Part shown: piece after piece, positions 1 to 59,516 of the stretch
How positions within the stretch are numbered: position 1 is the first letter of the stretch
Layout: the number at the start of each line of letters is the position of its first letter
From: Chiloscyllium plagiosum
Taxonomy: Eukaryota
Length of the DNA stretch: 59,516 nucleotides
Assembly (NCBI RefSeq): GCF_004010195.1
Contig: NC_057719.1
Span: 20,978,138-21,037,653, forward strand
Direction of reading: 5' to 3'
Position numbers and translations under genes: made by a program
Notes under the pieces: model-generated
What the model saw: only the letters and a program-made list of their open reading frames with translations
Databases searched by the model: none
What the model was told of the DNA's origin: nothing

Positions 1-258
1 TTATCCAAATACCGGAATCCCTCCCTCCTGCACCATCCCTGTAGCCACGCATTTAACTGTTCTCTCTCCCTATTCCTCGACTCTGTATCACGTGACACGG
101 GTAACAAACCAGAGACAACAACTCTGTTCATTCTAACTCTGAGCTTCCAACCTAGCTCCCTGAAAGCCTGCGTAACATCCTCAGCCCTTCTCCTACCTAT
201 GTCATTGGTGCCAATGTGGACCACGACTTCGGGCTGCTCCCCCTCCCCCTTAAGGACC
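1..258 (-). mobile_element. CR1 LINE ORF1 fragment (SGNH/GDSL esterase domain)
   Basis: Manual minus-strand translation gives LKGEGEQPEVVVHIGTNDIGRRRAEDVTQAFRELGWKL...VVVSGLLPVSR...QLNAWLQGWCRREGFRYLD. GTND is the esterase block typical of CR1 ORF1p. Confidence 0.85.
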
Positions 259-641
259 TTGTCGAACGCCTTACTAAAATCCATATAGATCACGTCCACT
301 ACTCTGTCCTCATCAATCCTCTTCATTACTTCTTCAAAAAACTCAATCAAGTTAGTGAGACATGATTTCTCACGCACAAAGCCATGTTGACTAAACTTAA
401 TCAGTCTTTGCCTTTCCAAATACATGGAAATCTTGTCCCTCAGGATTCCCTCCAACAACTTGCCCACGATTGATGTCAGGCTCACTGGTCTATAGTTCCC
501 TGGCTTTTCCTTCCCTCCTTTCTTTAACAGTGGCACCACATCAGCCAACCGACAGTATTCCAGCACCTCACCTGTGGCTATCGATGATCCCAATAGCTCA
601 GCAATCGCTTCCCACAGGTCTTGATCAGGTCCTGCGGATTT
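259..641 (-). mobile_element. CR1 LINE ORF2 (RT) fragment
   Basis: Minus strand encodes NYRPVSLTSIVGK...QHGFVREKSCLTNLIEFFEEV...DVIYMDFSKAFDKV. Confidence 0.85.
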
Positions 642-2917
642 CATTTTCATTATTCATTCACAGGATGAGGGTGTCACTGGCTAGGCAGCGTTTATTGCCA
701 ATCCCTAATTGCTCAGAGGGCAGTTAAGTGTCAACCACATTGCTGTAGATCTGAATGAAAGCTTCCTTTCCTGAAGGGCATTAATGATCCTGATGATTTT
801 TTTCCATCAATCAATAATGGAATCACAGTCAACATCAGACTCTTAATTCCAGATGTTTTATTGAATTCAAATTCCACTGCTTGCCATGGTGGATTTGACA
901 ATAGACAATAGGTGCAGGAGTAGGCCATTCTGCCCTTTGAGCCAGCACCACCATTCAATATGATCATTGCTGATCATCCTCAATCAGTACCCTGTTCCTG
1001 CCTTATCCCCATAACCCTTGATTCCACTATCCTTAAGAGCTCTATCCAACGCTTTCTTGAAAGTATCCAGAGACTTGGCCTCCACAGCCTTCTGTGGCAG
1101 AGCCTTCCACACACTCACCACTCTCTGGGTGAAGAAGTTTCTCCTCAACTCTGTTCTAAATGGCCTACTCCTTATTTTTAAACTGTGCTCTCTGGTTTGG
1201 GACTCACCCATCAGCAGAAACATGCTACCTGCCTCCAGAGTATCCAATCCTTTAATAATCTTATATGTCTCAATCTGATCCCATCTCAGCCTTCTAAACT
1301 CAAGGGTATACAAGCCCAGTCGCTCCAATCTTTCAACGTAAGGTAGTCCCGCCATTCCGGGAATTGACCTCGTGAACCTACGCTGCACTCCCTCAATAGC
1401 CAGAATGTCTTTCCTCAAATTTGGAGACCAAAACTGCACACAATATTCCAGGTGCGGTCTCTGCAGGGTCCGGTACAGCTGTAGAAGAACCTCTTTGCTT
1501 CTATACTCAATTCTTCTTGTTATGAAGGTCAGCATGCTATTAGCCTTCTTCACTGCCTGCTGTACCTGCAGCTTGCTTTCATTGACTGATGTACAAGAAC
1601 ACCTGGATCTTGTTGTACTGCCCCTTTACCTAAATTGATTCCATTGAGGTAGTAATCTGCCTTCCTGTTCTTGCCACCAAAGTGGATAATCACACATTTA
1701 TCTACATTAAACTGCAATTGCCAGGCATCTGTCCACTCACCTAGTCTGTCCAGGTCACCCTGTAATCTCCTAACATCCTCCTCACATTTCATCCTGCCAC
1801 CCAGCTTTGTATCATCAGCAAATTTGCTAATGTTACAATTAATACCATCTTCTATATCATTAATATATATTGTAAAAAGCTGCGGTCCCAGNNNNNNNNN
1901 NNNNNNNNNNNNNNNNNNNNNNNNNNNNNNNNNNNNNNNNNNNNNNNNNNNNNNNNNNNNNNNNNNNNNNNNNNNNNNNNNNNNNNNNNNNNNNNNNNNN
2001 NNNNNNNNNNNNNNNNNNNNNNNNNNNNNNNNNNNNNNNNNNNNNNNNNNNNNNNNNNNNNNNNNNNNNNNNNNNNNNNNNNNNNNNNNNNNNNNNNNNN
2101 NNNNNNNNNNNNNNNNNNNNNNNNNNNNNNNNNNNNNNNNNNNNNNNNNNNNNNNNNNNNNNNNNNNNNNNNNNNNNNNNNNNNNNNNNNNNNNNNNNNN
2201 NNNNNNNNNNNNNNNNNNNNNNNNNNNNNNNNNNNNNNNNNNNNNNNNNNNNNNNNNNNNNNNNNNNNNNNNNNNNNNNNNNNNNNNNNNNNNNNNNNNN
2301 NNNNNNNNNNNNNNNNNNNNNNNNNNNNNNNNNNNNNNNNNNNNNNNNNNNNNNNNNNNNNNNNNNNNNNNNNNNNNNNNNNNNNNNNNNNNNNNNNNNN
2401 NNNNNNNNNNNNNNNNNNNNNNNNNNNNNNNNNNNNNNNNNNNNNNNNNNNNNNNNNNNNNNNNNNNNNNNNNNNNNNNNNNNNNNNNNNNNNNNNNNNN
2501 NNNNNNNNNNNNNNNNNNNNNNNTTAACCATTTTTTTGCCTTTCACATACCTAAAAAAGCTTTTACTATCCTCCTTTATATTTTTGGCCAGTTTACCTTC
2601 GTACCTCATTTTTTCTCTGCGTATTTGTTTCTTAGTTATCCTCTGTTGTTCTTTAAAAGCTTTCCATCCTCCGTTTTCCCACTCACCTTTGGTATGCTAT
2701 ACTTTTTCTCTTTTGACTTTATATGTTTCTTAACTTCCCTCGTCAGTCACGGCCACTCCTGCCTCCTCTTAGGATCTTTCTTCCTTTTTGGAATGAATTG
2801 ATCCTGCATCTTCTCCATTATACCCAGAAATACCTGCCATTTGAACTCAGGTCCCCAGAACATAATCTAGGTCTCTGGATTAATAGGCCAGTGATAATGC
2901 CACTAAACCATTGCCTC
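642..2917 (-). mobile_element. tRNA-derived SINE (LINE-tailed family) split by a CR1 insertion; parts 642-898 and 2839-2917
   Basis: The two parts join colinearly with the uninterrupted copy at 52672-52995. ATTTGA is duplicated at 893-898 and 2839-2844. Confidence 0.75.
899..2838 (-). mobile_element. 5'-truncated CR1 LINE (ORF2 with N gap), tail (CTATTGT)n
   Basis: ORFs 984-1553 and 1550-1792 carry RPHLEYCVQFWSP and LQGDLDRLGEW. The 3' tail lies at 899-910. Confidence 0.9.
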
Positions 2918-4104
2918 TCTTTTATCCACATTTTTGTGTTTTAAGGCATCCAGCATCTCCTCCTCCATAATATTATTGAAGCATAGACATATTGAAAAGC
3001 AGTAAGTTAAAATACTTAATGGCCTACATGTTCTTGATAAATATTTATTATGGTGAAATAATTGTTATTATGATTGGATAGAATAGAAACTTCCTTTATC
3101 ATTATGTTGAAGTTTAGCATTTCACAATATAGAATCAGGTTCACTTAGAATTTCTTTTATTCTTCTATCGGACTTTGGTGTTGCAGGCAAGACCAACCTT
3201 TGCTGCTGATCCCTAATGCTTCTGAATTTATTGACTCGACGGCCATTTAAAAGTCAACATATTGGAAATGCATCCAGACCAGTCTCAGGATGATACTATT
3301 TCCTTCCCAAAGTGCATTAGATGTTGAAGTGCAATTAAAGAAGGTAGGGCAGTGCTAAAAACCAAATGCTCCTCATTTAACAAAATGTCGCTTTTCTTAA
3401 AAAATTAACTGTACATGTGGAATTTCTTGTCAATTCAGTAGATTACCTCGTGATTGTCATCTGTTGTGCCTCAACAGTGCTCCCTTTGGAAAAGTGTGGA
3501 ATTGTTGCAATTTGTGGATTTTCATGGTGTTCTACATTGGTGCCAATTCCAGTCTCTTTCCTTGACATAAATGAAGACAAACACCAACAGTTTTACTGTC
3601 ATTGTCACTAGCAAAATCTGAGCCAATCAATTTGACAAAAGAATAAAATTTGTTTTGAACAGCGATATTTTGAAATGCTGTTTTTATTAACAACTACAGA
3701 CAACTTAAACTGTTGAAATAAATCCATATTTGTGTAATCTTTCACTTTGTCTAGTTGCCCACCTTTAGGACAAACACGTTTCTCTCATTAATGCTTGAAG
3801 ATTGAATACGTTATGGTGGCGTGATATAAAATCAAAGTAGCAGCATCTTAACACAAGTCGGCGTAAACGGGAACTGCAAAGGGTCAGAGCATTGCCTTTG
3901 AACGTGTAGGATTTAAGTCTCACCTCAGTCCAGAAAGAAAACTGCAAGAAGATGAGAATCTAAGAAACTGGAGCTAGAATTGATTGTTGAGCCCTTCAAC
4001 TCCACTACATCATTCAGCAACATTAGGGTAAATCTTCAACTTTCGCTCTTTTTCTATCATCCCCATATTGCTTAACTCATTTTGTACCCAAATGTCTATC
4101 AATC

Positions 4105-4365
4105 ATGTAAAAACCCTGGTCCCAAAACACTAACTCTGATTTCTCTGCACAGATGCTGCCAGACTTCCAGAAACTTCTGTTCTTATATCTATCAACCATT
4201 GTCTTAATTAGGAGCTTAACACTACAGAATGAAATATTATTTTTCTGCTCATTTTCCTGCTCCTGCTTCTGCTCCTCAGATGCTGCCTGACCTGCTGTGC
4301 TTTTTCAGAATCACTCTAATTGAGACTCTGGTTTCCAGCATCTGCAGTCCTCACTTTTGCCTACA
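4105..4365 (+). mobile_element. Two short Penelope-like pLTR fragments within an old CR1 3' end
   Basis: Motifs aactctgatttctctgcacagatgctgccagac and gctcctcagatgctgcctgacctgctgtgcttt...ccagcatctgcag match the pLTRs at 40805-40910 and 14454-14580. Confidence 0.65.
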
Positions 4366-4534
4366 TTATTTTTTCCACCCATCAAGACTATTTTACAAGC
4401 AATTTAGCTGAACACTGAGTTTAGCATATTCTCTCCTCTGCCATCCATTGACACAAGATACATTTTATTGCAATTATCAAAACATATTCCAGCTAAAACA
4501 ATGGAAAGAAACAGTGGAATTAATGCATAGAATG

Positions 4535-6588
4535 GGGTAGTAAACTGTAGGGGATGGGGACAATCGAAATATGGAGCTGGTTTAAGGAACAGATATTGCA
4601 TATCCTTGATAGGTATGTCCCTGCCAGGCAAAGAGGAAGTGAGAAGATAAGGGAACAATGGTTTATTACAGAAATTGCATCTCTTGTTAAGTGGAAGAAG
4701 GAGGCTTATGTAACGATGGGACGAGATGGTTCAGATGAAGCGATGGCGAGTTACAGATTAGCTAGGAAGGGTTTAAAGAGAGAGCTAAGAAAAGCAAAGA
4801 AAGGACATGAGCAATCTTTAGCAGGGAGAATAAAGGAGAACCCTAAAATTTTCTATATAGGGACATGAAGAATAAAAGGATGGTGAGAGTAGGAATAGGG
4901 CCAGTCAAAGACAGAAGTGGGAAGTTGTATGTGGACCCTGTGGAGATCGGAGAGGTGCTAAATGAATATTTCTTATCAGTTTTTCACTCAGGAAAAGGAG
5001 AATATTGTAGAGGAGAATAATGAGATATGAGATATTAGACTAGAAAGGATCGAGGTTAGTAGGGAAGCGGTGTTCTTAATCCTAGGAGTGAAAGTAGACA
5101 AGTCCCCTGGGCTGAATGGGATTTATCCGAGGATTATCTGGGAAGCTAGGGAGGAGGTGTTGGAGCCTTTGGTTTTGATCTTTGAGTCATTATTGTCTAC
5201 AGGTTTAGTACCAGAGGACTGGAGGATTGCAAATGTTGCGCCCTTGTTCAAGAAGGACAGTGGAGATGACCCAGGTAATTATAGACCTGTGAGCCGTACG
5301 TCTGTTATAAGAAAAGTGTGGAAAGAATTATGGGAGATAGGATTTATAATCATCCAGCAAAGCAACAATTTGATTTCAGATAGTCAATATGGTTTTGTCA
5401 AGGGCAGGTCATATCTCACAAACCTCATTGAGTTTTTTGAGAAGGTGACCAAGCATGTGGATGAGGGTAGGGCAGTTGATGTGGTGTACATGGACTTCAG
5501 TAAGGCCTTTGATAAGGTTCCACATGGTAGGCTATTGGAGAAAATGCAGACACATGGGATTGAGAGTGATTTAGCAGTTTGGATTAGAAACTGGCTTTCT
5601 GTAAGAAGGCAACGAGTGGTGGTTGATGGAAAATATTCAGCCTGGAGTCCGGTTACTAGTGGTGTGTCATAAGGATCTGTTTTGGGACCACTGCTGTTTG
5701 TCTTTTTTATAAGTTACTTTAATGCAGGCATATGTGATGGGTTAGTAAGTTTGCAGATGACATTAAAGTCGGTGAAGTAGTGGATAGTGTGGAAGAATGT
5801 TGCGTGGAGTTCAATGCGGATAAATGTGAGATGATTCTCTTTGGGAAGAATAACAGGAAGGCAGAATACTGGGTCAATGGGAAGATTCTTGCTAGTGTGG
5901 ATGTGTAGAGGGATCTTGGAGTTTATGCACATCGATCCCTGAACGTTGCCACCTAGGTTGATAGTGCTGTTAAGAAGGCCTACGGTGTGTTAGGTTTTAT
6001 TGGTAGAGGAATTAAGTTCCGGAACCATAATGTCATGCTGCAACTATACAAAATGCCAGTGCAGCCGCACTTGGAATATTGTGTACATTTCTGGTCACCC
6101 CATTACGGGAAGGATGTGGAAGCGTTGGAAAAGGTGCAGAGGAGATTTACCAGGATGTTGCTTGTCTGGAGTGAAGGTTTATGAGGAAAGGCTGACAGAC
6201 TTGGATCTGTTCTCATTGGAAAGAAGAAGGCTAACAGGAGATTTGATAGAGACATACAAGATGATCAGAGGATTGGATAGGTAGACAGTGAAAATCCTTT
6301 TCCTAGGATGATGATGTCAGCTCGTATGAGGGGGCATAGCTACAAACTGAGGGGTGATAGATTTAAGACAGATGTCAGAGGCAGTTTCTTTACTCAGAGA
6401 GTGGTAAAGGTATGGAATGCTCTGCATGCCAATGTAGTTAACTTAGCAATATTAGTGAGATTTAAACAATTCTTGCACAAGCACATGGATGATGATTGGA
6501 CAGTGTAGGGGGATGAGCTTAGATTGATTCACAGGTAGGGGACCGAAGGGCCTGTTCTGCATTGTATTGTTCTACGTTCTATGTTCTA
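4535..6588 (+). mobile_element. 5'-truncated, frameshifted CR1 LINE ORF2 with (GTTCTAT)n tail
   Basis: ORFs 4554-4868, 5070-5672 (KSPG..GIYPR, NYRPVS, YMDFSKAFDKVPH) and 5987-6508; tail ttctacgttctatgttcta. Confidence 0.92.
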
Positions 6589-6659
6589 ATGTCTGAGCTG
6601 GACTCAATTTCTATTTATTACAGGTCATTGAAACTTATGGCAAACTTATCTTGTGGCTC

Positions 6660-6905
6660 AAAGTGGAACAGTCTGTACTGGTAATACTCAGCATGTCAAG
6701 TAGCAGCTGGAGAGCAACAAGAATTGGTGTTTTAGGTCAATGACCTTTTGTCAGAACTGGAAAGCATCCTGAAGAAAAGGAATGTTGGATTTGGAAAGTT
6801 AAATCTATTTCTCTGCACAGATGTTTCCAAACTTCAGAGTATCTCCACAACTTTGAGTTTTTTTTAAATTTCAGATTTATGACACCTGCAGTATTTTGCT
6901 TTTAT
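6660..6905. mobile_element. Old palindromic (head-to-head) Penelope-like pLTR pair
   Basis: The left half is an inverted copy (…aggtcaatgaccttttgtcagaact) and the right half a forward copy (cctgaagaaaagg…atttctctgcacagatg…ctgcagtattttgctttt). Same layout as 40659-40910. Confidence 0.6.
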
Positions 6906-6959
6906 GACATAAGTTCTATTGCTAACAAATTGATCTTTTTCCTTTAACTCTCATTTGAA

Positions 6960-7400
6960 TTTTTTCTACAATATCTGGAAACCTGCCAAGCCGCTCATCT
7001 CTGTGTACCTTTCGGAGACGTCCATCCAGCTGCTTCGCTATTTATATTAAGAATTTTTCTTTTGTGTATCAGATCCTCATTTAGCTCTGTCATTCAACCG
7101 AATTAAATGTAAAATTTCCACTAAACTGTCATTAGCACCAGTCTTTCAAAGCTAATGAAGCATCATTAACATTGCAGTTTATCAGCCCTGGTGCTCAATT
7201 TCTATACCGTTTCAAATGGCATTTTGTTTTAAATCGTATGAATTCAGTGTTAACTGTTTACCTCGCATTATTAAATTTATCTGTCAATCATATCTCAGCA
7301 AAGAGTCCGGGGAGGCAGTGATGACATTTTGTGACCTATTCCCATTTACTCAGGGAAAGGGTAGTGTTGTAAAATAATGAATCTCACAGCTCTTCATGAC
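6960..7400. promoter_or_regulatory. Candidate conserved non-coding element / homeodomain enhancer
   Basis: Non-repetitive block with a perfect Pbx-Meis/Prep decamer TGATTGACAG (minus, 7281-7290), two further TGACAG sites (7087-7092, 7126-7131) and several ATTA/TAAT cores. Confidence 0.35.
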
Positions 7401-7974
7401 CTGCTGCTCACAATATAAATTCAAGGAGGTAGTAGAGGAGGTGGGAGCAGGGGGTGAGAATGTGAGTCCCTGCCTCAGGAAGGTGATTTCTATGTAAATC
7501 AGGTACAGTACAGCTGGAGAAGTGCAACATTTTAATTCACAGTTCACCCTTGTACGTAAACTAGAAGCTACCCCTTTGTGACAAATCTTCATTTGCGCGC
7601 AAAAACATTTTAAAATAATTAATTTCATTTCTTGCAAAAACTTTAGCTATTGAAAACATTAATGTGGGATTTGGAAAAATACTGCATTGCTGCAAGGAAT
7701 AACCAGAAAATCCTATGCTGCTTGCAATGAGTTATGGAGTGATGTTGTGTAATAAATTAGGGCCCATTAAACACCACCAGTAATATCCATCATGATTCCA
7801 GACCCTCAGAGATACCCGCTCTCAGTGAAATAATAGGCCAAATTTTATGGTCCCTAAAACACAGCCCAGCACCTAAACGTTAAATACAGGCACATGTCGC
7901 TGCGTTGACAATATGTTGTTACCGGTCAGTCTCAGACGTTACGGAGGGCCAGGGTTCATCGTATGTTAGGCCTA

Positions 7975-8469
7975 CCATTCCAGGGTTCACAAGGATGATC
8001 CCTGGAATGGTAGGCCTAACATACGATGAACAGTTGAGGATCCTGAGATTGTATTCGTTAGAGTTCAGAAGGCTGAGGGGAGATCTAATAGAAATTTACA
8101 AGATAATGCATGGCTTAGAAAGGATGGATGCTGGGAAATTGTTTTCATCAGGTGGGGATACTAGGGCTCGTGGGCAGAGCCTTAGAATTAGAAGGGTCAC
8201 TTTAAAATGGAAATGAAGAGACATTTCTTCAGCCAGAGAATGGTGGACCTGTAGAATACACTACCATGGAGCTCAGTGGAGGCCGAGACGTTAAACATCT
8301 TTAAGGCTGAGATTGATAAATTCTTATTCTCGCAAGGAATTAAGTGATATGGGGAGAGTGCGGGTAAGTGGCGTTAAAATGCCCATCAGCCATGATCGAA
8401 TGGAGGAGTGGACTCGATGGGCCAAATGGCCTTACTTCCATTCCTATTGCTTACGCTCTCATGGTCTTA
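7975..8469 (+). mobile_element. CR1 LINE 3' fragment
   Basis: FTRMIPGM...YSLEFRRLRGDLIEIYKI; CR1 3' UTR and degenerate tail. Confidence 0.85.
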
Positions 8470-9000
8470 AGGGTAGGGCCTGTACAATTAATGGTAGGCC
8501 CTTGGGTAGTATTGTAAAACAGAGGGACCAAAGGGTTCAGGTACATAATTCTTTCAAGTTTGCATGACATATAGATAGGATGGTTAAAAAGATATTTGGC
8601 ACGCTTACCTTCATTGCTCAGTCCTTTGCGTGTTGGAGCTGGGAAGATATGTTGAACTTTTACACAACATTGGGGAGGCTTCTTCTGGAATAATGTGTCC
8701 AGTTCTGATTGTCCAGCTATGGGAAGGATATTATTAAGCTGGTAAGGGTTCACAAAAGATTTACTAGAATGTTGCCGGGTATGGAAGGCTTGAGTTATAA
8801 AGAAAGGCTGGACGGGCTGGGAAGTTTTTCACTGCAGCATAGGAGATTGAGAGGTGACCTGATCGAAGTTTACAAAATAATGAGGGGTATAGATAGAGTT
8901 AATGGTAGTTGTCTTTTCCCTAGCATGGGGTATTTCAAGACTAGGGGGCAGATTTTTATGGTGCAAGGAGAGAGATTTAAAAAAGACATGAGGTGCAATT
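8470..9000 (+). mobile_element. CR1 LINE ORF2 C-terminal fragment, cut by a Penelope element
   Basis: ORF 8709: RFTRMLPGMEGLSYKERLDGLG...RRLRGDLIEVYKIMRG. Confidence 0.85.
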
Positions 9001-9935
9001 TGGTAAAAACAATGACTGCAGATGCTGGAAACCAGATTCTGGATTAGTGGTGCTGGAAGAGCACAGCAGTTCAGGCAGCATCCGAGGAGCAGTAAAATCG
9101 ACGTTTCGGGCAAAAGCCCTTCATCAGGAATAAANNNNNNNNNNNNNNNNNNNNNNNNNNNNNNNNNNNNNNNNNNNNNNNNNNNNNNNNNNNNNNNNNN
9201 NNNNNNNNNNNNNNNNNNNNNNNNNNNNNNNNNNNNNNNNNNNNNNNNNNNNNNNNNNNNNNNNNNNNNNNNNNNNNNNNNNNNNNNNNNNNNNNNNNNN
9301 NNNNNNNNNNNNNNNNNNNNNNNNNNNNNNNNNNNNNNNNNNNNNNNNNNNNNNNNNNNNNNNNNNNNNNNNNNNNNNNNNNNNNNNNNNNNNNNNNNNN
9401 NNNNNNNNNNNNNNNNNNNNNNNNNNNNNNNNNNNNNNNNNNNNNNNNNNNNNNNNNNNNNNNNNNNNNNNNNNNNNNNNNNNNNNNNNNGGAAGGTGCC
9501 AGGATGGGAGGGTGGGTTGTAGGGGGGGCGTGGACCTGACCAGGTAATCACGGAGGGAACGGTCTTTGCGGAAGGCGGAAAGGGGTGGGGAGGGAAATAT
9601 ATCCCTGGTGGTGGGGTCGTTTTGGAGGTGGCGGAAATGTCGGCGGATGATTTGGTTTATGTGAAGGTTGATAGGGTGGAAGGTGAGCACCAGGGGCGTT
9701 CTGTCCTTGTTACGGTTGGAGGGGTGGGGTCTGAGGGCGGAGGTGCGGGATGTGGACGAGATGCGTTGGAGGGCATCTTTAACCATTTGGGAAGGGAAAT
9801 TGCGGTCTCTAAAGAAGGAGGCCATCTGGTGTGTTCTGTGGCGGAACTGGTCCATCTGGGAGCAGATACGGCAGAGGTGGAGGAATTGGGAGTATGGAAT
9901 GGCATTTTTGCAAGAGGTAGGGTGGGAAGAGGTGA
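9001..9935 (-). mobile_element. Penelope-like element (family A): RT C-terminus/linker, N gap, pLTR with hammerhead
   Basis: ORF 9124-9855: MASFFRDRNFPS...RTPLVLTFHP...PPLSAFRKDRSLRDYLVRS. Hammerhead motif at 9098-9129. Confidence 0.9.
9098..9129 (-). ncRNA. Minimal type-I hammerhead ribozyme motif
   Basis: Minus strand reads tc-CTGATGA-a-GGGC-tttt-GCCC-GAAAC-GTC^ga, an intact catalytic core. Confidence 0.75.
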
Positions 9936-10093
9936 TAAGAAACGGTAATAGTGGCCTTAAACATGAGCTGGAAAAATCAAATTGGTAATTGTGATCTGGT
10001 TCAGAAGTACACAGAATACTTTCAAGATAGTTTCATGGAACATAACACTCTGAAACTAAGCAGACAGCAGGAAAAAATGATTTGTATTGTGTA

Positions 10094-12612
10094 ATAGAAC
10101 ATAGAATACAGACCAGTACAGCATTGTACAGGCCCATTGGCCCTCGATGTTGTGCCAACCTTTTATCCTACTTGAAGATCAAACTAACCTACATAGCCTT
10201 CATTTTACTATTATCTATGCGCCTATCCAAGAGTCACTTAAATGCGTCAAATGTATCTGACTCTGTTACACTGCTGGTAGTGCACTTCACACACCCGCCA
10301 CTCTCTGTGTAAAGAACCGACATCTGACATCTCCCCTAGACCTTCCTTCAATCACCTTAGAATGATGCCCCCTTGTGATAGCCATTTCTGCCACGGGAAA
10401 AAAAATCTCTGACTATGCCTTTCATCATCTTGTCCATCTCTGTCAAGTCACATCCTTCTTTGCGTCAGTGACAAAAGCCCTAGCTCCCTCAACCTTTCTT
10501 TATAAGACATGATCTCCAGTCCAGGCAGCATCTTGGTAAACCTCCTCTGCATCTCTAAAGCTTCCACATATTTCCTATAATGAGATGACCAGAACTGAAC
10601 AGAATATTCTAAGTGTGGTCTAACCAGGACCCGAGAGAGCTGCTGCGTAACCTTGCGGCTCTTAAACTCAATATCCCTGCTAATGAAATCCAACACACCA
10701 TACACCTTCTTAACAAGCTTATCAACTTGGGTGGCAACTTTGAGGGATCCATGGACATGGACCCCGAGATCCCTCTGTTACTCCACACTGCCAAGAATCC
10801 TGCCTTTAACCTTGTAATCTATCTTCAAATTTGACTTCCTAAAGTGAATCACATCACGCTTTTCTAGGTTGAACTCCATCTGCCACTTCTCAGCCCAGTT
10901 TTGCATTCTGTTAACGTCCTGTTGCAACCTACTACAGCCTTCCACACTACCCACAACTCCACCAACCTTCGTGTTAGCAGCAAACTTACTAACTCACCCT
11001 TAACTTCATTTATAAAACTCACAAAGAGCAAAAGTCCCAGAACAGATCACTGTGGAACACTACTGTTCCAAGCTCCAGGCTGAATACTTTCCATCTACTA
11101 TCAGCTTCTGTTTTCTATGGGCCAGCCAATTCTGTATCCAGACAGCCAAATTTCCCCATATCAGAAACCTCCTTAATTTCTGAATGAGCCTACCATGGAG
11201 AACCTTATCAAACACATTGCTAAAAGTCATGCACACCACATCCACTGTTCTGCCTTCATCGATGTGTTTTGTCACATCGTCAAAGAATTCAGGGTTGTGA
11301 GACATGACCTGCCCCTCACAAAGTCAAGCTAACTATTGCTAATCAAACTGTGGTTTTCCAAGTAATCATAAATCCCATCTCTCAAAATACTCTTCAATAA
11401 TTTGCACACCACAAATGTAAGACTGGCTGGTCTGTAATCCCCAGGATTATTGCTATTTCCTTTCTTGAACAAGGGAATAGCATTTGCCATCCTCCAATAA
11501 TCTGGAACTACTTCAGTGGAAGTGAGGATGTGAAGATCATTGTCAAATGCTCAGCAATCTCTTCCTTCACTTCCTGCAGTAAACTTGGGTATATCCCATC
11601 TGGCCCAGGGGATTTATCTATTCTTATGTTTTTCAAAATTTTCAGCACATCCTCCTTCTTAACATCAACCTGTTCGAGCATATCAGCCTGTTTCATGTTA
11701 TCCTCACAAATGACAAGACCCCTTTCAGTAGTGAATACTGAAGCAAAGTATTCATTAAGAACCTCCCCTCTCTCCTCCAACTCCAGGTGCAAGTTCCCTC
11801 CACTATCCCTGATTGGCCCTACCCCCATTCTGGCCATCTTCTTAGAACGCCTTAGGGTTTTCCTTAATCCTACACACTAAAGCTTTTTCATGTCCCTTTC
11901 AAGCCCTCCTAATCCATTCTTCAGTTCCTTCCTGGCTACCTTGTAACCCTGTAGAGCCCTGTCTGATCCTTGTCTCCTCAGCCTTATGTAATCTTCCTTC
12001 ATCCTCTTGACTAGATGTTCCACATCCCTTGTCACCCAAGGCTCTTTCAACCTACTATCCCTTCCTTGCCTCAGTGGGACAAACCTGTTCACCACAATCA
12101 GCAAGGGCTTCCTAAACAACCTGCATTTATCGTGCATTTCACTGAGGACATCTGTTCCCTATTTAGGCACCTTAGTTCCTGCCTAATAGCATTGCAATTC
12201 CCCCTATCCCAATTAAATACTTTACCATATTGTTTGCTCCTATCCCTCTCCATGACTATAATAAAAGTCATGAGTTATAATCACTATCATCCAAAATACT
12301 CTCCCATTGAGAGATCTGACACTTGGCCTAGTTCGTTGCCAAGCACCATATCCAATATGGGTCCCCTCTAGTCGGCCTATCTACATATTGAGTCAGGTAT
12401 CATTCCTTGACACACCTGACAGAAACTGCTCCATCCAAACTATTTGAACTAAGGAAGTTCCAATCAATAGGGAAGTTAAAGTCACCTATGACAACAACCC
12501 TGTTACTTCTGCATCTTTCCATAAATCTGCCTCCCAATCTGCTCCTCTGTGTCTCTATGGCTACTGGGGGTTCTGTAGAAAACTCCTAATAAAGTGATTG
12601 CTTCTTTCCTGT
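10094..12612 (-). mobile_element. CR1 LINE, degraded ORF2 (endonuclease end through RT to tail)
   Basis: ORFs 10448-10705, 11060-11305, 11508-11837 (EVLNEYFASVFT, KSPGPDGIYP) and 11877-12137; VVIGDFNFP near 12470-12500. Confidence 0.9.
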
Positions 12613-12899
12613 GATCTAACACGATTAATTAACAAGCTCAAAGTAACGGTACATTGAGATAGCAGTAACTCCAGCATGATTGGAGTTTGAAACAGAGAGT
12701 GGAAACTATGATTGCATGGAAAGCTGAGTTATCTCAACTGATCTGGGATACTAAACTAGAGAAATCAATTAACAGAGCCACAATGGTAAATATTCCAGAA
12801 TATCCAGAAGACATAAACTCCTATTATAAAGGAAAATGCTCAGGGGAGTATGTTCCATCTGTGTAGTACCAAGGAACTCTGGTAAAGTTCACAGATTAT

Positions 12900-13630
12900 T
12901 ATGATATAGAAAAAGGCCTATTGTCCATGTCTGGACTGAATCTCCCAAATTAACATTATACCTTAATGCTGTTCTGCTGCTTTTTCCAAATAGCTTTACA
13001 CATTCCATCTGTTCAAACTGAAATGCTTCAATTTAACCTGCCTTCACCACAATTCCAGGCAGTGCGTTCTAGACATGGATCCCTTGTTGTGAGGTTTTTA
13101 CTCCTTGCATTAAATTTGCAAATCACTTTAAATCTGTACTCTTAATGAACAGGAATTGTTTCTCCCTATCAATTTTATCTAGATAGCTCCTGATGTTGAA
13201 AGCTTATATCAGATCTCCTTCTAATCTTCTCCTCTTCAAGGAGAACATTTTACATTTCTCCAATCTATTCTCATAACTGAAATTTCTCATTATTGAGCAC
13301 ATTCTTGAAAGAACCCTCTGTATTCTCTTTAATGTGTTCAAATGTTTCCTGAAGTGTGGTGCTGAGGACTGTACACAAGACCAGAGCTGTTATGTCACTA
13401 CTGTCTTGTGTAAATTCAGCATAACTGCCTTGCTTTCCTAATCTATCCTCTGCTAATAAAGCCCAATAATACCAAATGCTTTATTAACTGATCACCATCT
13501 GTCCTACCACCTTCTATGACCACCTAGGTCCCTCTCTTTCTATATTCCCTTAAGAATTAATAACTGTATTTCATATTTATTTCTGTTCTTCTGAGTACAC
13601 TTCTCTGCATTGAACCCCATCTGCCAACTT
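12900..13630 (-). mobile_element. Old CR1 3' fragment
   Basis: Degenerate CR1 RT C-terminal motifs (agtgtggtgctgaggactgtacacaa; gcattgaaccccatctgcca). Confidence 0.65.
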
Positions 13631-13930
13631 TCTCTCAACTACAGTGTGTTAGTTTTTCTGTCACACAACTGGTGAACTAAACAATGGGAAATAAGTTAAA
13701 ATTCGGAATACAGAGGAATCTTGACGATCCGAGTTCCAATTATCTGAAAATCGGATTATCCAAAGGAGATCTCGAGGTCCCGATAGATATATTACATCAA
13801 AGACGTGTTTCCAGCAGTGATCACATGTTTTGTTTACAGTGATTAAACAGGCACTGTTTTCAAATGACTGACCTCCCGTCCTCTCTCTCCCCACACTTTC
13901 CCTGGAGTTTTACATAGGGGTGTACCCTAA

Positions 13931-14589
13931 ACCTGCGCCCACACCTCCTCTCTCACCTCCATCCAAGGCCCCAAAGGAGCCTTCCACATCCATCAAAGTT
14001 TTACCTGCACATCCACCAATATCATTTATTGTATCCGTTGCTTCCGATGCGGTCTCCACGACATTGGGGAGACTGGACGCCTCCTAGCAGAGCACTTTAG
14101 GGAACAAATCTGGGACACCCGCACCAATCAACCACACCGCCCCGTGGCCCAACGTTTCAGCTCCCTCTCCCACTCTGCCGCGGACATGGAGGTCCTGGGC
14201 CTCCTTCACCGCCGCTCCCTCACCACCNNNNNNNNNNNNNNNNNNNNNNNNNNNNNNNNNNNNNNNNNNNNNNNNNNNNNNNNNNNNNNCTACCTGCCCA
14301 GCTCCTTTTCCACCTATCCACTCCACCCTCTCCTCCTTGACCTATCATCTTCATCCCCTCCCCCACTCACCCATTGTACTCTATGCTACTTTCTCCCCAC
14401 CCCTACCCTCCTCTCATTTGTCTCTCCAACCTTCAGGCACTCTGCCTGTATTCCTGATGAAGGGCTTTTGCCCGAAACGTCGATTTTCCTGCTCCTCGTG
14501 TGCTGCCTGAACTGCTGTGCTCTTCCAGCACCACTCTAATCTAAACTCTGGCTTCCAGCATCTGCAGCCATTGTTTTTACCTAGCTGAA
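13931..14589 (+). mobile_element. Penelope-like element (family A, Neptune-like): GIY-YIG endonuclease plus pLTR
   Basis: Translation from 13931: TCAHT...FTCTSTNIIYCIRCFRCGLHDIGETGRLLAEHFRE... (degenerate GIY-YIG). 10-bp TSD TGTACCCTAA at 13921-13930 and 14590-14599. Confidence 0.9.
14452..14483 (+). ncRNA. Minimal type-I hammerhead ribozyme motif
   Basis: tc-CTGATGA-a-GGGC-tttt-GCCC-GAAAC-GTC^ga; core intact. Confidence 0.75.
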
Positions 14590-14749
14590 TGTACCCTAAC
14601 CCCACCACCCTTCCCCAGATAATCTCTCCAACATTGTACTGTACACAGTAAAATGTGTGTGTAAGTGTGTTAGTTTTTCTGTCACGCAACTCGTGGACTA
14701 AACTATGGGAAATAAGTTAAAGTCCTGAATACAGTATAATGTTTATTCA

Positions 14750-15028
14750 GTATAAGGGGTTAGCCATTAAGGACTGAGACGTGGAAGAAACTCTTCACTC
14801 AGAGAGTTGCAAACCTGTGGAATTCTCTCTCACAGGTCGAAGCAGTACATTACATACATTCAAGAGGGAGCTGGACATGGCCTTTGTGGCTAAAGGGATC
14901 AAGGCACATGGAGAGAAAATGGGATTGGGAATCTGAAATTGCATGATCAAGCATGGTCATATTGAATGGCAGTGCAGTCTCAAAGAGCCGAATGGCCTAC
15001 TCCTGCACATATTTTCTATGTTTCTACG
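14750..15028 (+). mobile_element. CR1 3' end
   Basis: ttcactcagagagttg...gtggaattctct...gccgaatggcctactcctgc, tail ttctatgtttcta. Confidence 0.8.
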
Positions 15029-16303
15029 TTATTTAACAAGTACCAAATCTCTCCAATTTTATTCTTTCCTGATGCCATAGCACTGTTGTTCTGTCAGGGA
15101 AATGTTCTTCCTTTTGTAAGTTTAGCTAATGAGTATCAGCAGGTGATTTGACTGCAGGACTGCAGAGCTAAACGTGATGGGGTGCTACTGCACTGCCCAT
15201 ACATACCAAACAAACTCATATTATTAGGTACTATAATGCCTCAGTATGAAATAGGATGCAAATATATTTTGTACGTGTGTGTGTCTGTGTGTGTTCATGC
15301 GTGTTTGTTTGTGTGTGATGGTTAGTTGGATAATATATACATAATTATTTCACATGCAACCATCCTTCTCAGAATGTGAAGGAATTGACAAATGGGCATG
15401 ATAAAATTAGATGGATAATGAAACACATGAAGTTTTACAGCTTGTGAGACTTCAGAACTGGGACAATTATCATCAGAAGAGAACTGTCAGATGGTGTGAA
15501 GAGAACAGTCTGTGAATCTGCCAGTGAGAAAGACACAGTGGGAAAAGGCCAGTCAAAGGAAGAATTTATAGCAGGAGTAGCACCTACTCATCACTCTTTA
15601 TAAGAAGCAGTAGGAAAAGATTAATCAGATAACCACTGGGTAGCAGAAGGAAACTTCATCACTCCACACCTCTTAACCCCCTCAGCAGATAAGAGCAATC
15701 TTTATATAAAAGTTGTCGCAGCTGAGAAAAAACTTGAGAATTTAAGTAAAATCAAATTACCTTAAGGCATGTAATTAATAGTTTGAAGCCAGGATTAATT
15801 CAGACAGATGAAGCCAATACATCAACCTTACAGCATTGGCTCATTCTCTAACTTAATAAGATGGTCACATGTCCCTTGTCAAGAGCATTATCAATCAAAG
15901 TTTGACAATAAATGTATCAATAAATTTTAGGGCAAGGAGAGTTTGTCTTCCTTCCTCTCTTTTACTGGGGGAAACATCTATTAGATTCCACCCCGACCAA
16001 ATACTGAAAACACATCTTTCTCTTATCTTGCCTCATGCCTGTTCTATGCTCATTAGGACCATCAGACGCAGTTTCTTCCCTCTCAATCATACTCCCACAG
16101 GCTAACCACTCAACTTTCTTTTCTGGCTTCAATATAAACTGTATTTTTTTTCTTCTTTCACTGTACCTTTCTCCTTCAAAATTGGCCTTTTTATCTTTTT
16201 CTTCAAACATCTAAACCTACACCTCCATTACCCATTCTAACCTCCTTTTCTCCCCAAAACCCATGAATCTACTATTGCCTCCCAAACCAGGATTTATCTT
16301 CCT

Positions 16304-16629
16304 TAGAATTCATAGAATCATACAGTGCAAAAAGAGTCCATTTGGCCCATTGAGTTTGCACTGACACTCCGAAGTGCATTCCACCCAAACTTCTACTTTA
16401 TTTACCATGGTTAATCCACCCAGCCTGCACATCCCCGCGTGCTACCAGGCAATTTGCTATCCACCTAATTTGCCCACATTTGGACTGTGGGAGGAAACCA
16501 GAGCACCTGGCAGAAACCTATACGAACACAGCCACAATGTGCAAACTCCACACAGGCAGTCACCCAAGTCTAGGATCAAACTTGGGTCTCTGGCGCTGTG
16601 AGGCAGCAGTGTTAACCACAGGGCCACCA
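16304..16629 (-). mobile_element. HE1-like tRNA-derived SINE
   Basis: Minus-strand head tggcc..gtggttaacactgctgcctcacagcgccagagaccc, V-domain-like core, CR1-type tail. Confidence 0.8.
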
Positions 16630-17094
16630 ATCCATGTTGGTTTTTTTTCAAAAAAGATACTGTTATGAGAAAAGTAAACTATAACTCGTTTTCAACCTAT
16701 CTGATAATTATACTATCTTCTCCCCAGTGTCGGTCCACTGTCTATTATAAGGCAACACTGACACACTTTTGTTCTGATCTAACCAAAGAGTCATCTGCAA
16801 ATGTTCGATTTCCTGTACCGGCACAGTTATCTCTTGTGTTTCCTTGAGGATGTATGCTGTTCCACTTCTACATGCTGCCCCCTTGACGACATGAACCAAA
16901 AGCATAACATCTGTTCCTAAATATAAACCAGCTCTATTTTCCACTACTCTCTCTACTTTTCTATTCTGTCCTTATTGCCATGCATCTCCATAAAATGGTT
17001 TGTGAACTGTGAATTAATATTACTTGTTTAGCCCTCTTCTAGTTTTCTTCAGTGTTTTTTTTTATATTTAAAGTAACCAATAGCAAAGCTTTTG

Positions 17095-18070
17095 AGTCAG
17101 AGAGTCATACAGCATGGGAACAGACCCTGTGATCCAACTAGTCCATGCTGATCATATTCTCAAACTAAAGTAGTCCTATATGTCTGCAGTTGATCCATGT
17201 CCCTCTAAACCTTCCCTATTCATGTACCTGTCCAAATGTTTAAACATTTCAACTGTACTTTCACTTCTTCTGACAGTTCATTCAACACGCTCACCATTGT
17301 GTAAAAAAGTTGTTCCTTATGTCCTTATTAAATCTTTCTCCTCTCGCCTTAAAAATACACTTCCTAGTTTTGCAGCCCCCACCCCCACCCCCTCCCCATA
17401 GTAGGGAAAAGATCTTTGCTATTCACCTTTTCTATGCCTCTCATGATTTTATAAACTTTTACAAGGCACCCTCAGTCTTCTACAATCCAGTAAAAAATGA
17501 CCCAGCCTACCCAATTTATTTTAATAACTCAAATACTCCATTCCCAGCAGCATCCTCGTAAAGCTTATGTGAATCCTCTCCAGTTTAATAGTATCTTTCC
17601 AATTACAAGGTGACCAGAAGTGCACACAGTATTCCAGAAGTGGCCTCACCAATGTCCAACCTCAACATAACATTCCCAACTCTTATTCTCAAAGTTTTGA
17701 GCAATAGATGCAAGTGTGCTAAATGCCTTCTTAACCACCCTGTCTATTTGTGATACAAATTTCAAAGAATTATGTTGATTTGATTTGATTTATTATTGTC
17801 ACATATGCCTAGGCACAGGCAGATCATACCATACAAAGAGCATAACAGGAATAGAACAGAACAAGGAATACAATATAATGGTTGCAGAGAAGGTACCTGA
17901 ACTCCTAGGTCTCTCTGTGCTGCCACACTGAGGCCCTATCATTAATTGCTTAAGCCCTACCCGTGTTTGTTTTACCAAAATGCAACGCCTCGCAACTATC
18001 CAAGTTAAACTCCATCTGCCACTCCTCAGCACACTGACTCAATAAATCAAGACCTCTTTGTAATCTTAGG
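17095..18070 (-). mobile_element. CR1 3' fragment with a nested short retroposon tail at about 17775-17893
   Basis: CR1 RT C-terminal motifs. The nested piece reads (minus) ...gtgacaataataaatcaaatcaaatcaa, like the insert at 21364. Confidence 0.75.
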
Positions 18071-18222
18071 TAGTTTTAAGCAAGATCAAAGATTAATTCA
18101 TTACATAACTATTGCAGAAAGTTACCACCTAAAACAACTGGCGGAATCTTTCCAGTCACTGACTGCTGTGGGCTTAGTTAGAAAGTTGGTAACATTGCAT
18201 GAAATAGACAGCAAGGACTTTT

Positions 18223-18507
18223 GTTAGATTACCTACAGTATGGAAACAGGCCCAACAAGTCCATACTGACCCTTCGGAGACTAACCCATCCAGACTAATT
18301 TCCTTACATTCACCCCTGACTAACACACCTAATAGTATAGGCAATTTAACTTGGCTAATTCACCTAACCTGCACATCTTTGGGAGGAAAACCACGTAGAC
18401 TTGGGGAGAATGTTCAAACTCCACACAGACAGTCACTCAAACTGGAATCAAGCCTAGGAGCCTGGTGCTGTGAGGCAGCAGTGCTAACCACTGAGCCACC
18501 GTGCCGC
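18223..18507 (-). mobile_element. HE1-like SINE
   Basis: Head ggcggcacggtggctcagtggttagcactgctgcctcacagcacc on the minus strand. Confidence 0.85.
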
Positions 18508-20220
18508 CTTGCTCCACCGCAAGAGCAAAATGCTCCTTTTTACACTCGAGTGCAAGATATTGAAATAGGAGTCTCATGAGTGAGTGGTGAGAGTTCTGTT
18601 AGCATGTATTTAATTTTATTAACAACTCAGTTTCAGTTAATCCTGCCTCATTGATATTCAGTTTTCCATTCTCCCACTCACCAGATAGAAACTCAGCAGT
18701 AACAATTCCCAACATAAGAGTCAGACAAGTTATATGCTGGATCCCAGCTTGCTACTGGTTCCTCCAGGCCTCCATCATGGACACCAGTCACCAGTCTCTT
18801 AGAATATACTCTATGGGCAGCAGCAGCATGCACCCTACCATCTGTAGTTGCTGGCAATGGACATAAAGCAGCCTCACCAGACCCTCATGTTTCATCTCCA
18901 ATCCATTTACATCATTCACAAGCATCTAATGCACAGACTAGATCAGGGTGTATCTCCCGGCTCATCATTTGCTCTCTTAGTGCTCAGTCACTTTGCACCT
19001 ACTCACAGCATCTCTGCCTTGTCTTGTCTTTTTGTGCTTTATACCTCAGCCAGAGTTTAAAGGCTTACAGTACATCTGTCATGCCTTGCTGTTTAGTGCA
19101 GACACAAAGTTGGCACTGGAAATGGAAAATGGCGGTGACTGCACCCAGAGTGGGTGGAATAAGTGCTCTTTCTCTGAACACGTTGGGCTTTACATGTGAA
19201 TGATATGGAGCTCTTCAAGGCAATAATCAGGACTTTCACAGTGAAATCATCTGGAATAGTGTTCTGTGAAATGCATGCATCGTTCAATTGTGTGGGGTGC
19301 AACTCCTGATCGAAAGCAATTTTGACCATCTCATTCATCATTGCAAGTATACAATTACCATCTCTGTGCAGCAGAAATAATCAGAGACAATCTTCAAAGT
19401 GTCACCTATGTGGCCATAAAGATAATGCAAGATTTCATGGACTGCACTGGGGCAAGAAACTGACTTCCTCTCACCTTGAGCTGTAAGTATTTGTCAGCAT
19501 GTTTTCATATGCAATGCTGCCTTTTTGAGTGACGTATGTTTGTGGGTACAGCCATGACCAAAAGGATTGTTGGTACAGGATCAACAATCTGTGTTGTCTG
19601 TGTTCTGCTTCTCCTATTACATTAACTCAAGGTTCCACAAGTGATATCACTTACAAAAACACTAACTAGAAGTAAGCCATGTCCACAGAACTTTTTCACC
19701 CCCTTGGGTGAATTAATTACCACCAGAAGTGTTTGTTAACTACACTCATTCGAGGCTTCTGAAAGTGCTGCAAAGATTAAGCTTGGGTTTTGGGTGTAAG
19801 TGCTTTGAACGGTTCTGATTGCCTTTCTTTTAAAAAAAAGCAGACATGAGGCATATTATGATCCTAGCTGACATTGCTGCTGTTTAAATCAAATCCTAGA
19901 ATGAAACCTGGTTTAATAAGTTGGAATGTCTTTCTTTAATTTCATCTGGTTGTCTTTCATTGAAGTAATAGTACACAATGTGGCAGATTTCGATCTCACA
20001 AAAAAGAAGTTTATTACACAAACAAAATTCAAATAAAATAAATTTAAACAAACTACTTTTTGAAAGATTTGAGTTTGGAAGATTTCAGATAGCACAGCTA
20101 AACAAAATCCCACCTACTCCTCAACACCATCTCTTTAAGGTTATCATAAATTCTCGAAAAATTCCTTCCCTATCTGTAGTCATTGGAACCAGGTGGATCT
20201 TGTTGACTACCTGAGCTAAT

Positions 20221-20299
20221 CAGATTCTGGATTGGTGGTGCTGGAAGAGCACAGCAGTTCAGGCAGCATCCGAGGAGCAGTAAAATTGACATTTCGGGC
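20221..20299 (-). mobile_element. Short Penelope family A pLTR fragment inside the Gypsy 5' LTR
   Basis: Near-identical to 9033-9111; absent from the 3' LTR. Confidence 0.85.
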
Positions 20300-21363
20300 A
20301 GCCCAGGCTGACCAATATATATAGGGGATTAGATGATTTTTTAAAATATAATCGGGGATATAGAATATTTTCAGTTCAGGGGATTGATTCCAAGCTGGTT
20401 TGGTATTGCTAGTGTACTGTGCATAAGTAAATAATGGGTGACTTTGTGATGGGATACTGCCCTCTATGCAGTTATTTAAGAGTTTATAGGAGAAAGCAGT
20501 AACTCCATAAAGAACTTTCACCCACAACAGTCATCTTAGAGAGTTGTGGTAAGTATTTCTGGCATCATGCCTTTATTTGCAAAGCTTGACTCGTTTGATC
20601 CAGCTGTTGAAGACTGGGCTAGTATTGGGAAAGAATGCAATTTTCTTTTCCAGGCAAATGACATCGGAGCAGATGAAAAGCAATGGGTAATCCATCTGAC
20701 TGCTTGCAGACCTGCAATATTTTCAGTATAAGGAGCTTACTGTTCCTGGAGGCGCCAGACATTGAAATCTTCCAAGAATTAGGGTAGAATTAGTTGACAA
20801 AGATTCACTAAATTGGTTCAACATTTTTCAATTAGAAAATGGCAGCCTCAGTGAAGTCCTAGTGAAACACCCAGGAGCTTTTCAGGAAGGGCTTGGGACT
20901 ATCAAACAGGCCAAAGCCACTTGACATGTTGACCCCAGGAAGCAATTCCACAATTTTGCGAAGCCTGCGCAGTGCCAGTTACCTTACAGGTAAAAGTAGG
21001 GGCAGAAATCAGGAGGTTGGAGAGCAAAGGAATCATTGAACCAGTGCAGTTTGCAGATCGGGCAGCACTAGTCATACTGATTGTGAGGCTTGATGGCTCA
21101 GTACACCCTTGTGAGGATTTTAAGCAAGTGGTAAAGTGTTTCTTGCAGTTGGATAAATACCCAATCCCTCGTAAACAAGACCTGTATGCAAAGTTGGCCA
21201 GTGGGTGGCTGTCCTTTATGAAACCGGATATGAGCCACACCTACCTGCAATTGCAGGGTTTATACCAATGCATAAGGCTGTCATTTGGGGTATGATCAGC
21301 CTGCACTCTTTTTCAATAGACTATGGTGAACATTTTATGCCCCAGGTTGCCATTTGTCTGGAT

Positions 21364-21650
21364 TGAATTGAATTGAATGAATTTATTGTCACGTGTACTG
21401 AGGCACAGTGAAAAGCTTTGTCTTGCAAGTAATACAGGCAGATCACAAAGTTAAGTAACATAGATAAGGAAATAATAGGTAAACAGCGGCAAAAACAAAA
21501 ACACAGGTTAAGGCGAATGTTAAGAGTTTGTGAGTCAATTCAGTATTCTAACAACAGTAGGGTAGAAACAGTTTCGAAACCAGTTGGCGTGTGTGTTCAG
21601 GCTTCTGCTCCTTCTCCCCAATGGTAGAGGTTGTGGAAAAACATTGCCGG
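21364..21650 (-). mobile_element. Non-LTR retroposon 3' end (Rex1/L2-like tail) inserted in Gypsy RT
   Basis: Minus strand ends gtgacaataaattcattcaattcaattca. It interrupts Gypsy RT at ...VAICLD / GKTTEEH. Confidence 0.7.
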
Positions 21651-24460
21651 GGGAAGACCACTGAAGAGCACTCGGAGAACTTGAACATAGTGCTTAAACA
21701 TTTCTCCCAGGCCAATGTACACCTTAGACAGGAAAAATGTGTGTTCCAGGCACCCATAATGACATACTTGGATTAGAGAGTCAACAAAACAGAATTATAC
21801 CCATTGAAAGATAGTGCGAGTGTGATCAAGGGAGTCCCGATTCCCATGTCTGTATCGGAGGTTAGGTCCTTCCTTGAGTTAAGGAATTATTGCGGAAAAT
21901 TCATACATAAATTGGCCTCCATCTTAGCATCCTTACACCTGCTATTGAAAAATGGTCAACCTCAGAAATGGTAGCGTAGCCAAGAAGTAGCCTTTAAGGA
22001 AGTCTAAAAGCAGCTATCGTCATCTAAGGTGTTGGCCCACTACGATCTGAAGCGAGAGGTGGTGCCGATATGCAATGCCTCATTGTAGAGTATCAGGGTA
22101 GTGCTGGTGGCCCAACAGAGAGGAACACCCAATAGCACATGCTTCCTGGACTTTGCCTGATGTCGAACGCAAATATGCCCAGATAGAGAGGGGAGGTTTG
22201 ATAGTCATCATTGGTGTGAGGAAGTTCCACCAGTACCTTAATGGATGGGAATTTGTCACAGTGACAGATCACAAACTTCTGCTAGGGCTACTGAAGGAAG
22301 ACAAAGCAGTGTCTCCCATAGCTTCTGGTAGAATTCAGCAGTGGGCCCTTATTCTCTGTGCATACAAGTTAGAACACTATCCAGGAAGCCAAGTGGTTAA
22401 TGCAGATGCCTTCAACCATGTCCTACTGGCAGATACACAACTGGCAGTGCCTCCCCTGGAAGACTCTGTTCTGCTTTTAAACTTCCTGGACACCCTTCCG
22501 GTCACCGCTGACAGTATCTGACTGTGGACACAAAAAATTCTGTCCTAGCAAAACTAAAACAGCGTGTGGTAACAGGGAGACAGAAGAGCCATTGCAGCCA
22601 GGATTGAAACCTTTCTGGACCCGGTAAGACCAGATCACCATAGAGGATGACATATTGCTATGGGGAGCAAGAGTGATTGTCCCAAGTAAAGGTCGCTGCC
22701 AGATACTGGTTAAAGTCCACCAGGGGCATCCAGAGGTTTCCAAGACAAAGATGCCAGCAAGACCCTATGTCTAGTGGTCAGCTTTGGATACCCAAATAGC
22801 TGCATTGGTGGGGCTGTGCCCAGAGTACTAACAAGGATAAAAATTGCCATGGGAATGGCTGGATAAACCCTGGATTCGGTTAAGTGTCAACAGTGCCAGT
22901 CTTTTCATATGCTCAATATTCCCGGTCATTGTGGGTGCCCATTCAAAGTGGTTGAATGTGCATACCGTTTGTTCAGCAAACTCAGGGGTGACAGTTGAGA
23001 AGCTGTAATCATCCTTCACAATACACAGACTCCCAGATGTATTGGACACAGAAAATGGGACACCATTTACCAACAGGGAATTTGAATATTTCCTGAAATC
23101 AAATGGTGTTTGACATGTAAGGACAGCTCCATACCATCCATTGTTCAATGGTCTAGCAGAAAGAGCATCCAAACATTGAAGGCAGGCTTGAAAAAGCAAC
23201 CTACAGCATCACTTGATACCAAACTGTCGCACTTCTTGTTTAATAATAGGACCACCCCTCACAGAAAAACAGAGTTGCTGATGGGGTGAAGATGCCGCAC
23301 CAGGTGTGGGGAGAGGTAGCGAATGGCAGCAGGAACACCAATGCCGGCCACCTGCCTCCTCTAAGTGAGAGAGACAATTTAATTTAGCGGACAAATTTTG
23401 GTGCCGAAACCATAGAAATCGCCCTGTATGGGGTTGATGCAAGGCTGAGTCCTGTAACTTACAAAGTTCAGGTAGACAATACAGTCCTGAACGAACATTT
23501 GGACCACCTGAAAGCTGTTGCCTTGCAGATGGGACAGGGACAAAATACACCTGACCTCTCTGAATAACAAGAAGGCCTGACAGAAACTGTAGATTCTCCC
23601 TGTCCATCCAGTGTTGAGGAAACTTTGGAGACCAAGATGGAGGCAGGTTCGATACCATTACTGCTGGAAGAAGAGGATGAAACTCTCCCAAGACACTTTG
23701 GATGCAAGGTCCTGCATATGTCGCCTGTGTCAGAGTCTGAATCAGACGGACTGGACTTGGGCCAAAAACGTTGCAGAGAAAGCTACAAGAGAAAGACCAG
23801 ACTGGCATCCCCGGATCCAGGGTAGGGAGGGATATACTGACTGGAACCAGATAGATTTCATTGGCTATGAGATCTTTGATTGGGGTTGTTAACCTGGATC
23901 AATCAGGGAGCCCTGGCTGACCAATACGAACAAGGGATTTAGAATCTCCTCAGTTCAGGGGACCGACTTTAGGCTGGTTGGCCACAGACAGTGTACTGTG
24001 CACAAGTAAATGAAGGGTGACTTGGTGATGGGATACTGGCTCCCTGTGCAGCTACTTCACTATCTCTTCTGTAGATTTGAATCGACTGCTTCATTTCAGT
24101 TCTGGTTTAATGTGCTCCGAGGCCTGTCCCTTTGACTACTCAGATAACTAGATCGTAGACTGTCTTAGCTCTGAATAATCAATATGGGTTTTTAACTGAA
24201 CACTCTGTCAGGGAATTCCACAAACAAAACTTTCACTGAAGCAACTGAAAAATCTTTAGGTTTGTGGAAGAAATCATATTTGCATCTATCTACTTTCAGT
24301 CACGCTGCATGGTTTATCAAGCTAAAAATCAATCCTTGATTATTCTAACCCCATAAGGAACCAAATATCTTTTATGTTTTCCCTCTCCCATCATACAATA
24401 TAACTATGATATAAATAAACATCTTTTAACACTCCAGGTGGCATTTACTTGTTTCAAATT

Positions 24461-24787
24461 GGCAAGGTGTCTCAGTGATAAGCACTGCTGCCTCACAGCA
24501 CCAGGACCCGGATTCGATTCCAACCTCGGACGACTGTCTGTGTGGAGTTTGCATATTCTCCTTGTCTGCATGGGTTTGCTCCAGATGGTCTGGTTTCCAC
24601 CCAGAATTCAAAGATGTGCAGGTTAAGTTGATTGGTCATGCTAAATTGCCCATAGTACGCAGGGTGTGTGGATTAGCCATGAGGAATGCAAGGATATAGG
24701 GATTGGGTCAGATGCTCTTGGAGGGTTCCTGTGGACTCAATGGGCTGAATGGCCTGCTTCCCCACTGCAGGGATTCTATTCTATGAT
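24461..24787 (+). mobile_element. HE1-like SINE
   Basis: tRNA-like head with A/B boxes (ggattcgattcc) and tail gattctattctatgat. Confidence 0.85.
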
Positions 24788-24819
24788 CAAAGTACTGCAA
24801 TTTGCACCCTCTGCATACA

Positions 24820-25095
24820 GATAAGTAGACCTTGTTTCGATATTTCATCTGAAAGACAGTATTTTCAACACTGCTGCTCTCTCTCTAGAGTGCAATGGAA
24901 TGCCAGTGTCGAAAAGTGTGGCTCTGGAAAAGCACAGCAGGTAAGGCAGCATCTGAGGAGCAGGAGATTCGATATTTCAGGCATAAGCCCTTCATCAGGA
25001 ATGTCAGGTGTAGATTGTTGTATTGAAGCCCCACAAAGGGACTTGGGCCCAGAACTTTGCAACTCAGTTGCAAGAGTGCGACTGACTGTGCCATG
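24820..25095 (-). mobile_element. Old Deu-domain SINE (SacSINE1/AmnSINE-like) with a nested short Penelope insert
   Basis: Minus strand: tRNA-like head, then ctgacattccattgcactctagagagagagcagcagtgttgaaaatactgtctttcagatgaaat, resembling the recalled Deu core. Confidence 0.55.
24910..25002 (-). mobile_element. About 90-bp Penelope pLTR insert carrying a hammerhead motif (24967-25002)
   Basis: Minus strand ATTC-CTGATGA-a-GGGC-ttat-GCCT-GAAAT-ATC^GAAT. Imperfect TSD ggaatgccagtgt / ggaatgtcaggtgt. Confidence 0.75.
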
Positions 25096-26022
25096 GTTGA
25101 CACTGTTGTACACTCAGGAACTTCTCAGTTTTACTGAAATATTTCTATATTTTAAAAATCTCACTTTTGTACAGCATGAAACAATTAGAAATCATTTACT
25201 TTTTTAAAATGGCAGTGAACGGTTATTGACATTCCTTGGTTTACTTCAATTGTATGACTGTCATAGGAAATTTCTGAAGTGTAGTTGGGAAGTGAGATTT
25301 ATTTAGAAGTAACAATGAGTATCAGCTAACCAAAGGGTTTCAAAATGATTCTTAAATGCGTATTGGACAGCTAATAAGCCTTTGAGCCTTTTAGAAATAC
25401 AAACATGACAATGAACTATTATAAATATGAATGAACAACATAATCAACATAAACACTAAAACATTCCATAAACTGGCTTTGGATAATTTTTAAATTAGTA
25501 GGAGATCCCTTATTGTCAATTTTCTATTTTGCATGGTCAGTGAAAGTCAGCCACTTCCTTCTTGTTACATGTTGTCTGTAACATGCAAGCATACATCGAA
25601 AGTACTGTCACAGTAAAAATACAGAAACGTTATTTTCAGTCAGAGATTTGTTTGGTGCCAATAATGAGGAACTATTTTGAGTTATGGTAACTGTACTTTT
25701 AAACTATTCACCAAACCTTGGGGACACACATTCTATTAACATAATGCAAGAAAGTTCATAAAATTCTTAAATAACATGCTTAAAAGCACAATCACCAGGA
25801 AGCAGGCAAAAAGCACAAACATACGAAAACCACAAGGGTTTTGAGACCTTGATGTAAAAACAACACAACCAAAATTGTACACTTGAGAGTTTGAGTGATG
25901 ATAAATAGCAAGCAAAAGAATTCACTAAGAAAACCAATTGTGGAGAAATTTTGATGCAATCTCTTTTTGTGTCTTACTAGCTCAACACCGTGAATGTCGC
26001 TCCTCGACAAATGATGGCATTT

Positions 26023-27222
26023 AACATAGAACATAGAACATAGAACAATACAGCACAGAACAGGCCCTTCGGCCCACGATGTTGTGCCGAACTTCTAACC
26101 TAGATTAAGTACCCATTCATGTACCTATCCAAATGCCGCTTAAAGGTCGCCAATGATTCCGACTCTACCACTCCCACGGGCAGTGCATTCCATGCCTCCA
26201 CCACTCTCTGGGTAAAGAACCCACCCCTGACATCTCCCCTATACCTTCCACCCTTCACCTTAAATTTATGTCCCCTTGTAACACTCTGTTGTACCCGGGG
26301 AAAAAGTTTCTGACTGTCTACTCTATCTATTCCTCTGATCATCTTATAAACCCCTATCAAGTCACCCCTCATCCTTCGCCGTTCCAACGAGAAAAGGCCG
26401 AGAACTCTCAACCTATCCTCGTACGACTTCCTCTCCATTCCAGGCAACATCCTGGTAAATCTTCTCTGCATCCTCTCCAAAGCTTCCACATCTTTCCTAA
26501 AGTGAGGCGACCAGAACTGCACACAGTACTCCAAATGTGTCCTAACCAAAGTCCTGTACAGCTGTAACATCACTTCATGACTCTTGAATTCAATCCCTCT
26601 GCTAATGTACGATAATACTCCATAGGCCTTCTTACAAACTCTATCCACCTGAGTTGCAACCTTCAAAGATCTATGTACATAGACCCTAAGATCCCTCTGT
26701 TCCTCCACCTCACTAAGAACCCTACCGTTAACCCTGTATTCCGCATTCTTATTTGTTCTTCCAATATGGACAACCTCACACTTGGCAGGGTTGGACTCCA
26801 TCTGCCACTCCTCAGCCCAGCTCTGCATCATATCTAAGTCCCTCTGCAGCCGACAACAGCCCTCCTCACTGTCCACAACTCCACTTATCTTCGTATCATC
26901 TGCAAATTTACTGACCCACCCTTCGACTCCCTCATCTAAGTCATTAATAAAAATTACAAACAGCAGAGGACCCAGAACTGATCCCTGCGGAACTCCACTT
27001 GTAACTGGGCTCCAGGCTGAATATTTACCATCTACCACCACTCTCTGCCTTCGACCGGTTAGCCAGTTTTCTATCCAATTGGCCAAATTTCCCTCTATCC
27101 CATGCCTCCTGACTTTCCGCATAAGCCTACCATGGGGAACCTTATCAAATGCCTTACTAAAATCCATGTACACTACATCCACTGCTCTACCCTCATCCAC
27201 ATGCTTGGTCACCTCCTCGAAG
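26023..27222 (-). mobile_element. Young 5'-truncated CR1 LINE with uninterrupted 370-aa RT C-terminal ORF (26100-27212)
   Basis: YMDFSKAFDKVPH, GVPQGSVLGPLLF and KFADDTK motifs with no stops; perfect (GTTCTAT)n tail. Confidence 0.95.
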
Positions 27223-27849
27223 AATTTCTTACCAAAAATGCATTAAACTGATAGAAGGGGCACATTTCTCATAAGGCGCATTTGTCATAAGCGTGATTCA
27301 CGTTTCATTTCACATTTCAGCTCATTTTTTTTTGGAAGAAATAATTGTAACACTTTTTAAAGGATAGTTGCTAAGACGCTTAGAGTCAGAGTGAAATAAT
27401 AATTCTGATTGGTTGCAAAGCATGAGAAGGAGGATATCTAGTTCAGGAATAGGTAGGACTGAAAAGTGGAGAGATAATTGTAATTGTACAGAATCACCAT
27501 TTACAGTCTTCTTTACAGTCCTGATTTCCATATTACAAAAAAGTTCTAGAGATAATGGTGAAGATGAACAAACAAGTATTGAAAAAGGGATGGCTCAGAA
27601 GTGATCAGTTAGATGTTTGAGGTGATTAAAAAATTGGTCAGTGATGCATAGAGAAATTGTGTTACTCATGGAAGTGACCAGAATTTGGTCTCATCAATAC
27701 AAAAACAAAACTCAGGGTTTTCTATGAGAAACAAGTCAAGAATGTGATGAAATATTCTACACTTAACTGGATTGGATTCCTTACAACAATATTCAGAAAA
27801 GTTATCAGATTCCAAGATAAAATAGCCTGTTTTATTGGCACAAATTGAC

Positions 27850-28225
27850 CTCCTCAATGCATAGGCGCTACAAAGTAAAGCATCTACATGATGGAGGTGA
27901 CAACTCACCAGGTTTTTACCAACAGCACCTTTTAAACCTGCAGACTGCACCGTCTAGAAGGGTCAGAGAAACTGAAACATGGAAACAATAATCTTCAAGA
28001 TTCCCTCCAGATCAGACATGATCCTGACTTGGAATTGTACCACCACGCCTTCAATGTCACAGGATCTAAATGCTGGAATTCCCACCCTAAAACCACTGTG
28101 GGTGTATCTACCACACAGACTGCAGTGGCTAGAGAAGAAGGCTCACCACATCTTCTCAAGGGCAAGAAGAAGACAGCAATAAACACTGGCCTTGCCAACA
28201 ATGCTTTGATTTTATGATTGAAAGG
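27850..28225 (+). mobile_element. 3' end of a second LINE family (jockey/L2/CR1-like)
   Basis: gctcaccacatcttctcaagggcaa...caataaacactggccttgccaacaatgc; homologous to 37690-38395 and to the SINE tails. Confidence 0.65.
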
Positions 28226-28549
28226 AAGAAGTCACTAATAAATCAAATAGGGAACTGGGAGAAACGTCTTTGGCCAGTGAGTGATGATAATGCAGAACTC
28301 ACTGCTACAAACAGCAGCTGAGGTAAAGATGTTTAAGCAGTAAATGGACTAAACTTGAGGAATAAAACAATAGAAACTTATTCTAATAGATTAAATCAAG
28401 TAGGATTAAAAATTGAAATACTTACCTGTGTTTGTGCAACATGCTCTGTACAATTCTGCGAATGGAATTTAATGTTAAAAATGTTGCCGTCTCTCCATCA
28501 CTCAGTAAGCCAGAGACAAACCCAACCTGGTCATTTCACGATGGTACCG

Positions 28550-30017
28550 GCATGGTAAGTAGTGTTTGGCTCATTGGAGCCCGTTTGTTCCAACCCAGCA
28601 GCTTCTTTATCCTGATGTACTTTTAATCTTTTTTTCTTTTCTTCCTTTCTTCTTAAGTCTGCAGCAGAGTCGGCTGGGCAATAACTGCAGCATCAATGGT
28701 ATGGTGGGTGTCCAGAGTCTGGAGTCTTGGTGGTAGAGTCATAGAATCATGGAGTCATACAGCACAGAAACAGACCCTTCACTCCAACTAGTCCATGCCA
28801 ACCATAATCTCAAGCTAAACTAGTCTCACCTGCCTGCACTTGGCCCATATCCCTCCAAACATTTCTTATTCATGCACTTATCTAAATGTAAGTTAAACAT
28901 TGTAATTGTACCCACATTCAACACTTCCTCTGGAAGTTCATTCTATACACAAACTCGTCTCTGTGTTAAAACGTTATCCCTTGTGCTCTTTTAAGAGCTC
29001 ATTCCTCTCACATTAAAAATGTGCTCCTAGTCTTGAAACTCCCCCATCCTAGGGAAAAGACACCTGCCATTCCCCTCATCTTTACTCCTCATGATTTTAA
29101 CTTTGTGTCCAGTTGGCAAGCTCACCGTGAATCCCAGGTGATCTAACTTTATTAATTAGTCTACTATAATGAACCTTTTCAAAGGCTTTATTAAAGTCCA
29201 AATAAACAATGTCTACTGCTCTGCTTCCATGATCTCTTTGGTTACTTCCTCAAAAAATTCAATCAGTATGTGAGATATGATTTCCGTTGCACAAAACCTT
29301 AATCATTCCTTACCTCTTTAAATGCATGTAAGTCCTATCTTTCAGAATCACTTCCAACAACCTACCCAACACGAAAGTCATACTCAAAGTCTGTAGTTCC
29401 CAGGCTTCTCCTTACATCTCTTCTTATATAGAGGCACAAAATTAGCCACCCTCCAGCACCTCACCCGATTTTATAGATGATACAAATATTTCTACAAGAG
29501 GTAGGCCTGGACCCTGGTGTCCCGTCAGTGGTAGGCCTGGAGCCTGAAATTGTGTTGACACCTGGAGTGGGGACTCCTGGCGGCATTAAGTCCAGACTCT
29601 TAGAGTCAGCAGTACCTGGAGCAGGATTCCAGGCAGCGTTAGGCCCCAAGCCTGGAATTGTGGCAGTTCCCAGAGCGTGGACTTCTGGCAACTTAGGCCT
29701 GGAGTCTGGACTCTTTGCAGTGTTGACGAGGCAATGGGAACAGAGCCCAGGTCTCCTGGGGCATCAGCGTCATCATTGCTGTTCCCAGAGTGGGACTTCT
29801 GAGGACCGGAACCCCTTGCAGTGACCTTGCAGAAACCCTAAAGTCATACTTAAGACCCCAGTTTGAACAGAAGGTTTACTTGTTTTTAAGTAATTTCTTT
29901 TTAATCCTTATTATACCTGAAAATGGCATTGAATTATGGTGACAAAACACTTTTCATTTTATCTTCAAGATATATGTGACAATAAATAAATCGGTCATTC
30001 ATTCATTCATTCATTCA
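28550..30017 (+). mobile_element. Non-autonomous retroposon with GC-rich subrepeats and (ATTC)n tail, interrupted by CR1 fragments
   Basis: ggcctggag/cctgg subrepeats at 29500-29760; end gtgacaataaataaatcgg(tcat)n at 29977-30017. Boundaries are approximate. Confidence 0.5.
28736..29495 (-). mobile_element. CR1 fragments (3' end plus RT pieces)
   Basis: (catagagt)n-type tail and 3' UTR like 59134; degraded DFNKAFEKV and NYRL.. motifs. Confidence 0.75.
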
Positions 30018-33000
30018 GGAGACCCATCAGGATGAAATCCTAGTCAGGCAGGTCTACTGGCTGCTGTCTGCATTCTTGCTCCTCAAAAGGGAATTTCCCA
30101 AAGTAATTATTCCTTCAGAATGGATGTCCCACCTCTGATACAGATCCATCAATAGTCAGATGCTGACACCTTTCTAAAGCCAGCAGCACCCCAGGAGAGG
30201 TATCCACTGACTGTACAATAGTAGGATCACAGCCCATGATCATCCCTGGAACTCCGGGACATTGATGATTTCTGCAAGTCTCACACTTATTGCCCGAGTA
30301 TCCTTGAGGGCAGAACATATCTGGAAAAAAGAACCTCTTACCAATCTTACCACCGTATTCACCTGTAGTTTCCCCACATGGTGTTCCCCCTCCACTCACT
30401 TCCATGGCTGATAGAACACTAACAGTAACAGTATAAGGCCTTTAGGTGACAAATTCAGGGCTTCCACACTCCTCTATGAAGGAAGGCCTTTCTCAAATTC
30501 CACAATTCAAACTTAATTGGGACTGAGTTGAGAAGGTTTCAGGTTGTCCATCTTGAGATTACCTTCTCCTTTATATTGCATCCATCATTGTTCACCTCTC
30601 CCTCTAATACTGCTCCCATATGCATCATTAACTTCCATCCCAATTTTAAGAACAATTCAATTAAAATGTGAAAACATAGTGTTTTTGACATGCCTCATTT
30701 CTAACACAATTATTTCCATCATTGCTTGGAGAGGTAATCATGTCTCCTTGCACAGTGCAGTTCTGCCAGTGAAGCAGTTTATGGAGATTGCTCATCAAAC
30801 TCAGATCGCTTTGTCACCCCACCTCTCTCCCTGGCTTAAATAAAAACACTGCTTAAAACATAACTCTTTGCCCAAACATTTGGTCAACTATCCTAATGCC
30901 TCCTTCAATAACAATTTATTTTAGTTGATTAAATTCCTTTGGAGAGCTTTGAGGTGTCCTACTACCTTAAAGATGCTATAGAAAAGAAAGTTCTAGTATT
31001 AGTTTATTACCCAATTTAGTACTCCACTCTGCACTCAGAACTGCTATAACTTTCTTGTGATGAGTGGGAAAACCCACCCTGTGATTCTCCCCAGACAAAA
31101 TTAGTGCCGTTAGCAGGGAAAAAAAAACATTAGGCTGGTGATGTGATTGGTCAGCTTGCTTTAGAAAGGCTAGGGTTCAGGTTCTATCTCATCCACATGT
31201 GGAGGAAGTTGGATTTGAACCCATCCAGACAAGTTGATTTTAAAAATGCAAGAAAATTCACCATCAAGATCAATATCTAAACCAAAGACAAGGGTTTCTA
31301 ATCTGATATCAGTGTTTATTTATAATATGTTATTTGAATATTTTCACTTATTTAAAGTGAGTTACATCCATAAATGGTCAAAACCCAATTTCTGTTAGCT
31401 CTAATAACTTTTAATAGAATTGGATAGTGCCAGATTAAATCTGCTTAATGAAAATATAATGTAAATCAATGATAAACTGCATTAGTGGTCAATTCTAAGA
31501 AATCAGAATCAGAGTTCCCTAGACGAAGGTGGCTAACAATTAAACAAAGCAGTAACTTATGAAATAATGAGCAACAGGAATAATTACAGTAATTAAGAAT
31601 TCCTCCTTTAAAACTCAAGTCCTTTGATTAAGCTTTCTCATTTACTCTTTTGTAAAACTCAAGTACCAATAAATTAATTTGACATTGAGATATTTTCTTC
31701 AGATGTTGAGATCCTTTGCTGTGAAAATCACCACACACAAAATTTTGTCACACATTAACCATGAATCAATATGTTTATTTTATTGATGAGAAAAATAGAT
31801 TTAATTAAAATATACATTTATGTGTTTATTTTAAGAAAGGATATTAATAAATTGGAGTAAAAGGAAGGAGGTAGATCTGAGGAATAACCTAGTCATGACC
31901 TAATGTAAGGTCAAAACTGGCTTGAGGGGCTAAATGGCCTATCATGTCACTATGAGTGAAAAAAAATGACATTTGTCCCTATAACTTCAGAAGTAACTTA
32001 ATAGCTTTCCATAGAATCATAAATAGTTATTAACGTTATGTAGTTCCATTCTTCTTCCTTTTCTTTATTATCTCCTGAAATCTCCACAATCTACATTTCA
32101 GAAGAAAACTATAGTGTTCAACACTCGTAGTGATGAACACAAACTAAAATATTGGTGACTCCAAAACAAAATATCTACAAATTCCTTTCATAAATTAAGG
32201 AAGCAAAGCTAAAAACCACAACGTGTCATGCAGGAAAGCAATAAAGTTCACAAAAGAATCAAAGAGATGATTAGAGTCAGGCCTTGAAAGTATTAGTTGG
32301 GGAACATAATCACTACTATTCTTACAGCCATTAAAAAATTAATTGTCATTTAATTGTCATAAAAATTGTCATTTAAAAACTTTGAAACATTTCTGATAGA
32401 CATGATAAAACTGACAGATAAGTTCAAGTCTCATCAACTAATAATGTTGAATTCAATCTCCTGGGAAATGTCAATAATGTCGTATCAGCAGACCAATCCT
32501 GCACAATTGACTTCACTATATTTAAATATACCACAGGATCAAATGATATTGAATCAACTGATTTACTGATAATTATACATCTGGAAACTATTAGGAGATT
32601 TTATGGATCTTAAATGTCACAATGTTTGCAGTAGCCTTCTCGCAATGATTGCTCTAATACTCTTGTAAATCTGCAGTTCTGTTCACAATGCAAAGTTACA
32701 TTTGGATTGGAATTAGGTAAACTGAGACTGAATCTTTACGACCATTTATGTTTTATGTAGGAGTACATCAGCATCCTTTGAAATTAGGGGCTAGATTAAT
32801 TGCCAAGCCAGCAAATGCAGATCCTTGAGATTGGCACTTTCTAACAGGAGACTGGTGCTATAATATACACATTGTATAGTCTTCAGTTCTTCCATAGCAA
32901 TGTTGAAATCACCACCCACGGTAACTATTTTTTGAACTGAACAGATCAACTGAGATTCATCTTTATCTGTAGCAAGCATTTTTGTAAAAGATCCAGATGA

Positions 33001-33412
33001 TATACAGGAAACTTTCGCCTTCTCAGCAGTTATCAGGTCCAGCTTATGTACAAATCCTCTGTTGGGAAAAACAATATTCATCCAGTATTATTATAACTAA
33101 GATGAACAACCATACAATTATATCTTTAAACAACCATTTTCAAATTATCCGAAGTTCAATGTTGAGGGCTTCTAATTAATAGCAGGACCTCTTCTTCCAG
33201 GATCTCTTACATGCGTACTGTGAAAAATTGCTTTGATAATCATTTCCAGTTACATGTTGGTGATAATGTTAAACAAACCCAGTGGAGGTTTTTCAACAGA
33301 AGTGATTGTCTGTTTCCCTTCTTTATAGAAGATGGCTATTTTTCCTCTGTTGTGCATTTAAGCGTGACACAATTTACCACAGAGTAGGTAAGGATTAAAT
33401 GTATAATCCTTC

Positions 33413-33546
33413 AGTTCTGAAGAAGAGTCATACCAGACTCAAAATGTTAACTCTGTTCTCTCTTCGCAGATTTTACTAGGCCTGTTAAGTTTCTTCAGCA
33501 TTCCCTGTGTTTGTTTCAGGTTTCCAGAATCTGCAGTTCCCTTTTA
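33413..33546 (+). mobile_element. Penelope-like family B pLTR fragment with decayed hammerhead
   Basis: agtt-CTGAAGA-a-GAGTC-atacca-GACTC-AAAATGTT-aact; the G of GAAA is mutated. Confidence 0.7.
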
Positions 33547-34094
33547 TGAAACGCATAAAGGTGAGATTGTCTGACCTTTCCACATTACCTGTTGCCCTTC
33601 GTTGCCTGTATTATTGCTGTTTGAAAGAAACCAAGCCAATACTTGAGTCCCCAAGTTGCTCTGTCAGAATGAATTAAGCTGAATCCCCATGGTTGTAAGT
33701 AGAAGTTTGAAAGTTCTATAGAATTCCCTTTTTTCCAACTCAACATATAGGTCAATTGTCATACTTCCTGGATTCAGACAACAGCTACTTATACACATAG
33801 TTACTTAAACCCACCCGTTCAAACATGTTATGACACACACATAGGACTTGAATGTTTATCTCCTGGCTCAGAGGTAAGGGCACTACTACTGTACCACAAA
33901 ATCTTTATTTGCATTTACATAGTGATTGTAACTTAAACAAAAATTACCCAATATACTTCGCATGCACTTCACAAAAATATGTTTGGTGGACTCTGCAACC
34001 AAAAACTTTGCTAAAGTGATGAGACTTAAGTAACAGTTTAAATGAGATAATCAGATAAAGGGACAGAGAGATTTAGGGAGGGATTTCTAAAGAA

Positions 34095-34315
34095 AAGACA
34101 AAATAAAGTCACCACATTCTTACCAGACCATTGGGCTGCTCTTTCATTAGAGAGAGATTAGTGGTGGCTTAACCTGAGGATCACCACATCTCAAACAGAG
34201 GGAAAGGTTGATAAGGAGCATCCATCATGATAATGTCAGCCAATGTGCGAAACGAATGCATGCATTATTCTGCATTGCAGACCAGCTGTCTATTTAATTT
34301 GGCTAATTGACCCTC
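34095..34315 (-). mobile_element. Old SINE-like repeat
   Basis: Degenerate tRNA-like head on the minus strand (gggtcaattagccaaatt...ctggtctgcaatgcag) and tail ...ggtgactttattt. Confidence 0.45.
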
Positions 34316-36053
34316 TGAGCGAATTTTACAATGGTTGCCATAGTGAAGGAAATAGGAGACATCCATGACACCAGACTTCAAAGATTGCAGGATCTTCAGA
34401 AGGATTATGGGGCTGGAAAAGGTTGCAGATATGATGGCAGTGAAGACCTCGAATAATTTTAAAATGTTGGCAGACCTGAAGTCAATTTAGGTTAGTTAAC
34501 TCAGAAGTGATGGGTGAAAAGACGAAATAAAGGATAGGACAACAAATTACAAACAAACATTTTCCTTTATGAAAGGAAATTGAAGACAATGTGAAAATTT
34601 GGATCAATGGTTGCTTTGACTCACAGTTATTAAGTTGATCTTAATACATCAATTGTTTCATTGAACAGGCAGCTTTTGTGGAATAATAACCATTTAACAT
34701 TTGCTGGCAAAGACTTGTAGACACTCCATACTTGCTGGAATGATGCTGTTTTGTTTGTACTCATGTGGAGTGTTTTTAAATGACTTTTGATGTCAAAAAA
34801 CCCCATTATATTACAAACTGGAAGTCAGATTGCAAATTGACTCCTGAGGATGTTAAAGCTAGAAGGCATGCAATCTCTCAAAGATAATATAACATCACTT
34901 GTGCTTTGTCCAGGACGTAGAATATATCTAGTGCTGCACAATGCCTTGTTCAAAAATATAATGTGGCTTATTTCACCACTTGTGAATATAATAAGCTCAC
35001 AGTAAGAAATCCCAGGCTACAGTGAGACAATACTCTGTTACTGATAACCAAAAATCAGCTTGTGGCTAAATGTACAGGTGCAGAGTTCTCTTGTCACTGA
35101 GCTCAATATAACCGAAGGGGAGGTGACACAACAACAGACTGTAAAGATACCAGTAAAAAATCGGAACTTATAAAACAATGGCACACAAACAATATGTGAT
35201 TATATTTGCCTTTATCCATCAAAATGTGTGCAAACCATAATTTGATTATCTGTAATATGTAACATTTTGCTGTTAAAGATTCAATCTGTTACTGCAATAT
35301 AATGGGAAGGTTTTTTTTAGCTGCATGGAAATGGTGGGAAAGGCAGTGGAAAGGACAACTAATTGACACAAGGAACATATCTCTCTGCTGTGAAATCTCA
35401 GAAATTAAGTCTGAGCTGAGAAGGCTCATGGCTTACCTTTGCAATTTACCACCAATTAAGGCTCAATTAACAACAACTTAATGTCCTCTTCTGACCTGGG
35501 CTGCAAGTACTTCAGCTCTTGACAGGATGAGAAAGGTCTTACGGAGCTGCCTGGGATCTGCCGGTGGACTGTCAGTTTGGATGAACAGTGTGGTCATCCT
35601 TTTGACCTCAGTACATTTTGTACAATTGATGGACCCAGCCTCAGGCAAGAAGGTGGTCTCTGGGAGCCAGATCTTGCCCTCACCTGTGAATCACTTAGCA
35701 CCTCACCTCTTCCAAAGTCCCACCAGAGAAACCCTCACTAAACAACAAACCTGCCTTACTGCTTTTCCTCCAGTAGTCGTGGCACTAGCCATGACCTTTG
35801 TTGTGGCAGCACCATGTTCAGGAGGTGCCAGCCTCTGACTGCCCAACAGCTCCAGGCAGGCAGAAACTCCCAATCTGGATTTGTAATTCCAATTGCCCAC
35901 TTTCCACAGCCAGTCAGCTAGCTGGCAGACCTTTGAGTCATTGGGTTCTCTCACACAGGCAGTCTACGGTTAATTGCAACAGGCGCTTTAAATCATCGGT
36001 CAGGATTGTTGTGTTTTGGACTAAGTCCAAAAGCAGGAAAGTTAAATGGGGAG

Positions 36054-36222
36054 ACAATAGACAATAGGTGCAGGAGTAGGCCATTCTGCCCTTCAAGCCA
36101 GCTCCACCATTCATTATGATCATGGCTGATCATCCTTAATCAGTACCCTGTTCTTGCCTTATCTCCATAACCCTTGATTCCACTATTCTTGAGAGCTCTA
36201 TCCAACTCTTTCTTAAACGAAT
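36054..36222 (-). mobile_element. CR1 3' end, same subfamily as 899-2838
   Basis: Near-identical to 899-1065, including the gacaatagacaatag tail. Confidence 0.9.
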
Positions 36223-36374
36223 CTTTGCGTCAATATCCTTACAGTTGATATTACTCTGTGGAGTTGCTCTTGATGGATTTTAAACCCATATTATTCAGAT
36301 CCTCCATACTTTGAAAATTGGTTGTTCAGTTTAACGATAAATGCTGTTCATTCAGGAAGGCCTTTGTACCAATT

Positions 36375-36680
36375 TGCAACTTGGTATTATCAGTGGACAG
36401 TTAATCCAGAGACCCAGATAAAGTTCTGGGTACCCTGGTTCAAATCTCGCCACAGCAGATAGTGGAATTTGAATTCAACAAATATCTGGAATTAGAAATC
36501 TAACGGTGACCACAAATTCATTGCCAATTGTTGGGAAAAACTGATCTCGTTCTCCAATGCTTTTTAGGGAAGGAGACCCACAGCAATGTGGTTGATTCTT
36601 AACTACACACTGGGCAAATAAGGATGGGCAATAAATGCTGCCTCGTCAGTGATGCCCTCATCCCATGAATTAATAAAGAA
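36375..36680 (+). mobile_element. tRNA-derived LINE-tailed SINE
   Basis: Reverse-complement homologue of 52672-52995. Confidence 0.8.
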
Positions 36681-36904
36681 AATCTCCTTCTTGCTATTAA
36701 GTATTTAACAATGAGCAGAAGGAAACTTTGGGCTAAATCTTCAGGCGAAGTGTTAGCTTCTGTCAGGTTTTCTGGAGGGTTTCTCTCCACTAGGCCTAAT
36801 GAGCATTCTCACAGTATTTTAAAAACCTCACCTCATGAACCACCCACATTACCGCTCTTGACCAATTCTAGCCTCATTCTGCTGTACCTGGAACAGTATA
36901 AGTA

Positions 36905-37670
36905 GATAATGTGAGGTAATCCTGTTTGATAGCTAAAACAGGAAGATGAATATTTCCTGAATGACAAAAGAGGGAGGTTCAATGACACCTGGGTGTCCTT
37001 GGATACCAGTCAGTGAAAGTAAGCGTGTTGATACAACAAGCAGCAAAGTAGGCATGCTGACCATCCTAGTGAGAGGATTCCAGTACAGGAGCAAGGATGT
37101 CTTGCTGCAATTGTACAGAGCCTTTGTGAGACCATATCTGGAGTAATATAAGCACTTTTGATCACCTTATTTGATTAAACATGTCCTGGCTATGGAGGGA
37201 GTGCAAAAACATTTTATCAGACTGATTCCTCAGATGGCAGGTCTGAAATATGAAGAGAGACTGGATCGGTTAGGACTTATATTCACTGGGGTTTCGAAAC
37301 ATGAGGGGGATCACACAGAAACCTATAAAATTCAAAGAGGACTAGACAGAATTAACAAAAGAAGGTAGTTCCCAATGACCAGGGAGTTCAGCCAACGGGG
37401 ACATGGCCAAAGAATAGAGAGTAATCCATTTATAACTGAGTTGAGAAGAGATTTTCTCAACCAAATCATGATGAGCCTGTGGATTTCACTGCTACAGAAA
37501 GTAGTTGAGGCCAAAGCAATGAATATTTTCAAAAAGGAATTAATTACAGCTGTTAAATTTCAAGGCTTCAAAGAGTATGGGGAGAAAGAGGGAACTGTGT
37601 ACTGATTTGGATGAACAGCAATGATCATTTTGAATGGTGGAGTAGACTTGAAGGGCTGAATGATCTACAG
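36905..37670 (+). mobile_element. Old CR1 3' fragment
   Basis: RGFQYRSKDVLLQLYRAFVRPYLE; YEERLDRLGL. Confidence 0.85.
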
Positions 37671-37689
37671 TTTTTCCATTCACTTGTGG

Positions 37690-38395
37690 GTCAGGATGAA
37701 TTGCTTGACCCCAGTTGCCCTTGAGAAGGTGGTGCCTTGAACTGTCTTCTTGTCCACGGCTGTCCATTTGCTGTGGGTAGAGTCACAATGCTGTCAGGGA
37801 GGGAGTTTGAGACTGTGACCCAGTGACAGTAAACAAATGGCAATAGATTTCCAATGTAGGATGCTGAGTGGTTTGGAGGGGAACTTGCAGCCCATGCTGT
37901 TCCTACGCATCTGTAGTCTCTGTGCTCCAAAATGATAGTGGTCACAGGTTGAGAAGTTGCTGTCTGAGGTGAATTGGTAACTTTCTGCAGTGCATCTTGC
38001 ATATGGTACACACTGCTGTTACTGAGATTCAGTGATGGAGGGAGTGGATGGTGGTGGATGTGGTGCCAATGGTGACTTGATGGTGGACATGCTTTGAGGA
38101 ATCAGAAGCTGAGTTACATACGGAAGTATTCCTAGCCTCTGACAAGCTCTTGTTGCCATGATATTAACAAGGCTAGTCCAGTTCAGTTTCTTGTCAATGG
38201 TAATTCCAAGAGAATTGCTGGTTGAGAATTCAGTGACGGTAACATCATTGTTTGTCAAGTTGCAGTGATTAGATTGTCTCCTTTTAGAGATGGTCCTTGC
38301 CTGACATTTGTGTGGCGTGAATGTTACTTGTGTCTTTTCAGCTCAAGCCTAGATATTATCCAGGTCTTGCTGCCTTTGGTCATGCAGCAAGCACC
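37690..38395 (-). mobile_element. LINE RT C-terminus and 3' UTR (second LINE family)
   Basis: ORF 38019-38258: LGITIDKKLNWTSLVNIMATRACQRLGIL. Confidence 0.8.
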
Positions 38396-38524
38396 TGCTC
38401 CTTTGGATATCCCAAAATAGAATGGCATTCCTAGTGCTTGCGTCATCTTCAAAGGCGATATGCTCCCTGAGAAGGAATTCCAGCCCAGAGCTGACCTTCT
38501 CAATCCCTGATACTTGTCCTGGAC

Positions 38525-38750
38525 ATAACAGACAAAGAAGAGTTGGAACCCCACATTGTGAGCAAGGACTTGGAGGTCCTGCTGAATAGGGTGGTCCAGA
38601 TACAGAATCTCCACCCAGGACCAGCTGTGAACGTCACGGCTCAAGACCATGCCAACCTCATCTGATGTTGCCACTCAGATCAGTGCAGTCTCAACAGTCT
38701 GAAAAAATGCACAGTAATGTAGGAAGAATGTCCATCTCTGCTCTGCCAGT
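38525..38750 (+). pseudogene. Myb/SANT-like DNA-binding ORF relic, likely from a PIF/Harbinger transposon
   Basis: Frameshifted translation EPHIVSKDLEVLLNRVVQ / KTMPTSSDVATQISAVSTV*KNAQ*CRKNV fits the Myb/SANT pattern F...LE.LL...W..VA...R...QC.KK. Confidence 0.55.
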
Positions 38751-39281
38751 GTAAGTTCAACTATTTTGTCTCTGATATGTTACACTCCCTATTTCACTGC
38801 CACTGCCCCAAGGCTCATACTTTACCACTTTCACTGTTGCCTGCGACATCTTCTTGCAATCACTGTCACTGAGTCCAATCTCAATACTATCTGCCTTCTG
38901 CACAGCCTACCCACCCACTTAGGACATCCTCCCACTTGCATCAAAAGCAACAGCCATGCTTTCCACTTTCAACTCTTTTAATGTTCCCTCGTTCCATAGG
39001 AAAAGTGCCCATAATGGATCAAAATAATCAAAATAGGTGGTGAGCTGCCTGACACTCAACTCTTCACCCGAAATAAGGGTGGATCCTGTCTCCAACTGCC
39101 TCAAGAGGGGTGTCCAATAGCCTAGACTTTTATTGGAAGCTGCCTTTGACTTATGCTGCTGGAACGCCTTGAACAAAGGCCAATTCCCTTGACTTAACTG
39201 GGGACTGCTGACAACCATGATGCACTTTCTGACTTGCTATATGCACTAAAGTGGGCAGCAGTATAAAACTACTGTCATTCC

Positions 39282-40462
39282 GGAATAGAGTGGCGCTGGA
39301 AAAGCACAGCAGTTAAGGCAGCATCAGGCAGGAAAATCGACGTTTTGGGCAAAAGCCCTTCATCAGGAATACAGGCAGAGTGCCAGAAGAGTGGAGAGAT
39401 AAATGAGAGGAGGGTGGGGGTGGGGAGAAAGTAGCATAGGGTACAAGAGGTATGTGNNNNNNNNNNNNNNNNNNNNNNNNNNNNNNNNNNNNNNNNNNNN
39501 NNNNNNNNNNNNNNNNNNNNNNNNNNNNNNNNNNNNNNNNNNNNNNNNNNNNNNNNNNNNNNNNNNNNNNNNNNNNNNNNNNNNNNNNNNNNNNNNNNNN
39601 NNNNNNNNNNNNNNNNNNNNNNNNNNNNNNNNNNNNNNNNNNNNNNNNNNNNNNNNNNNNNNNNNNNNNNNNNNNNNNNNNNNNNNNNNNNNNNNNNNNN
39701 NNNNNNNNNNNNNNNNNNNNNNNNNNNNNNNNNNNNNNNNNNNNNNNNNNNNNNNNNNNNNNNNNNNNNNNNNNNNNNNNNNNNNNNNNNNNNNNNNNNN
39801 NNNNNNNNNNNNNNNNNNNNNNNNNNNNNNNNNNNNNNNNNNNNNNNNNNNNNNNNNNNNNNNNNNNNNNNNNNNNNNNNNNNNNNNNNNNNNNNNNNNN
39901 NNNNNNNNNNNNNNNNNNNNNNNNNNNNNNNNNNNNNNNNNNNNNNNNNNNNATGTCGGCGGATGGTTTGGTTTATGCGAAGGTTGGTAGGGTGGAAGGT
40001 GAGCACCAGGGGTGTTCTGTCCTTGTTGCGGTTGGAGGGGTTGGGTCTGAGGGCGGAGGTGCGGGATGTGGATGAGATGCGTTGGAGGGCATCTTTAACC
40101 ACGTGGGAGGGGAAATTGCGGTCTCTAAAGAAGGAGGCCATGGTGTTCTATGGTGGAACTGCTCCTCCTGGGAGCAGATACGGCGGAGGCGGAGGAATTG
40201 GGAATACGGGATGGCATTTTTGCAAGAGATAGGGTGGGAAGAGGTGTAATCCAGGTAGCTGTGGGAGTCAGTGGGTTTGTAAAAAATGTCAGTGTCAAGT
40301 CGGTCGTCATTAATGGAGATGGATAGGTCCAGGAAGGGGAGGGAGTTGTCAGAGATGGTCCAGGTAAATTTAAGGTCAGGGTGGAATGTGTTGGTGAAGT
40401 TGATGAATTGCTCAACCTCCTCGTGGGAGCATAAAGTGGCACCAATGCAGTCATCGCTGTCG
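39282..40462 (-). mobile_element. Penelope-like element (family A): RT, N gap, pLTR
   Basis: DDCIGA...HPDLKFT...LPFLDL...YKPTDSHSYLDYTSSHP..CKNAIPYSQFLRLRRICS. The hammerhead at about 39337-39369 has GAAA changed to AAAA. Confidence 0.92.
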
Positions 40463-40658
40463 CGGCCTGGTATTTCTGGCTGAGTGTCATGGTGTATAAA
40501 GACAAGACAAGGATATTGTGAGTGTTCAAGTAAGTTCAATCAACCTGGAGATGCAGCTTGATCAAGCCTGTGAGCTGGGTTTGTGTTCCAAAGCATTAAG
40601 CATCAGCATCATAATGATAATTGCTGGCACTTCCTGAGGTCCAGCATTGAAATGCAGA

Positions 40659-40910
40659 ATAAAAACTGAGAGAATTGTGGATGCTGAAATCAGAAACAAA
40701 AACAGAAGTTGCTGGAAAGATTCAGCAGGTCTGGCAGTATCTGTGAAGAGAAATCAGAATTAATGTTGCGGGTTCCGGTGACCCTGGCTCAGAACTTGTT
40801 TCTCAGTTCTGAGGAAGGATCACCAGGATCCGAAACATTAACTCTGATTTCACTTTTCAGGTGCTGCCAGACCTGCTGAGCATTGCCAGCAACTTCTGTT
40901 GTTGTTTTTG
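40659..40910. mobile_element. Palindromic Penelope family B insertion with opposed hammerheads
   Basis: 13-bp TSD ATTGAAATGCAGA at 40646-40658 and 40911-40923. Inverted halves meet at about 40800. Plus-strand motif AGTT-CTGAGGA-a-GGATC-accag-GATCC-GAAAC-ATT-AACT at 40805-40843. Confidence 0.85.
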
Positions 40911-42045
40911 ATTGAAATGCAGAGGCTCACTGTCAGTGAAAGGGAGATGTACATTGAGTGTTCACAGAGGTTGGCACATGTCAGATGCCAATGGTCGCAG
41001 ACATGAGGTGCATGTGGCCAGTGCTCGGGGAGCACATGCTGTGATGTCAGTGCAGTAGTTCCCACATAAAGGTCGATCGAAGCAAGTGGGGGTTGAATCT
41101 GCCAGGTGCTCATGCTGGATTCCTTCTCAGGTTTCCCTAATATCTCGTCTGACTGGGAAGGTGAGAGACTGAATAGTGTCATTAACAAGCGATAATCAAA
41201 GTCAATTACCAACCTGCTGCTGCCTACACAGAATCTCATTATGCATCTTGTGAACAGCGTTAAGATGGATCGAGATGATCTTGATGCCAAGATGGGCTTC
41301 ACTGTAGTTGTTGCCTGACTCTGCAATACACCTCACCATAGATCCCTGTCAGATTCCATCCCAATAGCTTTATAAGTGATTTAGATTTTATGAATAAAGG
41401 GCACCATTCCCACCTTGCTTTGTCTTTTTGCACCATGATAACGGAAAATATCAAACATAATTAGCTTGCCGATGGATCTTGTGGAAAAAAACATCAGACC
41501 AGATTTTGTGCGGACTAATGATCCAGTTCCTGTGCTGTCATATTCTATGGTTTTTATTTTCCAGCTCATTTAAAGTGCCAGCTCATCTCAATCACATACA
41601 GACATGTTGTCAAACATAGTCTTGCTCATCATTTCTTTCTGTCTTTGAGTTAGAAGTAAATATTGTTTCATATACATCTCAATTTTTACTTTGGAGTATT
41701 CTCCACATCATTTAATTCATTAATTTCCACAATCCACCTCCCATAGGTCATTTACACCATATTTAGTCGATTTAACAAGTTCTGATCTATTCTGTAAGCA
41801 TCGTGCATGGCTACAGGACTAAGGAACATTTACAGAACAAGAAATTACCATTCTAGCTATGTTCTTCACCAGTCCTTCTTTGTTAGAACCATTTACAATA
41901 CGTTTAATATTTCTATATTTTTCTGCATGGACTTATATTTTACACAACATTAAATACTAAACAAGTTACCCATAAAGCATGCAAGGGACTCTCTCAAATA
42001 ATCCCAGTGTAAAAGCGTCCCATGCTTCAACAACAGTATATGAAG

Positions 42046-42137
42046 TCTAGATTAGAGTGGTGCTGGAAAATCACAGCAGCTCAGGCAGCATCCGAGGAGC
42101 AGAAAAATCGATGTATCAGGCAAAAGTCTTTCATCAG
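42046..42137 (-). mobile_element. 92-bp Penelope family A pLTR insert
   Basis: Perfect 15-bp TSD CAACAGTATATGAAG at 42031-42045 and 42138-42152. The insert starts exactly at CTGATGA on the minus strand. Confidence 0.9.
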
Positions 42138-43309
42138 CAACAGTATATGAAGGACATCTCTTTCTTTGTCTCCTTGTTGGTGGTGTTCTCAAATTGATGA
42201 CCCCTCACCAACTGTCTCTGCCCCTACAAAGAATAATATTTCCCAAGAAATACCATAGTTTTAAAACACTGGATTAAATTTTTTTCTTAGTGATCACTGG
42301 TCAGTGAAAATAATTATTGCACCTTAAACATCTTCTTGTTTTTTCACCTCTGACTAACTGAATTCACCTTTTAGGTTTTCAATGAGTATTATGTTCTTTC
42401 TAAAATGACGTATGGAAAATTGCACACAATACATTAATTTTGTGCTCCATGTTCCTGCTAGTTGGCATTCAAAGAAATGCCAAGTAGAACAAGTGACAAT
42501 GGCGAAGACCTTGCATCTTATCAAGAGTTAGTCAGTCGTTTCCTACTGTTATAACTCTGGTGCTTCTCTTTCGGCAATCTCGGCCAGACCTTGAATGATG
42601 ATTTTTCATTCTGTTCAGACTAATAAATAAATACTGAAATAAGCTTTCTGCAATCCTTTTATAGTAATGATGATAGCTTTTGCAGAACAGTGAGGAATTC
42701 AACCCCAATAGACCCCATAAATCAGATACAACCTTCTATTTGTTCCAAAGGACAAATGGATGTTATTGTGCTGTCCTCCTCTAAACAAAGCAAGATTCCT
42801 GGTTTTTCTGCTTTGTACACTTATTTGTTATGTCAATTGTAATTTTCTTTCAGACATATAGTATGAATACACCCAAGATAGGTCTCTAAGATGGATATGT
42901 TAAAAATGTAATGGATTTGAGGAGTCTGAACAATGTGGTTTATGGTACGAAATGTGACTGGATCATGCAGGAAACTCTGAGGCCAATCAGTGTGAATTAT
43001 GACTTGTTAACAGTCTTGTTAACTGCGGGTTTTACCTCATTAAATATACACCATTCTATCATACTGCTCAGTTGTGAGCAGACTGGATGTCCAGAATTTT
43101 CGATACGGAGTTCAAAGTAGGTACTTGGTGATGTTCACTTGCTGTTTGGTCAGAAGGACCTCAAAGTTAGATACCAGCCACCAACATTTCAGGGAACACC
43201 CCATTAATGGGTGAATGCAGTATCAGAGACAGAATGAATGCGAAGTATCCGAAATGAGATGGTAGCACTTATTCTGTCAAAGTGGAGAAGGACATTGATC
43301 TTCTTCCTA

Positions 43310-44640
43310 CTTTAGCGTACCATCGATGGTGAGGAAGTTGTTGGAGATTATAATCAAGGATAGTGTAACTGTCACCTTGAAAAATTTCAGTTAATTAGGT
43401 GAGTTACTATGGATTCATGAAGAGTAAGTCATGCCTGAAAAAACACAAATTTTTTGAAGAGATAATAAAGGTGGTGGATAGAGGTAACTTGATGGATGTT
43501 GTTTACATGGAGTACCATGAGGCTTTTTATAGAGTCCCTCCCAACAGACAGCTAGCTAAGGTGGAAGCCCATGGAATTGAGGGCAAATAACTGACATGAA
43601 TGGGAAATTGGTTGAATAGGAGGTAACAGAGTTGGAATAATGGGTACATATTTAAATTGGTATGACATAAATAGTGGTGTCCCATGGGGATCTGTGTTGG
43701 GGCACAATTATTCATGATATTTATCAACAACTTGGATAATGGCATAAAAAGTCAAACATCCAAATTTGCTGATGACACAAAATTGGGCAGCATTATAGAC
43801 AGTGTAGATGGCAGCATAAAATTGCAACAGGATATTTATAGGTTAGTTGAATGGGCCAAGCTGTGGCAGATGGATTTTAATATAAGTAAGTGTGAGGGTA
43901 CCCATTGCAGACAGGAAAAAAAAGGGATAGCTCAGGGTATTTTTTTAGAAGGCACAAAGATTAATACAGTGGAGGTCCAACAAAATTGGAGGGTTCAGGT
44001 GCTTAACTCTGAGAAATAATACGATCAAATGGAGAGCATAATCACAAAAGCTCATAGAAAATTGGCCTTTATATCTCAAGGGCTGGAGTACAGGGATGCA
44101 AATGCTGCAGTTATATAAAATCCTGGTTAGATCCCACTTCGAGCAGATATGAGCACCACTCCTTGGGAAGAATGTCTTGCCTTGCCGGGATTTCAATGCA
44201 GGTTTACAAGGATAATACCTGGACTTCAGGGGTTCAGTTATAAGGAGAGATTAGACAAATTCGGCCTGTTTTCTTTAGAATTGACAAAGCCAAGGGGTGA
44301 TCTAATCAAGGTCATCATGATATTGACAGGGAGAAACAGGGTAAACAAAGGTAAAATAATTCCATTGGTTAAAGATTCTAGAGCTAGGGGTCTAGTCTAA
44401 GAATTAGTGCAGACCACTTAGGGGAGATGTTAGAAAACACTTCTACATCAAATGACAGTTGATACTAAATCAATTGTTAAATTTAAATCTGAGGTAGTTA
44501 ATTTTTATTAAGCAAGGATATCAAGTGAAATAAGCCCAAGGTAGGTATATGGAGTTAGGTCATAGATTAGCCATGATGTTATTGAATGATGAAGTAGGCT
44601 TGAGGTGCTGAATGGCCCTCTCCTGTTCCTGTGTTCCTAT
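43310..44640 (+). mobile_element. Old CR1 ORF2 3' portion
   Basis: SKFADDTKLG; FTRIIPGLQGFSYKERLDKFGLFSLE. Confidence 0.88.
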
Positions 44641-44810
44641 TGATGTGCTTTCCTGCAGACGGCTGAGACTGCTTCAATCCCCGAGTGATAATCTTGGCTC
44701 AGATTGGCATGGTCTGGTAGAGGCCTCTCTACTAGTCCTGAGGGAAGAGGAGTTCCCACTGGTGTACCACCCCATCCAGCAGATCCAACTGGGCTCTGCC
44801 CTCATAATGG
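44641..44810 (-). pseudogene. Second Myb/SANT-like (Harbinger) relic
   Basis: Minus strand LDLLDGVVHQWELLFPQD**RGLYQTMPI*AKI...AVSAVCRKAHQ, homologous to 38525-38750. Confidence 0.5.
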
Positions 44811-47069
44811 CAGACCGATTTCTCCCTGTCAGCCACGACCAGGGTGAATGTCAGGGACCGTACAGGGCAGACTCAGACCGTAAAAGTACTGGTCTGGGTC
44901 TGCCAACAAATTCTGGGATAGCTGTTGAGTGGTGAGTTGTTCTGAGAATGGCAGGTAGTAAGATGGGTGGAAATCCAATGGGAGAGATGGCATTGGACAG
45001 GGTGGGTTATTAATGAGGCACGTTTGGTAAGATACGGAGTGAAAGTCCACCATGCCTCGCGGTAAGAAACTATCCAAAAAAACTCAACACAATTCAGACT
45101 TAAAACATTCAGCCCTGGGATACTGCTTCAAGAACTGTTTGTATTGGTGTATTTCACCTTCTGTAGGAAGATTTGTGAGGAGGGATTTAAATTCTATCAC
45201 TAGCTGTTTTGATGATGAGCTAAATTAAGACCATAAGCTGTACAAGTAGGCCAGTCAGCCCATTGGGTCTGCTCTGCCTTTCAATGAGATCATTGCTGAT
45301 TTGATAGTTCTTCTTGTCTTTCCCTCCTAATCCTTGATTCCCTTATGGAATAAAAATCTCTCAAATTCATTTCCACTTCAGGGTTTCTCAATTTACACCT
45401 GGTGATGACTAGGAAACAAATTGAACTACTCGGGGCGGGGTGGGGTGGGGGTGGGGGGTTGCAACTATAGTCACTGTTATAACAAACAGAATGGACAGAT
45501 AGGCCAGTGCTTCTCACCTATTCCCAAGTTCTCTCCATAAGAACAACTCACCAGTCAAAGGCAGTAAAGGCCTGATTGAGCTATCACCATCATAACTGTG
45601 TAGGAGGAAGATGGAGAAAAGAGGTCAGTCTGCTTTTATTTGATGTGAAAAGGCACGATGGAAAGGTTACCTTTTTCAGAGGGGAAGAGGGGTGGTGTTG
45701 CACAATGCACAGTGTGGGCTACCCTTCCAAGTTGTTACCTTACTGTTATGGCCCTCTAACATCTGACACCCCCATGCCTCTCATCCTCACATCCAACCTT
45801 ACCAGTCTCGCTAATCTCTCCTACCCAAAATCCTGATCTAACCTGAGAACAGGATCTAAGATGGTTCTTCCCAGGAAGTAGTCAATGCTTATTTCTGGTG
45901 CTGCTAAAATTCAGTTGCCAGATAATTGGCGTGGCTTGCAGCTCTCAAGTTTTCCAGTCACTGACAGGCAGGAGCCCCAATCTCACCAAGTTAAGGCCAT
46001 CTCAAACATATATTACTGATTTTTCTAAGTGGGAGAACATTGCAACACATCACCATTTTAAAGTTCATTATTTTTCATGCGTGCTTGAATTCTTTCTGTG
46101 ATGAACTTAAATTCATTTCTCCTACTAAATACAGGCTTGTCAACAATTATAACTGATCTATCAATATATAACTCATCATAATTCTTCATAACCTTGCAAA
46201 GTTCTATCCATTCACCCTGGACTTGAGTGAAAGAAGATCCAAATTTGCAAATCTTTGTTTAGAACTTCTTCCTCTTTCACTTCCCAATGCATTTCTGTTG
46301 AATTTAGATGCTATCTTTAGTGCATTGCTCAAAGCTGACTGTAGTTGACCAATGACCTTTCAGAATTAACACCTTGCTTTTCATTGCATGGTTACGGGCA
46401 AATAATGAAGTATCCATTTGCATTACAGTTTTGAACTGTGTCTTCAGATCTTCAGTAGTTCTGTTCATCATGTAAAAATGATGAAAAAGTAGATGATCCT
46501 GATCATGATAATACTAATATATTTCCCTATTGATTTGCGCAGAAATATATGACATATCTTGGAGTCATTTCAACCTTATTTGTTTCTCTCACCACATGTA
46601 TAAGATGGGTTGAAGGGCTAACATTGTTGATGATATTTGACAGCTACATGGCCTTGAATGAGTCCTGTGAACATTCCCGTATGCATCGCAGATGGCACAA
46701 TCAAAACTTGGCCTCTGTAGTAGCAGGCAGATAATTTTCCGTATCTGCATTTCTGCGCTGTCTGCTGTAACACTGTATAAGAGATAGAGAGAGTTTTGTT
46801 CTGAGAGTTGGACTTTTCGGACCGGGATCACAAATGGCGCCAGGAACGAACCTAAGCCTCCAGACCAGTGATCAATCGAGGGGTCCCCGAAGGCAGAAAT
46901 GTGTGAGACTTGTTTTTTTCTCCTTTCTTTTCCATTTATCACTCTTATTATTATCATTATTATTACCTAATAAACATCAACATTTTAAGCAAATTCCTGT
47001 TGTCGAATCTTCTCTGAACTACATTTAACCGAATCCAAAAGAACTGTTTGGATAAACACTGTGATCCAA

Positions 47070-47382
47070 GACACGGTGGCACAGTGTTAGCACTGCTGCC
47101 TCACAGCGCCAGAGACCCGGGTTCAATTCCCGCCTCAGGTGACTGACTATGTGGAGTTTGTACGTTCTCCCCGTGTCTGCGTGGGTTTCCTCCGGGTGCT
47201 CCGGTTTCCTCCCACAGTCCAAAAATGTGCAGGTTAGGTGAATTGGCCATACTAAATTGCCTGTAGTGTTAGGTAAGGGGTAAATGTAAATGTAGGAGTA
47301 GGGGTATGGGTGGGTTGCGCTTCGGCGGGTCGGTGTGGACTTGTTGGGCCGAAGGGCTTGTTTCCACACTGTAATGTAATCT
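47070..47382 (+). mobile_element. Young HE1-like SINE
   Basis: CpG-intact head with B box GGTTCAATTCC, tail cacactgtaatgtaatcta. Confidence 0.9.
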
Positions 47383-48072
47383 AAAAAATGACACCATATA
47401 AGGATCCCACTTACAACTTGTATAATTTAGGATTAGACAACGCATGCTTGTTGGGTTATAATTCTGATACTTTTGTTGCAATGCGAAGGATTCCTCCCCA
47501 TAAATCTGAGAACACTGTTTTTTAAAATATTATCTGAAGTGGAAGTCTCATTGAAGAATGTTCTGAAGATTAACTTCAGGCATGGTTGTATACCTTCCTG
47601 ATGGAGAATTTGATTACAAAATCTAAAAATTGAAAACTATCCAACGATGGATCCTTCTTTGTCGGTCATTCACAGAACCTGTTTTATTTTGACATCGAAT
47701 GTCATCTTCCATTGGTCCTGCCATTTCTGCAATATCAGAAGATCATCTTGCAGTTAAATGATATGGTCTGCCTTTTCCTTGATGTTTCAATCCTACATCT
47801 AACTCAGGAATCTTTATGACCACAAAGGACCACAATCAGAGTAGGCTTTACTACTGGGACTGGATGTGGGAAAGCTTCTCAATTCAGAGGCAATTACGGG
47901 CACAGTCACTGAAAGTTACCACTGAGAAAACATGACCTCATAAGAAGTTGGATGCAGCTTTGGATTGTTTGCAAGAAAGATTGTGGAGAATATGTGTGAT
48001 GAACATAAAAGTGAAATGTTCATTTCTCAAGTTTAAAGTATACATGGTTTCCAAAATTTGTTTAGCCAGTTG

Positions 48073-48338
48073 TCATAGAATCCCGATAGTGTGGAAGCAG
48101 GTCATTCAGTCCATCAGGTCCACACCAACTCTCTGAAGAGCATCCCACCCACCCCATCCCTGCACTTCCCATAGCTAATCCACCTAGCCTGCACATCTTT
48201 GGACTGTGGAAAGGAACACATGCAGAGACAGGGAAAAGGTACAAACACTACATAGACAGTAGCTTGAGGCGGGAATCGAACCCAGATCCCTGGAGCTGTA
48301 AGGCAGCAGTGCTAACCACTAAGCCACCGTGCCACCCC
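48073..48338 (-). mobile_element. HE1-like SINE
   Basis: Minus-strand head ggggtggcacggtggcttagtggttagcactgctgcc. Confidence 0.85.
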
Positions 48339-48691
48339 AGTTTGTGTTTTTAATCACTTGTTACAATCACAACCTTAATCAATGAAATCTTGACATGATA
48401 TCCTTTGCGCCTATTTGAATGCTCAAATTGCTCCTTAAATATTATTGGTATCTATGGGGATTGTAGAAATGGCTTTACCATTCTGTTCTGTATTCTATTA
48501 GTGTCTTATGTACCTAAGAAAATATGATCAGAAGAAGTAAACCATACAGACCCTTGAGCCTGCTCTGTCATTCAGTAAGATTTGATATGACTGTTAATTG
48601 TATATTCATTGTGTTTGATTAAATGCAGGGAGTGGGTATTAACTGGGGATTGTCTTGACCTTTTATAAACAGGCAGCTTAAATTTTGTTTT

Positions 48692-48778
48692 GGTTTTGAG
48701 GAAGGGTCGCTGGACCCGAAAAATTAACTCTGATTTCTCTTCACAGATGCTGCACTTTTCCAGCAATTTCTGATTTTG
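48692..48778 (+). mobile_element. Penelope family B pLTR fragment, decayed hammerhead
   Basis: TTGAGGA-a-GGGTC-gctg-GACCC-GAAAAATT-aact. Confidence 0.7.
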
Positions 48779-51117
48779 TGGGCTGAAATTTTATTCTTTG
48801 GTTTGGATGTGCATATTTGTCAACTCTGTAAATATCAATTAATCTACATAAATATTGGTTCCAGTTCGATCCTTCTGGCTTTCTGGAACAGGACAATGAA
48901 AAATCAAAATTTCCATCTCCATGTGGCAAGATAAAGGATTTTCCCAAGAATCAGTTGTACAGTGGACAGAAGTTTTAAATTTCACTTACCATTTTAAATC
49001 TGATCAATGTTCCTGCAAAAAAACAATTTGTTTTAAATTTAATCCTGATCACAACCCTGGAGTTGCTACCCACATGTCAGAATTCATAATAGTAAAAATG
49101 CTGAATGACTTACAATTAAAACAGAGAATTTTACCACCTCATTAATTTGCAATTTGTAGTAGACCAATCTGTACCAATTGCACATAGATGTTTTGACCTT
49201 ATTTCTATCATAACTTCATTTTGTAACTAAAAGAAAATAAATTACATAATAATGACATTGCTAACATTTTGACTGTAAAATATACATGTCGTGAGGGGAA
49301 ACAGTTAATTTTGTATTCTGGTGTAAGTCAAAGCTTTAGTGTTAACAAGCATCTAGTAGAATCATCAAGAGGATCTTAGGGATTAATATGACATCAGAAA
49401 GGAACAGATACTAGGTATTTGATCATGAACTTCTTTTCCTCGCGCATAATCGCACCAAGAAGAATAAAGACCCAATCAAAATTCTAGGAAAGGCAGATGG
49501 AGAGATTATCTGATAATAAAACATAGAAATGTTTAACCCCAGGTTCAAAGTATATGTTGAAATAAAATAAAACCTTCAACAGTTTTTTTTATTTTTCTGA
49601 TCCCTTGCTATTTGACATTGTAAACGATTCCAGCTCAATAATTGCTGCTCCCTTTTAAAACCACTGTCATTACCCATCTCCTGAAGAAATAACATCCATG
49701 TGTTCTCAGACTTTACAAACTCCTGCACCTATCACAAACCTGTCCTCCTCCTCAAGTAATTGCATGTATCATCACCTCCCAATTCTGAACTATCTTTCCA
49801 GTAAGTCTATACAGATCTCCAGTCCAGTCTCAGTGCTGAATTTGTCCAGTTCAATCATGAATTAGATTCTCTGTGCCTGTGACCATGATAAATGTGCTCA
49901 CCTCATTCTCCGATTTCAGACAGTGTTTTTGTGATGACCAGGCTCCATATGCATCCTGACCTGACAACCCCCAGCCCATCCATCTGACACCCGTATAACA
50001 TGAACGCCGAACAATCTGACCCCATCCAATTCAACAACTCTCCTCCCGCCTCCACTGACACCCTTTCCATGCTCCCCTTACTCTTGAGCCTCCCAAAACC
50101 CATGCAACATTGCCCCGAAACCAACCCCTACCAACAGCCTCCAAATATTCCCTAATTGTGCTTGGCCAATGCCACCATCAGCCCATGCCACCTTACTCCC
50201 TTACCCACTCAGTAGCCTAACCATTCATCTACATGACATGCTAGCCCCTTACCCACCCACCTGCCACCCTAACCCTTCCCTCACATACAACCCAACCTTC
50301 CTACCCACCTGACATCCAGAGCATCACAAACCCACTTGGCACCTTACTCCTTTACCCAACCAGTTTCCAAGGTATCTTTTCACTACTTGCCACCAACCTC
50401 CTCAGCCATTATATTATCTTCTCTCCGTGCTTTATCAAAGCGCATTCAACACCTCTAATGACAAAAAACAGCAGCTAGTGTTGAAAAACGTGAGCCAATG
50501 ATGATCCCTGCACTTTACTGGAAGACCCCCAGAATGGGTAAGCCCCACATTTCTCAAGTTGCCCAGTTGGGAAGGCTGGCGAAGAAATGCTGAACCTTGG
50601 GCAAGGCAAGAGAGAAAGAGTGGAGTGCCAATGGACGATGAATGCCATTGTTTAGGAGACTCGACTCTGTACATTATAACTGATAAGGCACATATTGTGT
50701 TTAAATCTGAGAGCACACTGGGATGCTCCTTATACAATAATGATTCAGGTTAGGAACATCTGTTTGTTTAACTCTCAAATAAAGGAATCAAGGAACAATC
50801 CACCTTTATGAATTTGAAACACCGTGCAGAGGCACAATTGTTATGGTGTGAATGGATTTAACTCCTGAACTCTTAAGACGTTTGAAATGAAATTCTGAAA
50901 TTAGATTTAGATTACTGGCATTAACATACAAAGCTGATATCAAAAAGTAGATTATCACAAATTAACAGCAGATTGTGGCTTGGTATTGGGGATTTATGAG
51001 TACCAGATTTGGATTTATCTGGCAAAATAGACCTTTTCTAGTTTTTGTAGCCCAAATATTTGCACATTTTCAACAATATTCCAATTTTGGCAGAGTATTT
51101 TTCTATTGATGTACTTT

Positions 51118-51421
51118 TTAGATTAGATTACAGTGTGGAAACAGGCCCTTCGGGCCAACAAGTCCACACCGACCCGCCGAAGCGAAACCCACCAATACCC
51201 CTACATTTACCCCTTACCTAACACTACGGGCAATTTAGTATGGCCAATTCACCTGACCCTGCACATCTTTGGACTGTGGGAGGAAACCGGAGCACCCGGA
51301 GGAAACCCACGCAGACACGGGGAGAACGTGCAAACTCCACACAGTCAGTCGCCTGAGGCGGGAATTGAACCCGGGTCTCTGGCGCTGTGAGGCGGCAGTG
51401 CTAACTACTGTGCCACCGTGC
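51118..51421 (-). mobile_element. Young HE1-like SINE
   Basis: Near reverse complement of 47070-47382; (TAATC)n tail. Confidence 0.9.
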
Positions 51422-51449
51422 TTTTGTTTCTTTTTTTCACCACACCATA

Positions 51450-51723
51450 CAGTAGAACCTCGATTATCCAAACGAGATGGGCAGGGAGTATCTTGCTTGG
51501 ACAATTGATCGTTTGGATAATTGATCTTATTGTAAATAAGTGTTAATTTATGAGTGCCGTTTATCCGAACATTTTTCAGTTGTCTGGCAATGCCACACCA
51601 TAAACACTCTTAACTGGTAACTGAATGCTGAGTTGCCTAATACCGTTTGTGCAGGACCTTGAGATCTTGTTCGGATAATCTGAAATTTGGATAATTGATG
51701 TTCGGATAATCAAGGTCGTACTG
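51450..51723. mobile_element. Complete 274-bp Tigger/pogo-type MITE
   Basis: TIRs CAGTAGAACCTCGATTATCCAAAC and (reverse complement) CAGTACGACCTTGATTATCCGAAC; TA at 51448-51449 and 51724-51725. Confidence 0.9.
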
Positions 51724-52671
51724 TACTTGAACAATAATGTGTGATCACAGCCATTAGGTTACAAACTAACTGGAATTTTTCATTGTGGAAAAGTACTGCC
51801 ACACTCAAATAATCATATTTCTAAAAAGAAAGAATACCTGAACATTTTAATCTTCCAAAAGCAGTACTATATTTATACATAGCTCTCAAGGAACAAACTT
51901 AAAAAAAATATATTGGAAAACAGATCCAATAATGATCGAATTGGGGATGACAGCGAGTGGACCTTCCTGGATTAGTGAAAGATTCTTTGAAAACAGGTCG
52001 AAGATTATTTTATACAAAGGATCTTAATTGTTTTTGTTTTTATCTACCAGATTAATCTGTATTTTACTCGGTAAATCATAAGGCCCTGCAGATTGTGCTC
52101 CAAAGATTTACACATCCGGGAAATTTTAGCCTAATCCTACGACTGCTTCCTGACAATATAACCAGAATGACCTTGAAGAGGAAGTTTTAAAGAGACGCCT
52201 TCAAAATCCAAGCCAGATGCAAACAAAGTTGTGTTCATAGCCTATATACTATTGACAATCTCCCTGACAAAATGGCTATTCGTCTTATCAAAGATCAACA
52301 CTTCTCTGGAGTAATTTCAAATACAATTAAATGGAAAATTCTTTGACCACAGTTGACACCAATTCAAAATTATAGAATGACATCACTTAATGACTATAGA
52401 GTGCTGCAGTATTGTTGCCCACCAGAAACATCTTCAACTCCTGACCTCTGCACGCAACAACAGCTTGTGGACCGTGTCCTGAAGTACTGGTGACTGCTGT
52501 CAAAGGTCATGAGCTAGAGGAACAAGCTGTCAGATACTGTGGGCGACAGAGACTGGAGGCATTCAAACAACATAAAAATGGAAAGCATCAGGGGGATCCA
52601 CATGATATGCAAATATATTCAAAATTTGCTCTGCTAAATATCTGTTACAATCATTAGAATAGGCTTCTTTT

Positions 52672-52995
52672 TTAATTTATTCACAGGATGAGGGCATCAC
52701 TGGCCAAACCAGCATTTATAGTCCATTCCTAATTGCCAGAGGGCTGATGTGTATCTGGAGTCACATATAGGCCAGACTGGATAAGGATGGCAGAATCCTT
52801 CCTTAGAGGAGATTAGTGAACGAGGTGAGCTTTTCCAACAATTGATTCACGGTCATCATTAGACTCTTACTTCCAGATTTCACAACGTTCAAATTACACC
52901 ATTTGCCATGGCAGGATTCAAACCCGGGTCCCCAGAACATTACCTGGGTCTCTGGATTAACAGACGAGAGATAATACCACCATGCCATTGCCTCC
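52672..52995 (-). mobile_element. tRNA-derived LINE-tailed SINE
   Basis: Head gaggcaatggcatggtggtattat...gggtttgaatcctgcc; tail ...ataaatgctggtttggccagtgatgccctcatcctgtgaataaa. Confidence 0.8.
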
Positions 52996-53192
52996 TCTAC
53001 CAAGGAATAGACGCAGATTCCGCATAATATCAGAACAACCCGGACAGCAACGTGAATTTGATTCATACCATTCCTTCACTGAAGTGATGGCAGCTGGTCA
53101 GGAGAAATTCTAGGATAATCCTAGCTTATGGTGTTAAATCATCTCAGTGTTGAACTGACGAACGACTGGAGCTTTTATGAAAATATGCCAAC

Positions 53193-53750
53193 GTTTGTGC
53201 GAAGATTTGTAGCTCGGGTGCTCGTTGCTGTGGTTCTGTTCGCCGAGCTGGAAGTTTTTGTTGCAAACGTTTCATCCCCTGGCTAGGCGACATCATCAGT
53301 GCTTGGGAGCCTCCTGCGTAGCGCTTCTTTGATGTTTCCTCCGGTGTTTATAGTGTAAACTATAAACTACACTATAAACACCGGAGGAAACATCAAAGAA
53401 GCACTTCGCAGGAGGCTCCCAAGCACTGATGATGTAGCCTAGCCAGGGNNACTGGGACAACATTACTATCATAGGGCAAGCCAGACAGAGAACAGCCAGA
53501 GAATTCCTAGAGGCATGGCATTCATCCACAAACTCCATCAACAAACACATCGACCTGGACCCAATATACCAACCACTACAGCGGACAACTGAAACTGACA
53601 ACCGGAAGCGGCAGGGACAGACCACTATAAACACTGGAGGAAACATCAAAGAAGCGCTTCGCAGGAGGCTCCCAAGCACTGATGATGTCGCCTAGCCGGG
53701 GACGAAACGTTTGCAACAAAAACTTCCAGCTCGGCGAACAGAACCACAAC
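53193..53750. mobile_element. Penelope-like family C insertion: inverted pLTR, partial pLTR, GIY-YIG C-terminus, pLTR
   Basis: 12-bp TSD AAATATGCCAAC at 53181-53192 and 53751-53762. Plus-strand WDNITIIGQARQRTAREFLEAWHSSTNSINKHIDLDPIY. Hammerheads at 53263-53302 (-), 53423-53448 (+, runs into NN) and 53676-53714 (+). Confidence 0.9.
53676..53714 (+). ncRNA. Minimal type-I hammerhead ribozyme motif (family C)
   Basis: GCA-CTGATGA-t-GTC-gcctagccggg-GAC-GAAAC-GTT^TGC, with stems I and II paired. Confidence 0.78.
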
Positions 53751-54139
53751 AAATATGCCAACTCCTGAATATGATACCATTGTGTAACATGTTGCAGATG
53801 GTGCATCAGACTGCCTATAATGTACACTACTCTGATAGGCCATTATACTTTCAACATAATTTCCTGACTATTGTATATTTGAATATTAGTCAAATGTTAA
53901 CCATCAACAATGGATGAGGCAACGCTCTTTTCTGAGCATGCATATCTTTATACAGTAATGTTTAGTTTGCAAGGAAATGTTCTTTTTTGAACACATTTGA
54001 GACTGCAGCTAAGGATAATTATATAAATCAGTCAACCCAAAAACCTTGTGCAATTAGCACATGACCTGTCTAATGAGATTTACACCAGCTTTTAACTGTT
54101 TACAATTGGTTTTCCCGTTATACAAAACATAGCCCCAAA

Positions 54140-55900
54140 CCGATTGTTATAGGCCTATGTAATTCAACCCATTGAGTGTGCTCCACCATTCGGTCAGTCC
54201 ACAGCTGATCACCTCCCTCAGTGCTATTGTCTCACATTACATCCATATCCCTTAATGCCATCAGTCTCCAGAAATCTATCAATTGTTGTCTTGAACGTGT
54301 TCTGAAGGAGACAATTCCAAAGAGTCACACCATCGGCATGAAGAAATTCCTCCTCAACTCATTCTCAAATGGCCTAGTTATTATTCTGATATTATTTATC
54401 ACAGTTTTACATTCACAGGGGGAAAATCTTACTTTCATCCACCCTATCATATCCTGTAAGAATGTGGTAACTTTCAATAAAGAATCATGATGCTTTCTTC
54501 AACGAACTAAAGACTAATGGCCAGAACTTCTCAAACTACAAACCTGCCATGCTTGGGATTCATCTGGTGAACATCCATTGCACTCCATCTCTGACAAGTC
54601 TCTCCTTTCTGAGATAAGAGGACCAAAACTATACAGAACGCTCCAGGTATGGTCTCATCAGGGCTTTATACATCTGCAGCAAGGCGTCTTTATAGTGCCA
54701 CTCAAATCCTTTTACAATGAAGGCCAACACACAAATTGTCTTTCAAATTGCTTGTTATAACTGCACGCTAACTGTATGTGAATTATGAACAAGGACACAC
54801 ACATCACTTTGGATGCACATGCTTCCCAATCTTCCACCATTTTACAGATATTATGTCTTTCCGTGCTTTTCCATTAAAGTGCATACTTGATATGTGTGTC
54901 CACTATGTTCTACACCCATGTTCTAGCCTATTTACTTAGAATTCTCCAAGTCCTCTTTGAAATATCTTCCCGCAAACTATATTCCCATACTTTTTGATGT
55001 TATCATCAAATTTGACATATCACAGATTGTCCCCACATCCAATGATTGAGAATAGTGTGGTCCTTGCAGTACCCTAATAGTAACAGTCTGCCATCCTGAG
55101 AACAATCTGTTTACTCCTGCAGTCTGTTTTCTGTATATTAACCAAGTCACAATCCATACTGGTATATTTCCTCAAATCCCACTTCCTCCAAATGTATTCA
55201 TGCACATTCTGCATGGGAGCTTATCAAAGAACTTCTAGAAATCCAGAGGCACCACATCCACTGGTTGTCATTTATCAATGCTTCAAGTTATCTCATCAAA
55301 AGGCTCCAATAAGCTTGTAAAACATGATTTCTTTTTCATGAAACCTTTTTGATCTTGGTCATTTTTTCTGTTCTTTTCTAAATGTTCAGTTATCTTAATC
55401 TGCACAGTAGATTCTAACATTTGGAGGATGGCACGGTGGCTCAGTGGTTAGAACTGTTGCCTCACAGCACCAGGGACCCAGGTTTGATTCTAGTCTCGGA
55501 CGATTGTCTGTGTGGAGCTTGCACATTCTCCCAATGTCTCCGTGGGTTTCCTCTAGGTGCTCCAGTTTCTTCCAGTTTCTTCCCACAGTCCAAAGATGTG
55601 TAGTTTAAGTGAATTGGTCATGCTAAATTGCCCATAGTGTTAGGTGCATTAGTCAGAGCTAAATGGGTCTGGGTGGATTACTCTTCAGAGGGTCAGTATG
55701 AATCTGTTGGGCCGAAGGGCTTGATTCCACACTGTAGGGGAATCTAATTGGATTTGTGTTACTAATTATGTCAAACTAGCAGGTTTGTGGTTCTCTATTC
55801 TTCCTCTTCCTACCTTCTTAAACATTTACCAGGTTGCAGGGATATTTGCAGAATCTATAGAATACTGAAGGACAAATGCCAATATGTCCATTATCTTGCT
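54140..55900 (-). mobile_element. Old CR1 with nested HE1-like SINE (55430-55748, +)
   Basis: Degenerate RT motifs (ctccaggtatggtctcatcagggc; cttatcaaagaacttctagaaatcc); SINE head ggcacggtggctcagtggttag. Confidence 0.75.
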
Positions 55901-55989
55901 AGCTACCACAGCCAACCTGTCTTTCACACTTTCATAGCTTTCTTTCTTCAGATTTGACAACAGTAGCATACCAAAACTTCAAGAGAGTT

Positions 55990-58010
55990 AGGGGGCAGAG
56001 TGAGTGTAGTGGTTATCATTAAGGAGAAGGTGCTGGGGAAACTGAAAGATATGAAGGTAGATAAATCACCCAAATAAACTACATCCCAGACTTCTGAAGG
56101 AGATAACTGAGGAGATTGCAGAGGTACTGGTGGTGACATTTCAGGATTCATTGAAGTTGGGGAGAGTCCCAGAGGGCTGGAAAATAACCAGTATAACACC
56201 CCTGTTTAAGAAGGGACAGAGAGAGAAGATGGGAATTTACAGGCCCATTAGCTTGACTTTGGTCATTGGTAAAATTTCAGACTCCATTATTAAGAACGAG
56301 ATTGCAGAGCACTTGGAAGAGCATGGTAAAATAGGACTGAATCAGTATGGCTTTGTAAAGGGGAGGCTATGCATGAGAAATTTGTTAGAATTCTAAATAA
56401 AAACTGAAAGAACCGCGGATGCTGGAAATCAGAAAAAACCCCAGAAATTACTGGAAAATCTCAGCAGGACTGGCTGCATCTGTGAAGATTAATCATAGTG
56501 AACAGGTCGTGGTCTGGTAATCCTTCCTCAGGCAGTGTTCTGAGGAAAGGGCACTGAACCCTGAAATAATAACTCTGATTTCTTTGAGCTTTTTCAGCAA
56601 TTTATGTTTTTATTAGGATTCTTCTTGTGGCAGTAATGAGCAAGTTAGACAAATCATAGAATCCATACAGTGTGGAAGCATGCCATTCAGTCCAGTGAAT
56701 CCGCAATGACCCTCCAAAGAGCATCCCACCCAGAACTACCCTATACCTGCATTTCCAATGGCTAATCCACCAAACCTGCACATCCCTGGACACTACGGGC
56801 AATTTACCATGGCCAGTCCATCTAACCTGCATACCTTTGGATTGTGGGAGGAAACCCGAGCACCTGGAGGAAATCCACGTAGACACAAGGAGAATGTGCA
56901 AACTCCACACAGACAGTCTCCTGAGGGTGGAATCAAACCTGGATCCCTGGTGCTAACCACAGAGCCAACATGCCATCTGATGGCAGCCAGGATTTCCTGA
57001 AGACTTTAGCCACACAGGAGGCTGCTAAATAAAATGAGGCCATGTTGTTGAGGGTAAGATACTGGCATGGATAGGAGTTGGCCAACTGGCAGAAGGCAGA
57101 GAGTATAGATAAAGAGGTCATTTTCAAGATGGCAATTGGTAGTAGTAGTGTTTCACGGGAGTCAGTATAGGGACCACAACTATTCAGGTTATCTATCAAG
57201 GATCTGGATAAAGGAACTGTGGGCATCGTTGCTAAGCTTGCAGATGATGCAAAGATATTTGGAGGAACAGGTCGTGTTGAGGAAGCATGGAGCCTGCAGA
57301 AGGATTTGGACAGGCTAGGAGAGTGGGCAAAATGTGGCAGGTAGAATACAATATGTGAAACTATGAGTCATGCATTTTGGTAGGAAGAATAGAGGAACAG
57401 ACTGTTTTCGAAATGGAGAAAGGTTTCAGAAATCTGAATCACAAAGGGACTTGGGAGCCCTAGTTCAGGATTCTCATAAGGTTAGCATGAAGGTTCAATT
57501 CACAGTTATGAAGGCAAATGCAATGTTAGCATTCATTTTGAGAGCACTACAATATAATAACAGGGATGTACTGCTGAGGTTCTGATAAGGCTCTGTTCCT
57601 GGGGATGAAGCGCTTGTCATGTTGAACAGCTCTGGGTCTGTACTCGATGGAGTTTAGAAGGATGTTGGGGAGTCTGATAAATTTTACAGAATACTTTGAG
57701 GCCTGGTTAGAGTGAATGTGGAGAAGGTGTTCCCACTTGTGGAACAGACTTGGACCCAAGGGCACAGCCTCTGAGTAAACAGACAACCCTTCAGAACTGA
57801 GATGAAGAGCAATTTCATGAATCAAACTCATTGTTGTAGAAGGCTGTGGAGGACAAATCATTGGGTGTATTTAAGACACAGATAGATAGGTTCTTTATTA
57901 GTCAGGGGATCAAGGGTTACGAGCAGAAGGCAGGAAAATTGGGTTGAGAAACATGGTGGAGCAGTTTAAGTGGGTCAAAAGGCCTAATTCTGCTCCATAT
58001 GTTATGATCT
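55990..58010 (+). mobile_element. CR1 ORF2 with nested Penelope palindrome (56395-56612) and HE1-like SINE (56652-56975, -)
   Basis: VPEGWKITSITPLFKKG...YRPISLT; MHFGRKNRG...QRDLGALV. Confidence 0.85.
56395..56612. mobile_element. Palindromic Penelope family B insertion
   Basis: TSD TTAGAATTCT / TTAGGATTCT (56385-56394, 56613-56622). Halves meet at ...ttcctcag-gcagtgtt-ctgaggaa; stem II AGGG/CCCT. Confidence 0.78.
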
Positions 58011-59133
58011 TAAGACCCTAGTCTCAGAATGAACTGGATTGCATTCAAACTTTATGCCAGATTAATTCATATTATTGTCATTGTTTCCCAAAGTCTTACT
58101 TACAGAAAGAGTATAAATTAATTGCTTTTCAATACACAATCTGATCCCTATGTTACCTCATTGTACTGCTGCAGACACCCAACTCATTCCCACCCCAGGA
58201 ATTTGTGCCGAACAGCATTTGTGTGATTTGGTTAACCGCGAAAATGGAATTCCCTCAGTATTGCTGTGTTATGTCATGTTACAAGAATCTCTAACTCTTG
58301 GTGGTTTTTGCTTAAATGTTATAAGGTCTTGAGATGGCCAATGTGGGAATTTGAGCCGAAGTAATAGTTTTGCTCCATATTTAATGTAAAATATTATCTC
58401 AGTAAAGGTATGAAGATTGTACAAGGAACAACCAGTTAAATTTTCATTTGGAAAGCAGATTCCCACTTAAAATACACCTGAGCATTCGTACAAGAAGCTT
58501 CAAGGCATTTTGGAGTCTTACCTTTAACCTAATTTCCTCTTTTCATTTTGACCACCTAATTGGGATCAAACAAATTGTTGCAAACAATTTCAAGTGCTTT
58601 TTAAATTGCTTCTTATTGTTCACTTACAATTTGAGGACATGTTTTGAAACATTTCTGAAGAATTTCTGGACGATTTTATCAAGCCTACATAAACAATCCT
58701 GTCTGTGTTAGTCATCTATTTGTTTCAGATATTCTGAGGAATTCAACTAAAATGGATAACAGCTTTCTTTGCAGGACACATCTTTGCTTGCACAAGAGAA
58801 TGGAAGTGATTGATCATTAGAATCTTGATAGCATTTCCCTTTGGTTGTAAGAGGAGCACATGAAGCGAGGCAGAACAGCAATGGAGCATGGTGAAGGTGA
58901 AGTAATGGTACAGCATATTCCTCCTCTAAGCTTCCTAAACCTCCAGTGCCTCATTCAATAATCTATGTATTTCGCACTTGGTCTCTAATCCATCCTGAGA
59001 CATGTTAGAATATGTCAACTCACCACATAACAAGTTCAGTGAAAGCAGTTGGATAGGGCCCACATATGACAAGCTCTTGTTCAAATGCCACGATGATGGA
59101 ATTGGAAGACATCATCACAATAGATCCAGCAGT

Positions 59134-59516
59134 TAAGAGTCATAGAGTCATAGAGATGTACAGCATGGAAACAGACCCTTCGGTCCAACCCGTCCACGCC
59201 AACCAGATATCCCAACCCAATCTAGTCCCACCTGCCAGCACCCGGCCCATATCCCTCCAAACCCTTCCTATTCATATACCCATCCAGATGCCTGTTAAAT
59301 GTTGCGATTGTACCAGCCTCCACCACTTCCTCTGGCAGCTCATTCCATACACGTACCACCCTCTGCGTGAAAAGTTGCCCCTTAGGTCATACAGTCATAG
59401 AGTCATAGAGATGTACAGCATGGAAACAGACCCTTCGGTCCAATCCGTCCACGCCAACCAGATATCCCAACCCAATCTAGCCCGCCTGCCAGCACCCGGC
59501 CCATATCCCTCCAAAC
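59134..59516 (-). mobile_element. Two adjacent, near-identical CR1 3' ends with (ACTCTATG)n tails
   Basis: 59139-59263 is repeated from 59394 onward. Confidence 0.85.

Follow-up and report, generated by a model that had tools for sequence, protein, structure and literature searches.

Minimal type-I hammerhead ribozymes (min-HHRs) have been described in metazoan Penelope-like elements (PLEs), among them the fish elements Xena, Poseidon and Neptune (Cervera and De la Pena 2014, PMC4209133), where the monomer was reported as inactive and the dimer as weak; in the fly Penelope element, the end of an intron was placed at helix I (PMC4209133). The motif of PAc, the Poseidon element of Anolis carolinensis, depends on protein and is not required for insertion in vitro (Frangieh et al. 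2024, PMC11167929), while its cleavage obeys the C3/G8 rules (PMC11167929). A CX2-5CxxC linker separates the Neptune clade from the Penelope/Poseidon clades (Craig et al. 2021, PMC8557442). Non-LTR retrozymes also carry type-I hammerheads from PLE pseudo-LTRs (pLTRs); they occur in the one chondrichthyan sampled and are reported to be depleted from Xenopus introns, in an analysis that tested location and not strand (bioRxiv 10.64898/2026.07.22.740005). Literature searches, whose coverage excluded most subscription papers, found no published shark account or strand test, and one supplement file of PMC4209133 contained no cartilaginous-fish terms. The cellular role of PLE hammerheads is still treated as open in this literature (PMC8557442, PMC11167929).

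The window analysed here, a stretch of 59,516 nt from Chiloscyllium plagiosum, holds a series of motifs that are very probably minimal type-I hammerheads lodged in Penelope-like pLTRs, the truncated genomic copies being likely inert passengers. The kind of motif is already described (PMC4209133), and the window itself is ordinary. Family profiles, partly built from window copies, gave 19 matches (A, seven; B, nine; C, three), 15 of which cover both core halves, in keeping with the claim of an earlier note that about a dozen motifs are present. A search for the exact pattern CTGANGA-N10-22-GAAACGTH returned four matches (9127-, 14454+, 53299- and 53679+), against none in each of 100 shuffles. 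An Rfam scan of the window yielded no hammerhead family among seven matches up to E=5, as is expected because the motifs lack helix III. The features are as follows.

4117..4363, plus strand: family-B remnant (4117-4172) and family-A remnant (4266-4363), truncated, without the CUGANGA half
6681..6843, no single strand: head-to-head pair of old family-B pLTRs, outside the range of the earlier note
9002..9132, minus strand: family-A (Neptune-type) pLTR, hammerhead fully intact; core 9127-9100, predicted cut after C17 at 9100
9135-9490: assembly gap upstream of the preceding pLTR
9491..10032, minus strand: ORF fragment, thumb/linker region, of the family-A element of 9002..9132
13931..14589, plus strand: 5'-truncated family-A copy, with GIY-YIG endonuclease fragment (13931-14227), gap, and pLTR with fully intact hammerhead
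20235..20300, minus strand: truncated family-A pLTR without the CUGANGA half
24915..25002, minus strand: family-A pLTR, 11 core bases intact, G10.1-U11.1, AUAU for ACGU
33414..33542, plus strand: family-B pLTR of the A-U subfamily at stem II pair 2, G12 to A, AUGU; predicted dead
39283..39446, minus strand: family-A pLTR, core 39366-39339, G12 to A; predicted dead
39953..40539, minus strand: RT C-terminal/thumb fragment of the family-A element owning pLTR 39283-39446, across a gap
40688..40913, no single strand: head-to-head family-B pLTR pair, both decayed, cores 40809+ and about 40792-
42044..42140, minus strand: decayed family-A pLTR
48693..48779, plus strand: decayed family-B pLTR, C3 to U, AAAU
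53225..53357, minus strand: inverted family-C (Poseidon-type) pLTR, core 53299-53266 intact with ACGU, G10.1-U11.1; missed by the earlier note
53368..53448, plus strand: partial family-C pLTR, 5' half of the hammerhead, ending at a 2-N gap
53453..53695, plus strand: C-terminal end of the family-C GIY-YIG endonuclease frame, crossing the hammerhead, with a TAG stop in stem/loop II
53623..53752, plus strand: family-C pLTR, hammerhead fully intact; core 53679-53711, ATG at 53685 opening stem II
56418..56586, no single strand: head-to-head pair of decayed family-B pLTRs (56532- and 56537+)

The copy at 13931..14589, whose core spans 14454-14481 with a predicted cut after 14481, is flanked by a 10-bp direct repeat (13921-13930 and 14590-14599) that is likely a target-site duplication. 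The fragment at 9491..10032 has an atlas score of 0.97 to HTH_animal clusters, a recognition under threshold that serves as a lead only, and the equivalent region sits between RT and GIY-YIG in locus L215; the fragment at 39953..40539 includes a 95% match to 9637-9825.

Most window copies are mutated or decayed. All nine sites listed earlier (9098, 24967 and 39337 on the minus strand) are present, but the retention of core and ACGT that had been ascribed to them stands at 9098, 14452 and 53676 and fails at the other six, the core GAAAC-GT(C/T) and the palindrome occurring together in those three of nine. Three listed motifs are fully intact (9127-, 14454+, 53679+), and the catalytic core is broken in four. 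G12 is changed to A at 39337 and at 33413, the latter also with AUGU; 48692 combines C3 to U with AAAU; 24967 has G10.1-U11.1, with AUAU replacing ACGU; 40805 has ACAU at the palindrome position; and 56537 has AUAA without G10.1-C11.1. The ACGU palindrome is found at four of the nine (9098, 14452, 39337 and 53676), and also at 53299.

The attribution of the motifs to Penelope elements is supported by the frames that adjoin them: in families A and C, RT is followed by a C-terminal GIY-YIG endonuclease (EN) with CCHH and then by the motif-bearing pLTR, and in L215 (family A) a single frame runs from the RT YIDD to GIY-YIG, as judged from motifs by eye. Pfam gave no match on the Penelope-like ORF fragments of the window. 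The division into three families needs qualification, since A and B have common sequence downstream of the motif, whereas C is unrelated. A CX4CxxC linker of the CHRRNCKTC type precedes EN in family A (L214, L215, L227), which points to a Neptune-type element; a CX2-5CxxC linker is absent before EN in family C (L032, L124, L138, L150, L222), which points to the Poseidon type (Penelope/Poseidon clade), both assignments being made by linker and CCHH features. Family B, for which no linked ORF was found in the window, appears to be an older relative of A, judging only by the sequence that the two have in common.

CCHH in A and C, and an inverted copy adjoining the pLTR, are as in the inverted, 5'-truncated insertions of the Neptune and Penelope/Poseidon clades (PMC8557442); unlike the elements of that account, none of eight candidate loci of the assembly sampled here holds a gap-free full-length copy, all eight containing assembly gaps. 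Like retrozymes, the motifs are type-I hammerheads derived from PLE pLTRs, but retrozymes are defined by tandem arrays (bioRxiv 10.64898/2026.07.22.740005), and the window has none. A retrozyme array was rejected: six short tandem repeats are present, none with the motif.

The claim that these are minimal type-I hammerheads with a palindrome in place of helix III is supported. C3, U4, G5, A6, N7, G8 and A9, with G12, A13, A14, A15.1-U16.1 and H17, are the majority state in A, B and C, and four window copies have the exact catalytic core. An unpaired base between 9 and 10.1 is followed by G10.1-C11.1, helix III is missing, and the palindromic 15.2-16.2 (ACGU) is present, its self-duplex reaching only -1.7 kcal/mol. 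These features, with the CUGANGA/GAAA core, are those of the min-HHR (PMC4209133), as are the placement in pLTRs, mostly as single dispersed copies, the opposite-strand pairs and the compensatory changes between families (PMC4209133). Pair 10.1-11.1 is G-C in 168 copies and G-U in 49 in family A, 58 and 29 in B, and 23 and 9 in C; the G-U form arises at CpG. Helix II has 4-5 bp in A and B, against 7-8 in Schistosoma (PMC4209133). Helix I, by eye, has 4 bp in B and 3 bp in C; in A it has only 2 bp plus a mismatch, unlike the 4-5 bp expected for a min-HHR (PMC4209133).

Purifying selection probably acts on the few transposing master elements. A tandem pLTR-ORF-pLTR transcript would bring together two hammerheads sharing a 4-bp ACGU helix III, and the dimer could cut slowly after GUC/GUU, probably with the element's own protein, by analogy with anole Poseidon. 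As a monomer, the motif is predicted to fold into an inactive hairpin in which the core base-pairs with the cut site. Minimum-energy dimer folds, from models that ignore tertiary contacts, failed to recover the active dimer except for the ACGU duplex in one case, and carry no weight here. Family C resembles PAc in its ATG at the start of stem II, in a predicted cut that lies 27 nt into the frame of the ATG at 53685 (26 nt in PAc), in its AC-rich copy end, and in that no RNA end pile-up was seen (PMC11167929); it differs in a longer stem/loop II with an internal mismatch (PMC11167929). That the family-C endonuclease frame stops in stem/loop II while an ATG opens stem II, as in PAc, could also mean that something other than cleavage preserves the motif, such as protein binding or start-codon context in the element RNA. 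Most copies do include the whole uncut motif, and core mutants leave PAc insertion in vitro unaffected (PMC11167929). Such a role nevertheless seems unlikely: all 11 core bases, together with G10.1-C11.1 and the palindrome, predominate in both A and C despite unrelated flanks, a pattern expected from selection for catalysis, and the C3/G8 rules govern PAc cleavage (PMC11167929).

Stem II covariation is real between subfamilies, as had been proposed, but several of the pairs quoted for it are decay or chance. Measured among intronic copies, with counts of copies and not of independent events, pair 2 of family B is G-C in 39, A-U in 29, G-U in 25 and A.C in 3 (Fisher p=8.5e-7), in support of GAGTC/GACTC. 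Pair 3 of the same family does not covary (G-C 65, G-U 15, A.C 12, A-U 4; Fisher p=0.51); GGATC/GATCC was rejected on this ground, and it was not seen by eye among the 100 genomic family-B copies listed. GGGC/GCCT was likewise discarded as CpG decay, and AGGG/CCCT is best read, by eye, as a register shift within a dead copy. Pair 2 of family A has A-U in 8 copies, against G-U in 8 and A.C in 6, of about 222, while pair 3 of family C has C-G in 17, U-G in 14, U-A in 5, U.U in 1 and C.A in 0.

That such motifs are extremely abundant genome-wide proved correct: the exact core has 168,250 matches, balanced between strands, against 1,502 for a control, or about one per 21 kb (47 per Mb; 4 in about 58 kb of the window). 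Coelacanth and Xenopus have about 4,000 and 9,000, counts obtained with a stricter descriptor and not directly comparable (PMC4209133). After insertion, 21-26% of CpG core positions are lost; among about 226 family-A intronic copies, the losses are 47/225 for G12, 51/226 for C15.2, 58/224 for G16.2 and 56/226 for C11.1. Non-CpG core G is changed in 23/452 against 84/1752 in the tail, and all non-CpG core positions change less than the tail (61/2033 against 268/6153, p=0.006), a difference tentatively put down to base composition and to tail differences among the masters.

The earlier note further suggested that the motifs could cut host pre-mRNA if the locus is intronic. The window yielded no host exon: a Pfam search of 286 out of 314 non-repeat frames of at least 45 aa gave only an RT remnant and three sub-cut-off matches, a screen that would miss shorter exons. 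RNA reads were examined over 27300-47000 only, where run X5, read to about 2%, shows coverage almost exclusively in repeat bins and lacks GT-AG joints among the rows listed, X6 has zero reads, and X7 is only guessed to be RNA. Poly(A) reads cross the family-A cut site without an end pile-up, in a library not built to show one.

An intron sample of 1.74 Mb from five genes, in which many subsets were tested after the fact, shows a sense/antisense bias, with 28 intact copies in sense and 46 in antisense (38% sense, p=0.047); intact family-A copies stand at 22:40 (p=0.03) and the plain pattern at 35:59 (p=0.017). Cleavage of host pre-mRNA at a low rate by intact sense copies, through neighbour dimers or PLE protein, with selection removing part of them from introns, would produce such a bias. 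The same lean recurs in 40 later loci (4:9); young intact family-A copies stand at 15:31 against 56:56 for young non-intact ones; family A in its main orientation (65:99, p=0.01) differs from the unskewed CR1 control (166:153; Fisher p=0.012); and same-strand neighbour pairs, both intact and within 4 kb, number 2 in sense and 8 in antisense. The excess is, however, modest and not specific to intact or unmasked motifs. Decayed copies lean antisense too (50:69), the contrast with intact ones being non-significant (Fisher p=0.19 per match, p=0.37 per insertion); copies predicted to be free (17:25) show no stronger depletion than masked ones (11:20); and the 56:56 control contains inverted truncated partners that mirror the main copy (29:18). 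Sense copies are without extra core decay, sense and antisense decaying alike (core 28/864 and 33/1169; CpG 95/382 and 117/519). Because the lean is shared by decayed and hairpin-masked copies, cleavage is not implicated; the excess in this five-gene pilot is weak and cannot be pinned on it, and low-rate cutting is an improbable account.

The lean common to decayed and masked copies would also fit a family-A antisense excess that is real and has another cause, namely pyrimidine-rich, acceptor-like sequence by the motif or an insertion strand preference. By eye, AG-terminated pyrimidine tracts are seen immediately upstream of the motif in family A and immediately downstream of it in family B, recalling the intron end at helix I in fly Penelope (PMC4209133); many copies, however, start a few bases before the core without the upstream tract, and the skew may be chance, so that this cause is put forward only tentatively.

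A lone copy in a host transcript is predicted to form a closed hairpin, with CUGAUG paired to the cut site, and in about four in ten intact copies (31/73) the motif is predicted to be masked by a long duplex with that copy's own inverted counterpart, so that host pre-mRNA would be cut at most rarely. That even very long genes have many intact copies on the transcribed strand, at a density of about 16 per Mb (28 sense copies in 1.74 Mb), makes it likely that such copies are inert; with a skew that is not specific to intact or unmasked motifs, host cutting is not supported. It would be a long shot to propose that some 170,000 intact cores place tens of latent ribozymes in each megabase-scale pre-mRNA, neighbouring or protein-assisted copies cutting nascent transcripts enough for a sense deficit, with the head-to-head habit as an antisense lock that makes the load tolerable. 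A genome with 168,250 intact cores is in any case material for analyses of strand, masking and RNA ends. Within the window, the motif at 53679 has a predicted pairing of 0.97 with its own inverted copy, the pLTR at 53623..53752 being predicted to pair fully with 53225-53357 in read-through RNA.

All nine sites at which the earlier note had placed minimal type-I hammerheads (9098, 14452, 24967, 33413, 39337, 40805, 48692, 53676 and 56537) are present in the window, and the motifs are a real feature, a new example of an already described kind. The exact pattern CTGANGA-N10-22-GAAACGTH occurs four times, versus none in 100 dinucleotide shuffles, while profiles trained on relaxed matches from the window and from other genomic loci detect 19 motifs (7 of the Neptune-type family A, 9 of its relative B and 3 of the Poseidon-type family C), with both core halves covered in 15; an Rfam scan of the window gave no match to hammerhead motifs. 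Throughout the genome (3.556 Gb) the exact pattern is found 84,096 times in the forward and 84,154 times in the reverse direction, or 47 per Mb, versus 742 and 760 for a reversed-pattern control. Both the identification as hammerheads of Penelope-like elements (PLEs) and the inferred genome-wide abundance hold. At 4 in ~58 kb the window does not stand out from the rest of the genome; a family-B pattern has 1,653 genomic matches versus 0 for its control. With a stricter descriptor than ours, ~4,000 motifs were reported in coelacanth and 9,000 in Xenopus (PMC4209133), in work that also defines the minimal motif, records it in fish Xena, Poseidon and Neptune, and describes opposite-strand motif pairs and covarying families.

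The notion that the core is retained proved too strong. Full intactness (11 core bases, H17, the CG palindrome and G10.1-C11.1) is seen only at 9127-, 14454+ and 53679+, the sole departure at 53299- being G10.1-U11.1; G12A is present at 39337 and 33413, C3U at 48692, and the palindrome is lost at all family-B sites among the nine. The case for covariation of stem II, likewise overstated, stands at one family-B pair and fails at another. Among intronic copies, which are related, so that pair counts do not equal independent events, pair 2 is G-C in 39, A-U in 29, G-U in 25 and A.C in 3 (p=8.5e-7), a real compensatory change at the subfamily level that is exemplified at 33413. Pair 3 (G-C 65, G-U 15, A.C 12, A-U 4) gives p=0.51; GGATC/GATCC at 40805 is thus expected from two independent transitions, and was rejected as covariation. 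Pair 3 of family C is C-G in 17, U-G in 14, U-A in 5 and U.U in 1. In the same intronic sample, each of the four CpG positions of the core and closing pair has been lost from 21-26% of ~226 family-A copies, and the changed fraction of non-CpG G is 5.1% for the core versus 4.8% for the tail. When all non-CpG positions are taken together, the core changes less than the tail (3.0% versus 4.4%, p=0.006), which may stem from base composition and from differences among masters in their tails. In the simplest reading, transposing masters would be under constraint, and inserted copies would then decay neutrally.

Upstream of family-A copies, frames encode the end of a reverse transcriptase (RT), a CX4CxxC linker and a GIY-YIG domain with CCHH, and upstream of family C lies a GIY-YIG domain without the linker (motifs identified by eye). 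The linker criterion that separates Neptune from Penelope/Poseidon clades (PMC8557442), applied to these encoded motifs, classes A as Neptune-type and C as Penelope/Poseidon-type. A Pfam search left the PLE ORF fragments of the window unmatched, and an atlas comparison pointed to HTH_animal clusters (score 0.97, low recognition), a lead only. Families A and B have downstream sequence in common, B is the older, and no ORF was linked to it within the window. One family-A copy is delimited:

13931-14589, + strand, family-A copy with a 10-bp direct repeat on either side

In family C, the endonuclease frame terminates within stem/loop II and an ATG lies at the opening of stem II, 27 nt upstream of the cut site, as in the anole element PAc (PMC11167929). 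The family-C hammerhead is preceded, at a distance of ~50 bases, by a TATAAA (53340-53400, 53622-53632), which has the inverted copy joined right beside it and may mark the promoter of the pseudo-LTR (pLTR) or an RNA start. Tracts of pyrimidines that end in AG, just upstream of a family-A motif (14410-14436) and just downstream of a family-B motif (40840-40862), look like splice acceptors of a pLTR intron.

The monomers 14440-14500 and 53665-53725 are predicted to fold into hairpins that pair the core with the cut site (z-scores -0.99 and 0.24), and the predicted ACGU duplex amounts to -1.7 kcal/mol. In modelled read-through RNA the 14454 motif is free (0.03) and the intact 53679 motif is 0.97 paired with its own inverted copy, so that an isolated 53665-53725 unit would be out of context for a cleavage test. 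Monomers have been described as inactive and dimers as weak (PMC4209133; dimer work of Lunse et al. is reviewed in PMC6765202), and the Poseidon motif as cleaving only with protein, being dispensable for insertion in vitro and leaving no RNA ends (PMC11167929). In poly(A) single-cell data, family members contribute 219 reads at 39346, of which 185 carry the intact G12, and 61 joined and 57 loose-ended reads extend to 39328, past the cut between 39339 and 39338, which shows that uncut family-A RNA exists. No read ends pile up at that cut, in a library that shows cut ends poorly; the only pile-up, at 40296, is inside an ORF. There, ten RNA molecules of sequencing run X5 start at one point within the family-A RT frame, and may reflect internal priming or a single copy expressed at another locus.

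The proposal that such motifs cut host pre-mRNA if the locus is intronic is unsupported. A search covering 286 of the 314 non-repeat frames of the window revealed no host domain above the cut-off, though short exons could escape, and RNA reads on 27300-47000, a shallow sample, cover little besides repeats and include no GT-AG joint in the rows listed. The window also holds CR1-type LINE remnants (26100-27242, with an RVT_1 match, and 984-1890), broken LTR-retrotransposon pol fragments (20933-22521, RT RNase H match) and a near-perfect hairpin with ~30-bp arms (7958-8030). This hairpin matches a microRNA model only weakly (E=0.0009) and falls far short of the family cut-off; it is probably a small inverted-repeat element.

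Strand bias was assessed in 1,737,803 non-N bases, sampled from five large genes as 180 stretches of 10 kb, each lying between laminin-G exons on the same strand; domain pattern and size suggest that the genes are neurexin-like and CNTNAP-like. G000:C45:6235964-6560559 was excluded, as laminin-G exons of one apparent neurexin-type gene lie there on both strands, which suggests local assembly mis-orientation. The 579 profile matches comprise 270 sense and 309 antisense copies (p=0.11): 28:46 when intact (p=0.047), 146:165 when decayed and 96:98 when truncated, the skew of intact versus decayed copies giving Fisher p=0.19. Family-A insertions with one clear main orientation number 65 sense and 99 antisense (p=0.01), divided into 15:30 intact and 50:69 decayed (p=0.37); CR1, the orientation control, gives 166:153. 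Head-to-head pairs make up 94 of 245 family-A insertions, most of them joined no more than ~20 bases from the 5' edge of the motif. When each intact copy is folded with up to 700 upstream bases, pairing to the upstream stretch is predicted for 32 of 74, or for 31 of 73 if A and C are taken by themselves. The sense-to-antisense count is 17:25 for free copies and 11:20 for those of A and C that are masked, so the skew is no stronger where cleavage is possible; nor is core decay in sense copies raised above that in antisense copies. The family-A antisense excess is weak, emerged from one of the many subsets compared in five genes, and shows no link to a working core. An intronic cut does not always block splicing.

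A 2026 preprint (bioRxiv 10.64898/2026.07.22.740005) reports retrozymes in one chondrichthyan and their depletion from Xenopus introns; among the papers listed by a literature search, none describes a strand test or shark PLE hammerheads. A fourth, A-related family (D, stem II GGGT/ACCC), seen at sampled loci L033, L054, L086, L122 and others, has 17 matches in the intronic sample, 0 fully intact, and 0 in the window. At another sampled locus, L215, a CR1-type RT start and a family-A Penelope RT-EN end share one open frame, likely because one element inserted into the other and by chance stayed in frame. Intact sense copies persist in the sampled introns at ~16 per Mb, 10 of these predicted free, and this persistence suggests a low per-copy chance of harmful cleavage.

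Follow-up and report, generated by a model that had tools for sequence, protein, structure and literature searches.

Head-to-head inverted pLTRs, a tail, TSDs and pairs of hammerhead motifs on opposite strands are already published features of Penelope-like elements (PLEs), and the palindrome described here is of a known kind. In Schistosoma, dual minimal hammerheads lie on opposite strands, 100-700 bp apart (PMC4209133). Non-LTR retrozymes are built of head-to-tail tandem units with canonical ribozymes of one polarity, from which circular RNAs are released (PMC7229834; bioRxiv 10.64898/2026.07.22.740005). The PLE protein of an anole cuts and extends both strands in vitro, and its reverse transcription has two internal start sites, which delimit the tail, with no need for ribozyme cleavage (PMC11167929). 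The origin of head-to-head inverted PLE ends is stated to be open in three papers (PMC3846280, PMC8557442, PMC11167929). Our survey of the literature, which left most subscription journals, Repbase and Dfam outside its coverage, found no account of bare palindromes of PLEs in sharks, nor of two joined cDNAs combined with a limit at the start site. A palindromic Penelope-derived vertebrate entry may be held in Repbase or Dfam.

The palindrome lies in a stretch of 59,516 nucleotides of Chiloscyllium plagiosum (contig NC_057719.1), hereafter the window. It spans about 250 bases and is bracketed by a perfect 13-bp TSD on the plus strand, with copies at 40646-40658 and 40911-40923, an exact repeat that an earlier note on this DNA had reported and that we recovered. 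Two inverted arms at 40688-40796 and 40805-40913, 109 nt each and 83% complementary, are separated by a junction spacer of 8 nt (40797-40804), which comparison of copies shows to be copy-specific. The profile and the inverted-repeat search define a tail-bearing arm on the minus strand (40688-40796), whose start is the initiator-like A at 40796, and a tail-less arm on the plus strand (40805-40910), both being PLE pLTR ends. The tail, a one-sided extension of the PLE end by 29 bp (40659-40687, minus strand), is found on the left arm and not on the other, with the inverted repeat beginning at 40688; in profile positions, the tail arm runs to 136-137 and the other arm ends at about 105-110. The complete hairpin folds at -142.9 kcal/mol (z = -17 against 200 shuffles). 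The inverted pLTR halves do stand head to head, as the earlier note had it, but they meet about 4 nt upstream of the hammerhead cores and not at the cores themselves. Each arm copies the pLTR end of the element, and one TSD encloses the pair; on the outside the arms finish at the two standard ends of a PLE, one with the tail and one lacking it, and their inner ends stop at, or just within, the start of the hammerhead. The palindrome is an old, dead and decayed by-product of the insertion of a Penelope-type element.

The plus arm opens with a minimal type-I hammerhead motif (40805-40843, plus strand; helix I of 4 bp, core from 40809) that retains CUGAnGA, the extra nucleotide, a helix II of 5 bp and GAAA. 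A core that had been called near-intact is indeed preserved in its boxes and in helix II, but helix III and the triplet have decayed, the palindromic ACGU of helix III being now ACAU and the triplet reading AUU. The motif predicts a cut after 40839. The minus half had rightly been described as decayed: in its motif (40758-40796, minus strand), G8, A9 and the GAAA box are mutated, and no core match was found on that strand. A ribozyme motif on each strand had also been claimed, but the core matches on the plus strand only in each of the three palindromic copies of the window. Where a hammerhead motif does occur on both strands, palindromy by itself accounts for it.

Motif checks and a constrained fold place a minimal type-I hammerhead in the pLTR of the family. 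Within the palindrome, the core is predicted to have an unpaired probability of about 0 on either strand, and the ribozyme fold can be imposed only at a cost of 33 kcal/mol in the palindrome, versus 1.3 in the arm alone; in the predicted fold, the antisense arm is transcribed first on either strand and then pairs with the core. These models suggest that the ribozyme is a passenger, sequestered inside the palindrome, whose activity would not be required. An Rfam scan of the window returned no hammerhead family, since minimal motifs fall outside the Rfam models, together with two weak matches to miRNA models on hairpins. An inverted repeat at 7954-8031 (36 bp, 97% complementary, with a 6-nt loop) has a weak miRNA-model match below threshold and stands in sequence that we take to resemble a CR1 fragment.

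The parent of the arm was read from long copies. One of them (L041), from one arbitrary stretch of the genome, contains in order the end of an ORF, a 3' UTR, a TATA-like box, an initiator-like motif and the same arm, a layout with which a second long copy (L051) agrees. Genome-wide, the upstream part of L041 has 3800 candidates and its ORF end of 65 aa has 29373. This ORF end was not recognised directly by Pfam and the ESM Atlas, and a first homologue search returned no match; by way of a cleaner relative, in whose search two of the five matches were unrelated, it matches the C-terminus of shark RT + GIY-YIG proteins (44% over 41 aa, E = 3e-10). RVT_1 lies below the cut-off in the matched shark proteins and GIY-YIG above it in one of four, and GIY-YIG is present in 46% of the best Atlas cluster for the intermediate protein. 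Because the long-copy ORF end matches RT/GIY-YIG proteins, the arm reads as the pLTR end of an endonuclease-positive PLE, a parent recognised indirectly, by ORF ends; among the copies read, no whole ORF of the family was seen. The Penelope-like origin and the minimal type-I hammerheads proposed earlier are upheld by these ORF ends, by the motif check and by the constrained fold. In shark proteins related to the family, a cysteine motif lies between RT and EN, a Neptune-like trait by the description in PMC8557442. One protein, P0004, carries a PLE endonuclease fragment (residues 457-499) as the C-terminus of a predicted seven-transmembrane receptor, a fusion that is likely a gene-model error or an exonised repeat.

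A DNA search of the 3.56-Gb assembly with the palindrome gave 3884 candidates, 40 of which were scored. Copies picked by similarity to the palindrome at 40646-40923 (30 extracted, 3 duplicates dropped) provided 27 distinct loci that align across the whole layout and differ by about 10% from their own consensus, a divergence that marks the family as old. TSDs of 8-15 bp flank 12 of these 27 copies, versus 1 of 702 mismatched flank pairs, and the one-sided tail is alike among them. Rare variants are common to both arms of one copy in 9 of 92 cases versus 2.1 expected, a figure equally compatible with a single source RNA or locus, with fold-back and with gene conversion. At arm position 15 (L001-L029), a helix II variant is present in 11 of the 27 tail-less arms and absent from all 27 tail arms, a skew that probably reflects selection by the query; in the window copy, this variant is compensated on the opposite strand of the helix.

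Scanned with the arm profile, 20 arbitrary 10-kb stretches (191.5 kb unmasked) yielded 52 matches of this and related families, among them 10 head-to-head pairs, long copies and solo arms. At about one palindrome per 19 kb, the three found in 58 kb of the window equal the genome average, and local enrichment was rejected. As a rough estimate from 10 pairs in 191.5 kb, the genome may hold on the order of 10^5 such junctions. The b-region of L047 contains a short repeat that matches both strands at the same place in L002, L031, L034 and L036, and likewise in L039, L045, L046, L049 and L050; it is apparently another palindromic family, outside the arm profile. An RNA run (X20), compared with positions 39800-41800, gave 1008 reads across the whole stretch, none of them at least 99% alike; a few per cent of this single-cell poly(A) library were read, and the reads showed no pile-up of starts or ends, with family reads on both strands, a coverage too thin to bear on a start site or on circles; a second run (X21) gave no reads.

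The second palindrome of the same family (56395-56612) has the layout and the TSD ascribed to it earlier: the duplication (56385-56394 and 56613-56622) measures 10 bp with one mismatch, the spacer is 0 nt, the plus arm bears an internal deletion, and the feature as a whole spans 56385-56622. The third copy (6660-6905) shares the architecture, as had been noted, with its tail on the plus arm, but profile and alignment identify it as an older diverged relative, 65% alike to the palindrome at 40646-40923 and with its own arms 76% alike; a search for exact TSDs of at least 6 bp found none there. The spacers of the three palindromes measure 8, 0 and 8 nt and differ in their letters, and the claim of one same junction in three insertions fails on this count. 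Solo arms also occur. One of a related family, with tail, starts at the same initiator-like position (33413-33548, plus strand by profile), and a tail-less one of the same family as 40646-40923 (48692-48790, plus strand) has a candidate 16-bp TSD with three mismatches; five solo arms were searched for TSDs, with a single weak candidate as the outcome.

Other PLEs in the window provide context. A second family with hammerheads, whose triplet is GUC, has arms at 9011-9131, 14450-14568, 24924-25002 and 39295-39370, and two of the four carry a long upstream UTR. A young PLE of another family, with 96% arm identity, occupies 53200-53753 and comprises an inverted pLTR with tail, the start of a direct pLTR, an endonuclease-like ORF end and a further pLTR, whose minimal hammerhead near 53679 looks intact. 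The head-to-head junction of this element, at 53357-53368, falls on a TATA-like motif some 60 nt upstream of the ribozyme. The element also contains a gap of two Ns (53449-53450), possibly an assembly join. The sequence at 56690-56900 resembles a shark V-SINE in reverse orientation.

Junctions vary considerably from copy to copy. Spacers are distinct in 26 of the 27 aligned copies, and 18 spacer lengths occur among 44 exact double-core palindromes (centres of 0-30 nt, two duplicate pairs included, the pattern requiring arms that reach +2). With anchors placed below the cut site and gap classes spanning 0-90, anchored junctions genome-wide number 55, 477 and 279 for gaps of 0-30, 31-60 and 61-90 (controls 0), which, like the other genome-wide pattern counts given here, are exact-pattern lower bounds and favour less-decayed copies. 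Two whole hammerheads need about 67 nt; at least 532 of the 811 junctions are too short for them, so that in about two thirds at least one is trimmed. Gap lengths peak at 42-43, 47-48 and 67 among the first 50 listed per class, and by eye these peaks fall where the arm start and helix II share a short overlap. The tail arm is whole in 58 and trimmed in 81 junctions (p 0.06 versus equal), with the same gap peaks in both, the tail having been scored on one arm per junction in lists that each contain some duplicates and have two elements in common; post-insertion erosion of centres, if real, would blunt this test. One copy with arms 97% identical (L042) is already trimmed, and it is the sole near-identical-armed copy that shows early trimming. 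Spacer fillers resemble junction-near arm sequence (88 versus 78.5 for shuffles; p 0.004, n 20), a 1-nt centre is present in 9 of the 44 double-core palindromes, and recurrent junctions occur in both orientations.

Spacers vary in this way, yet the tabulated junction positions are non-random and have a sharp upstream limit. Judged by eye, 86 of the 88 arm ends of the 44 double-core palindromes fall between -3 and +2 of the initiator-like A. Centres of 31-60 nt add only 10 further palindromes, in which, again by eye, upstream long-form sequence of 6-20 nt is present on both arms in five and on one arm in one, none of these extensions reaching the TATA box. Exact TATAAA-to-hammerhead matches number 404 genome-wide (control 0), with the first T at -29 in 16 of the 21 long copies tallied first, and the junction limit lies about 29 nt below this TATA motif. 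Several solo arms likewise start at the initiator-like position. A TATA-to-start spacing of about -29 matches that of RNA polymerase II promoters. The second family counts 901 double-core palindromes, whose short varied centres, among the first 50 listed, mirror 3-6 subfamily-specific upstream letters; canonical TATA is absent from its long copies, 15 of 16 of which share a conserved AT-rich motif between -30 and -36. The limit falls 4-10 nt above the core in both families. Among described elements, rotifer pLTRs have a TATA box 20 bp from the initiator (PMC3846280) and Penelope of D. virilis has a TATA-less internal promoter (PMC2377424).

Motif reading and the promoter consensus suggest that the limit sits at the TATA/initiator-predicted start of the RNA and not at the cleavage site. 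A stereotyped switch at the ribozyme, one suggestion of the earlier note, is right about a stereotyped junction region, but the limit does not lie at the ribozyme cut. A model with junctions at the cleavage site was rejected, only 55 of 811 junctions belonging to the shortest class and both arms starting at the cut in 1 of the first 50 listed. The inner limit is not universal, as the young PLE at 53200-53753 joins well above its hammerhead (one case, beside an assembly gap).

We consider it reasonably probable that the palindrome is the dead product of an endonuclease-positive PLE in which two cDNAs, primed on both nicked strands, were joined, such products being built anew at each insertion. 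The RNA of the element would start at the initiator, 29 nt below the TATA-like box and 4 nt before the hammerhead core. The protein would nick both target strands about 8-15 bp apart and prime reverse transcription on each, at two internal sites about 105 and about 137 nt from the RNA 5' end (upstream pLTR). Both cDNAs would pass the uncleaved hammerhead and run off the 5' end of the RNA in a 'strong-stop'-like manner, and their free 3' ends would be joined by microhomology or a short templated filler, one arm often being trimmed. The two classes of outer end, with and without tail, would be explained by RT start sites primed at both ends, and the template would be uncleaved RNA, since the arms contain the whole ribozyme. 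The second family shows similar palindromes, which we count in favour of the joining of two cDNAs. More tentatively, and at somewhat less than even chances, the palindromes may record a general PLE intermediate, in which a protein dimer, acting on both nicked strands, primes two strong-stop-like cDNAs whose template is the 5' pLTR of an uncleaved, capped transcript. If this were true, two short cDNAs joined would give the bare palindrome, and a short and a long one the classic inverted-pLTR element; inverted pLTRs and the one-sided tail would be explained by sense RNA only, without antisense self-priming, and the hammerhead would lie at the very 5' end of the mRNA.

Fold-back or antisense self-priming, in which one cDNA or antisense RNA folds at the RNA end and copies itself and the tail results from endonuclease resolution, appears unlikely to us, although it is the published reading of head-to-head PLE palindromes (PMC3846280; for the tail, PMC8557442) and accounts for the shared rare variants, the microhomology peaks and the snap-back-like fillers. 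If the tail-primed strand had folded back, the tail arm should be whole, yet it is trimmed in 81 of 139 junctions, and the two outer ends correspond to the two classes of RT start, a match that two-ended priming explains directly.

De novo origin of each palindrome could also be combined with an inner limit set by a splice acceptor at helix I, or by release or template switching of the RT at the folded hammerhead, a combination that we find decidedly improbable. Just upstream of the arm, long copies contain a branch-point-like motif, a pyrimidine tract and two AG dinucleotides, and a splice acceptor is an alternative landmark because the intron of D. virilis Penelope ends at hammerhead helix I (PMC4209133). 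The constant position of the limit, 4-10 nt above the core in both families, suits this reading, as do 9 of the 50 first-listed short junctions, which by eye pair a whole arm with an arm that starts from the predicted cut. However, most arms keep the AG, often with 1-3 further upstream letters, and the spacers hold no common first-exon sequence; a folded RNA should stall RT at its 3' edge and not once it has been unwound, and cut-site junctions make up about 1% of the 811, with 4-nt microhomology too.

Copying as a unit, by a non-autonomous palindromic element of retrozyme or viroid-like type whose centres were later rearranged by hairpin instability, is very improbable. Constant length and layout, recurrent junction classes such as the 1-nt centre and the arm-specific variant of the short arms (probably query selection) speak for it, but some centres include upstream long-form sequence (6-20 nt, on one arm or on both), the second family mirrors its subfamily-specific upstream letters, and recurrent junctions run in both orientations; furthermore, no tandem head-to-tail units were found, the core is predicted to be buried on both strands, and a single cut in a monomer could not free a unit. 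The discrete two-polarity family envisaged in the earlier note is at odds with the distinct spacers, the trimmed junctions and the predicted burial of the core, and a unit copied from a master with a shared internal junction was rejected on the near uniqueness of the spacers. A viroid-like ambisense ribozyme RNA was likewise rejected, the motifs being mirror copies of which the minus one is dead here and one is trimmed in about two thirds of junctions.

These palindromes are of value as data on how PLEs copy themselves, and not on viroid-like RNA. The sharp inner limit and the two-sided trimming lead to a concrete model that is testable in an existing purified-protein assay. They also call for caution, as both-strand hammerhead motifs in genomic palindromes are not evidence of viroid-like RNAs. 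Intronic hairpins this numerous could be a large source of dsRNA.

In LINE-1 twin priming, the second target strand primes a second cDNA and an inversion with microhomology results; there, unlike here, second priming takes place at scattered positions inside the element, and what is inverted does not mirror the 3' end. Non-LTR retrozymes are also non-coding, PLE-derived and endowed with a type-I hammerhead (PMC7229834; bioRxiv 10.64898/2026.07.22.740005), but the palindrome at 40646-40923 is a head-to-head pair with one minimal, sequestered motif per strand and no tandem units. The dual hammerheads of Schistosoma differ as well, in that here the two motifs abut and pair mutually and the window copies are decayed. 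Metazoan PLE minimal type-I hammerheads (PMC4209133) have the same extra nucleotide between 9 and 10.1, the G10.1-C11.1 pair, a short helix I and the palindromic two-pair helix III seen in the family. Poseidon PAc of the anole (PMC11167929) agrees in vitro in the cutting and extension of both strands, in two internal RT starts that bound the tail and lie little over 100 nt below the hammerhead, and in dispensable cleavage; it belongs to another clade, and the available part of the paper describes neither the joining of two cDNAs nor a 5' run-off limit. Endonuclease-positive PLEs (PMC3846280; PMC8557442) share head-to-head inverted pLTRs, a 30-40-bp tail on one end, a TSD of 8-10 bp, TATA/initiator-like pLTR motifs and a parent with RT and C-terminal GIY-YIG, whereas the palindromes described here have no ORF between the repeats, consist of just the 105- and 137-nt ends, show a sharp inner limit and number roughly 10^5 per genome.
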